Part shown: in pieces, positions 1-64,000 of the stretch | Layout of the letters: every line of letters begins with the position of its first letter | Position numbering within the stretch: position 1 is the first letter of the stretch | From: a virus | Taxonomy: Duplodnaviria; Caudoviricetes | Length of the DNA: 64,000 nucleotides | Virus record (IMG/VR): IMGVR_UViG_3300044655_001017 | Reading direction: 5' to 3' (one strand) | Made by a program: the position numbers and the translations under genes | Notes under the pieces: model-generated | Database searches by the model: none | What the model saw: only the letters and a program-made list of their open reading frames with translations | What the model was told of the DNA's origin: nothing

Positions 1-1
1 T

Positions 2-598
2 TTAGATAATATTCCTAAACCATTAATGCCAGTACTAGAATACATGGCTGAACGTAACTTATGTATAGACGATTACCCGTTTCATTGGACTCCTAAAGCT
101 GGATTTAATGATCGATTAATTATACCATACTATTACGAAAAACGTATAGTAGGATATACTGCAAGACGTATTGGATCAAATAAAAACCCAAGATACTTTT
201 CAGAACAACAACCGAATTTTGTTTTTAACTTAGATAGACAATTGTATGAGCGTAAGTTTGTTATTGTATGCGAAGGCCCAATTGATGCAATTAGTGTTGA
301 CGGATGTGCTATATTAGGTTCACAAATTAAAGATAAACAAGATTGGCTATTAAAAAGATTAAACAAAGAAATTATATTAGTACCAGATAGAGATCACGAA
401 GGCCCTGCTACTGTAGAACAAGCAATAGAATATGGCTGGTCTGTTAGTATGCCAGAATGGCCTGCAGGTGTTAAAGATGTTAATGATGCTGTCATTAAAC
501 TAGGTAGATTAGCTACCCTATGGCTAATTATCAATGCAAAACAAAACTACGCACTTAAGATTCAACTAAGAGCAAAACAATTTTTTAAAGGATATTAA
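2..598 (+). CDS. DNA primase, TOPRIM domain (T4 gp61-like), 5'-truncated by window
   Basis: Frame open to window start; VCEGPIDA and DRD TOPRIM motifs; directly upstream of helicase. Confidence 0.85.
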   Translation, partial: LDNIPKPLMPVLEYMAERNLCIDDYPFHWTPKAGFNDRLIIPYYYEKRIVGYTARRIGSNKNPRYFSEQQPNFVFNLDRQLYERKFVIVCEGPIDAISVDGCAILGSQIKDKQDWLLKRLNKEIILVPDRDHEGPATVEQAIEYGWSVSMPEWPAGVKDVNDAVIKLGRLATLWLIINAKQNYALKIQLRAKQFFKGY

Positions 599-2002
599 AT
601 GGCACAAAACGTAGACTACGGATATGATATTCAAAAGCTATATTTAGAAATGATGATAAGCGATGCGGCTACATTTGTTAGGTGCCAATCTATATTTGAT
701 CATAGATTGTTTGATCGCAAGCTACAAAAGCCAGCAGACTTTATAAACAGCTATGTTGACGAACACAACGTAATGCCAACTCTTGAAATCGTTAACGCCG
801 CTACACAAGGTGATTTTAAACCCGTAGAAGGCCTTAAAGAAGAACATTACGATTGGCTACTTAATGACTTTGAAACGTTTATTAGACATAAAGGGCTTGA
901 ACGTGCTATTAACGAATCAGCTGACTTACTTGAAAAAGGCGAGTATGGACCAGTAGAAGATAAGATTAAACAAGCAGTACAAATTGGCTTACAAAAAGAT
1001 TTAGGTACAGACTACTTTGCTAATCCAAGAGAGCGATTAATGAAGATTAAAGATAAGAACGGTCAGGTATCTACTGGTTGGAAGAACATGGATGATAAGC
1101 TGTTTGGTGGCATGAACAGGGGAGAGCTTAATATATTTGCAGGTGGATCAGGTGCAGGTAAAAGTTTATTCTTAGCTAACTTAGGTGTTAACTGGGCACT
1201 TGCAGGATTTAATGTAGTGTACTTAACACTAGAGCTTAGTGAAGAACTTGTATCAATGCGTATTGATAGTATGATAACAGGTATCTCAACCAGAGAAGTA
1301 TTTAAAAACATTGAAGACGTAGAACTTAAAGTTAGAATGATTGGTAAGAAATCCGGATCGTTACAAGTAAAATATATGCCATCAGGTAAGACTGCTAACG
1401 ATATTAGATCATACTTAAAAGAATATGAAATTAAAACAGATAGAAAAGTTGACGTGTTGCTTGTGGATTACTTAGACTTGTTGATGCCAATGAGTAAAAA
1501 GATTAGCCCGGCAGACTTATTCATTAAAGACAAGTATGTATCAGAAGAATTGAGAAACTTAGCAGTAGAAAAGAATTGTGTGTTTGTTACTGCGGCACAG
1601 CTTAACAGGGGTGCAGTAGAAGAAGTAGAGTTTGATCATAGTCACATCTCAGGAGGGTTAAGTAAAATTCAAACTGCAGATAACGTGTTTGGTATCTTTA
1701 CAAGTAGAGCTATGCGTGAACGTGGCAGGTATCAAATCCAGCTTATGAAAACACGTAGCAGTTCTGGTGTTGGTATGAAGATTGATTTAGAATATGACAT
1801 CGATACATTACGTATTACTGACTTAGAAGAAGAACAAGGCTACGGCAATGCAAGTACAGTATCGGCAGGTAGCGCACTACTAAGCTCTATTAAAAACAGA
1901 AATACAGTAGAAGGCGAAGCACCTACTGCAAAAGTAACTGCAGGAATACAAAGCACTGCATTAAGAGACCTAATAAACAATTTAGACGTAGACGATTTTT
2001 AG
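599..2002 (+). CDS. Replicative DnaB-family helicase (T4 gp41-like)
   Basis: Walker A GGSGAGKS, TLELSE, VDYLDL, AAQLNR, QLMKTR motifs. Confidence 0.92.
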   Translation: MAQNVDYGYDIQKLYLEMMISDAATFVRCQSIFDHRLFDRKLQKPADFINSYVDEHNVMPTLEIVNAATQGDFKPVEGLKEEHYDWLLNDFETFIRHKGLERAINESADLLEKGEYGPVEDKIKQAVQIGLQKDLGTDYFANPRERLMKIKDKNGQVSTGWKNMDDKLFGGMNRGELNIFAGGSGAGKSLFLANLGVNWALAGFNVVYLTLELSEELVSMRIDSMITGISTREVFKNIEDVELKVRMIGKKSGSLQVKYMPSGKTANDIRSYLKEYEIKTDRKVDVLLVDYLDLLMPMSKKISPADLFIKDKYVSEELRNLAVEKNCVFVTAAQLNRGAVEEVEFDHSHISGGLSKIQTADNVFGIFTSRAMRERGRYQIQLMKTRSSSGVGMKIDLEYDIDTLRITDLEEEQGYGNASTVSAGSALLSSIKNRNTVEGEAPTAKVTAGIQSTALRDLINNLDVDDF

Positions 2003-2003
2003 A

Positions 2004-2010
2004 ATAAATA
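2004..2010 (+). promoter_or_regulatory. Putative T4-type late promoter (ATAAATA)
   Basis: Near-match to TATAAATA in the short gap before ORF 2038. Confidence 0.5.
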
Positions 2011-2037
2011 CTACAAATATATTTTAAAGGATTTACA

Positions 2038-5016
2038 ATGCGGTTACGCGAATTATACGAAACAATAAATCTGTTTGAAGCATACGATACTAAAGTTGCT
2101 AAACTACATAAAGAATTTGCTCAAATGCGAGCAGGCTTTCCAGAAAAGCCTGAAACACAATGGGGGCCTGCAGTACCCGCAATTCCAGGTGACCCAAATG
2201 TACCGGATGAAACTCAATTAGCAGCATTAGTTAGTTTTGCCGAACAAGCATTTAAGTCAGGTGCAAAACCATCTGAACAAGCAATGCAATGGTACTTGTC
2301 ATTACTTGAAACTTATTATAAACAAAACGATCCTAAGTTTGCAGGTAAGTTTGCTGCAATGTGCGGTGAATATCAATTTACTGATTTTAATTCATTAAAC
2401 AATGATCTAGCACATTTCTTCACATCAGAATATGCTGATTCACAGTATATAAAGGACATAGTTAAAGCAATTAGACCAGCTACTACTCAAATTGATAATC
2501 TTATTACTAATGCAACTGCAGCTGAACAAAGAATACATGCAGAACACGAAGCAGCACGTAAATTAGCAGGTCGTCCGGATATTAAATTAATGGAAGGCGA
2601 TCAAGTAATATTACCAGTAGATAACAAATATGATTGGTGGTGGTTACCATATAGATCACACGAGTTTGAATCGGCAGCTATGGGACATTGCGGTAACTGT
2701 CAAACATCTGATGGAAATATGTTAAGTCTTCGTACTAACAAACCTATATGGCCTGAATTAACATTTGAATGGAATCCACAAGATAAAATGTTATATCAAA
2801 CAAAAGGCCCTCATAATTCAAAACCTGCTCATAGATATCGTCCGGCTATTTTAAAATTAATGCTTAGTGATTTAATAAGCGGCATTGGTAATGACTCATA
2901 TCAACCAGCTAACGACTTTTCTATATTTGACTTTGAACCAGCAGATGTAAAAACAATTGCAGATCAAAAACCAGATTTGATTACTAGCCAAATAGTAAAG
3001 TATCCGATTGACTTTTTAAGAGCTCCAGAATTTATTAGAGCTATTCCTGAATTTAGAGATATTGCAGTACAAAACGCACGCGGACTAGCAGCACTAGTTG
3101 ACAATACTGGCAAAGTTAACACATCACTAGATGCATGGGAAGATGCAATCGAAGCTGACAGAAGTATTATTATTTACGCTCCGGAAAATCTTAAAGATTA
3201 TGAAGACCGAATTATCGATGCGTTAAAACGTGATTCATCATTGCTAGGATTTGCAAGTGCTAAGATTCGCGGTAATCACAAAATTATGTCTGAAGTAATT
3301 AGATGGAATCCTAACTCAATTGAACTAGTTCCTCTTAGAGCACCTGCATATGAAGAACTAGCACTACAAGCAGTTACAAAAAGAGGTGAGCTATTAAAGG
3401 CTATTCCTGTAGAAAAAAGAACATATGAAATGTGTCTTACAGCTGCAAAAAATCGCCAGCTATGGGATGAAACTCCATTGAGAGAGTTTTACGAATTGTT
3501 TAATACACTACCCTTTACTAAAGACCAACATAGTGAATTAGCTTCATTGGTATTACAATACGATACAGAAAATAAATTATTAGATTTACTACCGGCTAAA
3601 ATTAGAACATTCCTATCATCAATGGCTCGTCTTAAACGCAGTGAACGTGACTATTATGGTGACGACCGCGCAGTACACGTAAAAGAAATAGTTGATTCAG
3701 TTACTCCTGGTTCAGTATCTGATGAAGAATATATGAAAATCTGTTTAAAGGCAGGTGAATTATCATTCCACCGCGCAGTACCAACAGAATTCCAAACATA
3801 TGAATATTTTAAAAAATATATACTTACTATAGAACCAACTGCAAACCGTATTATTACACCGGTCTTTACTCCCGCGTTTAAACAATTACCGCCTGAACAA
3901 CGAGAAGAGTTAGTATCAATTGCTGTAAAGTTATGTCCTGAATCGTATTTTGAATTACCATACGAGTATAAACTTAACTTATCTAGAACACTGAAGATGA
4001 TACAAAAAACTGATAGACCGTTAACTCATGGCATCGTTGCCGATATTACACTAGCGGCAAGTGAAAATGGTGTAACTGACGAAGACTATGATAAGTTAAT
4101 TGCGTATTACAAACACTCGCTTAAAGAAAGTGATGGTTCAGCTATATCCTATTTAAAAAACTATGCATTGACGCAAGCTAAAAAATATAATAACGATGAT
4201 TGGTTTGACGTGTTAGCATATGGCGCTAAACTTAACTTAACAGAATTTATAAATATTTTAACTCCTGATTTTGTTGATAATAACTTCGAATGGGTTGTTG
4301 ATACTATATGTAAAGAATTTAGTCAGTCTAGCTCAAATTTGCACTTTAGTGTATTAACCAACCGATATCCTGAAATTGTTGTTGAATTATTCAAACGCCT
4401 ACCAACTAGTGAGCTAGGTAAACTACAATACCCGCATTATATAGAACAAATGTATGAACTTGATCCTCGCAAGTTTAAACGAGTATTAGAGATTATGGTA
4501 GATCGAGAACCGCATTTAATTGCAGAAATACAAAATTTAGTACCAGACTATATTCCAGAAACAGAACAACCTTGGTTAGATAGATTAAACCATAAAGGAT
4601 TTACTAATGGTGGAATTGCGGCATTAAAATATAACTTCCCAATAGAGCTACTAACTCCTGAACTATTAAATACTGCAATCCTTGGTGCAAATAGAATGGA
4701 TGCTAATATTGAAAGAAAAATAGAGGAGTTATACAAATACTATAAAGATAAACCGGAATACGACGCCGTATTAGAAAATATGTTAGATCTTGTACCTAAC
4801 ATAATTACAATGTTATCTCCTCAAGAGATTGAGCTGTTTCATGTAAAACGCTTTATAACGTATTTAGAAAACAAAAAACATCCACCAGAAAGTATACTGC
4901 TACATTTTAGAAGAGAACCATTTCCGTCAGCTGCATCCCTAAAACCAAACATCGCAGAATATCTAAACAAATATAAAGCAGAGAAAGCACCTAACCTTAG
5001 CACTATCTCTTTTTAA
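2038..5016 (+). CDS. Large protein with PcfJ-like GHCG...Q.KG..NSKP domain and DUF4116-like helical repeats; paralog of next gene
   Basis: 992 aa; N-terminal ~450 aa visibly homologous to 5026..7758 (MGHCG, LSLR, KG..NSKP, YQPA.DFSIFD, KYPIDFLRAP). Confidence 0.6.
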   Translation: MRLRELYETINLFEAYDTKVAKLHKEFAQMRAGFPEKPETQWGPAVPAIPGDPNVPDETQLAALVSFAEQAFKSGAKPSEQAMQWYLSLLETYYKQNDPKFAGKFAAMCGEYQFTDFNSLNNDLAHFFTSEYADSQYIKDIVKAIRPATTQIDNLITNATAAEQRIHAEHEAARKLAGRPDIKLMEGDQVILPVDNKYDWWWLPYRSHEFESAAMGHCGNCQTSDGNMLSLRTNKPIWPELTFEWNPQDKMLYQTKGPHNSKPAHRYRPAILKLMLSDLISGIGNDSYQPANDFSIFDFEPADVKTIADQKPDLITSQIVKYPIDFLRAPEFIRAIPEFRDIAVQNARGLAALVDNTGKVNTSLDAWEDAIEADRSIIIYAPENLKDYEDRIIDALKRDSSLLGFASAKIRGNHKIMSEVIRWNPNSIELVPLRAPAYEELALQAVTKRGELLKAIPVEKRTYEMCLTAAKNRQLWDETPLREFYELFNTLPFTKDQHSELASLVLQYDTENKLLDLLPAKIRTFLSSMARLKRSERDYYGDDRAVHVKEIVDSVTPGSVSDEEYMKICLKAGELSFHRAVPTEFQTYEYFKKYILTIEPTANRIITPVFTPAFKQLPPEQREELVSIAVKLCPESYFELPYEYKLNLSRTLKMIQKTDRPLTHGIVADITLAASENGVTDEDYDKLIAYYKHSLKESDGSAISYLKNYALTQAKKYNNDDWFDVLAYGAKLNLTEFINILTPDFVDNNFEWVVDTICKEFSQSSSNLHFSVLTNRYPEIVVELFKRLPTSELGKLQYPHYIEQMYELDPRKFKRVLEIMVDREPHLIAEIQNLVPDYIPETEQPWLDRLNHKGFTNGGIAALKYNFPIELLTPELLNTAILGANRMDANIERKIEELYKYYKDKPEYDAVLENMLDLVPNIITMLSPQEIELFHVKRFITYLENKKHPPESILLHFRREPFPSAASLKPNIAEYLNKYKAEKAPNLSTISF

Positions 5017-5025
5017 GGAAAAATA

Positions 5026-7758
5026 ATGAGACTAAGAGAATTATACGAAACAATACAACTAGATGAAAACTATAATGGTAAGGTAAACAAACTTAAAAAC
5101 TCACCTTTGTTTGCACAAAACCCTGATCTACTACAAGACTTTGATGCACGACTTGGATGGGCTAAACAAGTGTTCAGTGATAAGAATCAACCTATGCTTT
5201 GGTATATCACACTATACGAAGCTTGGCTATTACAAGAACAAGACCCTAATGCAAAAACAAAATACGAAACAATGTTAGGCGGCCATCCACCTTTTGACTT
5301 TGCTGAATTTGAACAAACATTAAATCACTGGCTGTCTAGTGCATACGCAGAAAGAAATCAAATTAAAGACGTAGTTAAAAAGATCAACGCCCAAACTACA
5401 ACTGTTGATGCATTAATTAAAAACTTAGAAGCAGCTGAAGCAGTTATTAAAAAAGAAGATGAAGCTAAAGCTAAGAACGCAACTCCGATTGAAATACTTG
5501 AAGGCGACCATATTATATTGCCGCTTGGTAATCAAGGAGATTGGTGGTTACTACCTACTAGTTCTCATAAGGCAGAATCTAAGATTATGGGACATTGCGG
5601 TACAGCAGGAAACAACAAAAACGTACTATTGAGCTTACGTGATAAAACTCCAATACCTTGGGTTACTATGGAATACAGTGCTGACAACAAAGAACTACAT
5701 CAAATGAAAGGAAGATCTAATTCTAAACCTGCAAATAAATTCCATCATGCAATACTTGCATTATTAAAAAGCGATTTAGTTGACGGAATGTTTACTGGTC
5801 AAACATATCAACCAGCAAGTGACTTTTCTATATTTGATATGAACCCTGCAATGATAGAAGATGTTGCCGCTACTAAACCAAATCTTATAATGACTCAAAT
5901 TAAAAAGTATCCAATTGACTTTTTAAGAGCACCTCAAACGTTACGTGCAACTCCCGACTATAGAAACTTTGCTATATCATGCTTACCGGGTATTGCTGTA
6001 ATCTTAGACGAAGATGGCGTTACTTCAACAGATAACGACACTTGGGAAGAAGCAATTAACCAAGATCCTGGTATGATTATCTATTCACCCACTACATTAA
6101 AAGATTGGGAAAACCGTGTTACTAAATATTTGGTAAAAAATCATAGAAACTTAGGCTATTGCGGTAATCATATCCGTAGTAATTATAATATAATGAAAGA
6201 AGTAATTACACACGGAGATGCAGCTGCAATTGAATTAGTACCATACAGAGCACCTCAGTATAAAGAACTAGCATTACTTGCTATTGGACAATCGCCAATA
6301 TTGATTAAATCAGTAAACACAGAAGGCTGGTCTAAAGAGGAAATGAGAAAAGCATGGATGAATGCAGCTCATACATATTTAGATACAGAAGATTGGCCAG
6401 ATGAGTTATTTACACCTGAAGATGACAAAGAAATTTGGCGTACACAGGTTAAAAATAATAGATATTCAATTTCAAAAATTCCACCTGGATTGTTTGATGA
6501 ACAAGAATTAATTGAGGTATGGGGTGATGCAACTAAAGCACATCCTGGATTAATAAAGTCATCAGGGTTTATCAACTTAAATATCCCAAACGAAGCAAAA
6601 GATCAAATGAGAATTGCTGCAGTATTTGAACACCCAGAATATATTGCTGAATTTAGACCTGACTTAATTGAAGATGAAAATGATAGAATTGAACTTTGGA
6701 CTAAGGCATGTGATAGCTATCCTAACTTAATTACTGTACTTAAGAAAGCAGCAATACCTGATGAAGTTAAAATAGAATTAACTGTTAAGACAGTACGTGA
6801 TAATCCTACATATATTACAAATATTGATCAACGCTTAATACCTGATGAAAACGAAAGAATTGAACTTTGGATTAAAGCATGCAAAGTTCAACCAAAATAT
6901 AAAAATGATCCGCAATTTCCAACAGACGCATTCGATAGAAATCCTGCAAAACTAAAAGAATTATGGATTAGTATGTTTGAAACCACCTTACCTCATGATT
7001 GCCCTCGGTTGAATGAAATTCCAACAGAACTATTTACCCCAGAAGAATTAACTACATTAGCACGTAAAGTAATTGATAAAGACCCAAGCCAACTAATGTA
7101 CGCGCCGCCCTCTATAACAACTGCTGAAGAAAAATTAACTACTATTAAAGATCTTATGAATAGTGACCCGTGGAAGGTGATGAGCTCGCCACATAATCCA
7201 ACTCCGCCTGATCTGTATACTAGAGAACAAATTAAAGAAGTTTGGGATTATGCGCTTAGTAACGTTACTGACCCAGAATCAGATAGCAACGATGGCTATA
7301 TCGTAACGTCCGATTGGTTGCCATATCATATCGTTGATCAAGACTTGTTAAAGAGTGCTATACAACACGCTGCAATATACGACTATTATGAGAACGATTC
7401 TATATTAGCTAGAATAAATTATAATTTGCTCGAACGACTATTTACTCCAGCAGAAATAAGAAAGTTACATAAAGATGTGATATTAAATGCCAATTGCTAT
7501 ATGGAAGCCGGCGGACCGTTTGCTGCTATACCTCTAAATTATAGAACTTATGAGTTATGTAGATTTGCACTTGATCATGACCCGTCTAATATAAACATAG
7601 TGGTAGCATCAAAAGAAAACTTTACTGAACGTGAATTTGAAGAATTGCGGGCAATGTCCAATGACCCAATTGATGAAGAGTTTGTTAGAGATATACAACA
7701 ACATACCGCACATAACTCATTCCAAAATTACCGCCCATTACCATTTGAAGGACAATAA
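5026..7758 (+). CDS. Large paralog with the same N-terminal domain and helical repeats
   Basis: 910 aa; identical MRLRELYETI start; internal repeat DE.DRIELW.KAC. Confidence 0.6.
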   Translation: MRLRELYETIQLDENYNGKVNKLKNSPLFAQNPDLLQDFDARLGWAKQVFSDKNQPMLWYITLYEAWLLQEQDPNAKTKYETMLGGHPPFDFAEFEQTLNHWLSSAYAERNQIKDVVKKINAQTTTVDALIKNLEAAEAVIKKEDEAKAKNATPIEILEGDHIILPLGNQGDWWLLPTSSHKAESKIMGHCGTAGNNKNVLLSLRDKTPIPWVTMEYSADNKELHQMKGRSNSKPANKFHHAILALLKSDLVDGMFTGQTYQPASDFSIFDMNPAMIEDVAATKPNLIMTQIKKYPIDFLRAPQTLRATPDYRNFAISCLPGIAVILDEDGVTSTDNDTWEEAINQDPGMIIYSPTTLKDWENRVTKYLVKNHRNLGYCGNHIRSNYNIMKEVITHGDAAAIELVPYRAPQYKELALLAIGQSPILIKSVNTEGWSKEEMRKAWMNAAHTYLDTEDWPDELFTPEDDKEIWRTQVKNNRYSISKIPPGLFDEQELIEVWGDATKAHPGLIKSSGFINLNIPNEAKDQMRIAAVFEHPEYIAEFRPDLIEDENDRIELWTKACDSYPNLITVLKKAAIPDEVKIELTVKTVRDNPTYITNIDQRLIPDENERIELWIKACKVQPKYKNDPQFPTDAFDRNPAKLKELWISMFETTLPHDCPRLNEIPTELFTPEELTTLARKVIDKDPSQLMYAPPSITTAEEKLTTIKDLMNSDPWKVMSSPHNPTPPDLYTREQIKEVWDYALSNVTDPESDSNDGYIVTSDWLPYHIVDQDLLKSAIQHAAIYDYYENDSILARINYNLLERLFTPAEIRKLHKDVILNANCYMEAGGPFAAIPLNYRTYELCRFALDHDPSNINIVVASKENFTEREFEELRAMSNDPIDEEFVRDIQQHTAHNSFQNYRPLPFEGQ

Positions 7759-7830
7759 AAAAGATGACAACATACTGACCCTGCGAAGCAGGCGGTAAAA
7801 CAATTTTTCAGCTTTTAGATACTAACCTTA

Positions 7831-7860
7831 AAATAAAACCAGCAACAGCTGGTTTTATTT
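7831..7860. terminator. Bidirectional intrinsic terminator
   Basis: AAATAAAACCAGC-AACA-GCTGGTTTTATTT perfect 13-bp stem between convergent genes. Confidence 0.75.
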
Positions 7861-8009
7861 TGGCCCCAGGCCCTACATAATAAAATCCGGCCCCTACATG
7901 GTTACGATATCGTGAAATCCACTGTTTATTCACTGTGCTTATGGATTAGGGGCATAACAGTATATTCACCATTTTAACAAGTTTTCTAGACCATCCAAAC
8001 ACCGTAGAA

Positions 8010-8228
8010 CTATTCACTACGGTTGCGTATGGTAGACTTAACTTCACTTATGGTAGATTCCAGCCTTGAGATTTGACGCGCTTGACGTTCTACCGTTTCC
8101 ATTAGACGGTTGACTAGCGTATATAGATGGCTAGAGTCACTGTGCATAAACTTACTGCTACCATTTTCAAACTCTACTCGGCCCGGGACTATGCTTTTCG
8201 GGACCGGCTCTTGATTATATTGTTCCAT
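8010..8228 (-). CDS. Hypothetical protein with C-terminal coiled coil
   Basis: 72 aa ORF with GGAG RBS; heptad pattern. Confidence 0.6.
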   Translation of the reverse strand: MEQYNQEPVPKSIVPGRVEFENGSSKFMHSDSSHLYTLVNRLMETVERQARQISRLESTISEVKSTIRNRSE

Positions 8229-8603
8229 ACTAACTCCACTGTGTGTATACTGTATATATCACTGTGACGCCACTGTAGAGGTAGGGTGCGGGCCGAAAGG
8301 GTCCTAGGGGTCTAAAAAATTTCCCGCGCAAAAAATTAGAGAGAAGTACTTACAGATTCTCCCTGGTGATTTAGTACCTATGGGGTTAAATTTAGAGGAG
8401 TTTTTAGAGTTTTTAGAGTTTAGGGAAAAAAGGTTGCGTTGTTGTAAAAAAACAACAAATTGTTGTATTATATGTCCCCCCACCCCTCGGGGCATTGTAT
8501 TGCGTTACACTATTATAGCACACTACACACTACATTGCAAGCTTTTTTTACGCAAAAAACTAAAAAAATAAAAAAATAATTTAACATTTTTTTAAAAAAA
8601 CGC

Positions 8604-8631
8604 TTGCTATTTTTTTAAATTACTGTATAAT
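8604..8631 (+). promoter_or_regulatory. Sigma70-type early promoter
   Basis: TTGCTA-N16-TATAAT upstream of 8733. Confidence 0.6.
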
Positions 8632-8732
8632 ATGCTGTAAGTTAAGTAGTTAAGCAGTTTACTTAACTAGCGCACTAAATGTGTGCATACACGTTTAGTG
8701 CTACATTATACGCACTAAAAAAGGGCATAACT

Positions 8733-9113
8733 ATGTTAGACAATATTACAGTACAAAGCATTGCAAGTAAAAGCAACAAAACCGTGCAATGTGTAGGGGT
8801 TAGCACGCACGAAAAAGCGACAATAGGCACTAAGATACGTTTTAGCGGTAAGCCCGATAGTAGTGCGCGTGTTAGCACGCTAATTGCAACAAAATTGCAC
8901 AGCGACATAATTATGTGCGATTTAAGTGCGCAGGTTAGCGAATTGCAAGGCGCGGTTATAGTGCGCGATACGTTAGCAGATACAGACTACTTGCAAGCGC
9001 ACCAATTAAGTGCAATAGATAGCTACATTGCTAAATACAGTACGCACGAAATTAGTGCAGCACGGGAAAACATTAGCAATAACAATATTAAAATTGTTAA
9101 AATACTAATGTAA
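8733..9113 (+). CDS. Hypothetical early protein (KVRF..RV..L...H.DI family)
   Basis: Paralog of 11310..11693; start refined to ATG after AAGGG. Confidence 0.75.
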   Translation: MLDNITVQSIASKSNKTVQCVGVSTHEKATIGTKIRFSGKPDSSARVSTLIATKLHSDIIMCDLSAQVSELQGAVIVRDTLADTDYLQAHQLSAIDSYIAKYSTHEISAARENISNNNIKIVKILM

Positions 9114-9124
9114 CACAGTAACAC

Positions 9125-9157
9125 AGCAACTACACTGCAAAGTGTAGTTGCTTTTTT
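9125..9157 (+). terminator. Intrinsic terminator
   Basis: AGCAACTACACT-GCAA-AGTGTAGTTGCT then T-run. Confidence 0.8.
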
Positions 9158-9327
9158 ACTTGCTTTTTTAGTTTGTTTATGCTATAATAACGCATAGTAA
9201 AAAGTTAAAATAAAAAGCTATAGCGGGGCCGTCGGTGGCCAAGACAGACTGGATTTGAAAAGGCCGGAACCGAAACCACTATCCGATAGCTCTCCAAGTA
9301 TCTACCATAGCTCTCCACCTAGACCTC

Positions 9328-9366
9328 ACTGTATCCTTACTGTATCCTTACTGTATCCTTACTGTA
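9328..9366. repeat. 11-bp tandem repeat (ACTGTATCCTT)x3.5
   Basis: Three exact copies plus ACTGTA. Confidence 0.9.
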
Positions 9367-9407
9367 CCGGCAACAGGTGCTATATTAGTATAGCACCTTT
9401 CCCCACC

Positions 9408-9557
9408 TTAGTCAACTAAGTCTTTAAACCGTTTTATCTTACTAGTAAAGCGTGCCGCGTGTTCCTTACGTGTAAGGCTAAGCACGGTAACAAACGCTCC
9501 GCTTAATGCGTATGCGTTTCGTTTATATATGTAACCATAATAGTTGTTTGTTTGCAT
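9408..9557 (-). CDS. Small hypothetical early protein
   Basis: 49 aa, MQTNN start behind the promoter/AGCGTG leader cassette. Confidence 0.5.
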   Translation of the reverse strand: MQTNNYYGYIYKRNAYALSGAFVTVLSLTRKEHAARFTSKIKRFKDLVD

Positions 9558-10338
9558 AGTATGTTGCACGCTGTAGTTGTTTAGTAAGTGCATATTATAG
9601 CACGCTACACAAAAAATGCAAGCATTATTTTTACAAACAATAACCACACACAACCACCTATCCATAACCCCAATTTTCAAATATCTCACAGCGGGGCCTT
9701 TATAAAAGTGGTCACTTATGGCAAATGGATACAAGCGGTAAGCACTAACGCAAATTTGCGTTTTAAGCGTTGTTTGTTGTGTACTGCTATAGTTGCATTG
9801 CTTAGTATATAAACGCGTATTGTGTACACGTTAACGCGCAAGTTTTAGCAATGTAAATTATAAATGCTAAGTGTATTTTACACGCGCACGACAAATATTA
9901 AAAGTTTACAGCGGGGTATTGATATACCGGTTGCTCATTATGCTATACTATAGTATAATATTGGTATATTGAAACGTTGGTAAGATGGTAAAGAGGTTGA
10001 GGGCAGAGATAAGGGAAAGCCCGGTCCATTGCATACTGGATTCCGGGCTTTGGGCATACTATGTAAGTATGTTGTATGGTTGGTGAACAAATGCTACTAC
10101 CCATCTGCCCACCTGAGGTCTTTAGTCTTTACAGCGGGGCCTTTCTATAGGTCCTACTTTGTTTTGCGTCTAATTACTCGACGGCATGCGATTGTACTTT
10201 TTTTGGTTGCGCGATCGGATCTTCTTGCCATGTTGTTCTCCAGTGTTGTTGTAAAAAAGTATTTAACGTTTTAACTATTATACTATAGTGTTAAAGTAAA
10301 TGCAAGCACTTTTTACAGTGCTTGCATTGTGTTATTGT

Positions 10339-10698
10339 TTAATTAACAGTGCTATTTTGCACTTGTTTAACATACTTATTAAATGTTTTTTTAGTAACAC
10401 ATTTTATGTAAGCGTTGTTAATTTGCATTTGCGTTAAATTAGCGTTATTTGCTAGCGTTACTGTATAGCTAACACTGTAATTGCTAGCAAAGTTAATGTT
10501 AGCAACAAAAGCACTGCTAACATAGCATAACACATAATTTTTAGCTGCTTTGTATATTGTACGCTTTGCGTGTTTTTGCTTTGTTGCTATTACTTTGTTA
10601 TTAGCTACATAAGCGTTAAGCACTTGTAACATAGCTTGTTGCGTTGCTTTGTTACTGTTTTTTTGCGCTTGTTTGCGCGTTGCTGTAATTGTTTGCAT
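10339..10698 (-). CDS. Basic hypothetical protein lacking D, E, G, P and W
   Basis: 119 aa behind promoter cassette; terminator-like hairpin after stop. Confidence 0.6.
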   Translation of the reverse strand: MQTITATRKQAQKNSNKATQQAMLQVLNAYVANNKVIATKQKHAKRTIYKAAKNYVLCYVSSAFVANINFASNYSVSYTVTLANNANLTQMQINNAYIKCVTKKTFNKYVKQVQNSTVN

Positions 10699-10805
10699 AA
10701 TATACACACTATAGTTAAATTGTTAAAAAGCGTATGTTAAACGTAATTGCTTAACACAGTGCATATTATACACGTTTGTGTACAATATGCAAGCGTTATT
10801 TTTAA

Positions 10806-10982
10806 TTATTTTAGCAGTGCATCAAACGCTCCGCAAAACCCTGCAAACGCTATTGTTATCGGAGTAGCAACCAGCATCCACGTTACCGCGTCCACCATGA
10901 AGTTCATAACTCCATATTGCGTGTTACGCGCGTTTGCTTGTTTGTTTAAAAAATTTTGTACTGTTTGTTGTTTAGTTTGCAT
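10806..10982 (-). CDS. Small membrane protein
   Basis: 58 aa, hydrophobic C-terminal half; own promoter. Confidence 0.6.
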   Translation of the reverse strand: MQTKQQTVQNFLNKQANARNTQYGVMNFMVDAVTWMLVATPITIAFAGFCGAFDALLK

Positions 10983-11309
10983 AGTAGTAAGCACGCTGTT
11001 GTTGTTTAGTAAGTGCATAGTATAGCACGTTTAAAAATAATTGCAAGCTTTATTTGTATATTGTTTTCCGGTTGCCCAACACCTGCGAAGCCGGGGGGGG
11101 GGGGTGGTTGGTCGGTCTGTCCGATTGCCTAGCGGTCTAGTCCGGCTCTGTGGTGTGCATAGTATAGCACGTTTGTGTTGTAATTGCAAGCACTTTTTTA
11201 TTTAATTTTAGCATAGTAGTTTGCACGCTGTAGTTGTTTAAGTAGTGCATAGTATAGCATAGTTAAAACAAAAACGCAAGCACTTTTTACAGTGCTTGCG
11301 CTTGCTATG

Positions 11310-11693
11310 TTATTTAAGCACTGCTATTATTTGCACGTTATTAGTGCTTAATTCGTCTTGTGCATTGCTTTGCTCTTGTGCATTAAACTTATTTACAAAA
11401 GCTTGCATTGCACTATTTTGTTGCTCGTTATGATGTTCGCCTTGTTGTAGTGCAACAAGTGTTGCAGCTAATTCCGTGCATTGCACGTTTAAAGTGTAAA
11501 ATACTATATCGCTATGCTCTTTTGTTGCTAAAAGCGTGCTTACGCGTGCTTGCGCTGTTTTATCTGTAAAGCGTACTTTATAACCTATTGTCGCTTTAAC
11601 GTGCAAGCTTGCGCCTACTGCTATTACTTTTTTAGTGCTTGCGTTAATGCTGTTAACTACAATGTTTTGCACGCTAATGTTGCTGTTTGTCAT
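11310..11693 (-). CDS. Hypothetical early protein, paralog of 8733..9113
   Basis: Shared KATIG.K.RF...ARVSTL.ATK.HSDI segment. Confidence 0.8.
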   Translation of the reverse strand: MTNSNISVQNIVVNSINASTKKVIAVGASLHVKATIGYKVRFTDKTAQARVSTLLATKEHSDIVFYTLNVQCTELAATLVALQQGEHHNEQQNSAMQAFVNKFNAQEQSNAQDELSTNNVQIIAVLK

Positions 11694-11902
11694 TTTCTCG
11701 CTCCGAGTGTTGCACTAAAATAGTGCTATTAGTTAATACTGCTGTTTGTTACTACAAGTGCTATTATACGCTGTTTATTTGCACTTGTAAAGCGTTTTTT
11801 TAAAATACTTTTAAAACGCTTTTTTGTTGCACTGCTTTACTACAAAAACTATTATACGCTTTTTTGCGTAAATGTAAAGCGTTTTTTTATTTTATTTTTT
11901 GC

Positions 11903-11931
11903 TTGCATTTACTGTTTTATTGTGTTATAAT
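11903..11931 (+). promoter_or_regulatory. Sigma70 extended -10 promoter with no downstream ORF
   Basis: TTGCAT-N17-TATAAT with TG. Confidence 0.6.
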
Positions 11932-11975
11932 AGCGCAAGCGTAAAGCCCGCGCTACCGGTTCTCTCTATACCGCC

Positions 11976-12173
11976 TTACCTCATATCGCTGTCCGCCGCT
12001 TTATCACAGCGTGTCGCATATCCGGTGAGCACCGACTCATTCAACTTATCGAGGAGTTGAACTTCCATTGCCCGGTGTTGTTGGCACTCAGCTAGTGTTG
12101 GATATATGAATGTGTTATCAATTTCCTGCGCCCCAATAAACATCATCACTTTCAATATATATAATGCTTCCAT
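11976..12173 (-). CDS. Small hypothetical protein
   Basis: GGAGC RBS, own promoter. Confidence 0.6.
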   Translation of the reverse strand: MEALYILKVMMFIGAQEIDNTFIYPTLAECQQHRAMEVQLLDKLNESVLTGYATRCDKAADSDMR

Positions 12174-12501
12174 TGTTCTTGCTCCGCTTGTTACGTTAGC
12201 TTTATTGCTAACTTGCATATAGTATAGCAAACTATTAAACTATATGCAAGTGTTTTGTTTTCGACTAGTCCACTAATGCACTTGCTCTAAGATCCACAAA
12301 GTTCGCATACTTCATTGTGTCTTTTGTTTCTCTGCGCTCACGTAGTAGTGCAGTCCGGGCACGCTCGACTTCTCTGCGGGTCTGTACACCAATTAGTCTT
12401 GCGCTCAACACTGCCGTATATTCTTGTACCGGTTTCATTCTATGCTCCTAATGGTTTCAAAAGTTCGTTGTTGTCAGCACGTCCATGTGCCCTGTGTTAG
12501 T

Positions 12502-12801
12502 TTATAGTCCGTACATTTCAGCTACGCTGTTTGCCACACGTCCGTCGTTACCCCATTGTACTTTAATGCAACCCGGATGTTCATTGCCCAGTGCTGCCAA
12601 CTTAGCAAGTGCCAATTCCCAGTTGTTTAGTTTGTCTACTGGTTTCGGAGCGTCAGCACTTGTAAAGTAGTTAGCTGGTGGTACCTTACGTTCCGGAACA
12701 TTGCTTTTACTTGTTTTCACTTTGCCGCCTGCTTCCAAAAACGCTTGTACTGCATTGTTTGTTGCTGTGTTTTTTGCTTGTTTGTTTGTATTAGTAAACA
12801 T
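12502..12801 (-). CDS. Hypothetical early protein (AV.AFL..GG family, cf. 14451)
   Basis: Promoter cassette; AFLEAGGK resembles MFLATGGA in 14451. Confidence 0.65.
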   Translation of the reverse strand: MFTNTNKQAKNTATNNAVQAFLEAGGKVKTSKSNVPERKVPPANYFTSADAPKPVDKLNNWELALAKLAALGNEHPGCIKVQWGNDGRVANSVAEMYGL

Positions 12802-12976
12802 AATTTGCACGCTGTAGTAGTGTTAACAGTTAAACGTTATTGCTTAACTTGCATATAGTATAGCAAAGCAAAACTGGTATGTAAAGCGTTTTTTTTAAGT
12901 GTTGTTTCCATTGTGCCCACGCGTGTACACATAAACAGCGGGGCCTTTTCGGCACTTCCCTGTGCCGTTGTATCCG

Positions 12977-13318
12977 TTATAGTCCCGATCCGCATAAGCA
13001 GTTATACACAAACTCAGCATCCTGTAATGCCACATTGTTTATGTAATCCACTAAGTCCTTGTGCTCCTCTACTTCCTCTACAAACGCTTGTACCGCAGCA
13101 TCATCGTTCCACAAGTCATCATGTGCTTCGTAATGTCTGTTGTATATTGTTACCATTTGCGCAATTATATGCACCGGATGTTCAGTAGTGCCCCACTCCT
13201 CCGCATAGTTCTCGTCCGCCAACATAAACACTGTACTTGTTACGCTGGGAGTTAGCGGGTACTTGCTTGTGTTTGCGTTTGCTGTGTTAATTTTTGTTGC
13301 TGTAGTAGTATTTTGCAT
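12977..13318 (-). CDS. Hypothetical protein, tandem duplicate 1
   Basis: Near-identical C-terminal half to 13487 (IYNRHYEAHDDLWNDDAA). Confidence 0.75.
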   Translation of the reverse strand: MQNTTTATKINTANANTSKYPLTPSVTSTVFMLADENYAEEWGTTEHPVHIIAQMVTIYNRHYEAHDDLWNDDAAVQAFVEEVEEHKDLVDYINNVALQDAEFVYNCLCGSGL

Positions 13319-13486
13319 AGTTAGCACGCTGTAGTTATAAGTTAGCTTAATTGCTAACTTGTACATATTATAGCACGTTTAAACATTTTGTAAAGCGTTT
13401 TTTTAAGTTTTGTTTTCGCTGTTACCATACGCGTGTACACATAGCAGCGGGGCCTTTCCGAGCACGTCCATGTGCTCTGTGTTATC

Positions 13487-13834
13487 TTACAAGCCCGAGC
13501 AACATAAGCAATCATACACAAACACTGTGTTCTGTAATGCCACATTGTTTATGTAATCCACTAACTTCGCATTGTCCTCAACTTCCTCTATACACGCTTG
13601 CATCGCAGCATCATCGTTCCACAAGTCATCATGTGCTTCGTAATGTCTGTTGTATATCTCTGCTATCTTTAATACTATGTGTGTCGGATGTGTCGTTGTG
13701 CTCCACTCCTCCGCAAAGCTCGCATCCGCCAACAGTGCCAGCACACTTGTTTTGCTCGGATAGTACCCGGGCAATTTGCTTGTGTTTACGTTTTGTGTGT
13801 TAATTTTTGTTGCTGTAGTAGTATTAGTTTGCAT
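13487..13834 (-). CDS. Hypothetical protein, tandem duplicate 2
   Basis: Paralog of 12977 with duplicated promoter and CAGCGGGGCC. Confidence 0.75.
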   Translation of the reverse strand: MQTNTTTATKINTQNVNTSKLPGYYPSKTSVLALLADASFAEEWSTTTHPTHIVLKIAEIYNRHYEAHDDLWNDDAAMQACIEEVEDNAKLVDYINNVALQNTVFVYDCLCCSGL

Positions 13835-14013
13835 AATAAGCACGCTGTAGTAGTGTTAACAGTTAAGCGTTATTGCTTAACTTGTACATAGTATAACACG
13901 TTTAAACATTTTGTAAAGCGGTATTTTAGAGTATTGTTTCCGACATAACCGGGGGGGGGGTGGTCGGTCGGTCTGTCAGATTGCTTGGCACTTCCCTGTG
14001 CTCGATATATCAG

Positions 14014-14385
14014 TTATGCCATTATGCTCGCTACTTCAGTGTATCGTTGTTTCAATCTTTCGATCATATGGAGTAAGTCGACATTAAAGACTAAGTCATA
14101 TACATCGCTTTCCGTTGTACTCACTATACCAATTGCACTCGTGTAATGGAGTTGTTCGACTATAGTCGTTACAGTCGTTACATCTATTTTCAATTGTTTC
14201 GATACTTCGGCTAGTAACACTTTCGAAACTGTCTTGCGATCTCTGTCCGCTAGTCTATGAAACCCTTTTGCCAACATCCTTGCAACATCGGTATTTTGGC
14301 GTATCGTTGCACCAATGCTATCGTTATGCTCGTGTAACTCGTTTAAAAACTTAATATGGTTTCTCAATACTGTTTGGATAATCAT
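14014..14385 (-). CDS. Hypothetical protein
   Basis: 123 aa, GGAGCG RBS. Confidence 0.65.
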   Translation of the reverse strand: MIIQTVLRNHIKFLNELHEHNDSIGATIRQNTDVARMLAKGFHRLADRDRKTVSKVLLAEVSKQLKIDVTTVTTIVEQLHYTSAIGIVSTTESDVYDLVFNVDLLHMIERLKQRYTEVASIMA

Positions 14386-14450
14386 TATGCGCTCCAGTTA
14401 ATCAGTTAAGTACGCGCATACTCGATATATGCGCGTGTAAACAGCGGGGT

Positions 14451-14717
14451 CTATTGGCGTGCTTTGATTGCCGATTGCACCTGCTTGTTCAACAGCCCAA
14501 TTGCCGCTAGCTCCTCTTTAGCTTGTTCCCATGTGTATCGTTGTTTCTCTACTACAACTACGCGGGGAGTATGGACTTGTGATACTGTAGTGCGTCCTCT
14601 GCGTCCTGTTTTAGTTGTTTTAATTGCTCCTCCGGTTGCTAAGAACATTGCCACGCGAGCCGCTAACTCCGCTGCTTGTTGTTGTTTAACTTCGTTGTTC
14701 ATAATACCTGTTGCCAT
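14451..14717 (-). CDS. Hypothetical protein
   Basis: 88 aa, coupled to upstream ORF. Confidence 0.6.
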   Translation of the reverse strand: MATGIMNNEVKQQQAAELAARVAMFLATGGAIKTTKTGRRGRTTVSQVHTPRVVVVEKQRYTWEQAKEELAAIGLLNKQVQSAIKARQ

Positions 14718-14878
14718 TATACACGCTCCGCTTTATCGTTAATGTCAGTTTCTTCAGTTTGCTCACAATCCCAACATGGTTCAAGCTCATCTGTTTCCAT
14801 GTTGTATAGTACAGTCAAGTCCCCACACGTAGTGCAATACGCGCGTAGTGGGTAAGTGTTTTTGTATTGTACTTGCAT
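14717..14878 (-). CDS. Small Zn-ribbon-like protein
   Basis: CTTC...CWDC. Confidence 0.55.
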   Translation of the reverse strand: MQVQYKNTYPLRAYCTTCGDLTVLYNMETDELEPCWDCEQTEETDINDKAERV

Positions 14879-14983
14879 AATTTTTACACGCTGTTTTGTT
14901 AATGTGTGCATATTATAGCATTGTAACACGCGCATTGCAAGTAGTTTGTTAACCGCAATGCGCGTGTACATAAGCAGCGGGGC

Positions 14984-15400
14984 CTATACGGTAGTTACGA
15001 GCAACAAGTTGTCCAACACATCCGCTTTAGCTCTGTATACCATGTTGCCGTGTCTCGTATGCTCAATTACAATCCCATTTGCCTCACACCACAAGTCCAA
15101 ACGCGCTGCTCTTAAGCTCACTTTATCTTTAAACTGTGGTTTGTTGACTTTAACGGCAATAAACTTTTTTCTGTAGTTCATAAACACGTTGCTCTGTATA
15201 TACACATCCTCAATGTGTGCTAACAACGCTTCCCCTGCGCTCAATTGCACTAAGCTATACAAACTCTCATTCTCAGCGTCTCTGCGTTTAATATCCTCTA
15301 AGCACACGTAAGCTGGAAGTTTGACGTCATCCGATGTGTGTGATACAGCGTGTACAATAGCAGTAGCTGTGTTTTTGAGTAATTTAGTAGTTGTTGACAT
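14984..15400 (-). CDS. Hypothetical protein
   Basis: 138 aa, promoter cassette. Confidence 0.65.
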   Translation of the reverse strand: MSTTTKLLKNTATAIVHAVSHTSDDVKLPAYVCLEDIKRRDAENESLYSLVQLSAGEALLAHIEDVYIQSNVFMNYRKKFIAVKVNKPQFKDKVSLRAARLDLWCEANGIVIEHTRHGNMVYRAKADVLDNLLLVTTV

Positions 15401-15505
15401 ATGATACGCTCCGAAAGTTATGTTAAGTTTTAAACAGTTAGCTGTTTTGCTAACTTGTACATATTATAGCAAACTAAGTACAAGTTAGCAAGTGATATTT
15501 TTGAA

Positions 15506-15694
15506 CTATAGTTCCACTAGCTCGCCGCGTGCTACTGCGTCCGCAGCTTCTAGTTCCTCTTTATAGAACTTGTTGATAGCATTGTTTGTTTCGAGATACG
15601 ATTTGGAGTTTTTGGCTTGTGTACGCAATTGGCGTGTGAGCATGTTAATGTATTTGATACGCGCGGCGCTTGTGATGTAAAGTATTTTTTGCAT
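15506..15694 (-). CDS. Small helical protein, paralog of 16161
   Basis: NSKSYLETN vs NSKAYLEAN. Confidence 0.6.
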   Translation of the reverse strand: MQKILYITSAARIKYINMLTRQLRTQAKNSKSYLETNNAINKFYKEELEAADAVARGELVEL

Positions 15695-15793
15695 AATATA
15701 CACGCTATAGTTATAAGTTAGCTTAATTGCTAACTTGTACATATTATAGCAAACTATATACAAGTTAGCAAATGGTATTTTAGAACTTTGTTT

Positions 15794-16066
15794 TCACCCT
15801 TCCGGATAGCAACCAGCTTCCATCATTGCATAGATAACTCGTTCTCTTGGTAGAGTATCTTGATATACCAGCGAGTTGATTAACTGATCGTAGTCGCCGC
15901 TTTTCATATAACTGATTAAACACTTTTGGTTGTACTTGCCATCTTCAATTGCCAAGTCCATAAAGTCCCACTCATCTGCTTCGGCATACTCTTTTGCTTG
16001 AGCATTGAAGTCGGTAACACATTGTTTGAGGGTAGCGATTACAACAGGATTAGTAGTGTTTGGCAT
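15794..16066 (-). CDS. Hypothetical protein
   Basis: 90 aa, own promoter. Confidence 0.65.
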   Translation of the reverse strand: MPNTTNPVVIATLKQCVTDFNAQAKEYAEADEWDFMDLAIEDGKYNQKCLISYMKSGDYDQLINSLVYQDTLPRERVIYAMMEAGCYPEG

Positions 16067-16160
16067 AGTAGTTTACACGCTGTAGTAGTTAAGTAAGTGT
16101 ATATTATAAAGCATTGCAGGCGGTTTGTAAAGAACTTTGTTAACCGCCTGCCGGTATATA

Positions 16161-16418
16161 CTACGCGGCTTCTAATTGCGCCAATGCAAACGCTTCATCA
16201 AGTGCCATCTCCGCAATGTATATACGGTTTAACTGAGTGTTGGCTTCCAGGTAAGCTTTGGAGTTAACACGCGCGGCACTGATTTGAGAGCGGAGCGAAC
16301 GGATTTGGCGGGCGGTCGCTTCCGATACAAGGCGCTTTGGCTTTTGGGCAGCTGCCTCCGCTTCGGCTTGCTTGTGTGCTTTAAGTTTGGCTGCTAACGA
16401 TACATTGTATTTTGACAT
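16161..16418 (-). CDS. Small helical protein, paralog of 15506
   Basis: Own promoter. Confidence 0.65.
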   Translation of the reverse strand: MSKYNVSLAAKLKAHKQAEAEAAAQKPKRLVSEATARQIRSLRSQISAARVNSKAYLEANTQLNRIYIAEMALDEAFALAQLEAA

Positions 16419-16587
16419 AGTAGTTTACACGCTTGTTGTTAAGTAAGTGCATATTATACTATAGTATGCACTGGTTGTCAAGAACTTTATATTCACCCGC
16501 GCTCGCACACGCGTAAACAGCGGGGTCTATCCGGGGGGGGGGAGGTCGGTCGGATTGGCCGGTTATTCGCTGCCCCCAATCTATCGG

Positions 16588-16761
16588 TTACTCATCGTCC
16601 CATATGTCGTCCCAGTCTATTGGTGTGTAGGCATCATCTATATCGTCTCCCCAGTCTTCGTCCATTCCTGCAAAGAACTCTTTTCGCTCTTGCATTAAGG
16701 TCGCACCGCGTGTTTGAAGTATTGCTAACTGCTCTCTTAAGTTTTGCTCTATAGCTTCCAT
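16588..16761 (-). CDS. 57-aa protein with Asp/Trp-rich tail (not in ORF track)
   Basis: GGAG RBS; ...DEDWGDDIDDAYTPIDWDDIWDDE*. Confidence 0.6.
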   Translation of the reverse strand: MEAIEQNLREQLAILQTRGATLMQERKEFFAGMDEDWGDDIDDAYTPIDWDDIWDDE

Positions 16762-16825
16762 AACAGCTCCGACTAATTAGTTAAGTCGCCCCGCCATACA
16801 CACATATGCAGCGGGGCCTATTACT

Positions 16826-17179
16826 CTATGCTACTGCTAACTCAGCTTCCAGTGCATCTGCTGCTGCCGCGTAGTCCACTTCCTCAACTACTACACTTTG
16901 TGGAGCAACCACTGTGTACTTGCTAAAGAAGTCATCGAATGCTTGTTGTGCATCTAAGTCCTCTAACTCTGTGTAGTTCTTAATTGCCATTGCTGCATCA
17001 TACTTGGTCATTGCACCGTCTAGCGCAAACAATCTAATGTCTGTGTGTCCATTGCGTTGTAACACTTTCACACGATCCGCTTTGTTAGCAAATCGTACTT
17101 TGTACACACCATTTAAGTTGCTGATGCCAGCGAAAGTAAATGTTTTTTCAACTGCAGTAACTGTGATTAAGTTTGACAT
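16826..17179 (-). CDS. Hypothetical early protein (KVRFAN..RV..L..NGHTDI family)
   Basis: Close paralog of 35649..36134. Confidence 0.75.
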   Translation of the reverse strand: MSNLITVTAVEKTFTFAGISNLNGVYKVRFANKADRVKVLQRNGHTDIRLFALDGAMTKYDAAMAIKNYTELEDLDAQQAFDDFFSKYTVVAPQSVVVEEVDYAAAADALEAELAVA

Positions 17180-17273
17180 ATTGTACGCTCCAAAAAATAG
17201 AAAAGTTAAGTTGTTTTACTGCTAGTTAGCTAACGCGCTTGTTAGCTAACTTGTTACATATTATACAGCATTT

Positions 17274-17507
17274 TTAAAACATTGCAAGCATTTTGTTTTC
17301 TCTTGCTTCAAGTATTGCATCAATACGCGCCTCAACACTCTCTGCGCTCTCAAGTGTTGTCCAGCCGCCGTTGTTGTGGCGTCCATCTTGTACTGAAGTT
17401 TCCATAATTCCTGTGTTTCTATTTTTATACTCCGACACTGTGATAGTAGTGTTAAAGTAGATAGTAACGATGTTGTTGCTTGTTGTAGTAATTTTTAATT
17501 TATACAT
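17274..17507 (-). CDS. Hypothetical protein
   Basis: HNNGGW motif; GGAGCG RBS. Confidence 0.6.
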   Translation of the reverse strand: MYKLKITTTSNNIVTIYFNTTITVSEYKNRNTGIMETSVQDGRHNNGGWTTLESAESVEARIDAILEARENKMLAMF

Positions 17508-17737
17508 AATACGCGCTCCGCATTGTTGTTTAACTTGTACATAGTATAGCAAACTTATTTTGGTTTGTAAAGAAGTTTTAAATCACTAGCTCATACCAGT
17601 TCAATACAGCGATTGCGCTCAATAATACGATAGTAGTGAATACTGCGAATGTGTGTATAAACGACATTTTGTTTGCTCCTCATATATATAGTACACGCAT
17701 AGTATAGCAAACTACATACAGGTTGTCAACTGGTTTG

Positions 17738-18304
17738 TTACTCGGTGTATGCCGCCATTACCAATCCCACATAGTTCTGAGTCTCCGGATATGGTGGAAC
17801 CTTATTCTTATGCCGCATCACCGCATGCTCGCCCGCATTGTAACCGGCTACTGCTAGTTTGGTATCTTTGAATGTATCGAGCAAGAACCTTAGGAACCGA
17901 ACTCCACCTTCAATGTTCTGTCTTTCATCCATCCGATCACTCACTCCAAATCGCTCTGCCGTTGCCGGCATCAGCTGCATCAATCCAGCCGCACCTTTCT
18001 TACTTACAGCCGATTTGCGATATGTACTTTCCGTTTTAATGACTGCATGTACCAACTTCTCATCCACTCCATACTTCTTTGCAGCGATATGAACATAGTG
18101 ATTGACTTCCCATCGGGTTAATGGTTTGGTCTCCGGTTTCGCTACTATAGTAGTATGAACAACTGGTTTGGCTGCAGTATTGATCTCAACCGGATGATCT
18201 GTTAACCAAACTCGCCCATCCGCTCCCGTATATCTATATACATCCGCATTCACCGGCATTACTACTATAGTAGCGAGAATGGCAGCGCGGATCATTTGGC
18301 GCAC
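17738..18304 (-). CDS. Lytic transglycosylase (SLT) with signal peptide and DUF4124-like N-terminus
   Basis: AVIKTES, GLMQLMP, AGYNAG, PPYPETQNYV; DVYRYTGADG. Confidence 0.9.
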   Translation of the reverse strand: MRQMIRAAILATIVVMPVNADVYRYTGADGRVWLTDHPVEINTAAKPVVHTTIVAKPETKPLTRWEVNHYVHIAAKKYGVDEKLVHAVIKTESTYRKSAVSKKGAAGLMQLMPATAERFGVSDRMDERQNIEGGVRFLRFLLDTFKDTKLAVAGYNAGEHAVMRHKNKVPPYPETQNYVGLVMAAYTE

Positions 18305-18588
18305 TCTGCTGCGAACTTAACCATTGCTGCATACTCTGGATTGGCTACAGCGGTGACTACATGAGTAAGTAAATGAGCAATCATTGTAATCCCACCGATC
18401 CATGCTACGATCATTACACATGCATAGGTAAACGCATCCGATCCATTGAACTCATCTTTTAATAACTTAAACAGATAGTATGATCCAGCTAATACTCCAG
18501 ATATTACTACTATAGCGGCAATGTCTGGAATGGTGTCTATAATAGCTTGCTTTGCCAATAACTCTTGTGGTACATTGCATAACTTCAT
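18292..18588 (-). CDS. Two-TM membrane protein
   Basis: Two hydrophobic helices; overlaps SLT start. Confidence 0.65.
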   Translation of the reverse strand: MKLCNVPQELLAKQAIIDTIPDIAAIVVISGVLAGSYYLFKLLKDEFNGSDAFTYACVMIVAWIGGITMIAHLLTHVVTAVANPEYAAMVKFAAECAK

Positions 18589-18989
18589 AACGCGCTCCGC
18601 AGTTGTTGTTTAACTTGTACATATTATAGCATACACAGCGGGGTCTGTAAAGAACTTTGTTACTCGTATACGCCCACTTGTATGTGCGCGTGTAGCGTGT
18701 TATATTATAAGCGCATAGCATACTATAGTATAAGTATGCTCACGCACTATAGCGCATTTATACGCGATATACGCTATGATACACTATAGTATAATAATAA
18801 GCGCATATACACATATGAGTAACTATGCACAGCGGGGCCTTTTATAGGTCCAGGACTCGATAATAACTCGTCATCTTCGGTTTTTGGCCCGCGTCGTTAG
18901 CGGTCTGCAACACCATGATTTTGCCGTTTTTCACGTTTATAGACCGACCTAGTACCAGAGTACAGGGTCCGGTTAAAAAGAATAAGAAA

Positions 18990-19104
18990 AAGCTCACTTT
19001 AGGGAGCGAATCTAAAGTGAGCTTATAGAGTTACTATAGTATAGGGAGCGAATCTATACTATAGTATATAGAGTATAGTTGGGAGCGAATCAACTATACT
19101 CTAT
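18990..19104. repeat. Three tandem perfect hairpins with identical loop GGAGCGAAT
   Basis: Stems 13/13/14 bp of different sequence. Confidence 0.95.
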
Positions 19105-19121
19105 TCATATGCGCGTTATTA

Positions 19122-20000
19122 TTATCTATGTGGGCGCATACAAGTTACAGAAGCTACTGCTTCCCAGTTAGTTGGCATTGCTTTACGCAAATCTGCTACT
19201 TTAAGAACCATACGCAAACTCAATTCACGCATTTTCTTTCTGTGTGTATCGATGTAGTTGAGGATCTCTTCAGCTTCATCTTCTTGGAATTCATACTTGT
19301 CTAGCATACCGTCGCTTACGATTTGCTTAATACGCAACATCTTTTCGCGTTCTGTGTCTATAGTAAGATCTAAGTAGTGGCAACGCGACTCTAATGCTTC
19401 TAAATGATCTTGCAATTTCTTGCTACGAACATGATCAAACTTAACATTTGTAATGAATATACAGCCGCCTTCAAAGTCAAAACTATTTGGAATACCTGCG
19501 TCCTTTAGTATGCGTGACTCTGTGTGCCAACTGATAGTACGCTTACGCCCAGTATCCAATGCTGCTTTGAGCAAGTTGAGCGCAATATCATCAAACAATA
19601 CACTATCGCAGTCGTCAAACACTACGATACACTTCTTGTCCTTATAGTCCCACAGCATTTGATATAAACATAATGCACTGATGTTACCTTTTGCTATAGT
19701 GTACTTCTTTAAGGTTTCATCTTGTGCTACATTGGCGAACACATCATAACGCGATAACACTGTTTCTACACCGTGTGATTTGCCTACTCCAGGTGGTCCA
19801 CTTACGATCATAGCGCGAACATCACCTTTCTTTACTGCACGAGTCATATCATCTAGTATGGCAAACCGTGTGCGCAACCGTTCTACAATCTCTTCGTCCG
19901 TTTCGTGTGATACATGTTCAGCCGGTCTTTGCGCTATAGTACGGTTGGTCTTGATTGTGTCTACGGTGATCATTTGTGGTCTTGCTACTGTTTGTTGCAT
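19122..20000 (-). CDS. AAA+ / P-loop ATPase
   Basis: Walker A GPPGVGKS, Walker B VVFDDCD, FITN sensor, ALESRC arginine finger. Confidence 0.85.
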   Translation of the reverse strand: MQQTVARPQMITVDTIKTNRTIAQRPAEHVSHETDEEIVERLRTRFAILDDMTRAVKKGDVRAMIVSGPPGVGKSHGVETVLSRYDVFANVAQDETLKKYTIAKGNISALCLYQMLWDYKDKKCIVVFDDCDSVLFDDIALNLLKAALDTGRKRTISWHTESRILKDAGIPNSFDFEGGCIFITNVKFDHVRSKKLQDHLEALESRCHYLDLTIDTEREKMLRIKQIVSDGMLDKYEFQEDEAEEILNYIDTHRKKMRELSLRMVLKVADLRKAMPTNWEAVASVTCMRPHR

Positions 20001-20065
20001 ACTTGCTCCGCATTGTGTGTTAGTAAGTGTTTATTATACTATAGTATAGTATGACTGTCAACTGG

Positions 20066-20251
20066 TTATCTAATCATTAGCGATATACATACACCAGTTA
20101 TCAATGGCACTAGATATATAGGTTCATGTGTTTCAATGTAGCCAGCTGCTCCTACACTGACTAATACAGTGACTAATCCAATCCAAAATACTGCTAATAT
20201 TGCTCCAATTACTACTATAAAAAAAGCTAATGAGAATATCGAACCTATCAT
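20066..20251 (-). CDS. Small membrane protein
   Basis: Hydrophobic 61 aa; own promoter. Confidence 0.6.
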   Translation of the reverse strand: MIGSIFSLAFFIVVIGAILAVFWIGLVTVLVSVGAAGYIETHEPIYLVPLITGVCISLMIR

Positions 20252-20511
20252 TGTTGCGCTCCTACGTTGTTTAACTGTTATGCACATTATAACACACTGC
20301 TTTGAACATTGCAAGCACTTTTTTGGCACAATTTTACCACTGTAATACAACTGTAATGATATAGTAGGAATGGGTGGTTGGGCGGCATAGCTACAATAAA
20401 TACCCCATTGTTTTCCACAAAACCCCTCATATCCCCTGTAACCACCATAGGCCTCCTCTATTGTTTACCAAATAGTGCCACGTGTGCCGCAGGCCTAGCT
20501 TTCATCTCTAT

Positions 20512-20731
20512 ACTATAGTGTTTACTATAGTCAGGGTTCTCGTATACGCTACTATAGAGAATCTCTATAATTCTTATACTATAGCGTGTATCATTAGTGT
20601 TATCACTATAGTCTATATTACTGTGTGTATAGCGTGGATATGTGTTACTGTTTGTTATTATACTATAGTTGTTTATGATATGTAAAGGATTATTATTGGG
20701 TTTATTATCACTATAGTCTATACTACTATAG
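20512..20731. repeat. AT-rich non-coding tract with 8 ACTATAG copies
   Basis: Copies at 20512, 20524, 20551, 20578, 20605, 20662, 20710, 20725. Confidence 0.75.
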
Positions 20732-20791
20732 TATGCAATGGATAAGTTGCTTTCTTTTTGTTTTGCTACAAATATGTTGCTTTTTTATGGA

Positions 20792-21055
20792 TTATACATA
20801 ACGTCCGGGACTTCTAGTTGGAAAAGGATAATCTCTCACCGGAACAGCTGTGTATGTCAAATCAATCAAGTGAATAAGTTTAGCAGATACATTATCAGAT
20901 CTCCATGGATCTAGATTCTCAAACTTACCACTATATATGATTTCAAACATAGTAGGGAATCGCCAGTCGTATTTGTCTTTGTGTGTGCAAGTAATAATGA
21001 ATAAGAACGCATCGTCTTGTGTCGTTTGGTATAAGTGGGGAGCAAGTTCAATCAT
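20792..21055 (-). CDS. mini-CLec/DUF1566-like family member
   Basis: MIELAP, DWRFPT, VPVRD. Confidence 0.75.
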   Translation of the reverse strand: MIELAPHLYQTTQDDAFLFIITCTHKDKYDWRFPTMFEIIYSGKFENLDPWRSDNVSAKLIHLIDLTYTAVPVRDYPFPTRSPGRYV

Positions 21056-21336
21056 AAGGTTCTCACTGGGATTACATAGAGTACATAATATTCTTGTAGA
21101 ACTTGAAATCTACCTTCATGCCAAGCTGATGTAAACTGAAAACTTTTATATTCGTTAGCTGTTGGTAGTCGCCAGTCCTTATGGCCATTGTAGTCAAGTG
21201 TAATACAGTATAGCCAAGCTTCGTCATAAGTTATTTCTTGTTGTGTTTGTAGGGCTAGTTCAATCATTTGCTTACTCTTGTGGGTACTGCTATAAAAAGG
21301 GTGTGACGACCTGAGACGTCTAAGCAGTGTATCCAA
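21052..21336 (-). CDS. mini-CLec/DUF1566-like family member (likely start at internal MIEL)
   Basis: YDEAWLYC, DWRLPT, IPVRT. Confidence 0.75.
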   Translation of the reverse strand: MDTLLRRLRSSHPFYSSTHKSKQMIELALQTQQEITYDEAWLYCITLDYNGHKDWRLPTANEYKSFQFTSAWHEGRFQVLQEYYVLYVIPVRTL

Positions 21337-21458
21337 TCATAGTGTCCATCGTGTGTACAGGTATAACAATAAAGCATCGCTTCGTCATATAACAAGGGTT
21401 CGCTCCGTGGGGCGTATTCAAGCGTCATAAGTCTCTTATAAGTCGTATTATCTTCCAA
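21264..21458 (-). CDS. mini-CLec/DUF1566-like member, degenerate
   Basis: YDEAMLYC, HYDW but lacks RLPT. Confidence 0.6.
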   Translation of the reverse strand: MEDNTTYKRLMTLEYAPRSEPLLYDEAMLYCYTCTHDGHYDWIHCLDVSGRHTLFIAVPTRVSK

Positions 21459-21643
21459 TCTTGGTTTGTACTATTTCTCGATAAGTAGGGTATATCGACA
21501 AATCCATTAGTGTCGGTTAGTTCGCGAATAGATGCTGGCCTCCAGTCGTATTTGCCATTATGGGTACATGTAGCCGAGTATAGCCAAATCGAGTCTTGGT
21601 TCCAGTCATATAAATCGCTAATAGGGGATAGTTCGTGTTTCAT
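21425..21643 (-). CDS. mini-CLec/DUF1566-like family member
   Basis: WLYSATCTH, KYDWRP, LIRD. Confidence 0.7.
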   Translation of the reverse strand: MKHELSPISDLYDWNQDSIWLYSATCTHNGKYDWRPASIRELTDTNGFVDIPYLSRNSTNQDWKIIRLIRDL

Positions 21644-21855
21644 ACGTCTCTCACTGGGGTTACATATGTTTGGTGATCGAAATAGTCTCGCTCATACCAC
21701 TGTCCGAGTATCAGAGGTTGATACTTTCTTCCAAAGTGTTCTAGCATCGTAGGCATGCGCCAATCATATTTCTTTTTATGGGTGCAAGTGGCTACATATA
21801 GCCAAGCTTCGTCATATGAGAAGTCACGTCGTTTAGTAGTAGCTTGTTCAATCAT
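21640..21855 (-). CDS. mini-CLec/DUF1566-like family member
   Basis: YDEAWLY, DWRMPT, TPVRD. Confidence 0.75.
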   Translation of the reverse strand: MIEQATTKRRDFSYDEAWLYVATCTHKKKYDWRMPTMLEHFGRKYQPLILGQWYERDYFDHQTYVTPVRDV

Positions 21856-22045
21856 CTCTTGATCCTCTTACTGGGCAGAATTGTATGTTGCGACGTTGCT
21901 CTGTTGTTCTTAGTTTAACATTGCTGGAGAAGTCGCCAGCAGTTGGCATTCGCCAGTCATACTTGTTGTTGTGTGTACAAGTTATCGCATATAAGAATGC
22001 TTCGTCATATGGCATTAAATGTGACATAGGGGCTGCTTCAATCAT
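21848..22045 (-). CDS. mini-CLec/DUF1566-like family member
   Basis: YDEAFLY, DWRMPT, CPVR. Confidence 0.75.
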   Translation of the reverse strand: MIEAAPMSHLMPYDEAFLYAITCTHNNKYDWRMPTAGDFSSNVKLRTTEQRRNIQFCPVRGSRDD

Positions 22046-22292
22046 CTTTAGTTCTCACAGGGGATACCTTCCACATATATGGTACCATTGTCTTACGATT
22101 AAAATCACTAGCATTCCAACTACCGGTTATAATCAAGTCTGCACATTCTTTTATAGTAGGCATTCGCCAGTCGTATTTGTTTTCGTGTGTGCAAGTGTAT
22201 ATGTATAGTTCGGCGTTATAGGCATCTAGTTTGGCGGTAGTCTTAGGGGCTTGTTCAATCATATAGTTCTCACTGGGGTTACATAGAACCAT
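22038..22292 (-). CDS. mini-CLec/DUF1566-like family member
   Basis: MIEQAP, DWRMPT, SPVRT. Confidence 0.75.
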   Translation of the reverse strand: MVLCNPSENYMIEQAPKTTAKLDAYNAELYIYTCTHENKYDWRMPTIKECADLIITGSWNASDFNRKTMVPYMWKVSPVRTKDD

Positions 22293-22456
22293 TCGGATGG
22301 TTGTGAAAAACTATACTTGAGAATATTAGGGTACACTGATACATCTCCAATAGTAGGATATCGCCAGTCATACTTGTTGTTGTGAGTACAAGTAACGCAG
22401 TATAGCCAAGCTTCGTTATAAGAGAGTACCTGGAATTCAATAGCAAACTCAAGCAT
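22259..22456 (-). CDS. mini-CLec/DUF1566-like family member
   Basis: YNEAWLYC, DWRYPT, TPVRT. Confidence 0.75.
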   Translation of the reverse strand: MLEFAIEFQVLSYNEAWLYCVTCTHNNKYDWRYPTIGDVSVYPNILKYSFSQPSEWFYVTPVRTI

Positions 22457-22673
22457 CTGTATCCCTCACTGCTATTAAAATAAAGCGGTCGAGTGGCTCT
22501 ATATATGGACTTTTGATTAGTGAATCACACCATATTGGACCATCTGTAAGTTTTACGCATTCATCGCGTGTTGGGAAACGCCAATCGTACTTGTTTTCGT
22601 GTGTTAGTGTCCAAATGTAAAGTTCAGCTTCTTCACACGATTTTGAGTGTGATAAAATTTTAGCTTCAATCAT
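22449..22673 (-). CDS. mini-CLec/DUF1566-like family member
   Basis: DWRFPT, AVRD. Confidence 0.75.
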   Translation of the reverse strand: MIEAKILSHSKSCEEAELYIWTLTHENKYDWRFPTRDECVKLTDGPIWCDSLIKSPYIEPLDRFILIAVRDTDA

Positions 22674-22890
22674 CTTTATCTCTCACTGGGTGTATGTACC
22701 ATGCAACACCTGCGTAACGATAAGTCTCATAAGGCAGATGGAACCAATGCGAATCCATATTATATATTGAGCATTCAGTAAACGTAGGTATTCGCCAATC
22801 ATACTTGTTGTTATATGTTAAGGTAGCACAGTATAGCCAGGCTATATCATACGAACACTTTGTCTTATGCTTTGTTGCTTGTTCAATCAT
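22666..22890 (-). CDS. mini-CLec/DUF1566-like family member
   Basis: AWLYC, DWRIPT, HPVRD. Confidence 0.75.
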   Translation of the reverse strand: MIEQATKHKTKCSYDIAWLYCATLTYNNKYDWRIPTFTECSIYNMDSHWFHLPYETYRYAGVAWYIHPVRDKDD

Positions 22891-23137
22891 CTTTATCTCT
22901 CACTGGGTAAACTGCTCTTTCTAAATCCTTATTGTTATAGTCATACCAGGTGCTATGCCAGGTCAGAGGAGGCATCTCATCAGTGTCATCATATTCTGCT
23001 GATGTCGGAAACCGCCAGTCATATTTGTTGTTGTGGGTTAGGGTATAGATGTATAACATTGCTTCGTCTATTGTTACAAAGCAGTCGTCATGTGGTCCTA
23101 ATTCAATCATATAGTTCTCACTGGGATCAATGCGCAT
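22883..23137 (-). CDS. mini-CLec/DUF1566-like family member
   Basis: MIELGP, DWRFPT, YPVRD. Confidence 0.75.
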   Translation of the reverse strand: MRIDPSENYMIELGPHDDCFVTIDEAMLYIYTLTHNNKYDWRFPTSAEYDDTDEMPPLTWHSTWYDYNNKDLERAVYPVRDKDD

Positions 23138-23334
23138 TTCATATCATCCAACTGACCCATAAGATCATGCTGATGCCAACATACTGGGCGTTTGGGTAGA
23201 GCAGGCGTAGCGTGCCGTAGTTCCATTATAGTAGGGAGCCTCCAATCGTAGTGATTGTTATAGGTTAGCGTCATCGTGTATAGTTCAGCTTCATCTATAG
23301 TAACAAACTTGATCATAGGTGCTTGTTCAAACAT
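23107..23334 (-). CDS. mini-CLec/DUF1566-like family member
   Basis: DWRLPT, IPVRT. Confidence 0.75.
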   Translation of the reverse strand: MFEQAPMIKFVTIDEAELYTMTLTYNNHYDWRLPTIMELRHATPALPKRPVCWHQHDLMGQLDDMKCALIPVRTI

Positions 23335-23545
23335 CTTTATCTCTCACTGGAATTACATAAAGTTCCATCCATAGGACCATATCGGGTATTCTATCAATAT
23401 GCCAAGTAGTAGCTGGGAAGTGGTTGTGTTCTTTTGATGTAGGCATACGCCAGTCATATTTTCGTCTATCGGTACAGGTATAACAATACAGCAATGCTTC
23501 GTCATACTCTAATTGTTGTGCTGATTGGTATCCTGTTTCAATCAT
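23327..23545 (-). CDS. mini-CLec/DUF1566-like family member
   Basis: YDEALLYC, DWRMPT, IPVRD. Confidence 0.75.
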   Translation of the reverse strand: MIETGYQSAQQLEYDEALLYCYTCTDRRKYDWRMPTSKEHNHFPATTWHIDRIPDMVLWMELYVIPVRDKDV

Positions 23546-23760
23546 ATATCTCTCACTGGGTAAACAAGCATTTGGCTAAGACTAGAACTAAGATAGTACG
23601 GGTTCGTCCAGCCGCTATAGTTTCGCATTTGATGGCTATTCATTTCCTTCCAAGTAGGCAATCTCCAATCTCTATATCCGTTATGTTCTAGTGTAATACA
23701 GTATAGCCAGGCTTCATCTAATATTAGTGTATGAGATGAGCATGGGCCTATTTCTAACAT
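23542..23760 (-). CDS. mini-CLec/DUF1566-like family member
   Basis: DEAWLYC, DWRLPT, YPVRD. Confidence 0.75.
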   Translation of the reverse strand: MLEIGPCSSHTLILDEAWLYCITLEHNGYRDWRLPTWKEMNSHQMRNYSGWTNPYYLSSSLSQMLVYPVRDI

Positions 23761-23969
23761 TTATCTCTTACCAATATCAGATGCATTAGGTCAATGTCTG
23801 GATCTTGGAATGCTGGAGAATCAGTCCATGACCATCCAATGCCTATGTTATAGGTCTCTTGATAAGTAGGAAACCTCCAGTCGTTATGTCCGTTGTGTGT
23901 ACAAGTTAGCATATAAAGAAAAGCTTGGTTATATGTTAGGTTACATTCTATAGGTGTTCCTTCAATCAT
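23754..23969 (-). CDS. mini-CLec/DUF1566-like family member
   Basis: DWRFPT, LVRD. Confidence 0.75.
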   Translation of the reverse strand: MIEGTPIECNLTYNQAFLYMLTCTHNGHNDWRFPTYQETYNIGIGWSWTDSPAFQDPDIDLMHLILVRDKC

Positions 23970-24180
23970 TCTTATCCCTCACTGGTACTACATACCATGC
24001 TCTGCGCCAGTCTGGCTTAGTTTCATACCACACTCCACTAACTAGAGCTAAATCAAAATACTCAGCTCTAGTTGGTAATCGCCAATCATAATATCCCTTA
24101 TGGTCACATGTTAAACAGGTTAAGAATGCATCGTCGTATTCGATAATGCCTCTTTCTAATTTTGGTCCAAACTCTAACAT
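23962..24180 (-). CDS. mini-CLec/DUF1566-like family member
   Basis: DWRLPT, VPVRD. Confidence 0.75.
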   Translation of the reverse strand: MLEFGPKLERGIIEYDDAFLTCLTCDHKGYYDWRLPTRAEYFDLALVSGVWYETKPDWRRAWYVVPVRDKND

Positions 24181-24434
24181 ACATCTCTCACTGGAATAAC
24201 TTTAGCTTTAAAGGGAACCACTGACCTGTTATCTAAATCAAACATTTCAAACAATGGGTCACGTACTGTGGTTTCAGTCCACACTAATATTACTTCTCGG
24301 TTTAGTATTTGTCTCATTTGAGGTAGTTCTTCAAATGTAGGCAAGCGATAACCCTTTTGGAAGAATATGTGCATCAATGCTTCGTTTTGTGTAGAATGTT
24401 CAAGCCATAGTTCTTTAGGTGCTAGTTCTATCAT
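24174..24434 (-). CDS. mini-CLec/DUF1566-like member (short-loop subtype)
   Basis: MIELAP, GYRLPT, IPVRD. Confidence 0.7.
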   Translation of the reverse strand: MIELAPKELWLEHSTQNEALMHIFFQKGYRLPTFEELPQMRQILNREVILVWTETTVRDPLFEMFDLDNRSVVPFKAKVIPVRDVC

Positions 24435-24739
24435 CTGTATCTCTTATTAAACAGTATGTCTTTATTATAACACGTTATGCTGGGTATGTAAACAAATTTG
24501 ACATCTCTCACAGGGGTTAAGTACCAGTTAGTAAACTCATCTACTTTTTCGCGATGCCACGACTTCTCTATAGCTCGGGCAGGACCGTAGTAGTATTCGT
24601 ATTCGGTAGGCATGCGCCAGTCTTTCTTTCCATTATGTACAAACATGAATAAGTTTAATATGGCTTCGTCGTATGTCATACGTTGTGCGAATCTTGGGGC
24701 TATTTCAATCATAAGTCTCTCACTGGGGTAATTGTCCAA
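24431..24739 (-). CDS. mini-CLec/DUF1566-like member with C-terminal extension over an internal promoter
   Basis: DWRMPT, TPVRD then 23 extra aa. Confidence 0.7.
   Translation of the reverse strand: MDNYPSERLMIEIAPRFAQRMTYDEAILNLFMFVHNGKKDWRMPTEYEYYYGPARAIEKSWHREKVDEFTNWYLTPVRDVKFVYIPSITCYNKDILFNKRYR
24464..24492 (-). promoter_or_regulatory. Internal sigma70 promoter within the array
   Basis: TTTACA-N17-TATAAT with extended -10 TG on minus strand. Confidence 0.7.
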
Positions 24740-24936
24740 TAGATTGGGTCGTATGATATCTCATGTGCAAATACATATAAGTCATATTCGTTCCAGCCAG
24801 TAAGATTATGTTTGCTCGATTCATGTAGGGCAGGCAGACGCCAGTCATACTTGTTGTTGTGTGTACAAGTCCAAACATATAGGAATGCTTCATCTCTGTG
24901 TAGTTGAATGGATGGAGGAGCTAGTTCAAGTTTCAT
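24709..24936 (-). CDS. mini-CLec/DUF1566-like family member
   Basis: DEAFLY, DWRLP, TPVRD. Confidence 0.75.
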   Translation of the reverse strand: MKLELAPPSIQLHRDEAFLYVWTCTHNNKYDWRLPALHESSKHNLTGWNEYDLYVFAHEISYDPIYWTITPVRDL

Positions 24937-25190
24937 AAGTCTCTTACTGGGGTTACATAACGAACTATATCACTACTATGTTCTCCGTGATCATCCCACC
25001 CTATCAATGGTGGATTATGGCTTAGCCATTCTTGTAACGTAGGCAACCTCCAATCTCTATGTCCATTGTGTTCATAGAACATGATATACATCTTAGCATG
25101 GTCGTACGTCATCATTTCATTAGACGTTGGAGCTACTTCAATCAAATGGTGAAACCTTATATTATTAGCATAGTAACTGACCTGGGTCAT
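24933..25190 (-). CDS. mini-CLec/DUF1566-like family member
   Basis: DWRLPT, TPVRD. Confidence 0.75.
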   Translation of the reverse strand: MTQVSYYANNIRFHHLIEVAPTSNEMMTYDHAKMYIMFYEHNGHRDWRLPTLQEWLSHNPPLIGWDDHGEHSSDIVRYVTPVRDL

Positions 25191-25426
25191 AGCGATCGTA
25201 CAGGCACTACTCGCATTTTAGCAGGTTGTTGATGTATTTTCTCTGCAAGCTGATCTCTGTCTTCATACCATTTAGGTATTACGTTACCTGGGTAGCGTAG
25301 CATTGTCTGAAAGTATTCCTGTTCAGTTGGAAGCCGCCAAGTGCCTACTGGCTCATGCCAAAAGCAATACATAAATGCCGCATCATAGTTTAAGTCTTGT
25401 TCTGATTTCTTTCCATATTCTATCAT
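25187..25426 (-). CDS. mini-CLec/DUF1566-like family member
   Basis: AFMYCF, WRLPT, VPVRS. Confidence 0.75.
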   Translation of the reverse strand: MIEYGKKSEQDLNYDAAFMYCFWHEPVGTWRLPTEQEYFQTMLRYPGNVIPKWYEDRDQLAEKIHQQPAKMRVVPVRSL

Positions 25427-25665
25427 GTTATATCTCTCAGTGGTATAGCTGTTCCGGTTTCGTCGTCTGGTATAGCGTCGCTATCTATTGCATCTAGTGT
25501 CCATGCGTCCCACATTTCATAATCAACTTCTCGTATAGCGTCGATTAATGATTGCATCTCTCCTAATGTACCCATTCTATAGCCTTTAAGCATGAATATG
25601 TACAGCCTAGCTTCATGTTTGTTTACGTCATACTTCCATAGCTCATGTGGCGCTAGTTCAATCAC
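25423..25665 (-). CDS. mini-CLec/DUF1566-like member (short-loop subtype)
   Basis: MIELAP, GYRMGT, IPLRD. Confidence 0.65.
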   Translation of the reverse strand: MIELAPHELWKYDVNKHEARLYIFMLKGYRMGTLGEMQSLIDAIREVDYEMWDAWTLDAIDSDAIPDDETGTAIPLRDIT

Positions 25666-26030
25666 TTTTTATCTCTCACTGGTTGTGCATACCAGTCTTT
25701 ATCCGTTACTACGTTGTCCTTTTCAACTAGCCATACAGGTGTCTCCCAACCGTTGATAGTTTCCCATTCTTCACGCGTTGGAAGTCGCCAATTCTTATGC
25801 CCGAGATGTCTACAAAAGAGAATATACATTTGAGCTTCATCAAATGACATTTTGTTTTGTGACCTAGGGGCTATTTCTAAGTTTAACATTGTTCTGCCTG
25901 CCCATCTAAGCACCGGCTTAATAACTTGTTCGCTAAGTCCTGTCCTTAACTCTTGCATATTGCTGTTACTGATTACAGGACGTGAAAAGTATGATCCGGT
26001 TGGTGGCGGGTTAGTTGGTATTACTCCCAT
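25662..26030 (-). CDS. mini-CLec/DUF1566-like member with N-terminal extension
   Basis: LEIAP, NWRLPT, QPVRD. Confidence 0.75.
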   Translation of the reverse strand: MGVIPTNPPPTGSYFSRPVISNSNMQELRTGLSEQVIKPVLRWAGRTMLNLEIAPRSQNKMSFDEAQMYILFCRHLGHKNWRLPTREEWETINGWETPVWLVEKDNVVTDKDWYAQPVRDKK

Positions 26031-26218
26031 GTTGTACCTGCTTCACGTATTCTATCGTGGATGTCTCTTTTTGATTCAACAATATTAAACTGATGGCTTC
26101 CTACTACAATCAGACCATCGTGAAATGCTACAATGTCTTTTACTCTAATGTCTATTTCGTATGTGTCTACTTGTACTGTTGACTTATGGACTACTCTGTT
26201 TAATGTTATAAAGCTCAT
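26021..26218 (-). CDS. Hypothetical protein
   Basis: 65 aa, AAGGA RBS. Confidence 0.6.
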   Translation of the reverse strand: MSFITLNRVVHKSTVQVDTYEIDIRVKDIVAFHDGLIVVGSHQFNIVESKRDIHDRIREAGTTWE

Positions 26219-26236
26219 AATGTTTCCTTAAAGAGG

Positions 26237-26271
26237 ATTGGCGTAGTAGGTATAATCACTACTACGCCAAT
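26237..26271. terminator. 13-bp perfect hairpin (terminator or processing stem)
   Basis: ATTGGCGTAGTAG-GTATAATCA-CTACTACGCCAAT. Confidence 0.55.
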
Positions 26272-26275
26272 AATG

Positions 26276-26518
26276 TTATTCGGATTTGCTAATCTGTTGG
26301 CCAAAGCTAATTAAGTAATTACCAAAACATCCGCGCTGTATCATTAGTTTAGTATCAGCGTCTGGTGCTAAGGTCCTAGCAGTTTCCATACATTGATGAA
26401 ATTGTTCACCCTCTGGTGAATCATCTGGGATTGAATACGCCCATATACCAAATATCAATACAGTTGCAGTAATGATATACGAGAAGATGTTGATAGCGGT
26501 AATTACGTGTTGTTTCAT
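26276..26518 (-). CDS. Membrane-anchored hypothetical protein
   Basis: N-terminal TM helix. Confidence 0.6.
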   Translation of the reverse strand: MKQHVITAINIFSYIITATVLIFGIWAYSIPDDSPEGEQFHQCMETARTLAPDADTKLMIQRGCFGNYLISFGQQISKSE

Positions 26519-26531
26519 GTGTTCCTTTTAG

Positions 26532-26807
26532 TTATTGAATTCGGTAGCTAAAGCGATAGTCCGCATTAGGATCAATTTTGCGCATTTGCGCTCTAGTGTC
26601 AGTTCTTGGAAGATGAATCTGTTTGGGGGCTTGTGCTTGTACACAACAGGTCACTTCTAATTTAGTTGGGCATACTTCGTATAGGCTTTCACCTGAACAA
26701 CGAACGTGTGCATAAAACCCAGTAGGGTCTTTATAAGCTGGAATAGTAACTAATGGATCAGCCATTACGTTGGATGTTAGAGCTAATGCTAGTAATACAC
26801 GTTTCAT
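26532..26807 (-). CDS. Secreted Cys-containing hypothetical protein
   Basis: Signal-peptide-like MKRVLLALAL. Confidence 0.6.
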   Translation of the reverse strand: MKRVLLALALTSNVMADPLVTIPAYKDPTGFYAHVRCSGESLYEVCPTKLEVTCCVQAQAPKQIHLPRTDTRAQMRKIDPNADYRFSYRIQ

Positions 26808-26982
26808 ATCTTACTCCCAAGTGTGTTCTACCGTTTGCTCAGTGTCAATGACATCTTGCATTTCGTCTAACATATCTGTTAGTTCTTTATCTGAATACAA
26901 GCCTGGGTTCTCAATATAAGACATTGCACGATCTAATAATTGGATTAACTCGTTACGTGTGTAGTTTGGCATAGTAGTCTCC

Positions 26983-27198
26983 TTAAAGTGATTGGATTGC
27001 TTGTTCTAAGTATGCAAAGGTAACTGTTTTTTTAGTACCCTTAGGTAATCCTAACAACTGGCAAGCTAAGGTGTTAGCTGATTTGCCGCGGCCCTTTAAT
27101 CCCTTAATCTCTAAGCCTAGTGCAGACTTTAAGGTTAGCAGTTTGTACTTGTTAATCTGTTCCGGGGTAGTTAAGGCGTACATTGTTGTGCTCCGCAT
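26983..27198 (-). CDS. Small basic hypothetical protein
   Basis: Behind hairpin promoter 27211. Confidence 0.6.
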   Translation of the reverse strand: MRSTTMYALTTPEQINKYKLLTLKSALGLEIKGLKGRGKSANTLACQLLGLPKGTKKTVTFAYLEQAIQSL

Positions 27199-27210
27199 TG
27201 TGTGTTAGTA

Positions 27211-27246
27211 AGTGCATAGTATAACATACTATGCACTGGTATGCAA
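27211..27246 (-). promoter_or_regulatory. Hairpin-type early promoter (representative of 8 copies)
   Basis: TTGCAT-N17-TATACT with inverted repeat AGTGCATAGT..ACTATGCACT over the -10. Confidence 0.75.
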
Positions 27247-27253
27247 GTGGTAA

Positions 27254-27451
27254 TTAAGCCGTACACTCTCTAAGTACAGTGAGGTTAGCAAGGCAATGGT
27301 TACACAAAGTTTCTAAATTTGACATTGCAGTATTACGAGGATTACCATCTTTAAACCATAAGATTAATTCAGGTTTACTAGCATTACACACATAGCCTAA
27401 ATTACTATCACAATGGTCTTTTCTTAATGATCTAAATTTTACAGCAGTCAT
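27254..27451 (-). CDS. Degenerate HNH-like Zn-binding protein
   Basis: KDGNPRNTAMSNLETLCNHC. Confidence 0.55.
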   Translation of the reverse strand: MTAVKFRSLRKDHCDSNLGYVCNASKPELILWFKDGNPRNTAMSNLETLCNHCLANLTVLRECTA

Positions 27452-27459
27452 GTTACCTC

Positions 27460-27942
27460 CTATAGTAGAGTTAAAATTGGGTCTGGCTTACATGGTTGAT
27501 CAATGCGCTCTAACGGCCTAAAGTAATTGCTAACAACCAACTTAAGATGGTTAGGCTTCTTAATTACAGAAGCTATAGTCGCAGAGGTACTGCCCATACG
27601 GCGCCCATATATCTCATCTATTGGAAAGTCTTCAGAGTCAACCCCAGAGTCCTGTAACTGCTCAATGAAGTCTTCTAATCGTTGTGCAGTGTCATCAGTG
27701 AACGTCTGTAGCCATGCTTTTTGTTTACAAATCATATCCCACACAATAACAGCTTCGTTGTGCCACATCTCATTAATTAAGACTTCAAGCCACTTAGCTT
27801 CGTGTGTGTTATGTTCTGCAAGCCATTGCCGATCCTTAAACAACGTGTTCCAATCAGCAAAGTCAGTTTTGATATTTACGTTAACTGTGTTTTTACTCAA
27901 AGTATGCTCCTTTTTGTTGTTAGTAAGTACATAGTATAACAA
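27460..27942 (-). CDS. Hypothetical protein
   Basis: True start probably TTG MSKNT near 27893. Confidence 0.6.
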   Translation of the reverse strand: MLYYVLTNNKKEHTLSKNTVNVNIKTDFADWNTLFKDRQWLAEHNTHEAKWLEVLINEMWHNEAVIVWDMICKQKAWLQTFTDDTAQRLEDFIEQLQDSGVDSEDFPIDEIYGRRMGSTSATIASVIKKPNHLKLVVSNYFRPLERIDQPCKPDPILTLL

Positions 27943-28146
27943 AATTGCTATTGGATAGCAATTGGTCCATATTCATTGCGTGTTGCGCGTTTTTTAAAAG
28001 CAATGCTACGCTATAACTTTATAATTTAAGCGTTGGACACCAGCGTTTAAAACGCGCATTTTTTAGTGGAAGTTGTTACAGTTTACACGTTAAAACGTGT
28101 AAAAATTATCTAAAAGTCGGACTATTTTGTGTAACCATTGTAGCCA

Positions 28147-28422
28147 TTAAGCTTCTGCCTCTTCCCAATGATAACTTATACTCGCATAGCCATTAGCCGC
28201 AGTGTTGTTTACAGCATTGTTTAAGTTAGTGATAAGAGACGCGATGCTCTTAGGTTTTTGATTGATCTTTTTGTTACCCGTTTCGTGTTGCCAGCTTGCG
28301 CCGCATTCCAATGTGTAAGCGTGTGCGTGGATTAGCACATCTAATTCTGCTGTTATCGCAGACGTAGTGCCGCTACGGTGACGAGTTGATACTACTCTAA
28401 ACATTTTTTTTGCTCTAGCCAT
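28147..28422 (-). CDS. Hypothetical protein
   Basis: Behind hairpin promoter. Confidence 0.65.
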   Translation of the reverse strand: MARAKKMFRVVSTRHRSGTTSAITAELDVLIHAHAYTLECGASWQHETGNKKINQKPKSIASLITNLNNAVNNTAANGYASISYHWEEAEA

Positions 28423-28491
28423 AAGTTACTCCGCAGTTGTTGTTAGTAAGCGCATAGTATAACAAACTATGCGCTGGTATGCAAATAGTAT

Positions 28492-28815
28492 TTAGATCAC
28501 TTGCCTAACTAACTTTGATAGTTCAAATGAATCATAATCAAACTTAAAAGAATCATCATCTTCATATGGCTTTATCAGTTCTGAATAATACTCATCAGAA
28601 ATATCGTCATAGTCAAGAAACTCTAATCTAATACCGTCATTGTGAGTTTTAAATACCGCAATTGTATGAATAGGAAGCCAACCTTGTATAAAACAGTTAT
28701 GTAGCAATTCAAAGTTGTTACTATCTACATAGTATCTGATAAATCCTTCTTCCTGTTTTGGATAATAAAGAACGTTACGTTCAACTAAGGTTGTTACAAA
28801 CTCTGATAGTTCCAT
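28492..28815 (-). CDS. Hypothetical protein
   Basis: Coupled operon 28492-29624. Confidence 0.6.
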   Translation of the reverse strand: MELSEFVTTLVERNVLYYPKQEEGFIRYYVDSNNFELLHNCFIQGWLPIHTIAVFKTHNDGIRLEFLDYDDISDEYYSELIKPYEDDDSFKFDYDSFELSKLVRQVI

Positions 28816-29108
28816 TATAAATAATCTCCCCAGCGGTTGGATAACAAGTTGTTACTGCCCATCATCATAATATCATAATTAAAGCTCTTAAAACTAGAGC
28901 CATCTAAGTGCCACGTATAGCCATAATCAACTGATGTAAAGTGTACTGATTCAGTATCGTCTTCAAGGTCTTCGTACAGCTTAACACTTACAATGGTGTT
29001 GTTGCGTAACTGAACTAATACACTACCTTGTTCTCTACACTTATCGGCTAACTTAGAAGTGAATACATTGTACTCGTCTTGTTTCACAGCCATTGCAGTG
29101 TTTATCAT
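28815..29108 (-). CDS. Hypothetical protein
   Basis: Coupled. Confidence 0.6.
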   Translation of the reverse strand: MINTAMAVKQDEYNVFTSKLADKCREQGSVLVQLRNNTIVSVKLYEDLEDDTESVHFTSVDYGYTWHLDGSSFKSFNYDIMMMGSNNLLSNRWGDYL

Positions 29109-29443
29109 TATGCACCTATATCGTCATTAAGTCTAGGATCAACAAATACGTGTCCGCAATTCTCACACGCTTTTCCGTTTACTACATCAGTTGGAATCTC
29201 TTCTCCGCAATCTGGACATACACTGCCTTCATACGACTCGCGTATTACACGCGATTGGACTTCTTTGTGTATTAACCATAACGCGCTTGCTACAGACTCA
29301 GTTGCTTCATCAATTGAAGTAATAAGCTCGTCATTAGTGCCACTAACTAGTGTATCATATACAGTGTCAAGTATCTCTAATACATCGTGTAGTTTGCTTG
29401 CAATGTCGTCATTGCTCATAGGACTAGTATTCGTAGACATCAT
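29108..29443 (-). CDS. Zn-ribbon protein
   Basis: CPDCG...CENCG. Confidence 0.65.
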   Translation of the reverse strand: MMSTNTSPMSNDDIASKLHDVLEILDTVYDTLVSGTNDELITSIDEATESVASALWLIHKEVQSRVIRESYEGSVCPDCGEEIPTDVVNGKACENCGHVFVDPRLNDDIGA

Positions 29444-29624
29444 ATCTCACTCTCTCAAAGTCATCATCAGCTTCGCGTGTGTCAAGTTCAATTGCAATCA
29501 TTTCCAGTTTAAGTTCATCGCCAACTGATCTTGATTGCATTTCACTGTACTGTTCAAACATGGCTTCAAGTTGTTCCCAACTCATAGCGGCTAGTTTGTT
29601 TTTGAATTGTTTGTAATAGTGCAT
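29424..29624 (-). CDS. Small acidic protein
   Basis: Promoter cassette upstream. Confidence 0.6.
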   Translation of the reverse strand: MHYYKQFKNKLAAMSWEQLEAMFEQYSEMQSRSVGDELKLEMIAIELDTREADDDFERVRYDVYEY

Positions 29625-29840
29625 AACTGCTCCTGTTGTGTTAAACTAAAAACATATTATAGCAAAAAGTTATTTGATTTGCAAATGGTATTTAAATCGT
29701 ATATAACAACACGCCGTTGCCCATATCAACTACGCCTGGTGCTGGAATAAGTTCATACTCATAAGAAGTGGTAGCATACATAAAGATTGCTAACAACACT
29801 AGGATTTCAATTAGGGTACGTTTAGTGAACATATGGTATA

Positions 29841-30065
29841 TTAATATGCCTTTGTGTAGTTGTGTCTGCTTAATGATGCAAAACGATTTACGCCATTAAT
29901 CCAAAATGGATCTGTTACTAGGCCATCGTTGTGTACTCGGTTAGCAAGTTTTTGAATTTGATCTGATTTTGGGGTAGGGGCGGCCCAAGAGGTGTCAAAC
30001 TCTAGGTCCATTACATATTTTTGATATATAGGCATTGAAGCCTTAATTGCTGAAATGTTTTGCAT
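29841..30065 (-). CDS. Hypothetical protein
   Basis: 74 aa, RBS. Confidence 0.5.
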   Translation of the reverse strand: MQNISAIKASMPIYQKYVMDLEFDTSWAAPTPKSDQIQKLANRVHNDGLVTDPFWINGVNRFASLSRHNYTKAY

Positions 30066-30127
30066 CTTATTTTCCTTTTGTGTATTTACCGCGCATAGCT
30101 TTCACTATGCGCTGGCATACAAGACTG

Positions 30128-30541
30128 CTAGTCGTCTTGTTCTATTGCAAGTTGTTTACCTAGTTCCCATACCCATGTGCTGCCATCTTCACCTTCCCAC
30201 ATAATCTGACCTTTGATTAAATGAGATGCATGTTTAAAGAACAAGTCCTCCTGGCCACGCTTGCTATCGTACTCGCAAATTAGCACGTTACCCTCGTGAT
30301 CAAGTACAGTCTCAAACCCTAACTCAGTAAGTACGTCTTCAACTGATGTAACTGTTAGATCATAATTTGACGGCATCCATGAATACCACCATACCTTCTG
30401 TTCACCCTTGCTCCAACTTCCGCCACGCTTAAGATGATTGTTCTCTGGCTTGTTAAGATCTTTCCAAATCTGCAACACCTCGTCACGATTCTCGTTTAGA
30501 ATAACTGCTGTTGAGTGTTTAATTTTTACACAATACCCCAT
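30128..30541 (-). CDS. Hypothetical phage protein
   Basis: 137 aa, GGAG RBS. Confidence 0.65.
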   Translation of the reverse strand: MGYCVKIKHSTAVILNENRDEVLQIWKDLNKPENNHLKRGGSWSKGEQKVWWYSWMPSNYDLTVTSVEDVLTELGFETVLDHEGNVLICEYDSKRGQEDLFFKHASHLIKGQIMWEGEDGSTWVWELGKQLAIEQDD

Positions 30542-30550
30542 GATGCTCTC

Positions 30551-30880
30551 CTAAGCGTAAATTAGTTCAATGCCGTATTTTGCACGGGCTTCGTTAATGT
30601 ATTCGTCAATGCCACTTAATGCAAAGATGTGTTGGTTCTCAACTACTTTAGCAGTAACCCTTGGATACTTGTGACTGTCAAGTTGGCGGCTATAGTCTTC
30701 ATACATTCTGTGTGTATAGAAGTTGCCCTCGCGTTTAGCAACGGATGCTGAAGTAACTACTGAACCCGATGCGCGTTTCATTGTTGTTAAAGTGAAGCAT
30801 AAGGTATCATCAAGCATTACACTTGATTCTGCTTTCCATACGCCGTGCATAGTTTTGCTAATTCTTGTTTCATGTAACAT
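30551..30880 (-). CDS. Hypothetical phage protein
   Basis: 109 aa, GGAGCG RBS. Confidence 0.65.
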   Translation of the reverse strand: MLHETRISKTMHGVWKAESSVMLDDTLCFTLTTMKRASGSVVTSASVAKREGNFYTHRMYEDYSRQLDSHKYPRVTAKVVENQHIFALSGIDEYINEARAKYGIELIYA

Positions 30881-31237
30881 AACGCGCTCCTAAATTACTA
30901 TTAAAGTGATTACTAATACTACTAAAATTGCATCCACAATAGCAAACCCTAATGTGTAGTCGCCTGATGGAAATAACTTGTTGCGTAACGATTGCATATT
31001 GTGCTCCTAATTGTTTGTTAGTAAGCGCATAGTATAACAAACTATGCGCTGGTATGCAAGTGGTAATTACTTCTTGCCTTCGAGCTGTAGCTCGTCGTAA
31101 CGTCCTAAGTTAAATGTCCATGTAGCATTACGATCATGTAACCAGTTAGCATACTTTGAAGGCATGAACATCATTAATGGGTGAACGATTACATTGTGAA
31201 CGAATTCTTTAAACCATTGTTTCATATTGTATTCCTC

Positions 31238-31519
31238 TTATTTGCTACGGGCCGCAACCCATACAGTAAATTCAGTTAGTGACATCTTATCATCTAACAC
31301 CATGTTATACACTTCTTCAACTGACAAGCCAGTGTTAACTTTGCTTGTTACTACTGGTACTAATGTAGTTAGGCCCACAATCATTGTTTTACCATTGTTA
31401 AACTCAATAGCTACATTCTTGCCGCCGGCTGGATGAAGCTCTCTAATTACTTGCAGGACTCCAGTTTCAACAATAACTGCATCACCTTTACGCAAATCGT
31501 TTACAAACTTATTAGCCAT
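31238..31519 (-). CDS. Hypothetical protein, SH3-like N-terminus
   Basis: DLRKGDAVIVE. Confidence 0.55.
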   Translation of the reverse strand: MANKFVNDLRKGDAVIVETGVLQVIRELHPAGGKNVAIEFNNGKTMIVGLTTLVPVVTSKVNTGLSVEEVYNMVLDDKMSLTEFTVWVAARSK

Positions 31520-31655
31520 TACACATCACCTTCTACAAGGAACCCTACTAATAGGTGTTCAGGAATAGCTGTTAACAGTTCTTCAATAGCTGTGTAGTCT
31601 TGGAACCTAACATCACTTACAATCTGTGCTAACGCTTTATCAACTAGTTCTTGAT

Positions 31656-31940
31656 TCATTCTGCATCCTCTTCTTCGTCTTCGTCTTCTTTAACTGGAGC
31701 AAGTTCTTCTGCTACTAACTTGTTCCATTCGCCTGAGTAGTCATTAGCTTTGATCCATTCAATCATTGCTTCAATGCAACCACTGTTGTCAGCTAGGAAG
31801 TTTTCTAATACGCCACCGTAGCCGCTATAGCCAATTGTTGTAATAATGTTCTTTAAATTGCGAACACCTCGCTCGCCTTCAAAGTGCCAAATGTCTTCTT
31901 GTTCAATGTACTGATCAAGTGTGTTACTAAATTTTGACAT
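31656..31940 (-). CDS. Hypothetical protein with acidic tail
   Basis: Own promoter. Confidence 0.65.
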   Translation of the reverse strand: MSKFSNTLDQYIEQEDIWHFEGERGVRNLKNIITTIGYSGYGGVLENFLADNSGCIEAMIEWIKANDYSGEWNKLVAEELAPVKEDEDEEEDAE

Positions 31941-32087
31941 AGTGTGCTCCAGTTATTGTGTAAGTAAAAACATATTATAGCAAACTGCTATTGATAACGC
32001 AAGTGGTATTTAAATCAATTACTCTCCATACTAACATAGCTAATACACCAAGCCATGCGATAAACATAAGAACCGTTAATGCTTTCA

Positions 32088-32276
32088 TTACATCACCATA
32101 TTTAATTTGTAACCACACTCTCTTGCTTTAGCCCTGGCTTTAGATATAGCCTGGGTCTTAGAATCACCTGTAAAGTAGAACTTATCCATACTAACTTGGT
32201 TGGGCACAGGTACATATAGTTTAACTGTGTACCCAGATGTTGAGTGTCTAATAACTTCTGCGTCTACTGGAATCAT
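32088..32276 (-). CDS. Hypothetical protein
   Basis: Coupled to 32273. Confidence 0.55.
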   Translation of the reverse strand: MIPVDAEVIRHSTSGYTVKLYVPVPNQVSMDKFYFTGDSKTQAISKARAKARECGYKLNMVM

Positions 32277-32632
32277 GCGTCAACCTCACTATCTAATTCG
32301 TAGTTCAATTCAAACAACTCGTTAGCTAACACTTCCTTAAAGTTTTGATACTTGTCATTTTCACTTGTGTTAATGTGAAAGTCAAAGTAATCTGCACGTC
32401 CGGGTTGGCTTTCAATTTTACGATCACCAATCTTAATGCTAAAGATGTTGTAGCTACCTTGGAAGTTAAAGCCCACACGTCCGTACTCTGTTAAGTCATC
32501 TGGACGTTGAATGCTCCAATAACCCATGTTGCTAACTGATTTAACAGTTACTGGTTCAAACCCATACTTTTCAAATGTGTTGTGGATGTCAGTAGTGATT
32601 TTATCTTGTATTGATGGCATAGTAAGCTCCAC
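32273..32632 (-). CDS. Hypothetical protein
   Basis: Own promoter. Confidence 0.6.
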   Translation of the reverse strand: MELTMPSIQDKITTDIHNTFEKYGFEPVTVKSVSNMGYWSIQRPDDLTEYGRVGFNFQGSYNIFSIKIGDRKIESQPGRADYFDFHINTSENDKYQNFKEVLANELFELNYELDSEVDA

Positions 32633-32693
32633 AGTTGTTTAAGTAAAAACATATTATAGCAAACTGCTATTGATAACGCAAGCGGTATTTAAA

Positions 32694-33128
32694 TCAATAC
32701 TCAATTGAACGTACAATGGTTACTTGATCGTCCATGCCAGTATTAAAGCGTTCTTCTTCGTTGTCATCCATATCTTCACCTATTCTAACATACTCGCCAT
32801 ACAGTATAGAATCTTCATCGTCTGTATTTTCAGTATCCTCTTCTCCAATCTCTTTAGCTTTCTTAAAGATGGCCTTAAAGTAATCTACTAATGGATATCC
32901 ATCGTACCATTTAACCCAGTGTGCAAAGAAGAAAAACGATGCTTCATCTTCATCATCTTCCCAAAGGCTACGATCTAAATTCTCTTCGGAATGAGCAATT
33001 AAGTTTCTAACATTTTCTTGTTGCTCATCGTCTAACTTAATCAACTCAGCATCAGCAAAGTCTTTTACCTTTTGTACTTTTTCTTTGTTACCATAGATCT
33101 TAATTGCAATGTCTGAACGATATCCCAT
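32694..33128 (-). CDS. Acidic hypothetical protein (MGYRSD...KWY...RIGE type)
   Basis: Behind hairpin promoter 33155. Confidence 0.65.
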   Translation of the reverse strand: MGYRSDIAIKIYGNKEKVQKVKDFADAELIKLDDEQQENVRNLIAHSEENLDRSLWEDDEDEASFFFFAHWVKWYDGYPLVDYFKAIFKKAKEIGEEDTENTDDEDSILYGEYVRIGEDMDDNEEERFNTGMDDQVTIVRSIEY

Positions 33129-33209
33129 TGTGTACTCCTAGTTGTGTGTTAGTAAGTGCATAGTATAACAAACTATGCACTGGTATGCAAGTAGTTTTTA
33201 TATCAAAGT

Positions 33210-33286
33210 TGGCCTGCCTAACGGGACTTGAACCCATAGCCTTTCCCTTAGGAGGGGAACGCTCTGTCCATTTGAGCTATAGGCAG
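33210..33286 (-). tRNA. tRNA-Arg(CCT)
   Basis: Full cloverleaf, TTCCC-CTCCTAA-GGGAA, TTCAAGT T-loop, encoded CCA. Confidence 0.9.
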
Positions 33287-33865
33287 TTATCGTTTACTTG
33301 ATAAACGACTCATATTCATACTGCTAGATGTTCTAGGAGCAGGGGTACTTGGACGTGGTGCATAACTAGAGGACTGCGATAGCTTGTTCATATCCATTCC
33401 ACTTGCTCTCGGTGCCGCAGGGGCTGGAGCTTGTACTACTGGAGAAGGGGGTGGTGCAAACGATGTAGTAGGTGCTGCAGGGGCTGGATGGTTATTTACA
33501 ATAACTGTCTTATGCTCTACAATACGTTCAGCCGGTGCGCTATTACTGCCGCCATTAAACCCACCTGACAATGCGTGCCCAATCAACGCACCTGTAGCCA
33601 AGTTAGTTAAGGTGTTATCTTGATGTGGGGCTTGTACTACAACAGGAGCTGCAGGCTGTTGAATAACTTGAGGCTGCGGTGCATACTGTTGGGGTTGTTG
33701 GAATTGTTGTTGGATCTGGGCCTGTTGTACTTGTTGGGCCTGGAGCTGTTGGATCTGTGCTTGTTGCTCTTTCATCAGCCTGGCTTGCTTTTCTTCAGCA
33801 CTCTCGCCACAAGCCGTTAATGCCAACGCTGTTATAATAGCTAATGCCAATGTAGTTTGTTTCAT
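33287..33865 (-). CDS. Q/P-rich lipoprotein
   Basis: Signal peptide II with lipobox LTAC; low-complexity Q/P tracts. Confidence 0.7.
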   Translation of the reverse strand: MKQTTLALAIITALALTACGESAEEKQARLMKEQQAQIQQLQAQQVQQAQIQQQFQQPQQYAPQPQVIQQPAAPVVVQAPHQDNTLTNLATGALIGHALSGGFNGGSNSAPAERIVEHKTVIVNNHPAPAAPTTSFAPPPSPVVQAPAPAAPRASGMDMNKLSQSSSYAPRPSTPAPRTSSSMNMSRLSSKR

Positions 33866-33875
33866 AGTGTCTCCG

Positions 33876-34091
33876 TTATAGTAATGGGAATATAAACGCG
33901 TTGAGCAGTAAGAATACACCGCCTACAATTAAGATAAATCCAAATACAATTTGGTTATCTAGTTTACACGTTTTATCTACTGACACTGGTTTAATGCCAG
34001 GCTTCATGTTCTCATGATTGTTACACCCTTGTCCGCAACATACCGGCTCTGCAGGTTTTGTTTTGTTTTTGTTAGTTTCTTTTAAGGCCAT
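33876..34091 (-). CDS. Small protein with C-terminal TM
   Basis: Own promoter. Confidence 0.55.
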   Translation of the reverse strand: MALKETNKNKTKPAEPVCCGQGCNNHENMKPGIKPVSVDKTCKLDNQIVFGFILIVGGVFLLLNAFIFPLL

Positions 34092-34306
34092 GCTACTTGC
34101 TCCTGTGTTGTAAGTAAAAATATATTATAGCAAACTGTTATTGATGTGTAAAGAGTTTATACGCTCTTTTCGTTGAGTATTTAGCGCGTGTTGTGTTGTG
34201 TATAGTGTAGCATTAAACACAAAAATACCCGCGTTAAAACGCAGGTATCCTATGCTTTTTTTTGGAGTTTTTTGTTGTATGCTATGTTTTACACAGCATT
34301 GTAAGA

Positions 34307-34458
34307 GGTACTTGAGGCCGGACTCGAACCGTGCGTCTCCCCGGGCATGCAGGGCAGTTTGATTGTACCTGACTATATCGCGATTATAGTGTTAACAGCA
34401 CAATGGTTACTGGGTGCGTGCAAATAGCACCAACTCTAGCCAACTGAGTTACTCAAGT
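34307..34458 (-). ncRNA. tRNA-like RNA with 9-nt anticodon loop and ~80-nt insertion
   Basis: Acceptor ACTTGAG/CTCAAGT, D-arm ACTC/GAGT, GGTGC/GCACC arm, GGTTCGAGTCC T-arm. Confidence 0.7.
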
Positions 34459-34514
34459 ATAATTTGTGAACTAACGCCTCACGGTTTGATAAATAACATG
34501 AGGGAAATAAAAAT

Positions 34515-35210
34515 ATGAAATTATGTAAAGAATGTTCAACACCTGTTACAAAACGAGATAATATATTTTGTAACCGATCCTGTGCCGCAAAGTATAACAA
34601 CCGTTCAAAAGATTATTCAACATTTAAATCAGGACCACAAACATTAGAATCAAAATTAAAAACATCGTTGGTTAGACGTGCTATCAATAAACAGAAACGT
34701 TCATTAACAGGACCATCAAAAAATTATCTATATGTCACTTCACAAACTGCAATCAAAGAGGCCATTGCTAATAATATACCATACACTAAAGTTTATCTAT
34801 GTAACTGCAAAAAGACAAACATTACTTGGTATTCAACTTCATGGAAATGTGTACATCCTTCTGTAATACAATCAAAAAGTGAATATAGATATCAATGTCG
34901 TTTTAACTTTTCATTATCTCAATTTAAAGATTGGTTTGATTACTCATCTACACTAATTGAAACATATGGTTGGTATTCTGCATCCAACAAACATAATAAT
35001 CTATCCGGATGCTCTCGAGACCATATGTACTCAGTTAGTGATGGATATGCAAACAATGTCAGTCCTGCTATTATTTCACATCCTGCTAATTGCGAAATAA
35101 AACCACATCGTTTAAATCAATCAAAACATTCAATCTCCTCTATTACCTTAGAGGAGTTACATACTCGTATTGCCAAATTTGATAAACAATACGCTAATTG
35201 GAGGAACTAG
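34515..35210 (+). CDS. HNH homing endonuclease with N-terminal Zn finger
   Basis: CKEC..FCNRSC; SRDH..S....HPANC....H..N; ATAAATA at 34489 upstream. Confidence 0.75.
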   Translation: MKLCKECSTPVTKRDNIFCNRSCAAKYNNRSKDYSTFKSGPQTLESKLKTSLVRRAINKQKRSLTGPSKNYLYVTSQTAIKEAIANNIPYTKVYLCNCKKTNITWYSTSWKCVHPSVIQSKSEYRYQCRFNFSLSQFKDWFDYSSTLIETYGWYSASNKHNNLSGCSRDHMYSVSDGYANNVSPAIISHPANCEIKPHRLNQSKHSISSITLEELHTRIAKFDKQYANWRN

Positions 35211-35273
35211 CCGAAGTTGCATCGGCACCGCAAGGTTTTGCAGACCTGCATACTGCTGTTATACTATAGTTCC
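35199..35273 (-). tRNA. tRNA-Cys(GCA)
   Basis: GGAACTA/TAGTTCC acceptor, CTGCAAA loop, U73, CCA; atypical T-loop TGCAACT. Confidence 0.8.
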
Positions 35274-35319
35274 ATTAAAAATGGCATGTCGCTGCCGACG
35301 ACATATAAAATGTATTAGG

Positions 35320-35393
35320 GGTGACTAGTGGGACTTGAACCCACAAAATCTCGAATCACAATCGAGGACGTCTACCAATTCCGTCATAGTCAC
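35320..35393 (-). tRNA. tRNA-His(GTG), CCA not encoded
   Basis: CTCGA-TTGTGAT-TCGAG, C73, GGGTTCAAGTCCC. Confidence 0.85.
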
Positions 35394-35435
35394 ACCTAAT
35401 ACATCTTTAAAATTGTTATGTGATAAAACATTCTG

Positions 35436-35507
35436 TGCCTCCCCTCAGGATCGAACTGAGATAGTAGAAATTATGAGTTTCCTGCATTACCTTTATGCTA
35501 AAGAGGC
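35436..35507 (-). tRNA. tRNA with CAT anticodon (elongator Met or Ile2), CCA not encoded
   Basis: GGAAA-CTCATAA-TTTCT, CTCAG-TTCGATC-CTGAG; lacks initiator features. Confidence 0.8.
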
Positions 35508-35648
35508 ACAGAATGTTCTAAAATAATCTTTGTAATCTATTTAGTTTTAAAAATAATGACGCCTACTTGATTAGAGTAGTTTAAAAGATGCAGTTCAATT
35601 CAATCAGGTATCACCTGCACTGCACCCTTACGTCATTTGTACTACTTT

Positions 35649-36134
35649 TTAGAAAGGTTGATCTTCTGTATCAACTTCTTCTTCAGCAACTGCATCTTCA
35701 TATACAGTTGGAGGAACAAGCCCTACTGACTCATACAAGTCAGTTAAGTCAACTGGAGTCTCTACAAGATCCTCAACTACCTCAGCTACTGCTTTTTTAA
35801 CTTTGGGCTCTTTAGGAGCTTTAGCTGGTTTTGGTGGCTTAGGAGATTTAGCTGATAAGAAGTCATCAAACGCTCGTTGTGCATCAATGTCCTCGTACTC
35901 TGCTAAGTCCTTAATAGCCTCAATTGCTTGTGCTTTTGTCATCGCAGACCCTAACTCCATTAAGCGGATGTCTGTGTGATGATTTTGCACTAATGTTTTC
36001 ACACGATCAATGTTGTTAGCAAAGCGAGCCTTGTACTCACCTTTTAAGCAAGATACCCCTGCAACAGTAAATGTTTTTTCCGCAGTTGTAGTAGCAGGAA
36101 CTGTAGATTCAATAGTTGTAGTCATTTTGTACAC
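35649..36134 (-). CDS. Paralog of 16826 with K/P-rich linker and acidic tail
   Basis: YKARFANNIDRVKTL..NHHTDIRL. Confidence 0.75.
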   Translation of the reverse strand: MYKMTTTIESTVPATTTAEKTFTVAGVSCLKGEYKARFANNIDRVKTLVQNHHTDIRLMELGSAMTKAQAIEAIKDLAEYEDIDAQRAFDDFLSAKSPKPPKPAKAPKEPKVKKAVAEVVEDLVETPVDLTDLYESVGLVPPTVYEDAVAEEEVDTEDQPF

Positions 36135-36217
36135 TCCTAAATAAAATTAAAAAAGTAAAGCAATTTAAAAAAACATATTATAGCAAATTAAAACTGACTT
36201 GTAAAGAACTATTTACA

Positions 36218-36592
36218 TCAGCTACCCCAACAAATAGTTGTTACAGGGTCATCGCTAACAAATTCAAACTCTGTGTCAAACCCAAGTTCTTCATAATGAC
36301 GATCGATGTTTTCTATAACATAGTCTAATATTTCTTGTGTCTGTGCTTCAACGTACACTGTATCTTTACCTTTAGTGTGCCGCCATACGCCAACATGGTG
36401 AACAACATCAACTTCACCGGATGTGTGGCCGTTTTCAGCTTTTAGTTTAATTACTCCGTTTATACGAGCAATCACAGACTCTGTTAGTTTCTCTATCATA
36501 ATAGCTTGAACCTCGCGGCCGAGTTCGATTGCTTGTATTGCAGTAAGTTCATTTAACATATTACGCTCCGCAGTTTGTGTAAGTAAAAACAT
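36218..36592 (-). CDS. Hypothetical protein (start probably MLNEL)
   Basis: Promoter cassette. Confidence 0.6.
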   Translation of the reverse strand: MFLLTQTAERNMLNELTAIQAIELGREVQAIMIEKLTESVIARINGVIKLKAENGHTSGEVDVVHHVGVWRHTKGKDTVYVEAQTQEILDYVIENIDRHYEELGFDTEFEFVSDDPVTTICWGS

Positions 36593-36639
36593 ATTATAGC
36601 AAACTTATTTTGGTGTTGCAAGTAGTAATTACTTCACTA

Positions 36640-36822
36640 TTACTCTCCTAGTTTAAGTTCGTTATCATAGTCGTCATACCAACAGGTGTTACTGCTGTAT
36701 GGAGTATCCTTGGCTGGTATGATTAGGTCTTGCCAATCTCTACTGCCTTCTGTCGGAACGGTTACGCTTGCATCAGCAGGAAGAGTTTGTAGGTATTCAA
36801 TTAGTTGGGCCACAGTTGTCAT
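36640..36822 (-). CDS. Small hypothetical protein (MTTVAQLIEYLQTLP)
   Basis: Hairpin promoter upstream. Confidence 0.6.
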   Translation of the reverse strand: MTTVAQLIEYLQTLPADASVTVPTEGSRDWQDLIIPAKDTPYSSNTCWYDDYDNELKLGE

Positions 36823-36877
36823 ATCGCGCTCCTAGTGTGTTAAGTTGTGCATAGTATCACAAACTATGCGCAGGTAA

Positions 36878-37210
36878 TTACATCTCAACCCATCCAAATG
36901 AGTCACATAAGTAATCAGTACCATCAACTTCTACTACATCGCCCACTGACACTGAACGATGTCTTCCATAAAATCTATTACGATCTTCTTCGCGACTTGG
37001 ATTGTTAGTTAAGTCAAACGCCTCTTCAGCTGCTTCAATGCCAGCTTCAGTCAATGTGATTGGGTAGTGTTGAGTGTATAATGGCAACCAGGCTTTAGCA
37101 TACTTAACTTTATTTTCCGCAAAGTAGAGTTCTGCGAGTAGTTTAGTTGGGGCAAGTTTAATAATAACTTTTGACATTGTGCGCTCCGCATTGCTTGTTA
37201 GTAAGCGCAT
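36878..37210 (-). CDS. YodL-like domain protein
   Basis: HRSVSVGDVVEV...YLCDSFGW. Confidence 0.6.
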   Translation of the reverse strand: MRLLTSNAERTMSKVIIKLAPTKLLAELYFAENKVKYAKAWLPLYTQHYPITLTEAGIEAAEEAFDLTNNPSREEDRNRFYGRHRSVSVGDVVEVDGTDYLCDSFGWVEM

Positions 37211-37250
37211 AGTATAACAAACTATGCGCTGGTTTGCAAGTGATTTTTAA

Positions 37251-37574
37251 TTAGTAATAGAACCGTCTCGTGCAATCTGTATCTTTAAAACGTTCTTCGT
37301 AATCATCCGGAACACCATGCGTTGTGCCCGGTATATTGCGTATTCCTGGACGTACACCTTCTGGGCAATCAACACTAAACAAGTAATTGAATCCTCTGTA
37401 ATTACCTGAGTCATGTAATACACGTTCAATCATTAAAATGATGCCATTGCGCCATGGTTCGTTGCCATGATCTGCTTTGAGCATTTCATTTGCATAGAGT
37501 CTTAATTCCTCTACGTTTACTGTTTTTCTTGACTTTGGCATAGTGCGCTCCGCATTGCTTGTTAGTAAGCGCAT
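37251..37574 (-). CDS. Hypothetical phage protein (start probably MPKSR)
   Basis: GNYRGFNYL. Confidence 0.6.
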   Translation of the reverse strand: MRLLTSNAERTMPKSRKTVNVEELRLYANEMLKADHGNEPWRNGIILMIERVLHDSGNYRGFNYLFSVDCPEGVRPGIRNIPGTTHGVPDDYEERFKDTDCTRRFYY

Positions 37575-37585
37575 AGTATAACAAA

Positions 37586-37963
37586 CTATGCGCTGAATTG
37601 CAACTGTTTATTAATCGCAACGTTTCCGAGCACTCTGTTTACAAAGTCTTGAGCGTCTTCGTCTACTTTTGTCAAGATGTAGCCGGAGCCGTCAACTAAG
37701 TCTATATAACATACTTGAGCGTTGATGCCTGCAATTTTTAATGCTTCATTCATCTTGCTAAAAGCATACTCTGCACCGGCTGTAAAGGCGTCTATCTCTT
37801 CTTCTGTTACGTCTTCATAGCCGTAAACTGCCATGTCTTCTTCAACAGTTTCAAAGTCATATACAATTGACTTGTTGATTTCATCCCAGACTGCACGATC
37901 CTCTGGATCAAAGTAATCGCCATCGCTAAGATCAAGTTCAGGGAAGTTATAAGTAGTAGACAT
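37586..37963 (-). CDS. Acidic hypothetical protein
   Basis: Own promoter; its 3' end encodes the next promoter. Confidence 0.65.
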   Translation of the reverse strand: MSTTYNFPELDLSDGDYFDPEDRAVWDEINKSIVYDFETVEEDMAVYGYEDVTEEEIDAFTAGAEYAFSKMNEALKIAGINAQVCYIDLVDGSGYILTKVDEDAQDFVNRVLGNVAINKQLQFSA

Positions 37964-38040
37964 TTTGTAAGCTCCGTAATTGTTTAACTAAAAACATATT
38001 ATAGCAAAGTGCTTGCTGGATTGCAAGTGATTTTTAAATC

Positions 38041-38310
38041 TTATTTCAAAATTGTTTTGAGATTATCAAAGTCAATATCTCTAAATCGAATTGCGTATTG
38101 ATCGTGAGTTTCTTCATTGTAGCAATAGACCATTTCTTCATCAAATGGTACTGCTTCAATAATACACCAATCACCATTTATCTTAGCTTTGGCTGCGGCT
38201 TGCAATAGTTGTCTAAGTTCTTTATTCTTGTTAACCAACCCTTGAAAGTGTTCTTTGTGAATGTTAAGTGGCATACTATTCGTCCTCTTCGTTGTCGTCT
38301 TCATCTTCAT
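38041..38310 (-). CDS. Hypothetical protein
   Basis: Coupled. Confidence 0.5.
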   Translation of the reverse strand: MKMKTTTKRTNSMPLNIHKEHFQGLVNKNKELRQLLQAAAKAKINGDWCIIEAVPFDEEMVYCYNEETHDQYAIRFRDIDFDNLKTILK

Positions 38311-38479
38311 CTGGAGGTAAGTCAGCTAATGTTAGCACACCCTCTGAATACCAATCATACATCCAACTGTATTGTTGCTGTTTGATAAACAACTTAGCAG
38401 CTTCAGGTGAATCAAATATTCCACAGCTACGATCACCTTCGCCGGAACCATCATTGTAGTAAACTGGAAAAACTTTCAT
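38276..38479 (-). CDS. Small acidic protein
   Basis: GIFDSPEAAK motif. Confidence 0.55.
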   Translation of the reverse strand: MKVFPVYYNDGSGEGDRSCGIFDSPEAAKLFIKQQQYSWMYDWYSEGVLTLADLPPDEDEDDNEEDE

Positions 38480-38709
38480 GCTATCTCCTCTAACATCATC
38501 TCAACTTCTTCTGCGTAAGCGTTTGGACGCTCTTCTTTCAACTCGTTACATCTTGGACATTCTTGTATAGCAACGTGATGTATCCAGTTAGTTAATTCGC
38601 CAGGGCAACTACATTCCCAGTAGCTAAAATTTAGTGTTATACCGTAGCAATGTTCTAATACTTCGCCACGGTTATTGAAACTGTAAGTTAAAGACATTGT
38701 GCGCTCCAA
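38476..38709 (-). CDS. Zn-finger protein, paralog of 52530
   Basis: YWECSC...ECPRC. Confidence 0.6.
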   Translation of the reverse strand: MERTMSLTYSFNNRGEVLEHCYGITLNFSYWECSCPGELTNWIHHVAIQECPRCNELKEERPNAYAEEVEMMLEEIA

Positions 38710-38763
38710 ACTTTATTAAGTAAAAACATATTATAGCATTTACAGCGGGGTGTGTAAAGAAGT

Positions 38764-39012
38764 TTATATATCACGTACTGGAAGTGCAACATAAAAGGTA
38801 TCTATCATATGTAAATAGTCTTCGTTATCACCTAACGCCCACGGACTAATATCTGGAGCATAGCGTTGCCACTCAATATCTGTCGGCATTCGCCATCCTG
38901 TACTTCCCTCTTGATTATAAAAGAAACAGTACAAAACGGCTTCGTCATATGTCATTGGGTTTTCACTCGGAATACCAAGTTGAATAGTACATGGCGCATT
39001 AACTTCGATCAT
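38764..39012 (-). CDS. mini-CLec/DUF1566-like family member
   Basis: YDEAVLYC, GWRMPT, LPVRD. Confidence 0.75.
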   Translation of the reverse strand: MIEVNAPCTIQLGIPSENPMTYDEAVLYCFFYNQEGSTGWRMPTDIEWQRYAPDISPWALGDNEDYLHMIDTFYVALPVRDI

Positions 39013-39039
39013 AATTCCTCCTACGCGTACAGCGGGGCC

Positions 39040-39252
39040 TTAGCAATCTTTCACTAATTTAAGATAGCCGTTTCTTATGTTTGGATTTGACTGTTCTACA
39101 TCTGATTGATCCCAACAAAACTTTAAGCTCTCGTAATGGTCAATGTACTCTTGTTCTGTAGGAAGCCGCCATCCTGGGGTCATAAAGGCAATCATAACGG
39201 CTTCATCAATCGTTACTAGATTTGGAAATTGTTTACCAATCTCAACTGCCAT
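39040..39252 (-). CDS. mini-CLec/DUF1566-like member (short-loop subtype)
   Basis: DEA, GWRLPT, LVKD. Confidence 0.7.
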   Translation of the reverse strand: MAVEIGKQFPNLVTIDEAVMIAFMTPGWRLPTEQEYIDHYESLKFCWDQSDVEQSNPNIRNGYLKLVKDC

Positions 39253-39310
39253 TAATAGATCTCACAGGGATTGTAGTAAACTGATCATCACAAAAACTAA
39301 ATGTTTCATA

Positions 39311-39748
39311 TTAAACCTCATCTTCTTCAGTTTCCCATTCCTCCCACCAATCGTATGTAACGTCGTATCCCTGCTGGCGTAATGCTTTGTAAATGCCAGT
39401 AGGTGGACACCATGCAGTTTCAAACTCTAATACAATCTCGCCATCATCATCTGTGTACAATGGTGCTTGTTCATTTGTAATGGCTTCCCATTTTGTACCC
39501 CAATTTTCTACACGCCATTCATAAGATGTGCTGTAACCATATTGCTTACGATTTTCTGCTTGTTCTTTTTCCATAGCAGCTTGCTTTACTGGGTCAGCAT
39601 AACGACCAGACGGTGTGTTAAGTAATCCTGCCGGACATGGTAGAATAGTGTTGAACAAGTTGCGTTCTTGATATGCAGTATCAAGTAGTGCAAGTTTAGC
39701 TGGATCAGAGTGTCTAATGATGGCTCTGTTGTTTACATAATTTGGCAT
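39311..39748 (-). CDS. DUF1281/YubB ferredoxin-like protein
   Basis: MPN, NWGTKW, FETAWCPP. Confidence 0.7.
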   Translation of the reverse strand: MPNYVNNRAIIRHSDPAKLALLDTAYQERNLFNTILPCPAGLLNTPSGRYADPVKQAAMEKEQAENRKQYGYSTSYEWRVENWGTKWEAITNEQAPLYTDDDGEIVLEFETAWCPPTGIYKALRQQGYDVTYDWWEEWETEEDEV

Positions 39749-39815
39749 AGTGCGCTCCGCGTGTGTTTAAGTAAAAAACATATTATAGCAAAGTTGCATT
39801 TGGTTGTAAAGAAGT

Positions 39816-40034
39816 TTATATATCTCGTACCGAAATTATCAACCATGTTTCATCAGGATCGTCTTTTAAGGTATCATCTTGATACCAGCTGCTGGTAAGT
39901 TCATAATATTCATCGTACTCATCCCCTGTTGGCATACGCCATCCCTTCTTGCTATCTTGAGAATAGAAGAAGCAGTACATGACTGCTTCATCATATGACA
40001 TCATTCTGTTGGATTCATAGCCAAGTTCAATCAT
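39816..40034 (-). CDS. mini-CLec/DUF1566-like family member
   Basis: YDEAVMYC, GWRMPT, SVRD. Confidence 0.75.
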   Translation of the reverse strand: MIELGYESNRMMSYDEAVMYCFFYSQDSKKGWRMPTGDEYDEYYELTSSWYQDDTLKDDPDETWLIISVRDI

Positions 40035-40363
40035 TTCTTGTATAACAATCCGTCAACATGTCCTACATCATACAGTTCAACTCGTGTTACTGTATGAAAC
40101 CCATATTCAGTAGATGGTACATAATCAATAAATGTGTCAATCGCAATATCTTGATCAACTAATCCGTATTCATTTATCTCTGCATACAAATCGTAAACCT
40201 GAGTATCATCATGCTCGTATGGGAAGTTATGACGATTAGGATTTTCTTTAATCTTTTCAATTAGTAACTTAACGTTCTCTAACGCGGTGTCACTGATTGG
40301 ATTAAATGCAGTTACATAGTCGCCGTCGTTAGTGTCTACTTCTACTAAAAGATAGTTTGCCAT
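40031..40363 (-). CDS. Hypothetical protein
   Basis: DTNDGDY; TEYGFHTV. Confidence 0.6.
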   Translation of the reverse strand: MANYLLVEVDTNDGDYVTAFNPISDTALENVKLLIEKIKENPNRHNFPYEHDDTQVYDLYAEINEYGLVDQDIAIDTFIDYVPSTEYGFHTVTRVELYDVGHVDGLLYKK

Positions 40364-40436
40364 TGTTGTTGCTCCGCAGTTGTTGTAAATAAAAACATAT
40401 TATAGCAAGTTGCTAATTGGATTGCAAATGGTTTTA

Positions 40437-40835
40437 TTACCAAGATGAGTTGTAGTATACCATATTGCCAAGTGATAGTTGCATTCTTGCTTCAGCAACA
40501 AATCGTAAATCCTGTTCTACTGCATCATCATCGTCGCTACTTTCTCCAAAGAAGAACCCAGAGGTATTTGGAAGTGTACGTTCCTTAATCTCCTTTTCCA
40601 GTCGCATTAGATCGCGTTCAGTGAGCTTTACTGGAACACCATTAAACTCCTCAATAGTTCCACCTTTACGTTGATACATGTTTTCCATCCACCCGTGTAA
40701 ATTTGGGTGTTTTCTCCAATACCAAATTTCAGTATGACCTTCTTCGTAATATGGGCTAAAATCTACTTCTTTATCTTTATCTTCGTCGCGTACTTGATTT
40801 GCTGAAACAGCGTACACAGACATATCTAATCCCAA
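40437..40835 (-). CDS. Conserved phage protein (MGLDM...WRKH..LHGW...GFFFG type)
   Basis: TTG start after GGAGG. Confidence 0.65.
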   Translation of the reverse strand: MGLDMSVYAVSANQVRDEDKDKEVDFSPYYEEGHTEIWYWRKHPNLHGWMENMYQRKGGTIEEFNGVPVKLTERDLMRLEKEIKERTLPNTSGFFFGESSDDDDAVEQDLRFVAEARMQLSLGNMVYYNSSW

Positions 40836-40988
40836 AATAACCTCCCAAATATTATTAAAATAGCGCGTTTTTGTTTTTGTATAGTGTAGCATTAAAAACA
40901 TTTTAAAACGCTGTAGTCCGCAAAAACTGCTTGGAAAGCAAACTAAAGTTTTGTTATTGCTTGCAATGCTACGCATTAACAGCGGGGC

Positions 40989-41198
40989 CTATGCTGGCAT
41001 TACGCTTGCAATGTTACCAATTAAGTTCTGTGCAAACTCTATAGTAAAGTTGTATCGTGTGTCGCGTAATGGTTCAATAGGGATAGGTACATCAATAAAA
41101 TATGTAGTGTCTGATAGCTTACGAAGTTGTGATGGTAAAACGCCGGCATGTTTGGCTAAGGCTCTTTCTAAAGTAATGTTTGACATTGTGGTCTCCAA
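40989..41198 (-). CDS. Hypothetical protein
   Basis: GGAG RBS; stop abuts CAGCGGGGCC. Confidence 0.55.
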   Translation of the reverse strand: METTMSNITLERALAKHAGVLPSQLRKLSDTTYFIDVPIPIEPLRDTRYNFTIEFAQNLIGNIASVMPA

Positions 41199-41244
41199 AG
41201 TTTAAAAGGAAAAAGGTGTATGTTGTCATACACCTTTATGTTGT

Positions 41245-41400
41245 TTATCGTACTACGGTCCAACGTGGGCTGAATGTTTTTCCTGCGTCACGACGCTTAA
41301 TGATTTTTTTAAACTCTTTAAGTTTGAGTTCAAGTATCTTAGCTTCGTCGTTTACAAGACATGCCGCATACATCTCTGTTACTAATGTTTTCTGTTTCAT
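41245..41400 (-). CDS. 51-aa basic protein behind TATAAATA (not in ORF track)
   Basis: TATAAATA at 41420-41427 and AAGGAG RBS. Confidence 0.55.
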   Translation of the reverse strand: MKQKTLVTEMYAACLVNDEAKILELKLKEFKKIIKRRDAGKTFSPRWTVVR

Positions 41401-41431
41401 GTGTTCACTCCTTGAATAGTATTTATAGGAA

Positions 41432-41656
41432 CTATTGTTGTCCCTTTTTCTCGTATCCTTCTAATCGTGTGTTAAGGATGTTTAATTGTTTTTGTGTAAG
41501 TGAAAGTGACTCAAGCATATAACGAATGTCAGACTGTGTGTACCCATATATGAATGCCCAATTTTCTTCATTATTGAATGTTACAGAAGCTTTCCTTGCT
41601 AAGTTGTCTAAGGTTGCAATATGGTTTTCAATTACTGCGATTCTGTCTAATTTCAT
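41432..41656 (-). CDS. Hypothetical coiled-coil protein
   Basis: AGGAG RBS. Confidence 0.6.
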   Translation of the reverse strand: MKLDRIAVIENHIATLDNLARKASVTFNNEENWAFIYGYTQSDIRYMLESLSLTQKQLNILNTRLEGYEKKGQQ

Positions 41657-41707
41657 GCGATACTCCTAAAAAGAGAAAGCGCGTATTGCTACGCGCTGTT
41701 GAGTGTA

Positions 41708-42211
41708 TTAATCTTCAAATCTTAATTCGTCATACTCGAGATCAGCAAGCACGTCATCTGTTTCCCATGAGTAGTCATCGTCGTCAAAATCGTATGTATC
41801 ATCGTCATCAGTTGCATCTGGATCAGCATAGTCAAACAAGTTGTCACCACTTTCAGTGTACAAGCCGTCTTTGCTAATCACATACTCAATTACTACGTCA
41901 GCAATCGTTTCTAATGGGCCTGCTAACGGCAAATTAGTGTAGTGTGGTGTGTTGCATTCAGGTTCAACAATCTCTAACTCTTCAGCAATATCTAAGTTAA
42001 ATAGTTCATCGCAACGTGTAAGATAGTTCACAGCACCCGAGGTGTTGTTACAGAATCCGTTATTGTAATAGTCATAATATAATCGTGTTACAGCTCTTAA
42101 CATTTCGCCTTCAACTGTACCTGCAGGACCACTTGACGGAACTAGTTTAGATAGTTCTTGGTAAGCTGCTTGATGTTTTCCATTGCTGTTCCAGTAAGTG
42201 TTGTTGCTCAT
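41708..42211 (-). CDS. Hypothetical phage protein with acidic tail
   Basis: YW...G.HQ; YYDYYNNG. Confidence 0.65.
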   Translation of the reverse strand: MSNNTYWNSNGKHQAAYQELSKLVPSSGPAGTVEGEMLRAVTRLYYDYYNNGFCNNTSGAVNYLTRCDELFNLDIAEELEIVEPECNTPHYTNLPLAGPLETIADVVIEYVISKDGLYTESGDNLFDYADPDATDDDDTYDFDDDDYSWETDDVLADLEYDELRFED

Positions 42212-42314
42212 ATTATACTCTCCATTTGTTGTGTAAATAAAAACATATTATAGCAAACTGCTAGTGAATTGTAAAGAATTGTGTTAATCAATGTCCTTAA
42301 CTGGACGTACTTAA

Positions 42315-42530
42315 TTATTTGTTGAGTAACACTAAACCGTATACTAAGTCATGTTCAAGATCAATGTCGTCATACGTTAAAATAAACTCTTCACCAGTGT
42401 CTTCGTGGTGTACATGGATCTCTTCAGCATCTGCAAAATCAATTACATAAGAATCATCACCTTGTACAAGGATTTTAGCTTCGCTAAACATTTCAATTAA
42501 CTTTTCATCAGTAACAGTAACAGTAGACAT
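42315..42530 (-). CDS. Small acidic protein
   Basis: Own promoter. Confidence 0.6.
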   Translation of the reverse strand: MSTVTVTDEKLIEMFSEAKILVQGDDSYVIDFADAEEIHVHHEDTGEEFILTYDDIDLEHDLVYGLVLLNK

Positions 42531-42614
42531 TGTGTACTCCTTTGTTGTTTAAGTAAAAATATATTATAGCAAACTACTTGCTGGTTTGCAAGTAGTTTGT
42601 ATATCAACTTCTAA

Positions 42615-43013
42615 TTAGTCGTTTGACCGATCACGAACGAATACAACCCCAAGATCTGTATACGCTTCACATTGATCTTTTTTACCTGTTTTCAAATCAA
42701 CAGCCCATATATCAAAGTCATCATACACATCTTCATCAATTGTCTCTGACGTCCATACTTGTCCGTATACTCTTACTCCTACATCAACAAATTCCCCTAG
42801 CATCTCTGCTTCTTTGCAAGTTGGTAATCTCCAACCGTCACCTAAGAACTTAGCAAAGTCATCTGCATTCCACCAACGATTATAATGTTGTGTACATTCA
42901 GGGGAAATTTCAAACGGTAGTTTACCTTTTTCAAGGTCAATCATTTCAAACAGACTCGTTGCGCTTGCTTGCAAATCATTAAGTTGAGACATAATTTGTT
43001 CTTGATTAGACAT
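42615..43013 (-). CDS. Longer DUF1566-like family member
   Basis: FEISP, GWRLPT..E, WTSE, WAVDL..G, VFVRD. Confidence 0.7.
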   Translation of the reverse strand: MSNQEQIMSQLNDLQASATSLFEMIDLEKGKLPFEISPECTQHYNRWWNADDFAKFLGDGWRLPTCKEAEMLGEFVDVGVRVYGQVWTSETIDEDVYDDFDIWAVDLKTGKKDQCEAYTDLGVVFVRDRSND

Positions 43014-43326
43014 AGTGTACTCCTTTGTTGTGTAAGTAAAAATATATTATAGCAAAATGCTATTGATTTGTAAAGAACTAATTACGTCGTTTAGCTTTCG
43101 CTTGCCATGTTATTTCATTCTTACGATCTTTGTCCATACGTTTTAGTACTCGTTTCTCATCCTTAGCATACTTAATAACATTTGTACGGAGTTGGAGATA
43201 GCGATCTGCTCTCACATTATTCGCTCTAACACTTTGTCAGTTAGGCGATACAAACCATACAAAATTAGTAATGCCGATACTGATATAATCAGTTCGTGCA
43301 TTATTTGAAAAAGTTGTGGGCCAATT

Positions 43327-43563
43327 TCAATCATCATTTGCTACCTCAATAATCCTAACTTTACGATGCTTTGCAACCTTTCTTGCTTTGTGAGCTTTTA
43401 TTGTCTCACGAGCAGTATTTTCAAAATATGACGAAGCATGACCGGTATCATTATCTATGCCTACCCAAAACAATCCCCACAATTTATACTGTGGAAAATA
43501 TTCCACAGAAAGCTCGCCGGAATAATCATATGTTGGTTTTTCTAAGATTCTATATCTGCTCAT
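43327..43563 (-). CDS. Hypothetical protein
   Basis: YFPQYKLWGLFW. Confidence 0.55.
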   Translation of the reverse strand: MSRYRILEKPTYDYSGELSVEYFPQYKLWGLFWVGIDNDTGHASSYFENTARETIKAHKARKVAKHRKVRIIEVANDD

Positions 43564-43753
43564 CTGTTAACTCTCCAAACACTTCTAACTTAGAAGCAAT
43601 ACCATCTTCAACTGCCGCGTCTTGGATAGCATCTAAGAAATGAGCAAGTCCTATTGCTTCATCGGATCCCTGATTACACAACCATTCTTTTTGATTGCGT
43701 AACAATTCCCAGTTAGTGTCACTAATAACTTTTGATAACATAATGTGCTCCAC
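43550..43753 (-). CDS. Hypothetical protein
   Basis: Own promoter. Confidence 0.55.
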   Translation of the reverse strand: MEHIMLSKVISDTNWELLRNQKEWLCNQGSDEAIGLAHFLDAIQDAAVEDGIASKLEVFGELTDEQI

Positions 43754-43807
43754 AGTTGTTTAAGTAAAAACATATTATAGCAAGTTGCTAATGGATTGTA
43801 AAGATAT

Positions 43808-44185
43808 TTATTGCTCAACTTCAGTAAGTGCTAACCAAGTGTCTTCTTTTGATGTATAGATTAACTCACACTCTTCTAAAATAGTTCTGCGCTCATCTTC
43901 CGATAGCTTTAACCAATTGTCTACTTTCTCGTAACTACCAACTGCTATAGGTGGCATACGATGAGATATCCAAATAGATGCATACTTGAGATGTACAATT
44001 TGATTACTTGGATGGCTAGACATCATTGCGCCTAAAAAATCATTAGCTAACACACTTTCCCAAAAACTGCCAGGTTTGAGTCCATGTATCAGATAGTTAA
44101 GCAATGGAAGCGAGTACTCTTCCGATACATGCTCAGTCTTAAATAATGTTTCTAATCGTTGTTTGCTAAATCGTGAGATGTTCAT
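43808..44185 (-). CDS. Conserved phage hypothetical protein
   Basis: HGLKPGSFWESVLAND. Confidence 0.6.
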   Translation of the reverse strand: MNISRFSKQRLETLFKTEHVSEEYSLPLLNYLIHGLKPGSFWESVLANDFLGAMMSSHPSNQIVHLKYASIWISHRMPPIAVGSYEKVDNWLKLSEDERRTILEECELIYTSKEDTWLALTEVEQ

Positions 44186-44406
44186 ATACCAAAGTTTTCT
44201 CTAATCATTTCAGCACAAACAATCGCACCTTTTACCATAGGGTCGTCTTCATCAACTGGTTCTGATACTTCATCGCAAATACGCAATGCTTCACTAATAA
44301 TCAATTTAGCAAATTTCTCAATGCTAAATTCGTTAAACGCCTCTGCAGTTGGTTCATTTGGCATGTAACCAGCTTGCTCTGCAAAATCTCTAATTTGTTT
44401 GTTCAT
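44182..44406 (-). CDS. Hypothetical protein
   Basis: EKFAKLII..C. Confidence 0.6.
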   Translation of the reverse strand: MNKQIRDFAEQAGYMPNEPTAEAFNEFSIEKFAKLIISEALRICDEVSEPVDEDDPMVKGAIVCAEMIRENFGI

Positions 44407-44421
44407 TATTTGGTCCTCAGG

Positions 44422-44697
44422 TTAACTTGTTAATCCAACTTTTGGGAAGTAGTATTTTCTCACCCAGTCAATAGTGCCTTGGTCGCATTGAAAATCCATT
44501 GGTTCGTTTTCTTTACCGTTACGATTTTTACACCATGTATCAATATTATAGTACCAAAAGCTAGTACGAGTTTCGGTAAAAGAATGAAGTCGTTCAATGA
44601 CAGTAAGAACAGAGCCGATTAATTTAAATTCTAACATCGTGTTAGTTCTCACATTCAGGATATTGACAAAATAGATTATGTAATGGACAAACGCCAT
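44422..44697 (-). CDS. Hypothetical protein (start probably MLEFK)
   Basis: ORF track. Confidence 0.5.
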   Translation of the reverse strand: MAFVHYIIYFVNILNVRTNTMLEFKLIGSVLTVIERLHSFTETRTSFWYYNIDTWCKNRNGKENEPMDFQCDQGTIDWVRKYYFPKVGLTS

Positions 44698-44857
44698 TTA
44701 CTTTTTGATCGCAAACTTTTTTTACAACATGTTCGTTGTCCTCATTTAACCATTTATCAAATGCCTCAAAACTCTCTAAGGCTTCTTTAGGAATTGACGC
44801 GCGTCCGGACTCAACAGCCGCTTTCATCTTGTCTAAATCAAAATTAAAATCGTTCAT
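44642..44857 (-). CDS. Hypothetical Cys/His protein
   Basis: C....GVCPLHNLFCQYPEC. Confidence 0.55.
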   Translation of the reverse strand: MNDFNFDLDKMKAAVESGRASIPKEALESFEAFDKWLNEDNEHVVKKVCDQKVNGVCPLHNLFCQYPECEN

Positions 44858-45093
44858 AAGATCTCATTAGATAATGTTACAGTGCCATGGTAAGGCACCC
44901 AGGTATTGGGCATATAACGGTTTTTTTGGAGATTCCAATCAAGACCTATATAGTCTTTTGATTCTCCTTTCAAGATAGTGCTAGACGTTTCAGAAGAAAA
45001 CAAAACAATAGTACCATTTGGAAAAATTCCGAGTATTGGATACTTAATTTTTTCAATGGACTCTGTTTGATTTGTTGTTACTATAATTGCCAT
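44854..45093 (-). CDS. Hypothetical protein
   Basis: GGAG RBS. Confidence 0.55.
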   Translation of the reverse strand: MAIIVTTNQTESIEKIKYPILGIFPNGTIVLFSSETSSTILKGESKDYIGLDWNLQKNRYMPNTWVPYHGTVTLSNEIL

Positions 45094-45107
45094 TGTCTAA
45101 TCTCCTC

Positions 45108-45530
45108 TTAAGCTGTAACGGTATAGGGCCGATCCCATTTTCCAATGTTGATGTCGCAATACCAGCCTACGTCAAAGTAGTCTGTCATAATATCACTGTT
45201 ATCATGATTGCCTTCAAACATGATCTCAAAAGCTTTATCTAAAAACTCTTTAGCTTTGCCATCAAAGTGATCAGTCCAGTGATGCGACACTTGCATATAC
45301 TTGCGATCTTTATTTTGATTGTAGTCTTTTTCTTTGTCAGCTGACCAATGATTAAGTTCTGCTACACGATCTGCATGATTAGTAATGAAATCAATTTTAC
45401 CTTTTGATACATTCAACTGCAAGGTGCTGTGATGGCGCACTGCTACTGTAGCAGTCAAACCATACTGTTTAGCTAATGCTCTTAAGCGTGGTGCTTTTGA
45501 GTCTTTATCTTCTTTTGATACATAAGCCAT
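45108..45530 (-). CDS. LPD29-like domain protein
   Basis: NHDNSDIMTDYFDVGWY..INIGKWD. Confidence 0.6.
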   Translation of the reverse strand: MAYVSKEDKDSKAPRLRALAKQYGLTATVAVRHHSTLQLNVSKGKIDFITNHADRVAELNHWSADKEKDYNQNKDRKYMQVSHHWTDHFDGKAKEFLDKAFEIMFEGNHDNSDIMTDYFDVGWYCDINIGKWDRPYTVTA

Positions 45531-45600
45531 TTTTGCTACTCCGTTGTTGTGTAAGTAAAAATATATTATAACAAAGTGTAAGCTGGATTGCAAATGGTTT

Positions 45601-45837
45601 TTAAACCGTTCTTACTGGGATCGCATAATATTGATGGTCAGTATCTTTAAAAATATCTTCATTACACCAAATGAGTAAAGTTATTAAGTCTCCAGTTTCG
45701 TGTTCAAATGGTAACCGCCAATCTTTGTATCCATTCTCGTTAGATGTCATACAATAAAGAACTGCTTCATCATATGGCATCCGTTGAGGTGATTTAATAC
45801 CTACTGCCATATTAAGTTTAGTCAATTTGCACATCAA
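45601..45837 (-). CDS. mini-CLec/DUF1566-like family member
   Basis: YDEAVLYC, DWRLP, IPVRT. Confidence 0.7.
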   Translation of the reverse strand: MMCKLTKLNMAVGIKSPQRMPYDEAVLYCMTSNENGYKDWRLPFEHETGDLITLLIWCNEDIFKDTDHQYYAIPVRTV

Positions 45838-46064
45838 CTAATTTCTCATCGCGAAAAATGTAGTAAGCATCTACTCTGCCATACGACACCCAAACACAGT
45901 TGTTACCACGTTTCATTGTGAAATTAGTAACGCCTTGAGCTGCAAGACTTGCTGTGATTTGGTCTACTTCAAATTGTTGTATTTGGTCCATAATGTGCTC
46001 CGCAGTTGTTTAACTAAAAATATATTATAGCAAATTACTTACTGGTGTGCAAATGGTTTGTTAC

Positions 46065-46496
46065 TCATGTTTTAAATTGTTCCCAAAAGTTAATCTTCGC
46101 TAAGTCTTTTTCAAACTCAGGATATACATCAGCTAAGTTCTCAGCTCTAACTGGACGGTAACCGGCTTTTAGCTTTTTGTGAATACGTTGTATTGCTTCA
46201 CCGCAATACCCAGTTCTTACAATCCAACTAGCCCGAGTTGGAATACCTTTCTCTTTGATTTCGTATGCACGGTCGCTTACTGTTGACACATAATCATTCA
46301 TTACTCTAATAGATCTTAGCTTGCCACCACGCTTACCCCACACAATGATATAGTCAGTAAACTTAATTGAGGAAAATCGTGTTAATAATGATTTGTCAGA
46401 TGGCTGTCCCATACTAATTACTGCCCATACTGTTTCAACTTTTCCAGTTGTCTTTAAACTTGCAAATGTTATGTTCATAGTTTCAATGTTTCCCAA
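46065..46496 (-). CDS. Hypothetical protein, tandem paralog A
   Basis: ITFA.LKTTGKVETVW; WG.RGGKL; VYPEFEKDL. Confidence 0.7.
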   Translation of the reverse strand: MGNIETMNITFASLKTTGKVETVWAVISMGQPSDKSLLTRFSSIKFTDYIIVWGKRGGKLRSIRVMNDYVSTVSDRAYEIKEKGIPTRASWIVRTGYCGEAIQRIHKKLKAGYRPVRAENLADVYPEFEKDLAKINFWEQFKT

Positions 46497-46849
46497 AATG
46501 CAAGTTTATCTAAATCTTTTTCGAACTCTGGATATACTTCAGCTAACCGATCTGCAGAGATACTTTCATACTCTTTGTTAAGTTTCTTATTGATTAGTTT
46601 GCCAATAGTACTAAACCTACTGTAACGATCAGAGTTATAGTCTAACGATGGTGGATAATATCCTAATCGAGTCATCGATTGCAACTTGCCACCTCTTCTG
46701 CCCCAAGCAATTACATAATCAGAATACCATTCTTGTTGTTGATGTTTACCTAACTCAAGTACAACCCAAACGGTTTCTACTTTACCAGTTGTCTTTAAAC
46801 CTGCAAATGTAATTTTCATGTTAGTCCTATAAAACTTGATAGGTGGCAC
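46475..46849 (-). CDS. Hypothetical protein, tandem paralog B
   Basis: Same motifs. Confidence 0.7.
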   Translation of the reverse strand: MPPIKFYRTNMKITFAGLKTTGKVETVWVVLELGKHQQQEWYSDYVIAWGRRGGKLQSMTRLGYYPPSLDYNSDRYSRFSTIGKLINKKLNKEYESISADRLAEVYPEFEKDLDKLAFWETLKL

Positions 46850-47060
46850 GACCTCGATTAATAAATAGCTGCCGATTTGAACCTACACATCTGCAACAAT
46901 TCTTGTTACCAAGTTGAGAATGATCATTTGGCTGGAGACTACCTAAGTTAAAATCAGGAAATCTTGCCGACACTAATTCTTTTATCTTGGCATACGATAG
47001 TTCTTGGCCTTTATATGGTTGTAAGGCAACTAAAATCATATCATGATTTGTTAGCTTCAT
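46827..47060 (-). CDS. Small hypothetical, possibly winged-helix
   Basis: GGAG RBS. Confidence 0.5.
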   Translation of the reverse strand: MKLTNHDMILVALQPYKGQELSYAKIKELVSARFPDFNLGSLQPNDHSQLGNKNCCRCVGSNRQLFINRGRATYQVL

Positions 47061-47210
47061 TCTGTAACTCCTGTGCTTTTTGTTTCAATGCTTCAATTCT
47101 ATGAAAGAAATCCTCACTAAGAGGAGTTATCTGATTGTTGTAATTTATGTAATCTTCAAGTGCCTTGATTACATTGTTTTCAAATACTTCGCTCTTGAGC
47201 ACAGGGCCTC

Positions 47211-47471
47211 CTAATTGATTGTAAAATATCCAGTGCGTTTACCTTTTAGTGTATAGAAACACGCATATCGCCTACCTGGTTCATACGTGTCACTGTTAGC
47301 AGTTGCGTATACGATAAGTTCTAAGTTAGGACCACGTTCTTGCATATGAGGTCCATCTAATGTTACTTTACCATTGTGAGGTAAGTCTGTTTCAGCAATA
47401 CGAATCTTGTAGTTGTCAACTTCTACGATACGTTTCTTTACAACTGGCTTTTTAACTTTAGCGTCTGCCAT
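47211..47471 (-). CDS. Hypothetical protein
   Basis: Coupled. Confidence 0.55.
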   Translation of the reverse strand: MADAKVKKPVVKKRIVEVDNYKIRIAETDLPHNGKVTLDGPHMQERGPNLELIVYATANSDTYEPGRRYACFYTLKGKRTGYFTIN

Positions 47472-48058
47472 TATTCGTTCTCCTCAAAGTAACATTCTGG
47501 AATCATATCGTCAATGTTGAATTCTTCTTTCAACAGTTCTTCTAATGTTTCTGGATCAATGCGATCAAGTAACAACTTAATCATATACACTGGTTCAACT
47601 ACACCATCAGCTACCATTGCTACTACTGCATCTCTTGCACTGTAGGATGTTGTTGTTTCATCTGGGCGAATATAATCAGTATACTCAACTTTTGTAGCTT
47701 TTAAACGATCTGCAAGTAACAAGAATTCTGCGCAATGTTCTGACACATACCATGTGTCATCTTTTATTAAATAGAAAAACTCAGAATCATCATACCAATC
47801 TACAAACTCATGTTCAGATGCAAACTCATGTGCTTCAATATCATCTTCGTTGCGATCGCGTCCGTAAAACTCAGTATCTTCAATTGTTTCGCCTAATGAG
47901 CTTATGTCACCTAGATCACATAAATCGCCTACACCAATTAAGTCATAGTTCTCAATAAGTGTTTTACCAACATGTGATAAGTATCCGTCCCAATGACAAT
48001 ATACTGCACGGACAGTACCATCGTTTCTCATATAACCAATTGCGCTACGTGTTGCCAT
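47471..48058 (-). CDS. Conserved phage protein (M.TRS..G...YCHWDGY type)
   Basis: Motif plus AGGAG RBS. Confidence 0.7.
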   Translation of the reverse strand: MATRSAIGYMRNDGTVRAVYCHWDGYLSHVGKTLIENYDLIGVGDLCDLGDISSLGETIEDTEFYGRDRNEDDIEAHEFASEHEFVDWYDDSEFFYLIKDDTWYVSEHCAEFLLLADRLKATKVEYTDYIRPDETTTSYSARDAVVAMVADGVVEPVYMIKLLLDRIDPETLEELLKEEFNIDDMIPECYFEENE

Positions 48059-48145
48059 GTTATGCTCCTGTATATACAGCAGGGCCTTGCTTGCTGTAGT
48101 GTTTAAAAAAATATAGTATAACAACTATTTGTTGATTTGTAAAGA

Positions 48146-48418
48146 CTATTTTACTTCACGTACCGGAACTGCCTTATTCTGCATAGCCGGTTCAACTTTA
48201 AAGAAATAATTGTTTTCATAATAAGCTTCTAAAGGCATTGTAGTTGTAGACGAATATTGCCATTCGTCTACCGTAGGTAACCTCCAATCATTATGCCCAT
48301 TATGATTACAGGTAAGGCAATACAGCCAAGCCTCTTCATAGTTGTTTACTATACGTGGCGGAGCACGATCAATCTTATAATCAATAATCATATGTCCCTT
48401 ACTGGTTGGCAGAACCAC
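48146..48418 (-). CDS. mini-CLec/DUF1566-like family member
   Basis: EAWLYC, DWRLPT, VPVRE. Confidence 0.75.
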   Translation of the reverse strand: MVLPTSKGHMIIDYKIDRAPPRIVNNYEEAWLYCLTCNHNGHNDWRLPTVDEWQYSSTTTMPLEAYYENNYFFKVEPAMQNKAVPVREVK

Positions 48419-48597
48419 TCTAGTTCCAGTTCTGGAAATCTATCTTCAAACCAACTCATTGTTATTTTAGAAGTTTCATATTCTCGATAAGTTGGCAATC
48501 GCCAATCTTTATGCCCATTATAGTCAAGTGTTAGGCAGTGCAGCCAAGCTTGGTCATGACTCATATCTTTTTCTATTTTTGGTGCATATTCAATCAT
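48388..48597 (-). CDS. mini-CLec/DUF1566-like family member
   Basis: AWLHC, DWRLPT, QPVRD. Confidence 0.75.
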   Translation of the reverse strand: MIEYAPKIEKDMSHDQAWLHCLTLDYNGHKDWRLPTYREYETSKITMSWFEDRFPELELEWFCQPVRDI

Positions 48598-49106
48598 TTT
48601 ATATCCCTTACTGGTCTAACGTATAGGCCACCGTGGAACTTAAAGTTAGGGTATCTGCTACCATTTTCAAAACTCTGACTCCAAGCAGTATCTACACTTT
48701 GTTCATTAGAAGCCCAGTATCGACCACTACGAAAATCATTATCTGATTCATAGATTTGATTTAGTTCTTCTTTTGTTGGAAGTCGCCAATCAGTTTTTCC
48801 ATCAAAGTTAAGAAATAAACAATATGTTCGTGCAGTATCCCAACTACATGACTCCTCGGCAGATTTTGGTGCTATTTCAATATTCATATTATTCTCTTCT
48901 ACCGACCATTCTACATAGTCAATCAAATTTTGAATATCGCTGCGTAGGACTGTTGCACGGCATTGCCATTGATTATTCTCGGTTACGAGTTTGTCTTCGA
49001 GTGATTCAGAAGTAGCTAAAAGATTATTGAGTTTTAGTATTAGGATTTCTTTATGTGATAGGGATTTTCTCATCGTAGTTCTCCAGTTAAGTTTTGCATA
49101 TGGCAA
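48594..49106 (-). CDS. Coiled-coil fused to a full DUF1566 domain with drifted VR-like end
   Basis: Internal MNIEIAP; YWASNE..AW...F..G...K...YVRPVRD. Confidence 0.8.
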   Translation of the reverse strand: MPYAKLNWRTTMRKSLSHKEILILKLNNLLATSESLEDKLVTENNQWQCRATVLRSDIQNLIDYVEWSVEENNMNIEIAPKSAEESCSWDTARTYCLFLNFDGKTDWRLPTKEELNQIYESDNDFRSGRYWASNEQSVDTAWSQSFENGSRYPNFKFHGGLYVRPVRDIK

Positions 49107-49143
49107 TTATCAGTTCAAGCACCGTTAGGTGCGACTTCAAAGT

Positions 49144-49437
49144 TCATATTATGTCCCTTATTGCTCTAACGTAGTAGCTGCCGCCGTTCTTACTGGAGCT
49201 GAACTGGGTGCCACTGGTGAAAACCTGACCCCAGGCGCTGCTGCCATTGTACTCAGTAGAGGACCAGTAGTAGGCATCAATGAAATCATTTTTTGAATGG
49301 TAGATATAATCTAATTCCTCTTTAGTAGGCAGTCTCCATCCTTTCTTTCCATCTATTTCAAGAAAAAAACAATACATAACTGCTTCATCCCACGTGGCTT
49401 GTATCTCCGTTGTTTTTGGTGCTATTTCAATATTCAT
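49144..49437 (-). CDS. DUF1566 (Lcl C-terminal, CLec fold) protein; candidate DGR target
   Basis: GWRLPTKEEL, YWSSTE, AWGQVF..G, K, YVRAIR; C-terminal codons NNY, ~57% GC. Confidence 0.85.
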   Translation of the reverse strand: MNIEIAPKTTEIQATWDEAVMYCFFLEIDGKKGWRLPTKEELDYIYHSKNDFIDAYYWSSTEYNGSSAWGQVFTSGTQFSSSKNGGSYYVRAIRDII

Positions 49438-49781
49438 GTTATGTCCCTTACTGGAATCGCAGTAAACAGTTCGTCAAGATCAAAGTCGTCAACGGTATCT
49501 TCGTGTGTCCAAAACCCCCAATGATCAGCATCAAACCAATAGGAATTAAACTCCTCTAACTCTGGAAGGACTTCGGGATTCTCAAAATCATTACCCGGAT
49601 CTACTGTGTTTACTAACATGTCAGCTTCTTCATTAGTTGGCAATCGCCATCCTTTCTTTCCATCAATTTCAAGGAATAGGCAATACATTGCTCCTTGGTC
49701 GTAAGGAGTGTCTGCTAACCATTTGTCGCGTGGTGCTATTTCAAAGTTCATTTTATGTCCCTCACAGGTTTTACATACCAC
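49434..49781 (-). CDS. mini-CLec/DUF1566-like member with acidic insert
   Basis: MNFEIAP, GWRLPT, IPVRD. Confidence 0.75.
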   Translation of the reverse strand: MVCKTCEGHKMNFEIAPRDKWLADTPYDQGAMYCLFLEIDGKKGWRLPTNEEADMLVNTVDPGNDFENPEVLPELEEFNSYWFDADHWGFWTHEDTVDDFDLDELFTAIPVRDIT

Positions 49782-49990
49782 TTGCGTTTAGTAATCTCAG
49801 CATCTTTATACCAAGAGTTCCCATCTACAAATTCATGAAAGGTCGGAAGTCGCCATCCTTTCTTACCATTGTAAGTAAACCAGAAGCAATACATTATTGC
49901 TTCATCATAAGTCATTTTGTTTTCGGATCTTGGTCCATGTTCTACGTGTGCCATAGTTATGTACTCCGTAAGGTTTGTAAATAAAAACAT
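49748..49990 (-). CDS. mini-CLec/DUF1566-like family member
   Basis: YDEAIMYC, GWRLPT, KPVRD. Confidence 0.75.
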   Translation of the reverse strand: MFLFTNLTEYITMAHVEHGPRSENKMTYDEAIMYCFWFTYNGKKGWRLPTFHEFVDGNSWYKDAEITKRKWYVKPVRDIK

Positions 49991-50027
49991 ATTATAGCAA
50001 AATATTTATTAGTAAGCAAATGGTAAT

Positions 50028-50246
50028 TTAGTCAGAGTCCCGCACTGGGGTTACTTTGAAAAGATCAGATGTTGATGATCTAACATCATCTTGATGCCAT
50101 CCCCATATTTTGACAGAAGAATTATATTCTTCTCTTGTAGGTAGTCTCCATCCTTTTTTGCCGTCTACAATAAGAAAAAAGCAGTACATCATTGCTTCAT
50201 CGTATGTAAATTGTTTATCAATTGTTGGTAATATTTCTATGCTCAT
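50028..50246 (-). CDS. mini-CLec/DUF1566-like family member
   Basis: YDEAMMYC, GWRLPT, TPVRD. Confidence 0.75.
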   Translation of the reverse strand: MSIEILPTIDKQFTYDEAMMYCFFLIVDGKKGWRLPTREEYNSSVKIWGWHQDDVRSSTSDLFKVTPVRDSD

Positions 50247-50427
50247 GTTACAGCGGGGCCTATAGTTCGAACTGGTAATACAAATGCTGGAAAGTTATTC
50301 TTCCGTGAAGCGGCATGCCATCCGTGTATGTATGGATCATTACGAAATTCATATGGGGTAAACATTCGCCAATCATACATGTCTTTATATGTACAGGTAG
50401 CACAGTATAACCATGCGCTGTCTCAAT
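50243..50427 (-). pseudogene. 5'-truncated mini-CLec gene
   Basis: AWLYCATCTYKDMYDWRM...LPVRT in frame, preceded by in-frame TGA; no MIE start. Confidence 0.7.
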
Positions 50428-50486
50428 CCATTTTATAGTTAGAATAATCTAAGTATTCTAAGTGTGTATTGTAAGCTAAATCTCTT

Positions 50487-50699
50487 CTAATCATTTACAT
50501 CTCTCACTGGTAGTACCTGGGCTATTAAATGCGACACGCCGGTGACTTCAAACCATTTTTCTCTTGGTTTATACTCTATAAACTCACGTCGTGTCATCAT
50601 TCTCCAATCATACTTATTGTAGAGAGTAGTAGTGATACAAAAGAGCCAGGCTTCATCGTATGTTAGAAAATGATCAGAACCTATTCCTGATTCAATCAT
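50487..50699 (-). CDS. mini-CLec/DUF1566-like family member
   Basis: YDEAWLFC, DWRM, LPVRD. Confidence 0.75.
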   Translation of the reverse strand: MIESGIGSDHFLTYDEAWLFCITTTLYNKYDWRMMTRREFIEYKPREKWFEVTGVSHLIAQVLPVRDVND

Positions 50700-50706
50700 A
50701 ATAATC

Positions 50707-51411
50707 CTATTTTGTTCTAATTACAAACCCACTAGTGTCTTTACGTGCGCGACCTTTTGCCTTAAGACCTACAATTACACCTGTCGGATCAAGGAATCGT
50801 AAGTCAGTGTCGTCGCCATCAAATACAGTCATACCATCGTATGTTGCTGGAGTTTTATCAAATACATAAGCAACATTCATACCGTTAGCAATAGCATAAT
50901 CAACCTCTGCTTGATTAGACTCGCCTCTAGAGAATGTTAAATGATAGTTATGGATGTGTCCAACTTTACGATGCAACACCTTAGTGTAGTCGTAGAATTG
51001 AACAGTTGGAAATAGTTCAAAGATATTCTTACCGTTAATTTTGTATTTCTCCCATGAGAGATCACTTGTGCCATTGAGGCGAAATACAGGAATAAGACCT
51101 TTCTTTGTAGCTTGTTTGATTGCACGTTGGATGTCAAGCACTAGAGCTTCTAAGAAGCTGTCGCGTCCGGTAGCAAACCATTTTGTTTTGCGTATGCGAG
51201 CTTGTTGAACTACACTGTCTTCAATGTCAGTGTACATGCCGCCGTGACCTGAAGTGTTTAGGCAACCTATTTTGCAACCTAGTGTTGCTTTTGGGCAAGT
51301 GTTGATAACACCACTGAGATCAGATGGTGATAAGTGTAAGACATAAGTAGCATATCCTAATTTAACACCTTTTTGTGTTTTGATGTTGCTAGTTGATAGT
51401 AAAAGAAACAC
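50707..51411 (-). CDS. GP88-like phage protein
   Basis: CP.A..GC..GCL, RLNGTSDL.WE, FYDYTK, HLTFS, DGD..D.RF.D...VGLKAKG. Confidence 0.7.
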   Translation of the reverse strand: MFLLLSTSNIKTQKGVKLGYATYVLHLSPSDLSGVINTCPKATLGCKIGCLNTSGHGGMYTDIEDSVVQQARIRKTKWFATGRDSFLEALVLDIQRAIKQATKKGLIPVFRLNGTSDLSWEKYKINGKNIFELFPTVQFYDYTKVLHRKVGHIHNYHLTFSRGESNQAEVDYAIANGMNVAYVFDKTPATYDGMTVFDGDDTDLRFLDPTGVIVGLKAKGRARKDTSGFVIRTK

Positions 51412-51480
51412 TGTAAGCTCCGCGTGTTAGTAAGTAAAAACATATTATAACAAACTACACGCGGATGTGCAAGCAGTTAT

Positions 51481-52527
51481 TTATTCATCCTCTTCGTGCC
51501 AAGCGTCTTCATACTTTTGAATTAAGTCTTGAATTTGGCTATCATCGAGATGTGTAAGTGCCTCTTTGAGAAACTTAGAAATTACTGCTTCAGGTTGGCC
51601 TTCAAGATAACTTAGTAAGATATCTGTTTTACTAAATTCATCTTCAAATAGTTCTTTTTGTTTAAAGAACCCTGTTGCTTTTAAATAAGCAATAGCTTCT
51701 GCTTTAGTTGAACCGCCAGTGTATTCAAATACACTGTCCGTAGTTTCACACCAGTTATTAGACCAATCTGGAATAATCGCTTCTAAATACTCTGAGATGG
51801 GTTGAAAATCAAGATATTCGTGGTCATCCCAAAACTTTTGCGATACTACATTGATAGTAGGAGCGTCGTTAGGGAACCATGCACCAGTGAACTGATATAG
51901 ATACTGAGTGTATACATGGTAGGCATCACGATCATCTTGTTCTTGATCTTTTTCAGCATCAGTCTTTTTAACACCTACACCAAATACCTTTTTAGCGGCA
52001 GTATCAAGAATATCTTTTAATGGAATCTTAATAGTACCTGGAGTACTTGTTATTGTCGTAGTAGCTGGATTTGCTGTATCGTCATCATCGATTTCAGGTA
52101 ACTCAGGTTCAACGTATTCCCATGTGCCGGTGCCAATCTCATCTTCAGGTTGTAATTCGAATGGACTAGTTAGTTCTAGCTCAATCTGAGTTAAGCCAAT
52201 TCCATCTGCAACCGATTCATAGAGTGTTGCCTTTTTGCTAGGCGTAAGATATTTGATTAAATGATTAAACTCTTGTTCAAATAACATAGTTGTTTGAAAG
52301 TTACGAGCAGTTGGCTGCAGTAATCCTTCGTCAATTGAATAGTAATAACCGTATACTGCCATAACAGGATCAAGATTAGTCTGTAAGAATGTAATAAACT
52401 TATTTGATAATTTAGGATTATCATGTACTTGTTGAGCTAACTCTTTAATAACTGAAGCTTGCATGTCTGATGGCAATGATTTTATATCGCCGTGTACGTT
52501 ATCAAAAATGGTTATTTCTGCTGTCAT
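51481..52527 (-). CDS. Large acidic hypothetical protein
   Basis: 348 aa, AGGAG RBS. Confidence 0.65.
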   Translation of the reverse strand: MTAEITIFDNVHGDIKSLPSDMQASVIKELAQQVHDNPKLSNKFITFLQTNLDPVMAVYGYYYSIDEGLLQPTARNFQTTMLFEQEFNHLIKYLTPSKKATLYESVADGIGLTQIELELTSPFELQPEDEIGTGTWEYVEPELPEIDDDDTANPATTTITSTPGTIKIPLKDILDTAAKKVFGVGVKKTDAEKDQEQDDRDAYHVYTQYLYQFTGAWFPNDAPTINVVSQKFWDDHEYLDFQPISEYLEAIIPDWSNNWCETTDSVFEYTGGSTKAEAIAYLKATGFFKQKELFEDEFSKTDILLSYLEGQPEAVISKFLKEALTHLDDSQIQDLIQKYEDAWHEEDE

Positions 52528-52529
52528 AG

Positions 52530-52745
52530 TTACTCCTGTGAGGTATGGTTATAGATAAAAAGTTGTACTTCTGCTTCTTGAGATACTTCGCTGTCATCTC
52601 TATCTGCTCCACATTCATTGCAATGGTGTTGTTTTACTGATCTTAGATATGCATGTGAGCAATCACAATCCCAATATGAATAATTTAAAATCATATCATC
52701 AATAACCATTACATTATCTCCTTGCGGATTTGTTCCAATTAGCAT
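52530..52745 (-). CDS. Zn-finger protein, paralog of 38476
   Basis: YWDCDC...HCNEC. Confidence 0.6.
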   Translation of the reverse strand: MLIGTNPQGDNVMVIDDMILNYSYWDCDCSHAYLRSVKQHHCNECGADRDDSEVSQEAEVQLFIYNHTSQE

Positions 52746-52783
52746 TGTAACTCCTTGTGTTGTTGTAAAGTGTTTATTATATA

Positions 52784-53044
52784 TTAGTGTGTTTTATTTG
52801 TCAAACGGTATTCTATCCGAATAGAGTCCCAAGGCAATCCGTCAATTACATTATTAGGGATTAATGTCAGTGAGCGGTATATTTGATCGTGATTAGGAAT
52901 GATAATGCGTCGTTCAATCTTTTCAGAATCTGCTAAATCAGTTAGCATCCTTGCAAAATCATATGGATCACATCTACACAGGTCGTAAAGTTCTATTGGA
53001 GTCTTTGCACCAGATTGAAGTGCAGATAAGATAATTTTTTGCAT
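52784..53044 (-). CDS. Hypothetical, possibly winged-helix
   Basis: AGGAG RBS. Confidence 0.55.
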   Translation of the reverse strand: MQKIILSALQSGAKTPIELYDLCRCDPYDFARMLTDLADSEKIERRIIIPNHDQIYRSLTLIPNNVIDGLPWDSIRIEYRLTNKTH

Positions 53045-53151
53045 AACTTCTCCTTTTTACTGTGTGAATGTTTAAAACAAATTAAAGTATAAAGTAAACT
53101 TTACAATTTGTCAACTGAAAGTTTACTCTATACATGTTACAGCGGGGCCTT

Positions 53152-54231
53152 TTACCAGAACTTTACTTTTTTAAGTGCTTTATTCATTTCATTTGCTGCG
53201 CGATCGGCTGCTTCTCTAGCTTCGTTAGCTACACGATCTGCTTCTCTAGCTGCACTTTCTGCGGCTTCTTGTGCTGCTCTAGTTGCTCGTTCAGATGCTT
53301 CTTGTGCTTCTCTAATTGCTCTTTCAGATGCTTCTTGTGCTTCTCTAGCTGCGCGTTGTGCTTGCTCAAGTGCTTCTCTAGCTGCACGATCTGCTTGTTC
53401 TTGAGCTGCTCTTGCAATGCGATTAGCTTCTTCATTAGCAATGCGGGCAGCTTCTTGAGCTTCTTTAGCAACAATTTCCGCTTGCTCATGCGCAAAACGA
53501 GCTGACTCTAATGCTGCTTGATCAACTGCGTCTACAACTGGAGTAGTATCAACTGATAATTCAGCATTAAATTCTACACCAGCTAATAACTCTATTTCAC
53601 CTTCTACACCTATGCTAACGGTATTGCCGTGTACAGTTGCACCACCTCCAACTTCTGCACCAGCTTGTAATCCAATACTAACACCTGCACCTGCTTCAGC
53701 AGTTACGCCATGGCTTTCTGCTACTGCATTAGCTTCTACACCAACACTTGCACCTACTGATGCTCCTGCGTGTCCTTCTGCGCCATGTAACCCGACTGAT
53801 GCTTCGGCTTCAACACCGGCATGAGCTTCAGCATACGCGCCACCCGAAACACTAACTGTACCAACATCTTCATTACCAACTGATGCACTTGCTCCAACTT
53901 CAGCACGAGCTTCAACACTTGCACTAGCTTCAACAACTACATCTGTACCTGTCCATCCTGCACTTGCTTCAGCAGTAGCTTCAACTTCTGCAGTAGCGTG
54001 TGCTTCAGCTTCTAATGTAACATCACCTACTGTAACACTTGCACCGGCTTCTGCGCCAATACTTGCACCTGCGTGTGCTTCTGCTGATGCGCTTGTATCA
54101 GTTACTTCCGCACTTGCACCTGCGTGTGCTTCGGCATATACATCAGCATGTGATTCTTCTGTTATTGTTACGCCATTAAGCGTAACTGACTCTTCTTGGC
54201 TTACACCTGTACCTACTTCTTCTTTTGACAT
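53152..54231 (-). CDS. Ala/Glu/Gly/Val-rich beta-repeat protein with C-terminal coiled coil
   Basis: AEAHAGAS repeats; AAREA.EA.ERA heptads; CTAAATA at 54253-54259. Confidence 0.75.
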   Translation of the reverse strand: MSKEEVGTGVSQEESVTLNGVTITEESHADVYAEAHAGASAEVTDTSASAEAHAGASIGAEAGASVTVGDVTLEAEAHATAEVEATAEASAGWTGTDVVVEASASVEARAEVGASASVGNEDVGTVSVSGGAYAEAHAGVEAEASVGLHGAEGHAGASVGASVGVEANAVAESHGVTAEAGAGVSIGLQAGAEVGGGATVHGNTVSIGVEGEIELLAGVEFNAELSVDTTPVVDAVDQAALESARFAHEQAEIVAKEAQEAARIANEEANRIARAAQEQADRAAREALEQAQRAAREAQEASERAIREAQEASERATRAAQEAAESAAREADRVANEAREAADRAANEMNKALKKVKFW

Positions 54232-54262
54232 AACACTCTCCTTATTGTCTGCTATTTAGCTA

Positions 54263-54697
54263 TCAATAAGTCCACTGCGCAAACTGCTTAAAGAAACGTG
54301 TTATAGGTCCATTGTAATAGTTATACTCATCTTCTGTAACATCTCTTACTAAAACTAATTCTAATGGAGCTCTGAGTGAATTCCAATCAGAGAAATGTCT
54401 AATTACTGATAGGTTCGAACAGTATATAGCTTCATTCATTGTAGGTAGTCGCCATCCTCTCTTTCCATCATGCTTACTCAGCATAAACAAATGCATCGTT
54501 GCTTCATCAGCACTAGAACATAATAGTCCAGTATAAACGATTTCAATGATTTTTTTCTCATAGTGATTAACCGGGACTCCTACAACATAACGCACTCTGT
54601 TGTCGCCATAAGGATTCGTAGGTACGTCAAATTTTAAATATACATTACAATTGAATATTCGGTTAAACCATTTCATATTTGTTCCCTTACTGGACAA
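54263..54697 (-). CDS. mini-CLec/DUF1566-like member with N- and C-terminal extensions
   Basis: IIEI, DEA, GWRLPT, LVRD. Confidence 0.7.
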   Translation of the reverse strand: MSSKGTNMKWFNRIFNCNVYLKFDVPTNPYGDNRVRYVVGVPVNHYEKKIIEIVYTGLLCSSADEATMHLFMLSKHDGKRGWRLPTMNEAIYCSNLSVIRHFSDWNSLRAPLELVLVRDVTEDEYNYYNGPITRFFKQFAQWTY

Positions 54698-54882
54698 ACA
54701 ATTCGAAACTTCTTTACAGTTTTTGCGTTTTCATACCAACCAAGTAATTCATTTCTGCTAGCCCATTCTTTATGAGTTGGCATGCGCCAATCCTTGTGCC
54801 CATTATGTTCTAATATAAGACAGTATACCCATGCTTCGTCATATGTTAGCTGAGGGAAGAACGTTGGGGCGAATTCTATCAT
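54673..54882 (-). CDS. mini-CLec/DUF1566-like family member
   Basis: YDEAWVYC, DWRMPT, CPVRE. Confidence 0.75.
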   Translation of the reverse strand: MIEFAPTFFPQLTYDEAWVYCLILEHNGHKDWRMPTHKEWASRNELLGWYENAKTVKKFRIVCPVREQI

Positions 54883-55232
54883 CCTCTACGCATCCGTGAA
54901 ATCTCAGTTGCTTGCTCTTGGTTGATAACAGGAACTAAATTACTTTTGTGCATTTGCGCACATCCTTTAATCAAAGTACCTGTATACTTAGGAGGTTCAA
55001 TACGACTGCCGCCACCTTTAGTAGTTGTAACTAAACTGGGAGGTTTACTATCACTACCTCTATATGTTGGTGCAGGCGGAGTATATGACTGTTTCTTAAG
55101 TGCGTCTTTAAGAGATTTAGAACTAGATGGTTTGGTAGATAATCCGTGTTGCTTTGCCATAGCTAACCATTGCTTCTCAGCTTCTAATGCTTTACGCTTT
55201 TCTTCAGCTGATTTATACTTTGTTTTTTTCAT
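54879..55232 (-). CDS. Conserved T4-like-phage basic protein
   Basis: YTGTLIKG...MHKSNLVPV....A.EISRMRR. Confidence 0.6.
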   Translation of the reverse strand: MKKTKYKSAEEKRKALEAEKQWLAMAKQHGLSTKPSSSKSLKDALKKQSYTPPAPTYRGSDSKPPSLVTTTKGGGSRIEPPKYTGTLIKGCAQMHKSNLVPVINQEQATEISRMRRG

Positions 55233-55464
55233 TTATATCCCTCACTGGTATAATAAAACAGGTTGCATTATAGTTTAACCACGCAGCGTTAGGCCTACCA
55301 ATATAGTCAACTATATCCCATGTATCAAAGAATTCTAATTTCATTCGTTCGTCATATGTTGGCATCCTCCAATCATACTTGTTATTATGAGTTAGGGTAG
55401 CACAGTACAACCATGCTTCGTCACATGTTATCTTGTGCGGCGATTCGTCTGCATGCTCAATCAT
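55213..55464 (-). CDS. mini-CLec/DUF1566-like family member
   Basis: DEAWLYC, DWRMPT, IPVRD. Confidence 0.75.
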   Translation of the reverse strand: MIEHADESPHKITCDEAWLYCATLTHNNKYDWRMPTYDERMKLEFFDTWDIVDYIGRPNAAWLNYNATCFIIPVRDINEKNKV

Positions 55465-55756
55465 GCTTAGTCCTTACTGCCAATACACGTCCGCGATTGT
55501 GAGGATCGTGTGATGACGGATTGTCTAAATCATCTTGTGTCCACACATACTTTGGTTTGTATATAAACGAATTACACCGAGTTGCTTCTCTGAGAGCATA
55601 AATCTCATCTACTTCACTACTAGTGGGTAATCGCCATCCTTTCTTTCCTTCAAACTCTAAGAATGTACAATACATAACTGCTTCATGTAAAGACATCCTG
55701 TTAGGATTTGGATCTACTGGTAGATAATGTACACTTAATGGTTTATGATATTTCAT
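55457..55756 (-). CDS. mini-CLec/DUF1566-like family member
   Basis: EAVMYC, GWRLPT, AVRT. Confidence 0.75.
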   Translation of the reverse strand: MKYHKPLSVHYLPVDPNPNRMSLHEAVMYCTFLEFEGKKGWRLPTSSEVDEIYALREATRCNSFIYKPKYVWTQDDLDNPSSHDPHNRGRVLAVRTKHD

Positions 55757-55980
55757 AAATCTCTCACTGGGTATATGTGATAGCTGAAAAATCTATCGTT
55801 ATCAATTCTTCCTTGATGCCATGCCATATACGCTAAAGGACCTTCAACCCATTCGTCTGGAGTAGGAAATCGCCAGTCTGCATGCCCATCATGGACTAGA
55901 GTAATTACATACAAAAAAGCTGCATCGCGATTATATAATTTCCGACTGATCCCAGGTGGATTAGATAATATTTCTATCAT
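55753..55980 (-). CDS. mini-CLec/DUF1566-like family member
   Basis: DWRFPT, YPVRD. Confidence 0.75.
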   Translation of the reverse strand: MIEILSNPPGISRKLYNRDAAFLYVITLVHDGHADWRFPTPDEWVEGPLAYMAWHQGRIDNDRFFSYHIYPVRDL

Positions 55981-56288
55981 TTGTCTCTCACTGCAACTGC
56001 TATACCTGTTTTACGATTTTCATATGGTTCAATCATAGCTTCTATAGCTTGCTGGGTATGGTTGTATTGTTTTGCAAGCAATGCTCGTTCTTCATTCGTA
56101 CTCTCTCGATACCATGTATTAGTTGTAAGTCTGCCATCTGCAGTATCTGCCCATTCAAGTAAAGTTGGCAACCGCCAGCCTTTCTTTCCTTGGTGATCTA
56201 AAAACAAACAATACATAACAGCTTCGGCATACGTTATAAATTTTGATTGACAAGTGGCTACTAGCATATGGCTCCTTACATAAAACAT
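55977..56288 (-). CDS. mini-CLec/DUF1566-like family member
   Basis: EAVMYC, GWRLPT, AVRD. Confidence 0.75.
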   Translation of the reverse strand: MFYVRSHMLVATCQSKFITYAEAVMYCLFLDHQGKKGWRLPTLLEWADTADGRLTTNTWYRESTNEERALLAKQYNHTQQAIEAMIEPYENRKTGIAVAVRDK

Positions 56289-56326
56289 TATTATAGCGCA
56301 AAACTTAGGACTTTACAAATGGTATT

Positions 56327-56551
56327 TTAATCAGCAGTGCGCACTGGACATATTTTATGTGTTACTTTAGCTATCTTAAGACCTTCATCATTCTGATCAA
56401 ACGCATCGCAATCAATTGCTTCGTAATCACAAAATTCTTCTTCAGTTGGTATGCGCCAGTCATACTTGTTATTATATGTTAGTGTAGCACAGTATAGCCA
56501 GGCATCATCAAATGAGAACCGGCCGGCTGGCATTGGGGCAATCTCAAGCAT
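56327..56551 (-). CDS. mini-CLec/DUF1566-like family member
   Basis: DDAWLYC, DWRIPT, CPVRT. Confidence 0.75.
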   Translation of the reverse strand: MLEIAPMPAGRFSFDDAWLYCATLTYNNKYDWRIPTEEEFCDYEAIDCDAFDQNDEGLKIAKVTHKICPVRTAD

Positions 56552-56813
56552 CTTTAGTTCTCACTGGTTGTACAACTCTTATTGATAAGAATTTTAAACT
56601 TTTTACCGTTGGTAAGCTGTTTAGATTGCTATCTCTAAAATCATCTTCATCCGAGTCATCATATGCTGATAGTGAAATTCCATCAATATCTTCATATTCG
56701 TCATGGGTTGGAATACGCCAATCGTATTTGTTATCGTGTATACAGGTAGCGCAGTATAGCCATGCTTCGTCGTAATTTAGATATTCATTTAATATAGGTG
56801 CAATCTCAAGCAT
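56544..56813 (-). CDS. mini-CLec/DUF1566-like family member
   Basis: YDEAWLYC, DWRIPT, QPVRT. Confidence 0.75.
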   Translation of the reverse strand: MLEIAPILNEYLNYDEAWLYCATCIHDNKYDWRIPTHDEYEDIDGISLSAYDDSDEDDFRDSNLNSLPTVKSLKFLSIRVVQPVRTKDA

Positions 56814-57024
56814 CTTTAGTTCTCACTGGTTGTACACGCCAATGGCTAGGACGTGGTTCGTCTGATTGATCAAAGGATTCTTCATCAATTTCGTCGTTGT
56901 ATGTAAACTCGTAATCAGTTGGAATACGCCAATCATATTTGTTATTATGAGTTAGAGTAGCACAGTACAACCAAGCGTCGTCATATGACATCTTATAATC
57001 AGATAGTGGTGCTAGTTCAATCAT
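56806..57024 (-). CDS. mini-CLec/DUF1566-like family member
   Basis: YDDAWLYC, DWRIPT, QPVRT. Confidence 0.75.
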   Translation of the reverse strand: MIELAPLSDYKMSYDDAWLYCATLTHNNKYDWRIPTDYEFTYNDEIDEESFDQSDEPRPSHWRVQPVRTKDA

Positions 57025-57034
57025 AATTTCTCCT

Positions 57035-57507
57035 ATTAGGTATAAAGGACTAAAGTCCTAAATTATAATAATTTTATATTCGTTGGCACTCATATCAATT
57101 ATTATAATTTTATTTTCTTTCTTTGAATATTTTGTTAGATTTAGAAGTCATATTGGCCCGCAAAGGCCAATGGAACATTTGTTGAGTTTCTTCATGTCTT
57201 AGCATTAGAGCATTACAGAGGCGGTCATCCGGTACCTCGAGCTCCGTCCTGGTTTTTATATGACGGCGGACTAATTATACAATGCTAACCATATAATCAG
57301 TCGTAAGGGTGTTACCCTTTCTTTTAACCTTATGTGTACAGCGGGGCCATAACCTGTAATGAGTTTTGTAAAGGTACATCTCATGTTCATCCAAATGGGT
57401 AGGTGGTTATGTCGTTGCTACAGTTCAACAATTCCATCACTGTGATACATCTGTCCAGTTATAGGGCGCATAGATAATACAGTTTGCGCGACACCTGCTG
57501 TAGTTAT
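57035..57507 (-). ncRNA. Candidate large structured ncRNA or leader
   Basis: ORF-free ~480 nt with many nested helices downstream of TTGACA-N17-TATAGT. Confidence 0.55.
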
Positions 57508-57513
57508 GCGTAC

Positions 57514-57542
57514 ACTATACAGTATATGCACACGTATGTCAA
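57514..57542 (-). promoter_or_regulatory. Near-consensus sigma70 promoter
   Basis: TTGACA-N17-TATAGT. Confidence 0.75.
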
Positions 57543-57568
57543 GTGTTATTATGTTACAGCGGGGCCTT

Positions 57569-57775
57569 TTAGTACGATGCAGCTGTACTAACAGGAAGTA
57601 ACAACCATTCTTCTAAGTTACCTGTATAGTTATCGCCAGTAAAGATTTCCATCTCGCAACGAAACTCGTCATGTTTAAAAGCATAAACAGTAATGCTAGA
57701 ATCGATTGATATTATCCGCATGTACAACATACATCCAGTTTCTACTATTCTTCTGTCAGTATAAATGGTTTCCAT
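57569..57775 (-). CDS. Hypothetical protein
   Basis: CTAAATA (57798-57804) and GGAG RBS. Confidence 0.55.
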   Translation of the reverse strand: METIYTDRRIVETGCMLYMRIISIDSSITVYAFKHDEFRCEMEIFTGDNYTGNLEEWLLLPVSTAASY

Positions 57776-57960
57776 GGTATTACTCCGGTTGATAAATTAT
57801 TTAGTGTATGTGTTACAGCGGGGCCTATTTGCATATAACGTGTTATGCGTATAGTATATAAGTGTATATGTGTGTTGTCAATGTGTATGAGCGTATTACA
57901 TGTATATGTAATTATACTCGTGTGGAAATGTGTGTAATGCAGAGTTTACAGCGGGGCCTT

Positions 57961-58203
57961 TTATGGTTTAGGCTTCTTAACAAACCTGCCACCTGCACCA
58001 CGTGCATTTGGCATCATAACAACTTTGGTATTAGCATTAGCAATATCAACACCATTGTTGAAACTTTGATGAGTAGCTCTGTTAGTAGTAGCACGATTGG
58101 GATACTTTTTACCCCATGACCATCCTGCGCGATGTCCGCTACAGTCTTTAGTGCATTGCGAGCCGTGAAAGGTTAGTTCGTTTAAAAGTTCTTCTATTTT
58201 CAT
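57961..58203 (-). CDS. MKIEELL-type small protein (CTKDCSGH.AGW)
   Basis: ATAAATA at 58209-58215 directly upstream. Confidence 0.65.
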   Translation of the reverse strand: MKIEELLNELTFHGSQCTKDCSGHRAGWSWGKKYPNRATTNRATHQSFNNGVDIANANTKVVMMPNARGAGGRFVKKPKP

Positions 58204-58211
58204 AAAACTAT

Positions 58212-58463
58212 TTATGCATTTTTAACATCTCGAACTAGAATTACGTCACAAATTGCAGTATTATAATCATCACTTTCCATGCGTTCTTTGTTCCAACACC
58301 ATCCAACAATCGTTGGAATTCCACTCATGTTAGTTAGACATTCTTCTAGAGTAGGAAATCTCCACCCTCTGCCATTGTGTTCAAAAAATAAACAATACAT
58401 TTGTGCTTGATCTTTTGGAAGTGGTTTTTTCCATGTTTCTCTTGGTGAAATTTCAATCGTCAT
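58212..58463 (-). CDS. mini-CLec/DUF1566-like family member
   Basis: IEISP, AQMYC, GWRFPT, LVRD. Confidence 0.75.
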   Translation of the reverse strand: MTIEISPRETWKKPLPKDQAQMYCLFFEHNGRGWRFPTLEECLTNMSGIPTIVGWCWNKERMESDDYNTAICDVILVRDVKNA

Positions 58464-58713
58464 CTTTTCTATCCCTTACTGGTACTATACAGTACAAATC
58501 GTCAGTATCGCATAAATTAGTATCAACTAAATCGTCTTCATACCATTCTCCTAACATACTTATATGATATGTGGACTCGTTGCCAATTAGTTCTCGATAA
58601 GTAGGGAATCGCCATCCTTTCTTGCCGTCTATTACTAAGAATAAACAATACATTTGTGCTTCATCTCGGCACATTGCTTTCCAATAGTCTTTTGGGGATA
58701 TTTCAATGCTCAT
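58453..58713 (-). CDS. mini-CLec/DUF1566-like family member
   Basis: IEISP, DEAQMYC, GWRFPT, VPVRD. Confidence 0.75.
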   Translation of the reverse strand: MSIEISPKDYWKAMCRDEAQMYCLFLVIDGKKGWRFPTYRELIGNESTYHISMLGEWYEDDLVDTNLCDTDDLYCIVPVRDRKDDD

Positions 58714-59316
58714 ATTATACTTATAAGTTAATTTAATTTAATAAAGTATAACAAGTTGTGTAGGACAAGTCAACTGACTTGAAAGAAGTGCCTGCGCAAG
58801 TATTGTAGTATGCGCAGGCTACTGGATTGGATTACGCATGCCACCAGACTGGAGGTGTTATAATGTATCCGCAGAACATTACCCATACTAGTGTTGCAAA
58901 GCATACTACGCTTGCAACATGCAATACGTCAATTAAGATGTCGTTTGTACTTCGTGAAGCAGCGTAAGTTGTAATAGTGTTAATCATAGTGTAGTCTCCT
59001 TTGTTAATGTCTACATAGTATTTTATGCTATTTTAACATGAAAAACAAGTAGCTAAACAGTAAAATGACTATCTACATTTAGTAAACAATCAAGCTAACA
59101 TTATTACATTATCGTAATCATTGTTTATAATAATGTATTAAGTCGTCTGAAATAACAACTTTACACTTATTATATAGTGTGTAAAAGTTTGTGTAAGCGC
59201 GTTTAGGTGATTGGCCTTGACCTAGGGTTTGTCCTAGTTTGCAGTACCAGGTGTTGTTTTGTTTAAAGAGTTTTGGTTTCATATGTCCTCGTAGTGTAAC
59301 AACTGTATTTATTTGC

Positions 59317-59345
59317 TTGACACACTGTATATAATAGTTTATAAT
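59317..59345 (+). promoter_or_regulatory. Consensus sigma70 promoter at the strand switch
   Basis: TTGACA-N17-TATAAT. Confidence 0.8.
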
Positions 59346-59375
59346 ATGCAAACATTTTTAACTACAGGAGCAACA

Positions 59376-59666
59376 ATGCTTGAAATAAGTATAGGAGTAA
59401 CTAATCCATTTGTAACACACAATGGATTTCGTGATCTGTTTAACTTGCATGGATCATTTACTAAACACAAACACTGGGAAATAGAAGGTATATTTAATAA
59501 AGATATTATAGCAGGGTTTGAACTAGGCACACACTTATGGGGTTCTGATCACGCAGGTCCATGTTTACGCATTGGATTATTATGTTTTGAATTAAACATA
59601 AACATGTACGATAGTAGACATTGGAGTTACAAAAATAACACATGGACTGAATACGATTATGAGTAA
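59376..59666 (+). CDS. Hypothetical protein
   Basis: CAGGAG RBS; DHAGP motif. Confidence 0.65.
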   Translation: MLEISIGVTNPFVTHNGFRDLFNLHGSFTKHKHWEIEGIFNKDIIAGFELGTHLWGSDHAGPCLRIGLLCFELNINMYDSRHWSYKNNTWTEYDYE

Positions 59667-59922
59667 GAAAGAGCCAATAGAACATAGAGACTTACTTAAT
59701 AAAAAAATAGCAGTAGGTGACATTGTTGCGTTTGCAGAAAGCGGATCGCAGTATGTTGGTAAGATAACTAAGTTAACACCAAGACGTGTTAAGATTAATC
59801 GTATTACTGCACATGATCCAAACCGATGGTTTAAGCAAACTGCATATCAACGTCCACCGGATGATGTTGTTATTATAGAAGGCGCACATGTTACTGCGTA
59901 TATTATGGCAAATTCAAATTAG
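59659..59922 (+). CDS. SH3/KOW-like small protein
   Basis: DLLNKKIAVGDIVAF...GKITKLT. Confidence 0.6.
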   Translation: MSKKEPIEHRDLLNKKIAVGDIVAFAESGSQYVGKITKLTPRRVKINRITAHDPNRWFKQTAYQRPPDDVVIIEGAHVTAYIMANSN

Positions 59923-59930
59923 GAGATATA

Positions 59931-60170
59931 ATGAAAAATTGTTTAGTCGGAATGTTCAAATTACCTGGCCTTACATTTGAAAGAGGACAACTTAGTGAAG
60001 AACTAATTAAAGAAATGGAAGACTGGTGTAAAGAAAACAATTGCGGAACTAAGATGACAGATACTCTTTGGAGCTTTAAAAGCGAAAAGAAACGTAACTG
60101 GTTTATTTTACGTTGGTGTGATAGTTTACCAAAACAAACTGAAGATGGATCAACTTACTTAGTCCACTGA
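59931..60170 (+). CDS. Hypothetical protein
   Basis: AGGAG RBS. Confidence 0.6.
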   Translation: MKNCLVGMFKLPGLTFERGQLSEELIKEMEDWCKENNCGTKMTDTLWSFKSEKKRNWFILRWCDSLPKQTEDGSTYLVH

Positions 60171-60875
60171 TAACGCAATTGCTAACGGATCATTAAACAC
60201 TAGATGTCCATTAGGGCGTGACATCATGTTAGCAAGATGGACATCTGCATAAAACCCTGTATGCGCAAACAATGGTTCAAGCAATCTCATTGCATCTTTA
60301 AAATGTTTATCAGTAGCAAGGTTTCGTATATCACGACGGAACTTTGGAGTATCCATCATGTGCGCCCATGCAAATTCTGTTGTAATAGGGTGTCTTGCGA
60401 TAGGTTTTAGTCCTGCTTGGTAACGTGTAATATACTCGAGTAATCCAAGCTGTTTTAACACTGCTTCAAACTGATCAGCGTCAGTTTCTTGTAGTCGCTC
60501 AGTTACTATTAAGATTTGCAATTTTCTATTATCGTGTATTGGAAGATATTCAAACTCAGGGTGTGTTTCTAAATAATCTTCTTCTTCAGGTGTTATATTT
60601 TTTAAGTTAAACACTTTATGATTAAATACTTTTGGGAAATATGGGTTGTTAGGATGATTGATACATACACGTAAGAACTGCCATATTGGATCATCCTCTC
60701 CCGATACTGCAGCTACTTTAACTACTGTATTAGGATGTGTTTTATGATAGTATGCGATTGCTTGACATCCAGCTGCAATAAATTGCAACTTAGGTGACTG
60801 TATTACACCACTAGTAGATTTATTTGATATACGTGGTTTAAATTTTATTTCACTTAATAATTCTTTAATTTTCAT
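60159..60875 (-). CDS. Protein-kinase-like fold protein
   Basis: IAAGCQAIAY, VVKV, VTERL, DVHLANMM, FNDP; TATAAATA at 60894-60901. Confidence 0.7.
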   Translation of the reverse strand: MKIKELLSEIKFKPRISNKSTSGVIQSPKLQFIAAGCQAIAYYHKTHPNTVVKVAAVSGEDDPIWQFLRVCINHPNNPYFPKVFNHKVFNLKNITPEEEDYLETHPEFEYLPIHDNRKLQILIVTERLQETDADQFEAVLKQLGLLEYITRYQAGLKPIARHPITTEFAWAHMMDTPKFRRDIRNLATDKHFKDAMRLLEPLFAHTGFYADVHLANMMSRPNGHLVFNDPLAIALSVD

Positions 60876-60908
60876 GTTGTGCCCAATTTAATATATTTAT
60901 AGGAATTT

Positions 60909-61268
60909 ATGAAACACCACAAATTAGTTCTAACCAGTCATCTTAATCATTACGGATTTTTATTCGGGGGGCAAATGCTCCATTGGATTGACTCAGTTGG
61001 CTATGTATCTGCAAACTACGAGTTTCCGGGATATGAGTTTGTTACCCGAGGATTAGACAGTGTATCATTTACTAAACGTGTACCTGCAGGGTCTATATTA
61101 GAATTTGATGCGGTACTTACACGTAAAGGTAAATCATCGGTTACATTTAAAATTGATGTATACTGCGATGATAGATCAAACCCACGTGAGCATGCATTTA
61201 GCACTAATATTACATTTGTAAGTATTGATAAAAATGGTAACAAACGTGAGTTAAATGAGCCGGTTTGA
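60909..61268 (+). CDS. Acyl-CoA thioesterase (hotdog fold)
   Basis: NHYGFLFGGQMLHWID; GKSSV. Confidence 0.85.
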   Translation: MKHHKLVLTSHLNHYGFLFGGQMLHWIDSVGYVSANYEFPGYEFVTRGLDSVSFTKRVPAGSILEFDAVLTRKGKSSVTFKIDVYCDDRSNPREHAFSTNITFVSIDKNGNKRELNEPV

Positions 61269-61479
61269 ACACGTTGCTAACATAGTAATTCCATTAACTG
61301 AAACTTTAGAAGTTATACGTGACTTACGTTCAAAGGGGTTACAGAGTGGGGAAGACTTTGATTTTAAATATGTAGCAGTTGCGGAGTACGATGACTTTAA
61401 TACTCCGCAATACGATCATATTAGATTTTCATTTAAAGAAGGGAAGTGGACTACGTATGTAATTCTTAAGTTTGGGTAA
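61255..61479 (+). CDS. Hypothetical protein
   Basis: Coupled. Confidence 0.55.
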   Translation: MSRFEHVANIVIPLTETLEVIRDLRSKGLQSGEDFDFKYVAVAEYDDFNTPQYDHIRFSFKEGKWTTYVILKFG

Positions 61480-62782
61480 ATGGTTGCAAGACACCATTTA
61501 TGTTTTGACCTTTAACAAATTGTAAATCTCTAGGATTAGTTGCTTTTATATATTCAATTGTTTCTGGTCTAAGGTACCCTAGCATATGCATGTTATACGG
61601 GAATGCTTTTGCAAGTTTCATCTCAACACTCGGATCAAGTGTTTGGGGATTTAATGCGTTAAATAAAGTTTGTACTCCATTTTTTGATGATATTACCATA
61701 TCAGCATAAACATCTTGTGCAATAGGATTTTCACTAATATCATAAAATATTTTAGGATATGTCCATATTGCCATTTCAATTTGCTCTCTCGATGGATTTG
61801 GTATTTTTTTAATAAGTCTTGGGTTACCTCTAACTGCAGCCTTGATCTGTTGATCTGTTGGATTACTAATATGCTTTATAAAATCAGGATGCACTTGCAA
61901 GTAATCTGTTTGAAATAGAATATCCATCTCTTTCATATCTGCTGGTTTAATATCTGCAGTATACGTTCTAAGTAATCTCTTAAAACTTCTTCCTGAATAT
62001 TCATCATTTATAGAATATGCATTATGATTTCTATCAAAGAAATTAAGCAACGCATATTCAATTTCTGGATTACGTTTACCACGATAGTTATGTTGATTAA
62101 TTGTCAACATATCAGCAATTGTATCAAGATATGTTGTTGGTTTTTGTTCTTTAGGCGGTTCTGATTCAACATTATCAATATTAGGATTAGCAAGCGCAGC
62201 ACGAATGATATCAGTTGCTGCTACTCCAGTTTCTTCTAAAAACTGCTCGTTGGACATTTTATCATCAGCGCCAGTAAACAATTCAAAACTATTTGGTTGA
62301 TTTCTGTAAAATGCAATTGCCCACATGTCATCACCGTCACCGTCGCCTTGATAATTAAGGAAACAATAAATTAGAACTACACCTTTTCCGGTGTATTCTT
62401 CCCAATGCTGCTGTTCTGCTTTAGTAGTACACCAATCACTATGTCTACCAATGTTAACGCTAGCATTTTTGTTTAGTGGCATAACTCCAGTAATGTTATT
62501 ATGATCATACACAGTTACCGAATCTTGTTCTTTTTTTACTAATTTCTTTTTCTGTGTTTTACTTTGCTCTTGTGATTTATCAAATACAAATCTTTGAAAT
62601 TCAAACCAGCCTTTTTTACGCCATGCATCAATATTACGTTGTTCACCTTGTACTTGATTGCGATCAACAAGCTGTCTAAACTTGCTAATTATATCTTTTA
62701 TACGTTCTGGATTTCCATATTTTGAAAACTCTGACTGGGCTTCTTTGTACCCATCAATTAAAAATAATTCTCTTAGTAACAT
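61466..62782 (-). CDS. MLLRELF-type protein with G...WC domain and DUF4116-like repeats
   Basis: GRHSDWCTT; I.NP...Q..AV repeats. Confidence 0.6.
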   Translation of the reverse strand: MLLRELFLIDGYKEAQSEFSKYGNPERIKDIISKFRQLVDRNQVQGEQRNIDAWRKKGWFEFQRFVFDKSQEQSKTQKKKLVKKEQDSVTVYDHNNITGVMPLNKNASVNIGRHSDWCTTKAEQQHWEEYTGKGVVLIYCFLNYQGDGDGDDMWAIAFYRNQPNSFELFTGADDKMSNEQFLEETGVAATDIIRAALANPNIDNVESEPPKEQKPTTYLDTIADMLTINQHNYRGKRNPEIEYALLNFFDRNHNAYSINDEYSGRSFKRLLRTYTADIKPADMKEMDILFQTDYLQVHPDFIKHISNPTDQQIKAAVRGNPRLIKKIPNPSREQIEMAIWTYPKIFYDISENPIAQDVYADMVISSKNGVQTLFNALNPQTLDPSVEMKLAKAFPYNMHMLGYLRPETIEYIKATNPRDLQFVKGQNINGVLQPFTQT

Positions 62783-62783
62783 T

Positions 62784-63998
62784 TTAAATATCTTCCGGTT
62801 GCACAGGCTGCGGTTTGACTTCTTGATGAGCAGCAGGTTTGTTGTACACAGGTAATGGTTTCTTAGCAATAGGTCTTGCAGGATCTACTGTAGGCTCTAC
62901 ATATTGTTTTTCTATTTCTTTTACCTTTTTTAAATCTTTTAATAATGATTTTAATTCTGGTTTACTTAAATCATTAGCAGCTGACTTAACAAATAGTTCA
63001 ACAGCACTTGTACCTAATGACGGATTAACTAATGTGTAAAGTTTTCTAAGATACTCTTTTCTGTATAAGTCTTCATTACATGCAATTTGCAATGCCATTG
63101 CTGTACGCAACGCAACACTAATCAATGATCTAATATCATGATTTAAATAATCACCCCCTGGTCCACGAAATTCTACCCATTTATCTTTAGCGTTGATAGA
63201 AACATACTTGTCAGTAATACTATCATGGAAGAATCTACTAACACGAGTAGTCATGTTCTGACGCATTTGATTTAACAACATTGATCCATTTTCGTCTGAC
63301 ACATCAAATCGGTCTGAATCATTTTTTAATGATTGTAATGTACTTGCACAGTAAGAATTGTACAACCGATTGAACTGCCCTAATATATGTTCATCGCCTA
63401 AGAACAACGCTAGTTTAATATAGTCTAATCTACTACGATCATAATCCGGAATAGACACATTAATATGTAGCCCAGTTGACTCATTAGTAAAACATCCGTA
63501 ATTTTTAGCCCAGGTTATTAACTTTTCAAAATTAGCTAATGTTTCAGGTAATTCTTTAGCTGGACTAATAAATTCTAACCCGGATGCTAGTTCATCACCT
63601 ACTTGTATAGTAACATCGGGTTCAATAATCCAGTCTTGATAATTTTCATCAGTACGTTTAACACCGCCATGAATTAAATTACTATGCACTGTACTTGTTC
63701 CAACTGCTGCTTTAAAACCGTCAAGCAATTGAGTTAATGGATTATATTCATCAGGCAATTCTAATTCTTGTTTACCTCCAATGTTTAATCCTGCAACATC
63801 TATCATAGTAGTAACATCTAATGCACCTAACCAAGCTACTGTAGAGTTTGCTTTCATTCTACCATAAAATGCTCGATGGTCTTTTATAATTTTATCATAC
63901 ATTGCAGTGTATTCATCGGTTTCGTAATCAATCATTTGATATGCTTCTTCTTCACCGTAATCCTTTTCTAAGTCCTTAAACACGCGTTCATCTATATC
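62784..63998 (-). CDS. Putative amidoligase (COOH-NH2 ligase family), 5'-truncated
   Basis: IEPD.TI, GLEFISP, TNESTGLHINVS, VEFR.PGG. Confidence 0.75.
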   Translation of the reverse strand, partial: DIDERVFKDLEKDYGEEEAYQMIDYETDEYTAMYDKIIKDHRAFYGRMKANSTVAWLGALDVTTMIDVAGLNIGGKQELELPDEYNPLTQLLDGFKAAVGTSTVHSNLIHGGVKRTDENYQDWIIEPDVTIQVGDELASGLEFISPAKELPETLANFEKLITWAKNYGCFTNESTGLHINVSIPDYDRSRLDYIKLALFLGDEHILGQFNRLYNSYCASTLQSLKNDSDRFDVSDENGSMLLNQMRQNMTTRVSRFFHDSITDKYVSINAKDKWVEFRGPGGDYLNHDIRSLISVALRTAMALQIACNEDLYRKEYLRKLYTLVNPSLGTSAVELFVKSAANDLSKPELKSLLKDLKKVKEIEKQYVEPTVDPARPIAKKPLPVYNKPAAHQEVKPQPVQPEDI

Positions 63999-64000
63999 AT

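Follow-up and report, generated by a model that had tools for sequence, protein, structure and literature searches.

The window analysed here, a 64,000-nt stretch from an uncultured freshwater giant phage, carries a locus of small early genes in which four dinucleotides, GA, GG, TC and CC (together GR/YC), are depleted. We call a stretch without any of the four on either strand a free run, and count promoter coordinates from the first base of the -10 box. The features of the locus and of the DNA just beyond it are as follows.

8492-8723 (232 nt) and 9067-9225 (159 nt), plus strand: free runs flanking the promoter TTGCTA-16-TATAAT (-10 at 8626) plus a 126-aa gene.
8733-9113, plus strand: the 126-aa gene, in which only a few GA, GG or CC remain, in codons for D, E, G and P.
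9536..9644, minus strand: Group I cassette, TTGCAT 9621, TATAAT ending at 9594, AGCGTG 9572-9567, ATG 9557; run of 109 nt.
10241..10822, minus strand: free run with TTGCAT/TATAAT (-10 at 10770), AGTGTG 10710-10705 and a second promoter (-10 at 10282).
10698-10339, minus strand: 119-aa gene without D, E, G, P or W, wholly inside the 582-nt free run.
10913..11067, minus strand: Group I cassette, TTGCAA/TATACT (-10 at 11024), AGCGTG 10997-10992, ATG 10982; 23 free codons, MQTKQQTVQNFLNKQANARNTQ.
11153..11353, minus strand: free run with promoters whose -10 boxes lie at 11256 (TTGCGT/TATACT, AGCGTG 11229-11224) and 11166.
11303-11272, minus strand: intrinsic terminator hairpin inside run 11153..11353, itself GR/YC-free.
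11706..11947, minus strand: Group Ib, a 242-nt free run carrying a pair of TTTACA promoters (-10 at 11856 and 11768).
11693-11310, minus strand: 127-aa gene whose canonical GGAG (11704) is the exact end of the 242-nt run.
12736..12876, minus strand: Group I cassette, TTTACA/TATACT (-10 at 12862), AGCGTG 12813-12808, ATG 12801; 21 free codons, MFTNTNKQAKNTATNNAVQ.
13259..13416, minus strand: Group I cassette, TTTACA/TATAAT (-10 at 13372), AGCGTG 13330-13325, ATG 13318; 19 free codons, MQNTTTATKINTANANTSK.
13771..13920, minus strand: Group I cassette, paralogue of 13259..13416, TTTACA/TATACT (-10 at 13895), AGCGTG 13846-13841, ATG 13834; 21 free codons.
14852..14953, minus strand: Group I cassette, TTGCAA/TATAAT (-10 at 14917), AGCGTG 14892-14887, ATG 14878; 8 free codons.
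15414..15494, minus strand: Group Ib cassette, TTGCTA/TATAAT (-10 at 15468), ATG 15400; run halts at GGAGCGTA (15412).
15675..15774, minus strand: Group I cassette, TTGCTA/TATAAT (-10 at 15748), AGCGTG 15706-15701, ATG 15694; 6 free codons.
16063..16119, minus strand: Group I cassette, TTTACA/TATAAT (-10 at 16108), AGCGTG 16081-16076, ATG 16066; run stops at codon 2.
16415..16473, minus strand: Group I cassette, canonical TTGACA (16481), -10 at 16458, AGCGTG 16433-16428, ATG 16418; run stops at codon 2.
17201..17299, minus strand: Group Ib cassette, TTGCAA/TATAAT (-10 at 17265), ATG 17179; run halts at GGAGCGTA (17191).
17519..20304, minus strand: first Group II promoters (-10 at 17548, 18628, 20038 and 20291); free runs of 43-45 nt.

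GR/YC account for 15.9% of all dinucleotides in the window and for only 3.8-8.8% in the 500-nt bins from 8.5 to 12 kb. The window holds 72 free runs of at least 40 nt (about 10 expected) and 21 of at least 60 nt (0.31 expected), and 18 of these 21 fall at 8.5-18.7 kb; the record length is 582 nt (10241-10822). When 45 strand-symmetric dinucleotide-class pairs were ranked by over-dispersion, GR/YC came top by far. Depleted stretches alternate with the 3' parts of genes at 12-17 kb, so the depletion is not a simple regional property. We could confirm that GR/YC depletion at early promoters is genuine, and found no published description of such a ban at phage early promoters.

The promoter set comprises 47 curated elements with a TATAAT or TATACT -10 box, a TTG- or TTT-type -35 box, a spacing of 16-18 bp (mostly 17) and an ATG 25-86 nt downstream. 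Two hexamers so spaced, with a gene downstream, mark them on sequence as probable sigma70-type promoters. A GR/YC-free core is present in 47 of 47, from about -15 to +25 and in every case covering at least -12 to +20. In Group I (n=11, 9.6-16.5 kb), the profile aligned on the -10 box shows the free zone stretched to -40 to +90, with sense-strand GR and YC both near zero (at +40 to +80, 0-0.009 and 0.018-0.045 per position, respectively) and background level reached again by +130. The ten Group I promoters with a called gene have 7, 152, 23, 21, 19, 21, 8, 6, 1 and 1 free codons; the eleventh, whose -10 box lies at 11256, had no called gene. At 17.5-56 kb, some 32 further promoters of the sigma70 type retain GGAG and ordinary codons, with GGAG tolerated at +25 and a conserved YC tolerated at about -27. 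Group II runs are closed off on the downstream side by GGAG and on the upstream side by a YC lying shortly after the -35 box, and about 28 further promoters of this build lie at 27-56 kb. GGAG is also retained by four promoters inside the 8.5-17.5 kb locus (-10 at 11768, 12226, 15468 and 17265).

The initial annotation had described depletion over promoter, leader and typically the first 20-30 codons. The three peptides it quoted are correct throughout, with 23, 19 and 21 free codons from ATG 10982, 13318 and 12801, but its typical figure is too high, the range being 1-23 codons and once 152. It had tied the constraint to initiation by host sigma70 RNA polymerase, which agrees with the core shared by every promoter, although the zone leans downstream, as far as about +90 and in one case through the whole 119-aa gene. 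That genome position alone is not the cause, as it also held, is borne out by the alternation with gene 3' parts. The ban is specific to host-type promoters: in the other 169 kb of G002, a near-identical 176-kb relative, the start codons of 101 ORFs of at least 150 aa have no depletion around them. The long form, with its replaced Shine-Dalgarno sequence and its reach into N-terminal codons or whole genes, is nevertheless confined to one locus (8.5-17.5 kb), and since GGAG and ordinary codons persist at the roughly 32 promoters outside it, the locus or the class of gene counts besides the promoter. No depletion was seen at TATAAATA sites, which are so few (2 plausible in the window, 5 in G002) that the early-versus-late comparison has low power.

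The same annotation was right that most -35 boxes depart from TTGACA: the 47 promoters use TTTACA, TTGCAA, TTGCAT, TTGCTA, TTGCGT, TTGCAC or TTGTAA, and TTGACA was counted four times among them (elsewhere in our analysis eight are listed, at 16458, 17706, 20038, 52781, 53091, 57519, 57858 and 59340). TTGNCA cannot be written under the ban because any N gives GA, GG, CC or TC, and its exclusion leaves TTTACA and TTGC/TAA, the two classes seen. TTTACA also matches the -35 consensus of T4 early promoters (GTTTAC), and by this analogy the TTTACA class may be ancestral rather than an adaptation. The ban likewise excludes every 3-mer of AGGAGG, so no Shine-Dalgarno core is possible. Group I leaders lack, 5-10 nt before the start codon, a run of four or more bases complementary to the 16S 3' tail and read AG(C/T)GTG. 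Replacement of AGGAG by AGCGTG had been noted at four leaders, and we found it at the GGAG position in all of them (9572-9567, 12813-12808, 13330-13325 and 16081-16076) and in more (10997, 11229, 13846, 14892, 15706 and 16433), with AGTGTG once (10710); relatives have AGCGTA at this position. The predicted anti-SD duplex of Group I (-2.5 kcal/mol) is weaker than that of random 22-mers (-3.2), compared with -7.2 for Group Ib and -6.5 for Group II.

Substitutions creating GR/YC in free runs numbered 15 of 199, 6 of 82 and 7 of 46 against three relatives, where 91, 38 and 21 were expected; by strand, there were 10 new sense-YC against 45 expected and 5 new sense-GR against 46. Selection keeps GR/YC out on both strands. 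The 11 Group I cassettes are not independent cases, since they group into two or three families of paralogues; at the level of sequence comparison, the test against orthologous sequence in relatives shows that selection stands despite this paralogy. The families, the swapping of cassettes between orthologues and the low-complexity N-terminal tags with in-frame indels would suit an origin without any functional ban, through duplication of a few GR/YC-poor cassettes or through local mutational bias (error-prone base exchange, deamination) in weakly constrained accessory DNA. We consider this origin very improbable, and it is largely refuted by the substitution tests, in which post-divergence changes avoid new GR/YC three- to six-fold. 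Moreover, non-homologous DNA in relatives is equally free: in G002, window 8968-11873 is replaced by other sequence with its own long runs. The GC dinucleotide is 2.2-fold in excess, which keeps up the G+C content and speaks against decay towards A/T, and the remainder of the genome has no matching depletion; long free runs in G002 occur only in the homologous early locus and at two sigma70 promoters.

Close relatives of the window phage, the only genomes in which the modification gene cluster was examined, carry modification genes. G002 encodes FolE (PF01227, E 2e-60), a QueE-like radical SAM enzyme (phrog_2076, E 1e-58), a PRTase and a glycosyltransferase-like gene. None of the ORFs neighbouring this cluster in G002 could be recognised as QueD or QueC. 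Between PolB and the FolE/QueE cluster sits a 543-aa protein with an invariant DSGGFQ motif (L021:3056-4687, 84% relative). Its AF2 model has a TGT fold (pLDDT 85.6) and its top 50 Foldseek matches were all tRNA-guanine transglycosylases (probability 1.00), so that, in these relatives, it is a predicted TGT-fold DNA transglycosylase as in DpdA-type systems.

The cultured relative PA5oct has a TGT-like gene of the L021 type beside PolB and QueE, and 18 free runs of at least 60 nt, where some 1.5 would be expected. Tandem TTGCAA-17-TATAAT promoters (267341-267557) are among them, and so are codons 1-44 of gp065, in a region called early by the PA5oct authors. [quoted passage not shown] Its resistance to ApaLI (GTGCAC) is at odds with a pure GA/GG motif.

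The motifs of DpdA-dependent 7-deazaguanine modification are GA and GGC in CAjan (PMC7544227), GA only in iggy (PMC10484667) and, from the restriction patterns, GA and/or GG in PA5oct (PMC12191111). This motif class, G then purine on either strand, is the set banned here, and PA5oct shares the enzyme, the synteny and the GR/YC-free early stretches with the clade of the window phage. The passages of these papers that were searched deal with base placement and restriction blocking, with no mention of target-free promoter islands.

Our preferred reading, to which we assign a probability of roughly 0.45, is that promoters are kept free of the phage's own G-modification sites so that host sigma70 RNA polymerase can start. 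Virion DNA of the clade would carry a bulky 7-deazaguanine-type base for G before purine (GA/GG, either strand), infection would have to be started by the host enzyme on this modified DNA, and selection would strip target sites from the DNA that the polymerase recognises, melts and first transcribes. At all host-type promoters the protected span would begin within the -35/-10 spacer and end at about +25; in one set of immediate-early cassettes it would take in the entire -40 to +90. Strand symmetry would follow because the target is a dinucleotide step. The -35 box would fall back on TTTACA or TTGC/TAA, GGAGCG would be reduced to ACAGCG(TG), and first codons would be limited to Q, T, N, K, A and similar residues. 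In the major groove, where the 7-substituent sits, sigma70 contacts G-33 through R588 and the G opposite C-31 through R584. The ban, its anchoring at promoters, the selection against GR/YC on both strands and the modification genes of close relatives are direct observations, whereas we infer that the window phage's DNA is modified at GR and that the modified base hinders the host polymerase. A link to virion DNA is plausible by analogy, given the TGT-fold enzyme, FolE and QueE in relatives and the modified G reported for PA5oct (PMC12191111).

Against this reading, the free zone, extending to +90 and in one case over an entire gene, exceeds the needs of initiation. RNA polymerases generally read major-groove-modified templates, which counts against hindrance, and so do the roughly 32 promoters tolerating GGAG and YC, together with the TTGACA promoters, against the reading as a whole. 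It is also at variance with CAjan, in which preQ0 at GA and GGC is proven and an excess of motif-free runs is absent, and with Sinorhizobium phage Phosso, which has a TGT-like homologue without GR/YC-free islands. That a DpdA-type gene alone is insufficient for the pattern, as these two phages show, favours instead a host or other cellular reader of GA/GG/TC/CC steps in duplex DNA, with the first-expressed cassettes stripped of its sites so that they function ahead of any counter-defence. The reader might be a defence nuclease, a CRISPR system with a dinucleotide PAM, or a YC-specific DNA deaminase or ADP-ribosyltransferase, although to our knowledge no bacterial defence reads so short a duplex step. 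Such a reader would account for a ban that is strand-symmetric, selected and limited to first-expressed, host-transcribed DNA. Its nearest analogy is CpG suppression against ZAP in the immediate-early gene IE1 of HCMV (PMC7498042), where a dinucleotide class is likewise purged only from the first-expressed gene(s), at a cost in coding freedom; that case, however, involves a eukaryotic virus, an RNA sensor and a single dinucleotide, and here four dinucleotides obey one duplex rule in promoter DNA too. We judge a duplex reader unlikely, since shielding just 100-150 bp per gene would be useless if the genome were cut or mutated elsewhere, and since the banned set matches the motif that experiments on PA5oct suggest for its modification (PMC12191111).

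Past their free runs, early gene bodies are more depleted in TC and CC than in GA and GG (sense-strand observed/expected 0.55, 0.57, 0.91 and 0.76, respectively). This would fit readers of RNA, with YC purged from the 5' 100 nt so that Rho cannot load on weakly translated early transcripts and GA/GG purged on separate grounds, for instance to prevent false ribosome-binding sites or to evade an RNase that is directed by SD sequences or specific for G-purine. YC, the specificity of Rho primary sites, is half of the banned set, YC-/C-rich elements occur only at the 3' ends of early units, where GRCCCCGCTGT motifs and extremely C-rich elements occupy the transcript strand in the manner of designated Rho sites, and intrinsic terminators are few on the transcript strand of these units. 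Rho, however, reads RNA only, and the untranscribed promoter DNA upstream of the start is also under the ban. Instead of the YC-only depletion of the transcript strand that Rho avoidance would leave, sense-GR is banned as strictly as YC or more so, and selection against new sense-GR is the stronger. Two unrelated readers would need to match one duplex rule exactly, and no RegB homologue was found in the relatives or PA5oct; we regard this explanation as quite improbable.

EcoRI sites are absent from the first-step-transfer region of T5, and avoidance of this type resembles the present case in being concentrated in DNA that works before cell takeover. Classical avoidance concerns sites of 4-8 bp, mostly palindromes, whereas the unit avoided here is a dinucleotide step found in only 4 of 16 four-base palindromes, at the price of recoded -35 boxes, ribosome-binding sites and proteins; GCGC, ACGT, TGCA, AGCT, CGCG and similar words abound inside the free runs.

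Hyperplastic regions of T4-like phages hold mobile promoter-stem-loop cassettes (PeSL) and many small early genes, each with a strong sigma70-type promoter. We know of no dinucleotide ban, Shine-Dalgarno replacement or GR/YC-free N-terminal tag in T4 cassettes. The two systems have in common a TTTACA-like -35 box, a conserved promoter for each small early gene and exchange between genes and genomes. Cassette exchange between orthologues is seen at the gene with ATG 17507, which has GCGGAGCG in the window and ACAGCGTAAC in G001.

The dinucleotides GA, GG, TC and CC (GR/YC, where R is a purine and Y a pyrimidine) make up 15.9% of the dinucleotides of the window and 3.8-8.8% in the 500-nt bins of 8.5-12 kb. 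Stretches without any of these four banned steps (free runs) of at least 40 nt number 72 in the window versus about 10 expected, and those of at least 60 nt number 21 versus 0.3 expected; 18 of these 21 lie within 8.49-18.74 kb, and the longest spans 582 nt (10241-10822). Among all 45 strand-symmetric dinucleotide-class pairs, GR/YC is the clear outlier for over-dispersion, both in the window and in its near-identical relative G002. Between the free runs are GR/YC-rich, ORF-poor islands (9226-9535, 9645-9737 and 9891-10240), possibly small structured RNAs; in one of the islands, a TTGACT/TATACT promoter (-10 at 9392) precedes three tandem ACTGTATCCTT units (~9331-9363).

From ~9.3 kb to ~59 kb, almost all genes are small, lie on the minus strand and have their own promoter. 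A PHROGs search assigned no function to any of the 20 early proteins, and megablast of window positions 8500-20350 against 50,697 phage records gave no DNA-level match. The DnaB-like helicase (599-2002) has 58% identity to its counterpart in PA5oct, a cultured Pseudomonas jumbo phage, and an AAA protein (19122-20000) has 49% identity to its PA5oct homolog. Four IMG/VR fragments are close relatives of the window, and genome-wide tests were done on G002 in place of the window's own genome.

IMG/VR fragments related to the window
G001, 88.5 kb: 89-93% identity over window 16.3-21 kb
G002, 176 kb: 96% identity over window 11.9-15.7 kb and 88% over 7.0-9.0 kb
G003, 98 kb: 78-85% identity over window 11.9-20.6 kb
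G004, 30 kb, CheckV 9% complete, from a different sample: two query early proteins at 99% identity, likewise found in G002

Three independent metagenome contigs break at window ~15.4-16.3 kb (G002 ends at ~15723, G004 ends at ~15420 and G001 starts at ~16267), likely because assemblers fail on the repeated promoter cassettes (15436 and 15716, spaced by 280 nt) rather than because the genome ends there.

We curated 47 minus-strand sigma70-type promoters, aligned them on the -10 box, by whose coordinate each is named, and distinguished three builds.

Builds of the curated promoters
-10 at 9599, 10770, 11024, 11256, 12862, 13372, 13895, 14917, 15748, 16108 and 16458, minus strand: Group I (n = 11)
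-10 at 11768, 12226, 15468 and 17265, minus strand: Group Ib (n = 4), same locus as Group I, free run ending exactly at a canonical GGAG
17.5-56 kb, minus strand: Group II (n = 32), stereotyped 43-45-nt free run with GGAG as its downstream bound

The Group I free run crosses the leader, the place where GGAG would stand and the ATG, and continues for another 1-23 codons; at promoter 10770 it reaches 152 codons and covers the whole gene. In Group II, the upstream bound is a conserved YC (ACC, TCC or ATC) immediately 3' of the -35 box. The -10-aligned profiles show that sense-strand YC and GR are both near 0 from -40 to +90 in Group I, returning to background by +130, versus a GR/YC-free zone of only about -15 to +25 in Group II. 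A free core is therefore present in every host-type promoter, and a far longer version occurs at a single locus. The initial annotation had the depletion typically covering the first 20-30 codons: its extension into the gene is seen and the three peptides quoted there are exact, but the length is not typical, since the ten Group I promoters with a called gene give 7, 152, 23, 21, 19, 21, 8, 6, 1 and 1 codons. Six promoters (27223, 28461, 31036, 33167, 37216 and 37580) also carry a perfect 9-bp inverted repeat across the -10 box (GCGCATAGT-TTGTTAT-ACTATGCGC), of which other copies have matching changes in both arms (GTGCATAGT ... ACTATGCAC); it looks like the operator of a dimeric regulator, or a cruciform.

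That the -35 boxes are mostly not TTGACA, as had been proposed, is borne out, with TTGACA in 4 of the 47 curated promoters; the others have TTTACA (~15), TTGCAA or TTGCAT (~20), or else TTGCTA, TTGCGT, TTGCAC or TTGTAA. TTGNCA always includes a banned step (GA, GG, CC or TC for N = A, G, C or T) and cannot be written under the ban, so a free -35 box loses either G-33 or C-31, which yields two classes exactly as seen. The Shine-Dalgarno sequence meets the same constraint, every 3-mer of AGGAGG including GG or GA. Leaders of Group I have AGCGTG (10/11) or AGTGTG (1/11) 6-12 nt upstream of the start, and AGCGTG replaces GGAG at all four places where it had been noted before. Canonical leaders in the window read GGAGCG(C/T), and the ACAGCG(TG) of Group I looks like a remnant of GGAGCG after loss of GG and GA.

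Group I leaders pair with the 16S tail at a predicted -2.5 kcal/mol, versus -6.5 to -7.2 for canonical leaders and -3.2 for random 22-mers, and the relatives have AGCGTA where Group I of the window has AGCGTG. Because this pairing is predicted to be weaker than that of random sequence, and AGCGTA stands in the relatives, we do not regard AGCGTG as a probable working Shine-Dalgarno sequence; the same two observations weaken the idea of a designed surrogate (AG, a bulged C and GUG pairing with CACCU). The gene at 17507 (N-terminus MYKLKITTTSN) has a GCGGAGCG leader in the window and a ACAGCGTAAC leader in G001, a 92% relative, with the same N-terminus. Judging from this sequence comparison, the two leader types are interchangeable, and whole promoter-leader cassettes appear to have been swapped between orthologs. 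Regardless of what lies behind them, the leaders of Group I provide a natural collection of efficient-looking genes lacking any Shine-Dalgarno sequence.

Surviving banned steps in the early locus are found chiefly in the element ACAGCGGGGYC, which occurs at 22 sites in the window (one mismatch allowed) versus 0.35 expected, all on the plus strand, so that the transcript strand reads GRCCCCGCTGT. The sites mark early-unit ends, apart from two within a promoter spacer (18628 and 38735), and the initial hexamer of the element is the complement partner of ACAGCG in the Group I leaders. A G10-run element (GGGGGGGGGGTGGTYGGTCGG...), C-rich on the transcript strand, is found where early units have their 3' ends or (11166) directly under its own promoter and could be a Rho-type terminator or a small RNA.

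Elements at unit ends
9688, 10131, 12935, 14441, 16517, 18635, 38742, 40979, 53139 and 57338-57948, plus strand: examples of ACAGCGGGGYC
11095-11133, 13951-13989 and 16533-16571: three copies of the G10-run element

The cassettes form two or three paralogous families, so cassette counts and alignment-column shuffling overstate independence, and a column-shuffle test of the promoter alignments (10 observed versus 80 expected), inflated by these families, was set aside. We relied on orthologs, a comparison unaffected by cassette paralogy, and, within free runs of the window, counted the substitutions that give a relative a banned step, with all possible changes as expectation. Such substitutions were 15 of 199 in G003 (91 expected), 6 of 82 in G002 (38 expected) and 7 of 46 in G001 (21 expected), and strong deficits persist after the expectation is halved to allow for the free runs having been ascertained in the window. 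Paralogy of the cassettes, or a mutational bias, is thus a very improbable source of the free runs, being contradicted by these deficits and by a 2.2-fold excess of GC, which holds G+C up.

Changes that create sense-strand YC (10 versus 45 expected) and sense-strand GR (5 versus 46 expected) are both in deficit, so each half of the rule is being maintained. Readers acting on RNA, with Rho for YC, would fit the distal early gene bodies, where sense-strand YC is more depleted than GR, as well as the C-rich elements and GRCCCCGCTGT motifs at unit ends; they leave unexplained the equally strict ban on sense-strand GR and the ban in untranscribed promoter DNA, and we consider them unlikely. A RegB-like GGAG-specific RNase, as the cause of leaders without a Shine-Dalgarno sequence, is unsupported, the search for a homolog in relatives and in PA5oct being negative. 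Strand symmetry is consistent with a host reader of duplex DNA that recognizes GR/YC; there is no known candidate for it, and this too seems improbable, if slightly less so than reading at the RNA level.

In G002, unrelated sequence with long free runs of its own replaces window 8968-11873. Across the 176 kb of G002, runs of at least 60 nt are found only in the homologous early locus, at a sigma70 promoter (9701) and in one coding stretch; another sigma70 promoter (3955) has a 42-nt free run, and ~40 shorter runs elsewhere are at chance level. The proposed contrast between early and late promoters, on TATAAATA, has low power since the sites are too rare (the window has 4, of which 2 are plausible promoters, and G002 has 5), and GR/YC occurs within 1-17 nt of all of them. 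The profile around non-early start codons was used as a substitute: 101 ORFs of at least 150 aa outside the early locus of G002 show no depletion, with GR/YC at 0.11-0.18 per position around the ATG.

At the start of G002 are genes for a glycosyltransferase-like protein, for a PRTase, for FolE (E 2e-60) and for a QueE-like enzyme (E 1e-58). In an 84% relative that extends further upstream, a 543-aa protein is encoded between a family-B DNA polymerase and the FolE/QueE-type cluster; about 58 contigs carry the GT/TGT cluster. The family has an invariant DSGGFQ motif (alignment of 26 homologs), and the AlphaFold model (pLDDT 85.6) has none but tRNA-guanine transglycosylases (TGT) among its top 50 Foldseek hits, with probability 1.00. 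The TGT relationship comes from the fold search only, sequence searches of the protein and its profile against PDB chains giving no match. PF01702 (TGT) was not found in four relatives searched; a six-frame search with it also misses the experimentally proven transglycosylase DpdA of phage CAjan (NC_028776.1), so negative TGT-family searches in phage contigs say little.

PA5oct gp168 is the same protein, beside the polymerase and QueE, and PA5oct depends on host RNA polymerase (PMC7318152). From its restriction pattern, PA5oct DNA is reported to have a modified G at GA and/or GG (PMC12191111). Its genome has 18 free runs of at least 60 nt versus ~1.5 expected, 16 of them in the end regions (1-45 kb and 232-287 kb). 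They cover two tandem TTGCAA-17-TATAAT promoters (267341-267557), the greater part of gp099 and codons 1-44 of gp065, three examples that fall within the gp34-gp105 block called early by the PA5oct authors; further free runs are at 264998-265138 and 277085-277227. Across phages, presence of the TGT-like gene and of islands is mixed: PA5oct has both, the Sinorhizobium phage Phosso has the gene and no islands, and Atu_ph07 has no such gene and AT-rich runs only. Unlike PA5oct, CAjan, with an unrelated DpdA and proven preQ0 at GA and GGC, has motif-free runs at chance level.

Our best explanation, to which we give a probability of roughly 0.45, is that the free zones avoid the phage's own GR-specific guanine modification; we favor it because the rule applies to duplex DNA, is linked to host-type promoters and matches the modification motif inferred for PA5oct. 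It is through the major groove that sigma70 recognizes G-33 and the G paired with C-31. The 7-substituent of a modified G would sit in that groove, at the same two bases; G-33 in TTGCAA, and the partner of C-31 in TTTACA, would not be open to modification. Several observations count against a simple account by initiation, the reading first proposed: the free zone extends further downstream than upstream, to +90; Group II tolerates GGAG at +25 and YC at about -27; eight promoters use a TTGACA -35 box; CAjan shows no excess of motif-free runs despite its proven modification; and Phosso has the enzyme without islands. TTTACA is, moreover, also the T4 early -35 consensus.

A wider reading, which we hold as doubtful, is that the sequence encodes the phage's epigenetic map. 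Guanine hypermodification specific to GR would be genome-wide, with modification-free islands at host-polymerase promoters and over the whole translation-initiation region of immediate-early cassettes; single conserved sites (in ~30 promoters the YC at about -27, and at unit ends the ACAGCGGGGYC element, rich in GGGG) would occupy positions at which a modified base either is tolerated or serves as a signal. Besides forming an anti-restriction coat, modification of the DNA would then regulate, as a built-in device, the temporal program of transcription.

If avoidance of the phage's own modification is correct, DNA hypermodification limits what a phage can write as promoter, as ribosome-binding site and even as protein. 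Islands without target sites would be a sequence-only signature of the genes first read by host polymerase and of the modifying enzyme's motif, so that both the motif and the immediate-early gene set could be predicted from sequence alone in uncultured jumbo phages. They would also offer a direct way to ask whether bases of the 7-deazaguanine type disturb bacterial transcription, and with the same pattern in cultured PA5oct the question is testable now. No description of dinucleotide-free early promoters in phages was found in the literature searched, and the passages searched in the papers on CAjan and iggy, another phage with 7-deazaguanine modification, do not mention target-free promoter islands. 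New in the present analysis are the promoter-aligned anatomy, the logic of the -35 classes and of Shine-Dalgarno loss, the two-strand selection test, the leader swap between orthologs, the negative controls CAjan and Phosso, and the demonstration of the pattern in PA5oct, a phage in which the idea is open to test.

Two RNA matches lie elsewhere in the window. A fourth tRNA-like match is at 35202-35273, where ARAGORN makes no call, and a match to the Polynucleobacter-1 RNA (Rfam RF01718, 59.6 bits) is on the minus strand at 57350-57494, downstream of a TTGACA/TATAGT promoter.

Follow-up and report, generated by a model that had tools for sequence, protein, structure and literature searches.

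The early, small-gene block of an uncultured T4-like jumbo phage from a lake carries a 16-nucleotide, GC-rich word that recurs between genes in a single orientation. We interpret it as a selected, direction-specific recognition word that would punctuate the untranslated gaps of this hyperplastic block. The best reading, which we hold tentatively and well short of calling it likely, is a protein-read mark of early transcript junctions: carried on early transcripts as GGCCCCGCUG, the word would most likely be read by a dedicated, putative protein and would indicate where early cistrons and small RNAs join, with 3′-end definition or protection, processing between cistrons and leaky attenuation as candidate actions.

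Results

All genes in the 64,000-nucleotide stretch analysed here (the window) lie on the minus strand, and the sense strand of the copies is the sense strand of every gene of the block; in the sense direction the word therefore reads A-W-A-GGCCCCGCTG-Y-W-A, 16 letters with the core GGCCCCGCTG on the coding strand. In the window, CAGCGGGG occurs 20 times on the plus strand and never on the minus strand (0.28 expected; no more than 2 in any of 100 dinucleotide-preserving shuffles). Counting the TAGCGGGGCC variant gives 21 copies, 21/21 on one strand, and the window holds no reverse-complement copy. The form AGCGGGGCC accounts for 16 copies, all on the plus strand and including the TAGCGGGGCC copy at 9221, while a search of the window at two mismatches added only a 22nd, decayed copy, GGCCCTGCTGT, at 48076–48086 (minus strand), which is intact in the closest relative, G001 (Table 1). 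These results confirm an earlier note, which had described an oriented GC-rich word without reverse-complement copies: the coordinates that it listed are all correct, and the purine–pyrimidine runs near the copies, the persistence of the word within GA/GG/TC/CC-free tracts and the abutment of copies on minus-strand stop codons are real.

Every one of the 22 window copies lies outside credible open reading frames (ORFs). Ten begin no more than 11 nt from a stop codon (−1 to +2 nt in eight copies, 7–11 nt in two), and two more begin about 31 nt from a stop, with a hairpin between stop and word. Other placements comprise a 5′ leader (one copy), promoter spacers (two copies, as the earlier note had recognized; they are 18636 and 38743, both in TTTACA-N17-TATAAT) and an intercistronic gap filled entirely. 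In a wider set, 101 of 123 copies fall outside any ORF of at least 70 amino acids (aa), and the flanking ORFs are mostly co-oriented.

Most copies sit after genes and before the next promoter rather than just downstream of promoters. Boxes resembling the −10 element are enriched 40–70 nt downstream of the word, and a promoter begins 10–67 nt downstream of eight window copies. The distance between word and promoter is not fixed, and many early promoters lack a copy altogether, so that the word is no general requirement of transcription units. Three or four genes downstream of copies (at 14442, 16809, 39030 and 50251) have no promoter of their own, and RNA-library contigs of relatives span the copies at 12936, 14442 and 16809. 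Transcription thus evidently passes several copies, and the word does not act efficiently as a terminator or as a site of cleavage.

Table 1. Copies of the word in the window, listed with the minus strand as sense.
Feature	Position	Strand	Remarks
Variant GGCCCCGCTA	9221..9230	−	Block's last copy; its first half can pair with a GGCC upstream
Copy in ORF-poor stretch	9689..9698	−	GGGG run about 20 nt downstream
Variant TACCCCGCTG	9909..9918	−	−10-like boxes upstream, so that this copy may sit in a leader
Copy before GC-richer unit of about 220 nt without credible ORF	10132..10141	−	
Copy 31 nt past stop codon, hairpin between	12936..12945	−	Promoter starts 50 nt further on; copy can pair with downstream GCG(T)GGGC
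Copy of adjoining paralogous cassette	13445..13454	−	Layout as at 12936
GACCCCGCTG overlapping stop codon	14442..14451	−	Next gene without promoter before it
Copy overlapping stop codon	14975..14984	−	13-bp hairpin, then promoter; still abuts the stop in G007 despite a different protein C-terminus
GACCCCGCTG after C11 run	16518..16527	−	Can pair with downstream AGCG(C)GGGT
Copy 7 nt past stop codon	16809..16818	−	Perfect GCCCCGC/GCGGGGC hairpin; no promoter before next gene
Core within TTTACA-N17-TATAAT promoter spacer	18636..18645	−	
Copy at head of ORF-free unit of about 190 nt	18830..18839	−	
Core in promoter spacer, 11 nt past stop codon	38743..38752	−	
Copy immediately after stop codon	39030..39039	−	Shine–Dalgarno and ATG 17 nt later; no space for a promoter
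Copy overlapping stop codon	40980..40989	−	
Decayed copy GGCCCTGCTG	48077..48086	−	Intact in G001
Copy filling entire gap: stop, word, 4 nt, ATG of mini-lectin gene	50251..50260	−	
Copy 2 nt past stop of 359-aa gene	53140..53149	−	Then long hairpin carrying promoter
Copy 1 nt past 3′ end of Polynucleobacter-1-like RNA (57350–57494)	57339..57348	−	
Copy 2 nt past stop, 14 nt before promoter of Polynucleobacter-1-like RNA	57557..57566	−	
Copy about 20 nt downstream of predicted start, TTGACA-N17-TATACT promoter	57816..57825	−	Copy in 5′ leader, given the predicted start
Block's first copy, 2 nt past stop codon	57949..57958	−	

Recognition of the word appears to be by base sequence and not by fold. 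Folding paired it in only about 7 of 21 copies, no U run follows it, and no conserved boxB-like hairpin was found; an imperfect complement with which the word can pair lies downstream of about one-third of the copies, and the relative G007 retains such complements at these loci. For the transcribed (minus) strand a terminator scan gave no hit at any of the copies, and the sole hit touching a copy (10136–10155) is on the plus strand; we rejected an intrinsic (Rho-independent) terminator because the combination of hairpin and U run is missing on the transcribed strand. In the sense RNA of the region from 8.5 to 19 kb, UC and CC are strongly depleted (observed/expected 0.40 and 0.65) and long UC/CC-free runs stop exactly at the word, which points to constraints acting on the transcript.

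The word is spread through a clade of uncultured aquatic T4-like jumbo phages. In relatives it is restricted to an early block of about 50 kb with sigma70-type promoters, and outside that block no copies were found over about 170 kb (G002), 79 kb (G007) and 45 kb (G001). Each relative carries all of its copies on one strand (14 in G001, 8 in G002, 10 in G007 and 1–5 in the others). Ten sites have orthologues in G007, which retain the 8-mer in 10/10 cases and the 10-mer in 9/10, the 50-nt flanks being 75% identical, and the word is clearly maintained by purifying selection. Conservation in the sequence logo (64, later about 120 distinct copies) ends at 16 nt.

The approximately 120 distinct copies come from other AT-rich aquatic phage contigs and stand partly in tandem arrays, in which 2–4 copies follow one another at distances of 22–51 nt and the spacers are unrelated. 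The array spacings are not in phase with the DNA helix (40 spacings of 22–133 nt; Rayleigh p = 0.35 at a period of 10.5 bp), on which ground an iteron- or centromere-like array was rejected.

Discussion

In its layout the word would take the position of the stem-loop in the promoter-early stem-loop (PeSL) elements, the terminator–promoter cassettes of T4-type phages (Arbiol 2010, PMC2839356; Comeau 2014, PMC4122927), which place a stem-loop ahead of an early promoter (PMC4122927). Word and cassette alike belong to repeated composite elements of hyperplastic early regions that stand directly after small ORFs and before near-consensus sigma70 promoters, co-oriented with transcription. The conserved part of PeSL, however, is a G(n)-loop-C(n) or A3-4G3-loop-C3T3-4 stem-loop, whereas here it is an asymmetric, non-palindromic word of which only about one-third of the copies can form a hairpin; unlike PeSL, many copies have no adjoining promoter, and indels between close relatives do not end at the word (0 of about 13 within 100 nt).

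An RNA element in 3′ untranslated regions had been among the suggestions of the earlier note, and it stays viable and ranks first here, with the reservation that some copies lie in 5′ leaders or in possibly untranscribed spacers. The restriction to one block coincides with transcription from sigma70-type promoters, a point in favour of reading on RNA; the copy in a 5′ leader and the two in promoter spacers are points against it.

Hairpin-independent 3′-end signals with dedicated factors are known from poxviruses (the early terminator T5NT) and from yeast mitochondria (the dodecamer). The word shares with them that it is short and strand-specific, that it is placed just after the coding regions of a single class of genes, and that its AT-rich genome avoids it elsewhere. 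T5NT and the dodecamer belong to other polymerases and other domains of life and, in contrast to them, the word is read through by transcription at several copies; a 3′-end role here would be one by analogy. The fuller proposition, that a phage using host RNA polymerase marks its early RNA ends or junctions by a hairpin-independent 16-nt word, which a dedicated phage protein reads in RNA otherwise stripped of YC, strikes us as somewhat unlikely. If true, bacterial viruses would have their own equivalent of T5NT or of the mitochondrial dodecamer, and such marking would be a conserved trait of an entire clade of jumbo phages, aquatic and uncultured.

It is possible, though not probable, that the word is instead a polar DNA site bound by a protein recognizing an asymmetric sequence, one that regulates early transcription, acts as a roadblock to it or nicks a specific strand, and that its fixed orientation would reflect directional action on DNA. 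Marine relatives have their first copy in a divergent spacer, 5–9 nt from a leftward, late-type box of the TATAAATA kind and with no recognizable rightward sigma70 promoter upstream; it may lack transcription in the sense direction, which favours reading on DNA. Marine copies stand at the head of a trio of AlgH-like, 79-aa and 71-aa genes, a typical spot for an autoregulatory operator, and the tandem arrays, the two copies within promoter spacers and recognition via primary sequence are likewise consistent with a DNA site. Against this, the arrays lack helical phasing, the distance to promoters varies, a copy is missing from 10 of the 16 loci at which the 71-aa gene family occurs, and a DNA site need not shun coding sequence as all window copies do. 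Phages with localized single-strand interruptions (T5, phiKMV-like) have strand-specific nick motifs that, like the word, are conserved, asymmetric, on one strand only and common to related phages; unlike the word, which was studied here in assembled contigs, these motifs are not limited to the intergenic gaps of one block.

An elongation signal of the ops or nut type, at which polymerase pauses while a factor loads on the non-template strand or the nascent RNA, is unlikely. Such a factor would carry the polymerase through untranslated gaps and guard it against Rho, the primary site of which binds YC, and the YC depletion of the surrounding sense RNA could be read as Rho pressure. Like ops and the lambda nut boxA, the word is a short, sequence-read, sense-strand word (12–16 nt) in transcribed, untranslated DNA; transcription passes its copies, and one copy lies in a leader. 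The ops sequence (GGCGGTAGCGTG) is the exemplar of the consensus pause, the centre of which is free for read-out by a factor (PMC5995543), and GG at the start of the word with T-G-Y at positions 9–11 match the flanks of that consensus. Position 11, however, is a pyrimidine in 63 of the 64 logo copies and position 12 is G in only 8, so that most lack the pause-critical G at +1. The word also differs from ops and nut in standing mainly after genes and before the next promoter, in having no boxB-like hairpin and in its number, up to 22 copies per genome and some in tandem arrays. No NusG/RfaH-like gene (PF02357) was found in the incomplete contigs of G001, G002, G004, G007 and G009, the search scoring in 11 of 14 control genomes. 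We rejected membership of the ops/RfaH class, as the pause T-G at positions 11–12 and, in these five contigs, a NusG paralogue are missing.

Quite unlikely, in our view, is a promoter or promoter part for phage-specific transcription (middle class or phage polymerase), through which early genes would gain a second, later promoter. The word is intergenic and oriented with the downstream genes, GG after its A-W-A stretch is reminiscent of the start region in promoters of single-subunit polymerases, a −10 box follows two window copies at 7 nt, and in one marine lineage the core stands at a fixed 8 nt before a TCAAATA box. Conservation is nevertheless lost upstream of position −3, where information falls to near zero, and a T7-like promoter with its roughly 17 conserved upstream bases was rejected for that reason. 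A promoter also fits poorly with the absence of copies from more than 250 kb outside the early block, with a start codon only 4 nt away at 50251, with array spacings of 22–27 nt that are too tight for separate promoters and with a TAnnnT box at the right distance in only 5–6 of 21 copies. A search for T7-like polymerase (PF00940) gave no match in the phage contigs and likewise none in any control genome.

The earlier note had further proposed a crossover site at the ends of gene cassettes, and a recombination site or homology patch that shuffles cassettes in the manner of PeSL or attC is very unlikely. The region is hyperplastic and the word does stand at gene ends there, a copy lies 25–30 nt from each of two joints in relatives, and in marine relatives a 195-aa gene sits between two copies and is missing from one of them, L036. 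L036 nonetheless retains both copies, which exchange between them would not allow, and of the roughly 13 breaks in synteny that separate the window from G001, none falls within 100 nt of a copy. The window instead holds two families of repeated early sigma70 promoters, to which indels between relatives map: the indels relative to G007 and the joint of a 370-nt deletion are bounded by repeated promoters, and joints in RNA-library contigs map there as well. A 10- to 16-nt match is, moreover, short for homologous exchange, and no partner inverted-repeat core was seen; in comparison with integron attC sites, some copies have a bulged downstream complement and most have none. The target end (IMH) of a diversity-generating retroelement was rejected because no sequence is common to the stretches upstream of the copies (information about 0) and the preceding genes are mutually unrelated.

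A polar signal acting genome-wide, of the Chi, KOPS, packaging or nucleoid type that the earlier note had also raised, is extremely improbable despite the perfect strand bias and the AGCGG within the word, since confinement to one block of about 50 kb (0 copies in about 170 kb of G002 and about 79 kb of G007) excludes it and the word occurs only between genes; bacterial genomes gave single chance matches, with no many-copy host among the matches listed, and across the 185,579 species genomes scanned those listed were single matches per locus.

Sequence, polarity and conservation of the word

The 64-kb window contains 20 copies of CAGCGGGG, invariably on the + strand, with 0.28 expected and a maximum of 2 in shuffled sequence; AGCGGGGCC occurs 16 times, again confined to that strand, a tally that takes in the TAGCGGGGCC variant at 9221. 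The coordinates listed in an earlier note were all correct on recount, and the one-strand polarity claimed there was borne out throughout (20/20 and 16/16). A window search allowing two mismatches recovered a decayed extra copy (Table), which is intact in G001, the nearest record to the window. Because the genes of the block are on the - strand, the sense reading of the word is GGCCCCGCTG, and the 21 aligned window copies give the consensus A-W-A-GGCCCCGCTG-T-A-A, with zero information further out. An identical logo was obtained from 64 distinct copies in viral relatives and again from about 120 distinct copies at AT-rich viral and metagenome loci; in this wider set a pyrimidine occupies position 11, and A predominates at position 12.

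The window itself is AT-rich (34–44% GC), with four tRNA genes, a DnaB-like helicase 58% identical to its counterpart in Pseudomonas phage PA5oct and other jumbo-phage genes. Two 10-kb pieces gave no megablast match among cultured phages. The early block of small genes, every one on the - strand, extends from about 59.6 to about 9 kb and is driven by many near-consensus sigma70-type promoters, among them two families of promoter-leader cassettes present in repeated copies.

G001 (88.6 kb) is colinear with the window from 16.3 to 64 kb and has 14 copies on one strand, all inside the shared block. In the relative contig G002 (176 kb), eight copies lie in the last 5.6 kb, equivalent to window 9–15 kb, and the other 170 kb has none. 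G007 (98 kb, about 78% nucleotide identity) has ten copies, all on one strand at 10–19 kb and each with a window orthologue. None of these ten orthologous sites differs in the 8-mer and one differs in the 10-mer, amid 50-nt flanks that are 75% identical, and at one site the C terminus of the upstream protein is altered with its stop codon still abutting the word; together these observations show the word itself to be under strong purifying selection. Contigs from IMG/VR and metagenomes that are more distant (GC 37–47%) have one to five copies each, in some cases as tandem arrays of two to four copies 22–51 nt apart with unrelated spacers. Many further metagenome matches, in which two 10-mers lie close together in GC-rich DNA, proved to be collagen-like GPAG coding repeats unrelated to the word.

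We conclude that the word is a real, strongly selected and oriented element of 16 nt, specific to the early hyperplastic block of an uncultured aquatic clade of T4-like jumbo phages. A full-text literature search for the 10-mer returned primers and unrelated sequences, and no published description was found. The signals reported in the PA5oct transcriptome paper are TATAATA/TTGAC promoters and hairpin terminators only.

Placement of the copies

None of the window copies falls within a credible ORF. The abutment to stop codons proposed in the earlier note is evident at eight copies, which begin -1 to +2 nt from the stop of the upstream gene, and at two more that begin 7–11 nt past one; a further two sit about 31 nt past a stop, behind a small hairpin. 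The two copies it had placed in promoter spacers are likewise there (Table). The distance from word to promoter is not fixed and many promoters have no copy; a MotA-box-like fixed geometry to -10 boxes was looked for and not found.

On folding, an imperfect downstream complement pairs with the word in about 7 of the 21 window copies, perfectly at copy 16809 and with a one-base bulge at copies 12936 and 16518; the remaining window copies showed no pairing, and a U run follows none. With about two-thirds of the copies unpaired and no U run, recognition must be by primary sequence.

Motif copies and neighbouring features, with their coordinates (motif copies named by + strand start)
Feature	Sequence	Position	Strand	Observation
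Copies in promoter spacers	Window	18636; 38743	+	Within TTTACA-N17-TATAAT
Copies between cistrons	Window	39030; 50251	+	Essentially the entire gap between two cistrons
Copy in a leader	Window	57816	+	In a 5′ leader, the predicted start of a strong promoter lying about 20 nt upstream
Copy at an RNA end	Window	57339	+	Begins 1 base past the 3′ end of the Polynucleobacter-1-like RNA
Decayed copy	Window	48076–48086		
Polynucleobacter-1 RNA (RF01718)	Window	57350–57494	-	59.6 bits; promoter TTGACA-N17-TATAGT; motif copy on both sides; only other copy found is the G001 orthologue
Motif-bracketed units	Window	9221–10141; 18636–18839; 57816–57958		130–470 nt each, no convincing ORF; may be small RNA genes
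Unit downstream of copy 10132	Window			GC-richer; kept in G002 and G007
C run	Window	16529–16545	-	Sense-strand run of about 11 C that immediately precedes copy 16518; in G007 at another length; may be slippage-prone
Promoter-leader cassettes	Window	27170–46085		At least 18 copies in total; family A TTGCAT..TATACT, family B TTTACA/TTGCAA..TGcTATAAT, both with a conserved leader and GGAG site downstream
Promoter and gene cassette	Window	16142–16513		370 nt
Two adjoining large genes	Window	2038–7758	+	992 and 910 aa, beside the helicase; DUF4116 repeat match only, no PHROG family
359-aa protein	Window	53152–54231	-	Nearly all Ala/Glu/Val/Gly repeats, coiled-coil-like tail; 3′ of the gene a motif copy, then a 21-bp hairpin with a TTGACA box in the loop
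Head-of-block locus	Marine relatives	L023 8609–9766; G009 3736–4891		Also in L047, L032, L036, L214 and L298
First gene right of motif	Marine relatives	L023 9767; G009 4892		Also in L026 and L032; no Shine-Dalgarno, ATG 5–11 nt past a CTAAATA box; mRNA may be leaderless or nearly so

A proposed mark on early transcripts

Four observations speak for action at the level of the transcript: the perfect co-orientation of the word with the genes, its absence from translated sequence, its placement where cistrons, and in one case a small RNA, end, and the strand-asymmetric composition around it. The RNA-element reading offered in the earlier note is still viable, and our first-ranked, tentatively held reading is that the word is a protein-read mark of early transcript junctions, taking the place of the stem-loop in the promoter-early stem-loop (PeSL) cassettes of T4-type phages. 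That the word is kept at orthologous sites while its flanks drift, and that it recurs in some 120 distinct contexts in aquatic phage contigs, implies an unrecognised reader, either a protein or a polymerase. Several downstream genes lack a promoter of their own and RNA-library contigs span three copies, so neither termination nor cleavage is efficient at the word. These contigs come from three lake metatranscriptome runs that cover small parts of 8.5–20.5 kb as relatives' sequences (90–95% identity), and, being blind to RNA ends and strand, they were used solely for the spanning of copies and for joints.

Helix 17 of E. coli 16S rRNA contains CAGCGGGG; pairing to 16S rRNA was dropped because, of 401 genomes sampled from one gammaproteobacterial class, just 4 have the pattern TTTCAGCGGGGAGGAA. 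The Ro60-like 'handle' RNAs that this genome also encodes have a different end, and a link to them was likewise discarded.

To our knowledge, almost all that is known of how T4-like jumbo phages control their genes concerns promoters and hairpin terminators. Should the word mark RNA ends or load an elongation factor, it would be a phage punctuation signal of a new type and offer a way to find its reader; in metagenomic jumbo-phage contigs it also serves in practice to mark the early block.

Alternative readings

Second in our ranking, and possible, is a polar site on DNA. The divergent spacer heading the block in marine relatives contains the first copy or array, 5–9 nt away from a leftward-oriented TATAAATA-type box and with no rightward sigma70 promoter visible upstream of it, and the tandem arrays resemble binding sites. 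Against a classical DNA-binding array, copy spacings lack helical phasing and 10 of the 16 loci of the 71-aa gene family found beside the marine copies have no copy. In the window an association with late boxes was not borne out, TATAAATA-type boxes showing no enrichment around copies.

The marine copies adjoin a conserved trio encoding an AlgH-like (DUF179) protein, a highly conserved 79-aa basic protein and the 71-aa product, all running leftward from the TATAAATA-type box and diverging from one to four motif copies. Homologues of the first two lie about 3–5 kb past the window's right end in G001. The 71-aa gene was considered as a candidate reader and set aside; its structural model is small, all-beta and low in confidence (pLDDT 69), it has no family match, and no similarity was detectable between it and the 87-aa gene heading the window's block. 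Searches found no cultured relatives of this locus or of the tandem arrays.

More doubtful is a loading site of the ops/nut kind, ops being the RfaH loading site and exemplar of the consensus pause. The word shares the GG start and T-G-Y at positions 9–11 with the consensus-pause flanks, but the G at +1 is mostly missing, and five relative contigs yielded no NusG paralogue. A phage-specific promoter is unlikely, and the T7 type is excluded because nothing upstream is conserved; nor is the word a DGR target end, since upstream sequences and genes are unrelated.

We regard a recombination site as improbable, and the cassette crossover suggested by the earlier note found no support: of the roughly 13 points at which synteny between the window and G001 breaks, none lies within 100 nt of a copy. 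Insertions in G007 sit at promoters without a copy, and the promoter and gene cassette at 16142–16513, absent from relatives' RNA-library contigs, ends in promoter-proximal DNA and not in the word. Two copies flank a 195-aa gene in one marine lineage, and both are retained in a relative without the gene, an arrangement that recombination between the two would not produce. Most indels relative to G001 and G007 sit at the repeated promoter-leader cassettes, and shuffling in the early block looks promoter-mediated, like that of PeSL elements.

A genome-wide polar signal (Chi/KOPS, packaging), also put forward earlier, is rejected, the Chi/KOPS-like form being very improbable, because the word is restricted to one block and to intergenic DNA; among the matches listed in a 15-mer scan of species genomes there were single matches only and no bacterial genome with many copies, and a host repeat or uptake signal found no support there.

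Sense-strand composition

Between 8492 and 19000 of the window, + strand GA and GG (sense UC and CC) occur at 0.40 and 0.65 of expectation, and + strand TC and CC at 0.65 and 0.78. Runs without sense-strand YC extend up to 643 nt and span whole genes, and four of them terminate exactly in the word. The primary site of Rho binds YC, and one possible reading of the YC-poor tracts is early RNA on which Rho cannot load. The way in which early phage transcripts evade host surveillance may be connected with this strand-asymmetric depletion of UC and CC near the word.

Follow-up and report, generated by a model that had tools for sequence, protein, structure and literature searches.

A possible motif-free landing pad for immediate-early transcription in a jumbo phage, purged of GA, GG, TC and CC just inside the apparent start of its terminal repeat

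It is usual to regard hypermodified phage DNA as protected throughout. Among phages with DpdA-type modification, the contexts reported include GA and GGC in CAjan and GA in iggy. A further case is Pseudomonas phage PA5oct, whose DNA resists EcoRI, BmrI, XbaI and BsaI; from restriction digests, the list of which also includes ApaLI (GTGCAC, a site lacking G followed by a purine), the authors deduced that G is modified at GA and/or GG, and they found the same DNA to be a target of modification-dependent END nucleases (bioRxiv 10.1101/2025.03.31.646159). PA5oct relies on host RNA polymerase, and its published promoters use TTGAC (PMC7318152). The stretch of DNA analysed here (64,000 nucleotides; hereafter the window) comes from a lake-water jumbo phage that is distant kin to PA5oct, its nearest studied relative at just 58% DnaB identity. 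Part of this window is stripped of GA and GG on both strands, that is, of every G before a purine and every C after a pyrimidine (GR/YC).

Across the 582 bp at 10241-10822, the count of GA, GG, TC and CC is zero, just as the original prediction held. The base composition of this tract (T 243, A 162, G 98, C 79) predicts a GR/YC frequency of ~0.150 (0.159 over the whole window) and thus ~87 sites, within the 85-90 first estimated; arithmetic from the same base counts gives P ~1e-41 for finding none. When all 45 pairings of the ten unique dinucleotide steps are compared, the combination of GA/TC with GG/CC yields a free tract of 582 bp, 10.9x the expected maximum of 53, while the runner-up reaches 2.2x and none of the other 44 pairs exceeds that value. 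The rule is strand-symmetric, as claimed, with every GA and TC gone. Nor does the depletion fall on palindromic words of 4-6 bp: within the tracts TGCA (38 against 41 expected), TTAA (54 against 55) and TATA (37 against 29) persist, and only CATG (0 against 8.2) and some others, including 6-bp palindromes (51 against 90), are low, leaving the absolute rule at the dinucleotide level. PAM avoidance, an RNase-type cause acting on RNA and avoidance of Shine-Dalgarno-like words were each considered and rejected, since both strands obey the rule alike and no GA or TC is spared, whatever longer word it belongs to. The tract is no artefact of assembly or sequencing, a concern raised at the outset, because independent lake metagenomes carry matching contigs: those of run X1 (2024) are identical to the window over 9788-10717 and those of run X7 (2020) over 9780-10362 and 10337-10796, with 0 differences in each, and runs X2 to X4 also contain the 10241-10822 tract.

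Comparison with orthologous tracts in relatives demonstrates that the GR/YC-free tracts are kept by selection. These orthologues measure 541 bp (L006, L007), at least 561 bp (L008, L009) and 630 bp (L010), and differ by 104-126 substitutions per pair, 0 of which create a GR/YC site. Random changes would do so in 47-48% of cases, giving P ~1e-30. Between the window and L006 the substitutions run in both directions (C>T 10, T>C 16; G>A 11, A>G 13). Where C or G has newly arisen in the orthologous tracts, the context is always a permitted one.

The purge extends to protein sequence. A 119-aa gene at 10339-10698 (minus strand) encodes a very basic protein written in a 15-amino-acid alphabet, without D, E, G, P or W; its orthologues (81% and 68% identity) share the restricted alphabet and lack the same five residues, bearing out the earlier claim that the rule has reshaped this protein. 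The gene is real, because its dN/dS is 0.16-0.22 at dS 0.8-1.1. Its product has no PHROG family match, and an AF2 model from a 3-sequence alignment (pLDDT 43) is unusable. Two neighbours are paralogues of one another (41% identity, E 2e-27), and both are close to the codon-level GR/YC minimum. The 127-aa gene at 11310-11693 (minus strand) has 16 sites where the minimum is 14 and 41 are expected; the 126-aa gene at 8733-9113 (plus strand) has 30 sites, where the synonymous-codon minimum is 19 and 56 are expected, and its residual sites are sense-strand GA and GG. With a median of 0.05 for comparison, avoidance indices reach 1.0, 0.93 and 0.70 in the three genes at 10339, 11310 and 8733; their D+E+G+P+W content is 0, 9.4 and 12.5% against 25.7%, the counts, index and residue content of the 8733-9113 gene being computed on the longer ORF 8679-9113 (144 aa). 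A tblastn search of phages with the 127-aa protein returned no match, and ten small early proteins searched against PHROGs gave nothing useful.

Similar tracts had been noticed at 8492-8723 and across much of 8.5-11.9 kb, and these are indeed present; every GR/YC-free tract of at least 99 bp falls within 8.5-17.3 kb of the window. The tract at 8492-8723 (232 bp) holds divergent near-consensus sigma70 promoters at 8540-8512 (minus) and 8604-8631 (plus) and comes to its end precisely where the ribosome-binding site of gene 8733 supplies a GG. The next, at 9067-9225, contains a terminator (9125-9152) and a promoter at 9160-9188 (plus), and is followed by a class A cassette at 9536-9644 (minus strand) comprising a promoter of the form TTGCAT-N16-TATAAT (9621-9594), a leader that lacks any Shine-Dalgarno sequence and the opening codons (MQT...) of the small gene 9408-9557. 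Beyond a further zero tract at 9738-9890 lies an island of normal density at 9891-10240, with 73 GR/YC sites, a promoter at 9931-9959 (plus), two CAGCGGGG motifs and, at 10154-10231 (minus), a gene for a 25-aa basic peptide that is conserved in L001. The 582-bp tract itself includes promoters at 10305-10277 and 10792-10765 (both minus), a terminator at 10299-10328 and the 119-aa gene. To its right are a GR/YC-free class A cassette at 10913-11067 (minus; promoter 11046-11019, with the start of the small gene 10806-10982), a tract at 11153-11353 (201 bp) with a promoter at 11189-11161 (minus) and a terminator at 11303-11272, and a tract at 11706-11947 (242 bp), its four promoter-like sites spread over the two strands, which forms the right edge of the strongly purged domain. 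The three terminators are terminator-like hairpins, and sit where purged terminator stems had been noted (9125, ~10300, ~11280). Six more GR/YC-free class A cassettes follow on the minus strand, at 12736-12876, 13259-13416, 13771-13920, 14852-14953, 15675-15774 and 17201-17299. Gene bodies among them have ordinary composition: their indices mostly lie close to 0 or are negative, apart from a value of 0.63 at 14717-14971, a stretch that takes in the cassette at 14852-14953.

Among the promoters of the window, about 30 carry a -35 box of the TTGC type and 4 carry TTGACA. Relative to the end of the -10 box, GR/YC all but vanishes between about -30 and +10 and stays under background between about -60 and +30. 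The class B promoters at 20-60 kb lack GR over only about -20 to +20 and share one conserved sequence, and are therefore excluded as independent support. Cassettes are 78-91% identical among themselves, and the block 8899-11863 is replaced in L001 and L002 by a different 2.07-kb block between flanks of 94-96% identity; repeated promoter and stem-loop units flank small ORFs in this region, where close relatives differ. GR-rich islands match no known RNA family, because an Rfam E-value scan of 8000-19500 gave nothing credible; by megablast, none of 50,697 phage records matched 8000-14000. Metatranscriptome contigs of X19 and X20 are no proof of expression, because they represent a variant strain and may be DNA carry-over.

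A two-fold step in contig depth lies at 8200-8360, and the GR/YC-free tracts start ~0.2 kb inside it. Depths left and right of the step are 162-185 and 310-429 in X1, 27-33 and 50-77 in X2, 3.4-4.5 and 6.3-10.8 in X3, and 37-48 and 92-122 in X4, and the raised depth persists to at least 20 kb. From these contig depths in four runs, as distinct from read ends, we infer the start of a long direct terminal repeat and hence one physical genome end; PA5oct has an annotated 39-kb terminal repeat, identified by the same depth-based approach. Summing of strains cannot explain the doubling at 9788-10717, because the co-occurring L001-type strain lacks that block. A relative's 176-kb contig is consistent with this arrangement: only 2 tracts of at least 60 bp occur in its first 169.5 kb and 14 in its last 6.4 kb, and over the first 164 kb the combination of GA/TC with GG/CC is outside the top five pairs. 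We read the upstream 169.5 kb as unique DNA, almost free of tracts. The earlier suggestion of first-injected DNA thus gains support in its positional part alone.

Candidate modification genes are found in relatives of the window phage. Near-identical relatives encode FolE (2e-60), a QueE-like protein (phrog_2076, 1e-58) and an adjacent PRTase, and these genes adjoin one for a 632-aa protein (L021:8110-10008) on a contig that overlaps the start of that of a relative 94-96% identical to the window in DNA. Because Pfam, PHROG and PDB sequence searches with this protein were negative, as was a PF01702 search of the relative's contig, it was identified by fold search and by a conserved motif, an invariant GDSGGFQ. 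Its ESM neighbours include TGT and DpdA clusters, and among the best 50 PDB hits to its AF2 model (pLDDT 63) are only tRNA-guanine transglycosylases, with E from 2e-4 and probability 1.0 but TM of just 0.22-0.38. On this combined evidence, the relative encodes a TGT-fold, DpdA-like protein, and PA5oct has a homologue. The family is large, with 7,555 database proteins matching at E <= 0.001. Of the modification genes that the original prediction had singled out, relatives thus carry a TGT-fold DpdA-like candidate, FolE and QueE, while searches of the 176-kb contig, ~48% complete, recovered neither QueC nor QueD (PTPS). The base made may differ from those described, the TGT-like protein being 632 aa long, outside any Pfam family and beside a PRTase.

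PA5oct offers a partial parallel for the purge itself. There too the combination of GA/TC with GG/CC is the top free-tract pair, with tracts much shorter than those of the window; the longest cited is 217 bp (267341-267557, upstream of a tRNA cluster), another lies at 264998-265138, and 16 of 18 are in small-gene regions. Scanned by regular expression, the first 50 kb of PA5oct showed no promoter class of the TTGCAA type. In CAjan no GA-free tract stands out (81 bp where 77 are expected); 7-deazaguanine is thus not enough by itself to bring about a purge, and the generalization that all DpdA phages clear their own motif from early promoters was rejected.

We consider it somewhat probable that the purged domain is a motif-free, and hence unmodified, immediate-early module. 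The lineage would exchange the G of GA and GG for a 7-deazaguanine derivative by means of the TGT-fold transglycosylase, GR being the likely modified motif in the window phage by transfer from the PA5oct digests. On both strands of the first 3.7 kb of the apparent long terminal repeat, selection has cleared every GA and GG that function can spare, and six additional promoter cassettes reaching ~9 kb are purged as well. This stretch has the makings of a dense immediate-early module, with at least 13 putative near-consensus sigma70 promoters, leaders, terminators and three small genes. Motif-free DNA could not be modified, such that the module would stay ordinary B-DNA within an otherwise modified virion chromosome. 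One conceivable benefit is that host RNA polymerase could use the module promoters at once on DNA entry: TTGCAA and TTGCAT boxes, as opposed to TTGACA, would keep their G out of the target context, and the motif-free zone per promoter is roughly as wide as a polymerase footprint, although a footprint does not explain the purged gene bodies. A second is that end-proximal DNA would show fewer modified bases to modification-dependent nucleases before inhibitors exist, an idea weakened because roughly 210 GR/YC sites persist in islands inside the purged domain.

A mutational scar, left by saturating C-to-T deamination at TC and CC on both strands through an APOBEC-like or DddA-like enzyme or UV, is hardly credible: although deaminases classically act in just the contexts that are absent, and G+C is lower in the tract than in the window (30% against 38%), the spectrum relative to L006 is balanced, with new C and G in allowed contexts alone, islands with 20-40% GR/YC sit 0-100 bp from zero tracts, the 119-aa gene is under purifying selection, and neither promoters nor terminators are damaged. 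We reject a mutational origin, and with it the YC-specific mutagenesis proposed originally, substitutions being bidirectional and islands of normal density intervening between tracts. Very improbable, too, is a by-product of repetition, whereby one AT-rich promoter-leader ancestor that chanced to lack GR/YC was copied and homogenized by gene conversion. The mutual identity of the cassettes and the swapping of block 8899-11863 between close relatives, which resembles the mobile early cassettes of T4-type phages, would suit such a history, but it leaves unexplained a unique 360-bp site-free gene whose 15-letter alphabet is kept in orthologues at dS ~1, two paralogues at the codon minimum and the same top pair in PA5oct; orthologue substitutions and codon-level data contradict this account, which is largely refuted.

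Two further readings grant the purge a function without phage modification. That loss of GG/CC and GA/TC steps suits DNA mechanics or an end role—packaging termination, end recognition, ejection or repeat copying—fits a domain that begins ~0.2 kb from the apparent physical end and covers coding and non-coding DNA equally. We nonetheless regard it as improbable, for a structural preference needs no strict zero and would account neither for separate promoter-centred zones of 100-160 bp up to 9 kb from the end nor for the interspersed normal-density islands, and PA5oct at 239-277 kb suggests promoter tracts far from any terminus. Unlikely, though less so, is the evasion by sequence of a host factor that recognizes unmodified GR/YC, irrespective of phage modification, with first-entering DNA exposed before counter-measures; candidates include a low-specificity nuclease, a YC-preferring defence deaminase and CRISPR PAMs (CC, TTC, NGG). 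The domain does lie just inside the apparent repeat start, low CATG and 6-bp palindromes are as unprotected DNA might show, and in T5 first-step-transfer DNA alone is vulnerable to restriction and CRISPR (bioRxiv 10.1101/866236). Against this, modified G at GR in the virion would already shield the sites, such that purging adds nothing; PAM avoidance requires just CC or TTC, rather than loss of all TC and GA; and agreement with the context deduced for PA5oct would be chance (1 pair in 45). We also know of no defence with plain GR/YC specificity.

The original interpretation is partly supported. Of its three proposals, that the segment must stay unmodified is the best supported, by the TGT-fold candidate, FolE, QueE and PRTase in relatives and by the GA/GG assignment and shared top pair in PA5oct; CAjan shows that the effect is not general to DpdA phages. 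Taken to its full extent, the unmodified-module reading becomes a tentative proposition in which we place slightly less than even confidence: a phage with sequence-specific hypermodification would reserve, where its terminal repeat starts, a landing pad of motif-free and chemically ordinary DNA for the immediate-early programme, with avoidance of its own motif abolishing Shine-Dalgarno sequences and limiting a conserved protein to 15 amino acids. This would be the first known virus in which modification specificity shapes regulatory DNA and protein composition. If true, modification costs early expression or exposes DNA to modification-dependent nucleases, and phages handle that cost by sequence design. 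It would also follow that a modification motif can be read from locally purged dinucleotides, predicting the chemistry of uncultured phages; the proposition is itself testable in the culturable PA5oct, at tracts 267341-267557, 264998-265138 and elsewhere. In addition, the locus offers a naturally occurring conserved protein from which Asp, Glu, Gly, Pro and Trp are all missing.

Several known systems share features with this locus. The PeSL cassettes of T4-type phages are repeated terminator and early-promoter units around small ORFs in a hyperplastic region, and as in PeSL regions, block content here varies between relatives of 94-96% identity; to our knowledge PeSLs obey no dinucleotide rule, unlike the window cassettes. 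The DpdA-type phages CAjan, iggy and PA5oct have gene kinds like those of the window's relatives (TGT-fold, FolE, QueE), and their reported modification contexts are the dinucleotides purged in the window; motif-free, presumably unmodified islands feature in none of the published accounts we found, and CAjan does without them. In T5, very strong sigma70 promoters and small pre-early genes stand at the head of a long terminal repeat, a layout that the window would share, and the leading DNA of T5 is the part open to host nucleases (bioRxiv 10.1101/866236). T5 differs in that its DNA is unmodified, with no dinucleotide purge described; two-step entry is known for T5. In animal viruses, APOBEC3 footprints likewise deplete a deaminase-type context, TC, but do so partially and genome-wide, whereas the depletion here is absolute, local and strand-symmetric, with a balanced spectrum. 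Restriction-site avoidance in phages is akin to the window in that selection removes short words, and CATG and 6-bp palindromes are low here as well; the window goes further, losing two of ten dinucleotide steps completely and locally while TGCA and TTAA stay at expectation and a protein gives up five amino acids.

Between positions 10241 and 10822 of the window, a direct count returns no GA, GG, TC or CC dinucleotide (collectively GR/YC) in 582 bp, just as originally noted, where the base counts (243 T, 162 A, 98 G and 79 C) lead one to expect about 87 (chance P ~1e-41, by arithmetic from composition). When the longest free tract was determined for each of the 45 pairings among the ten unique dinucleotide steps, that for GA/TC with GG/CC reached 10.9 times its expected maximum in the window, and the runner-up pair 2.2 times. 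The next largest zero tracts are 11706-11947 (242 bp), 8492-8723 (232 bp) and 11153-11353 (201 bp); all those of at least 99 bp lie within 8.5-17.3 kb, and in the domain 8492-11947 the zero tracts add up to 1893 bp and the islands to 1563 bp. The caveat attached to the original prediction, an assembly artefact absent from reads and relatives, can be rejected: contigs from two independent lake-water metagenomes, X1 (2024) and X7 (2020), cover 10241-10822 with zero differences, and the region is present in at least 18 DNA runs.

For each protein, the minimum GR/YC count attainable was obtained by dynamic programming over synonymous codons, an avoidance index of 1.0 marking that minimum. The 119-aa gene at 10339-10698 sits there, with no sites (minimum 0, expected 22); gene 11310-11693 retains 16 (minimum 14, expected 41; index 0.93), and gene 8733-9113, computed on the longer ORF 8679-9113, retains 30 (minimum 19, expected 56; index 0.70), against a median index of 0.05 outside the region. 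The latter two are paralogues (41% identity), and their leftover sites are sense-strand GA/GG in unavoidable Asp, Glu and Gly codons. Together, D, E, G, P and W account for 0%, 9.4% and 12.5% of residues in the three products (the last for 8679-9113), compared with 25.7% elsewhere. The claim of a whole gene lacking these five residues thus stands, and it extends to orthologues of the 119-aa protein (81% and 68% identity). Nearby, 10154-10231 (-) encodes a very basic 25-aa peptide with a GGAG ribosome-binding site, placed under a GR-free promoter at 10305-10277; a near-identical counterpart is encoded at about 15120-15200 of L001, a relative's contig.

Comparison among relatives establishes that the purge is due to selection, not mutation or chance. 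At the loci of the 119-aa orthologues, the GR/YC-free tracts measure 541 bp, at least 561 bp and 630 bp. Aligned orthologous tracts lie 104-126 substitutions apart, none of which creates a forbidden dinucleotide, although random single changes would do so in 47-48% of cases (P ~1e-30 per tract pair), and new G and C appear in allowed contexts only. Within the 119-aa ORF, dN/dS is 0.16-0.22 at dS 0.8-1.1, marking it as a real gene under purifying selection. YC-specific mutagenesis, one of the readings first offered, is not borne out, since substitutions run in both directions (for instance, C>T 10 and T>C 16; G>A 11 and A>G 13) and islands with 20-40% GR/YC directly separate the zero tracts, which also rules out a regional deaminase or UV footprint. 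The notion that repeated cassettes alone would yield the purge as a side effect was likewise rejected.

The tracts of 8492-11947 carry near-consensus sigma70 promoters on both strands (TTGCAT, TTGCAA, TTGCTA or TTGCTT, N16-17, TATAAT), conserved leaders without a Shine-Dalgarno sequence, gene starts (first codons MQT...) and hairpin terminators. Past 12 kb, the purge is limited to promoter cassettes of 100-158 bp, and most intervening gene bodies are ordinary. Among 13 class A promoters—those followed by a leader without a Shine-Dalgarno sequence and the first codons—GR/YC falls close to zero between roughly -30 and +10, counted from the end of the -10 box, and stays under background between roughly -60 and +30, a zone about as long as a polymerase footprint. 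TTGC-type -35 boxes, in which the G has no purine after it, occur in about 30 promoters of the window versus four with TTGACA.

A second class of promoter cassettes, about a dozen near-identical copies across 20033-56290 (-), each at the head of a small-gene run, follows the order TTGCAA-N17-TATAAT, conserved leader, GGAG ribosome-binding site and ATG, and so retains the Shine-Dalgarno sequence, unlike the class near the terminus. The 87-bp island 11067-11153, between two zero tracts, has 68% G+C and a run of 11 G's whose length varies between sequencing runs (X2 has an additional GG, X1 a loose poly-G end); the island may have been inserted, or the site may be hard to assemble. The 8-mer CAGCGGGG occurs at 20 sites in 9689-57956 (for example, 9689, 9909, 10132, 12936, 14442 and 57339), always on the + strand, versus 0.28 expected. 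Usually placed just past the stop of a - strand gene, it supplies the 5' arm of a hairpin on the + strand (GGGGCC, loop, GGTCC); in at least one copy (10136-10155) a T-rich run follows the hairpin. The motif may act as a one-way terminator of antisense transcription running rightward, or be a strand-specific (Chi-like) site. Adjoining one copy, 57350-57494 (-) matches the Rfam Polynucleobacter-1 RNA (59.6 bits; gathering score 37), which might point to a betaproteobacterial host in fresh water.

The window belongs to a jumbo phage whose DnaB-like helicase shares 58% identity with the one in Pseudomonas phage PA5oct, the nearest studied relative; a 355-kb contig carries a member of the 119-aa gene's protein cluster. 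Genes lying within 1-7.8 kb read along the + strand; starting at 9.4 kb nearly all are small and face the other way (- strand). A doubling of per-contig depth occurs at 8.2-8.36 kb in four independent metagenome runs (X1, 162-185 to 310-429; X2, 27-33 to 50-77; X3, 3.4-4.5 to 6.3-10.8; X4, 37-48 to 92-122) and persists to at least 20 kb. Summed strains do not explain the doubling within 9788-10717, because the co-occurring L001-type strain lacks that block. Since a 39-kb terminal repeat, recognised by double coverage, is annotated in PA5oct, we infer from contig depths that a long direct terminal repeat, hence one physical genome end, starts at about 8.3 kb, some 0.2 kb outside the purged domain. 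In a relative's 176-kb contig (94-96% DNA identity), two tracts of at least 60 bp fall in the first 169.5 kb and 14 in the last 6.4 kb, and over its first 164 kb GA+GG is outside the top five pairs. Contig graphs branch at 8200-8360 (another flank at 8440; a 60-bp skip from 8265 to 8326), probably the repeat boundary and physical end. A promoter at 8540-8512 (-) points to this end, and the predicted transcript of about 70 nt within 8512-8420 (-), with a C/G-rich hairpin and intrinsic terminator, may be a small RNA made at the very terminus.

A search of the relative for modification genes, as originally proposed, succeeded in part: FolE (Pfam, 2e-60) is present, clustered with a QueE-like radical-SAM protein (phrog_2076, 1e-58) and a phosphoribosyltransferase, while QueC and QueD were not found in the 176-kb contig (about 48% complete). 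The transglycosylase candidate is a 632-aa protein encoded directly upstream, on a contig overlapping the start of the FolE-bearing one (L021, 8110-10008), after the polymerase and a protein without PHROG-assigned function. It matched no Pfam family, but has an invariant GDSGGFQ, the active-site motif of tRNA-guanine transglycosylases (TGTs). Clusters of TGT and DpdA are found among its ESM neighbours, and the top 50 PDB matches to its model are exclusively TGTs (E from 2e-4), albeit with low TM scores and part of the model poor. A PA5oct homologue (222988-224283) shares 39-46% identity. The family is very large and highly conserved, with 7,555 database proteins at E <= 0.001; the best 120 of these are 62-90% identical, many on contigs of 100-350 kb and none with a precomputed Pfam domain.

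In PA5oct, GA+GG again tops the 45 pairs; the longest free tract (217 bp) runs exactly up to the first tRNA gene, and 16 of 18 tracts of at least 60 bp lie in small-gene regions. According to a preprint (10.1101/2025.03.31.646159), PA5oct DNA withstands EcoRI, BmrI, XbaI and BsaI, from which its authors deduce a modified G at GA and/or GG, although the digest list also includes ApaLI, whose site (GTGCAC) has no GR; the phage is restricted by modification-dependent END nucleases, which its gp52 inhibits. Modification contexts are GA and GGC in CAjan and GA in iggy. No GA-free tract was seen in CAjan, making the purge effect specific to this lineage, perhaps owing to a bulkier base made here.

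The purged dinucleotides are probably the target motif of the phage's own transglycosylase, and motif-free DNA would stay unmodified; we lean modestly towards the view that the domain is motif-free to this end. One benefit may be that host RNA polymerase can use incoming, otherwise modified virion DNA. Sigma region 4 reads the -35 box via the major groove, where a 7-substituent would lie, and TTGC-type boxes place no purine after the G; PA5oct, moreover, relies on host polymerase (PMC7318152). As a second possible benefit, by analogy with the vulnerable first-step-transfer DNA of T5 (bioRxiv 10.1101/866236), end-proximal DNA might offer modification-dependent nucleases fewer modified bases before inhibitors are made. 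Neither benefit accounts for all observations: polymerase footprints do not explain purged gene bodies, about 210 GR/YC sites remain in islands, and the published PA5oct promoters are TTGAC (PMC7318152).

Several known systems offer partial parallels. DpdA-type modification is close in its genes and agrees in its contexts, but no unmodified islands have been reported for it; the T5 terminal-repeat pre-early region shares position and strong promoters, but neither modification nor a dinucleotide rule. Palindrome avoidance has a different grain, TGCA and TTAA being at expectation in the tracts. CATG is absent from the zero tracts (8.2 expected in 2583 bp pooled) and under-represented outside them (15 versus 30.5 in 1-8000; 164 versus 220 in 19000-64000), which suggests avoidance of a CATG-specific restriction system; the CATG site contains no G-purine. 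PeSL-like mobile early cassettes resemble the block swap at 8899-11863, a hyperplastic cassette region replaced in 94-96% identical relatives by a different 2.07-kb block (L001, 13874-15943); L001 and another relative's contig, L002, lack the 119-aa gene. In the literature we came across no account of two dinucleotide steps being purged locally and absolutely in connection with the modification context of the phage itself, nor of a conserved protein confined to 15 amino acids by a constraint acting on DNA.
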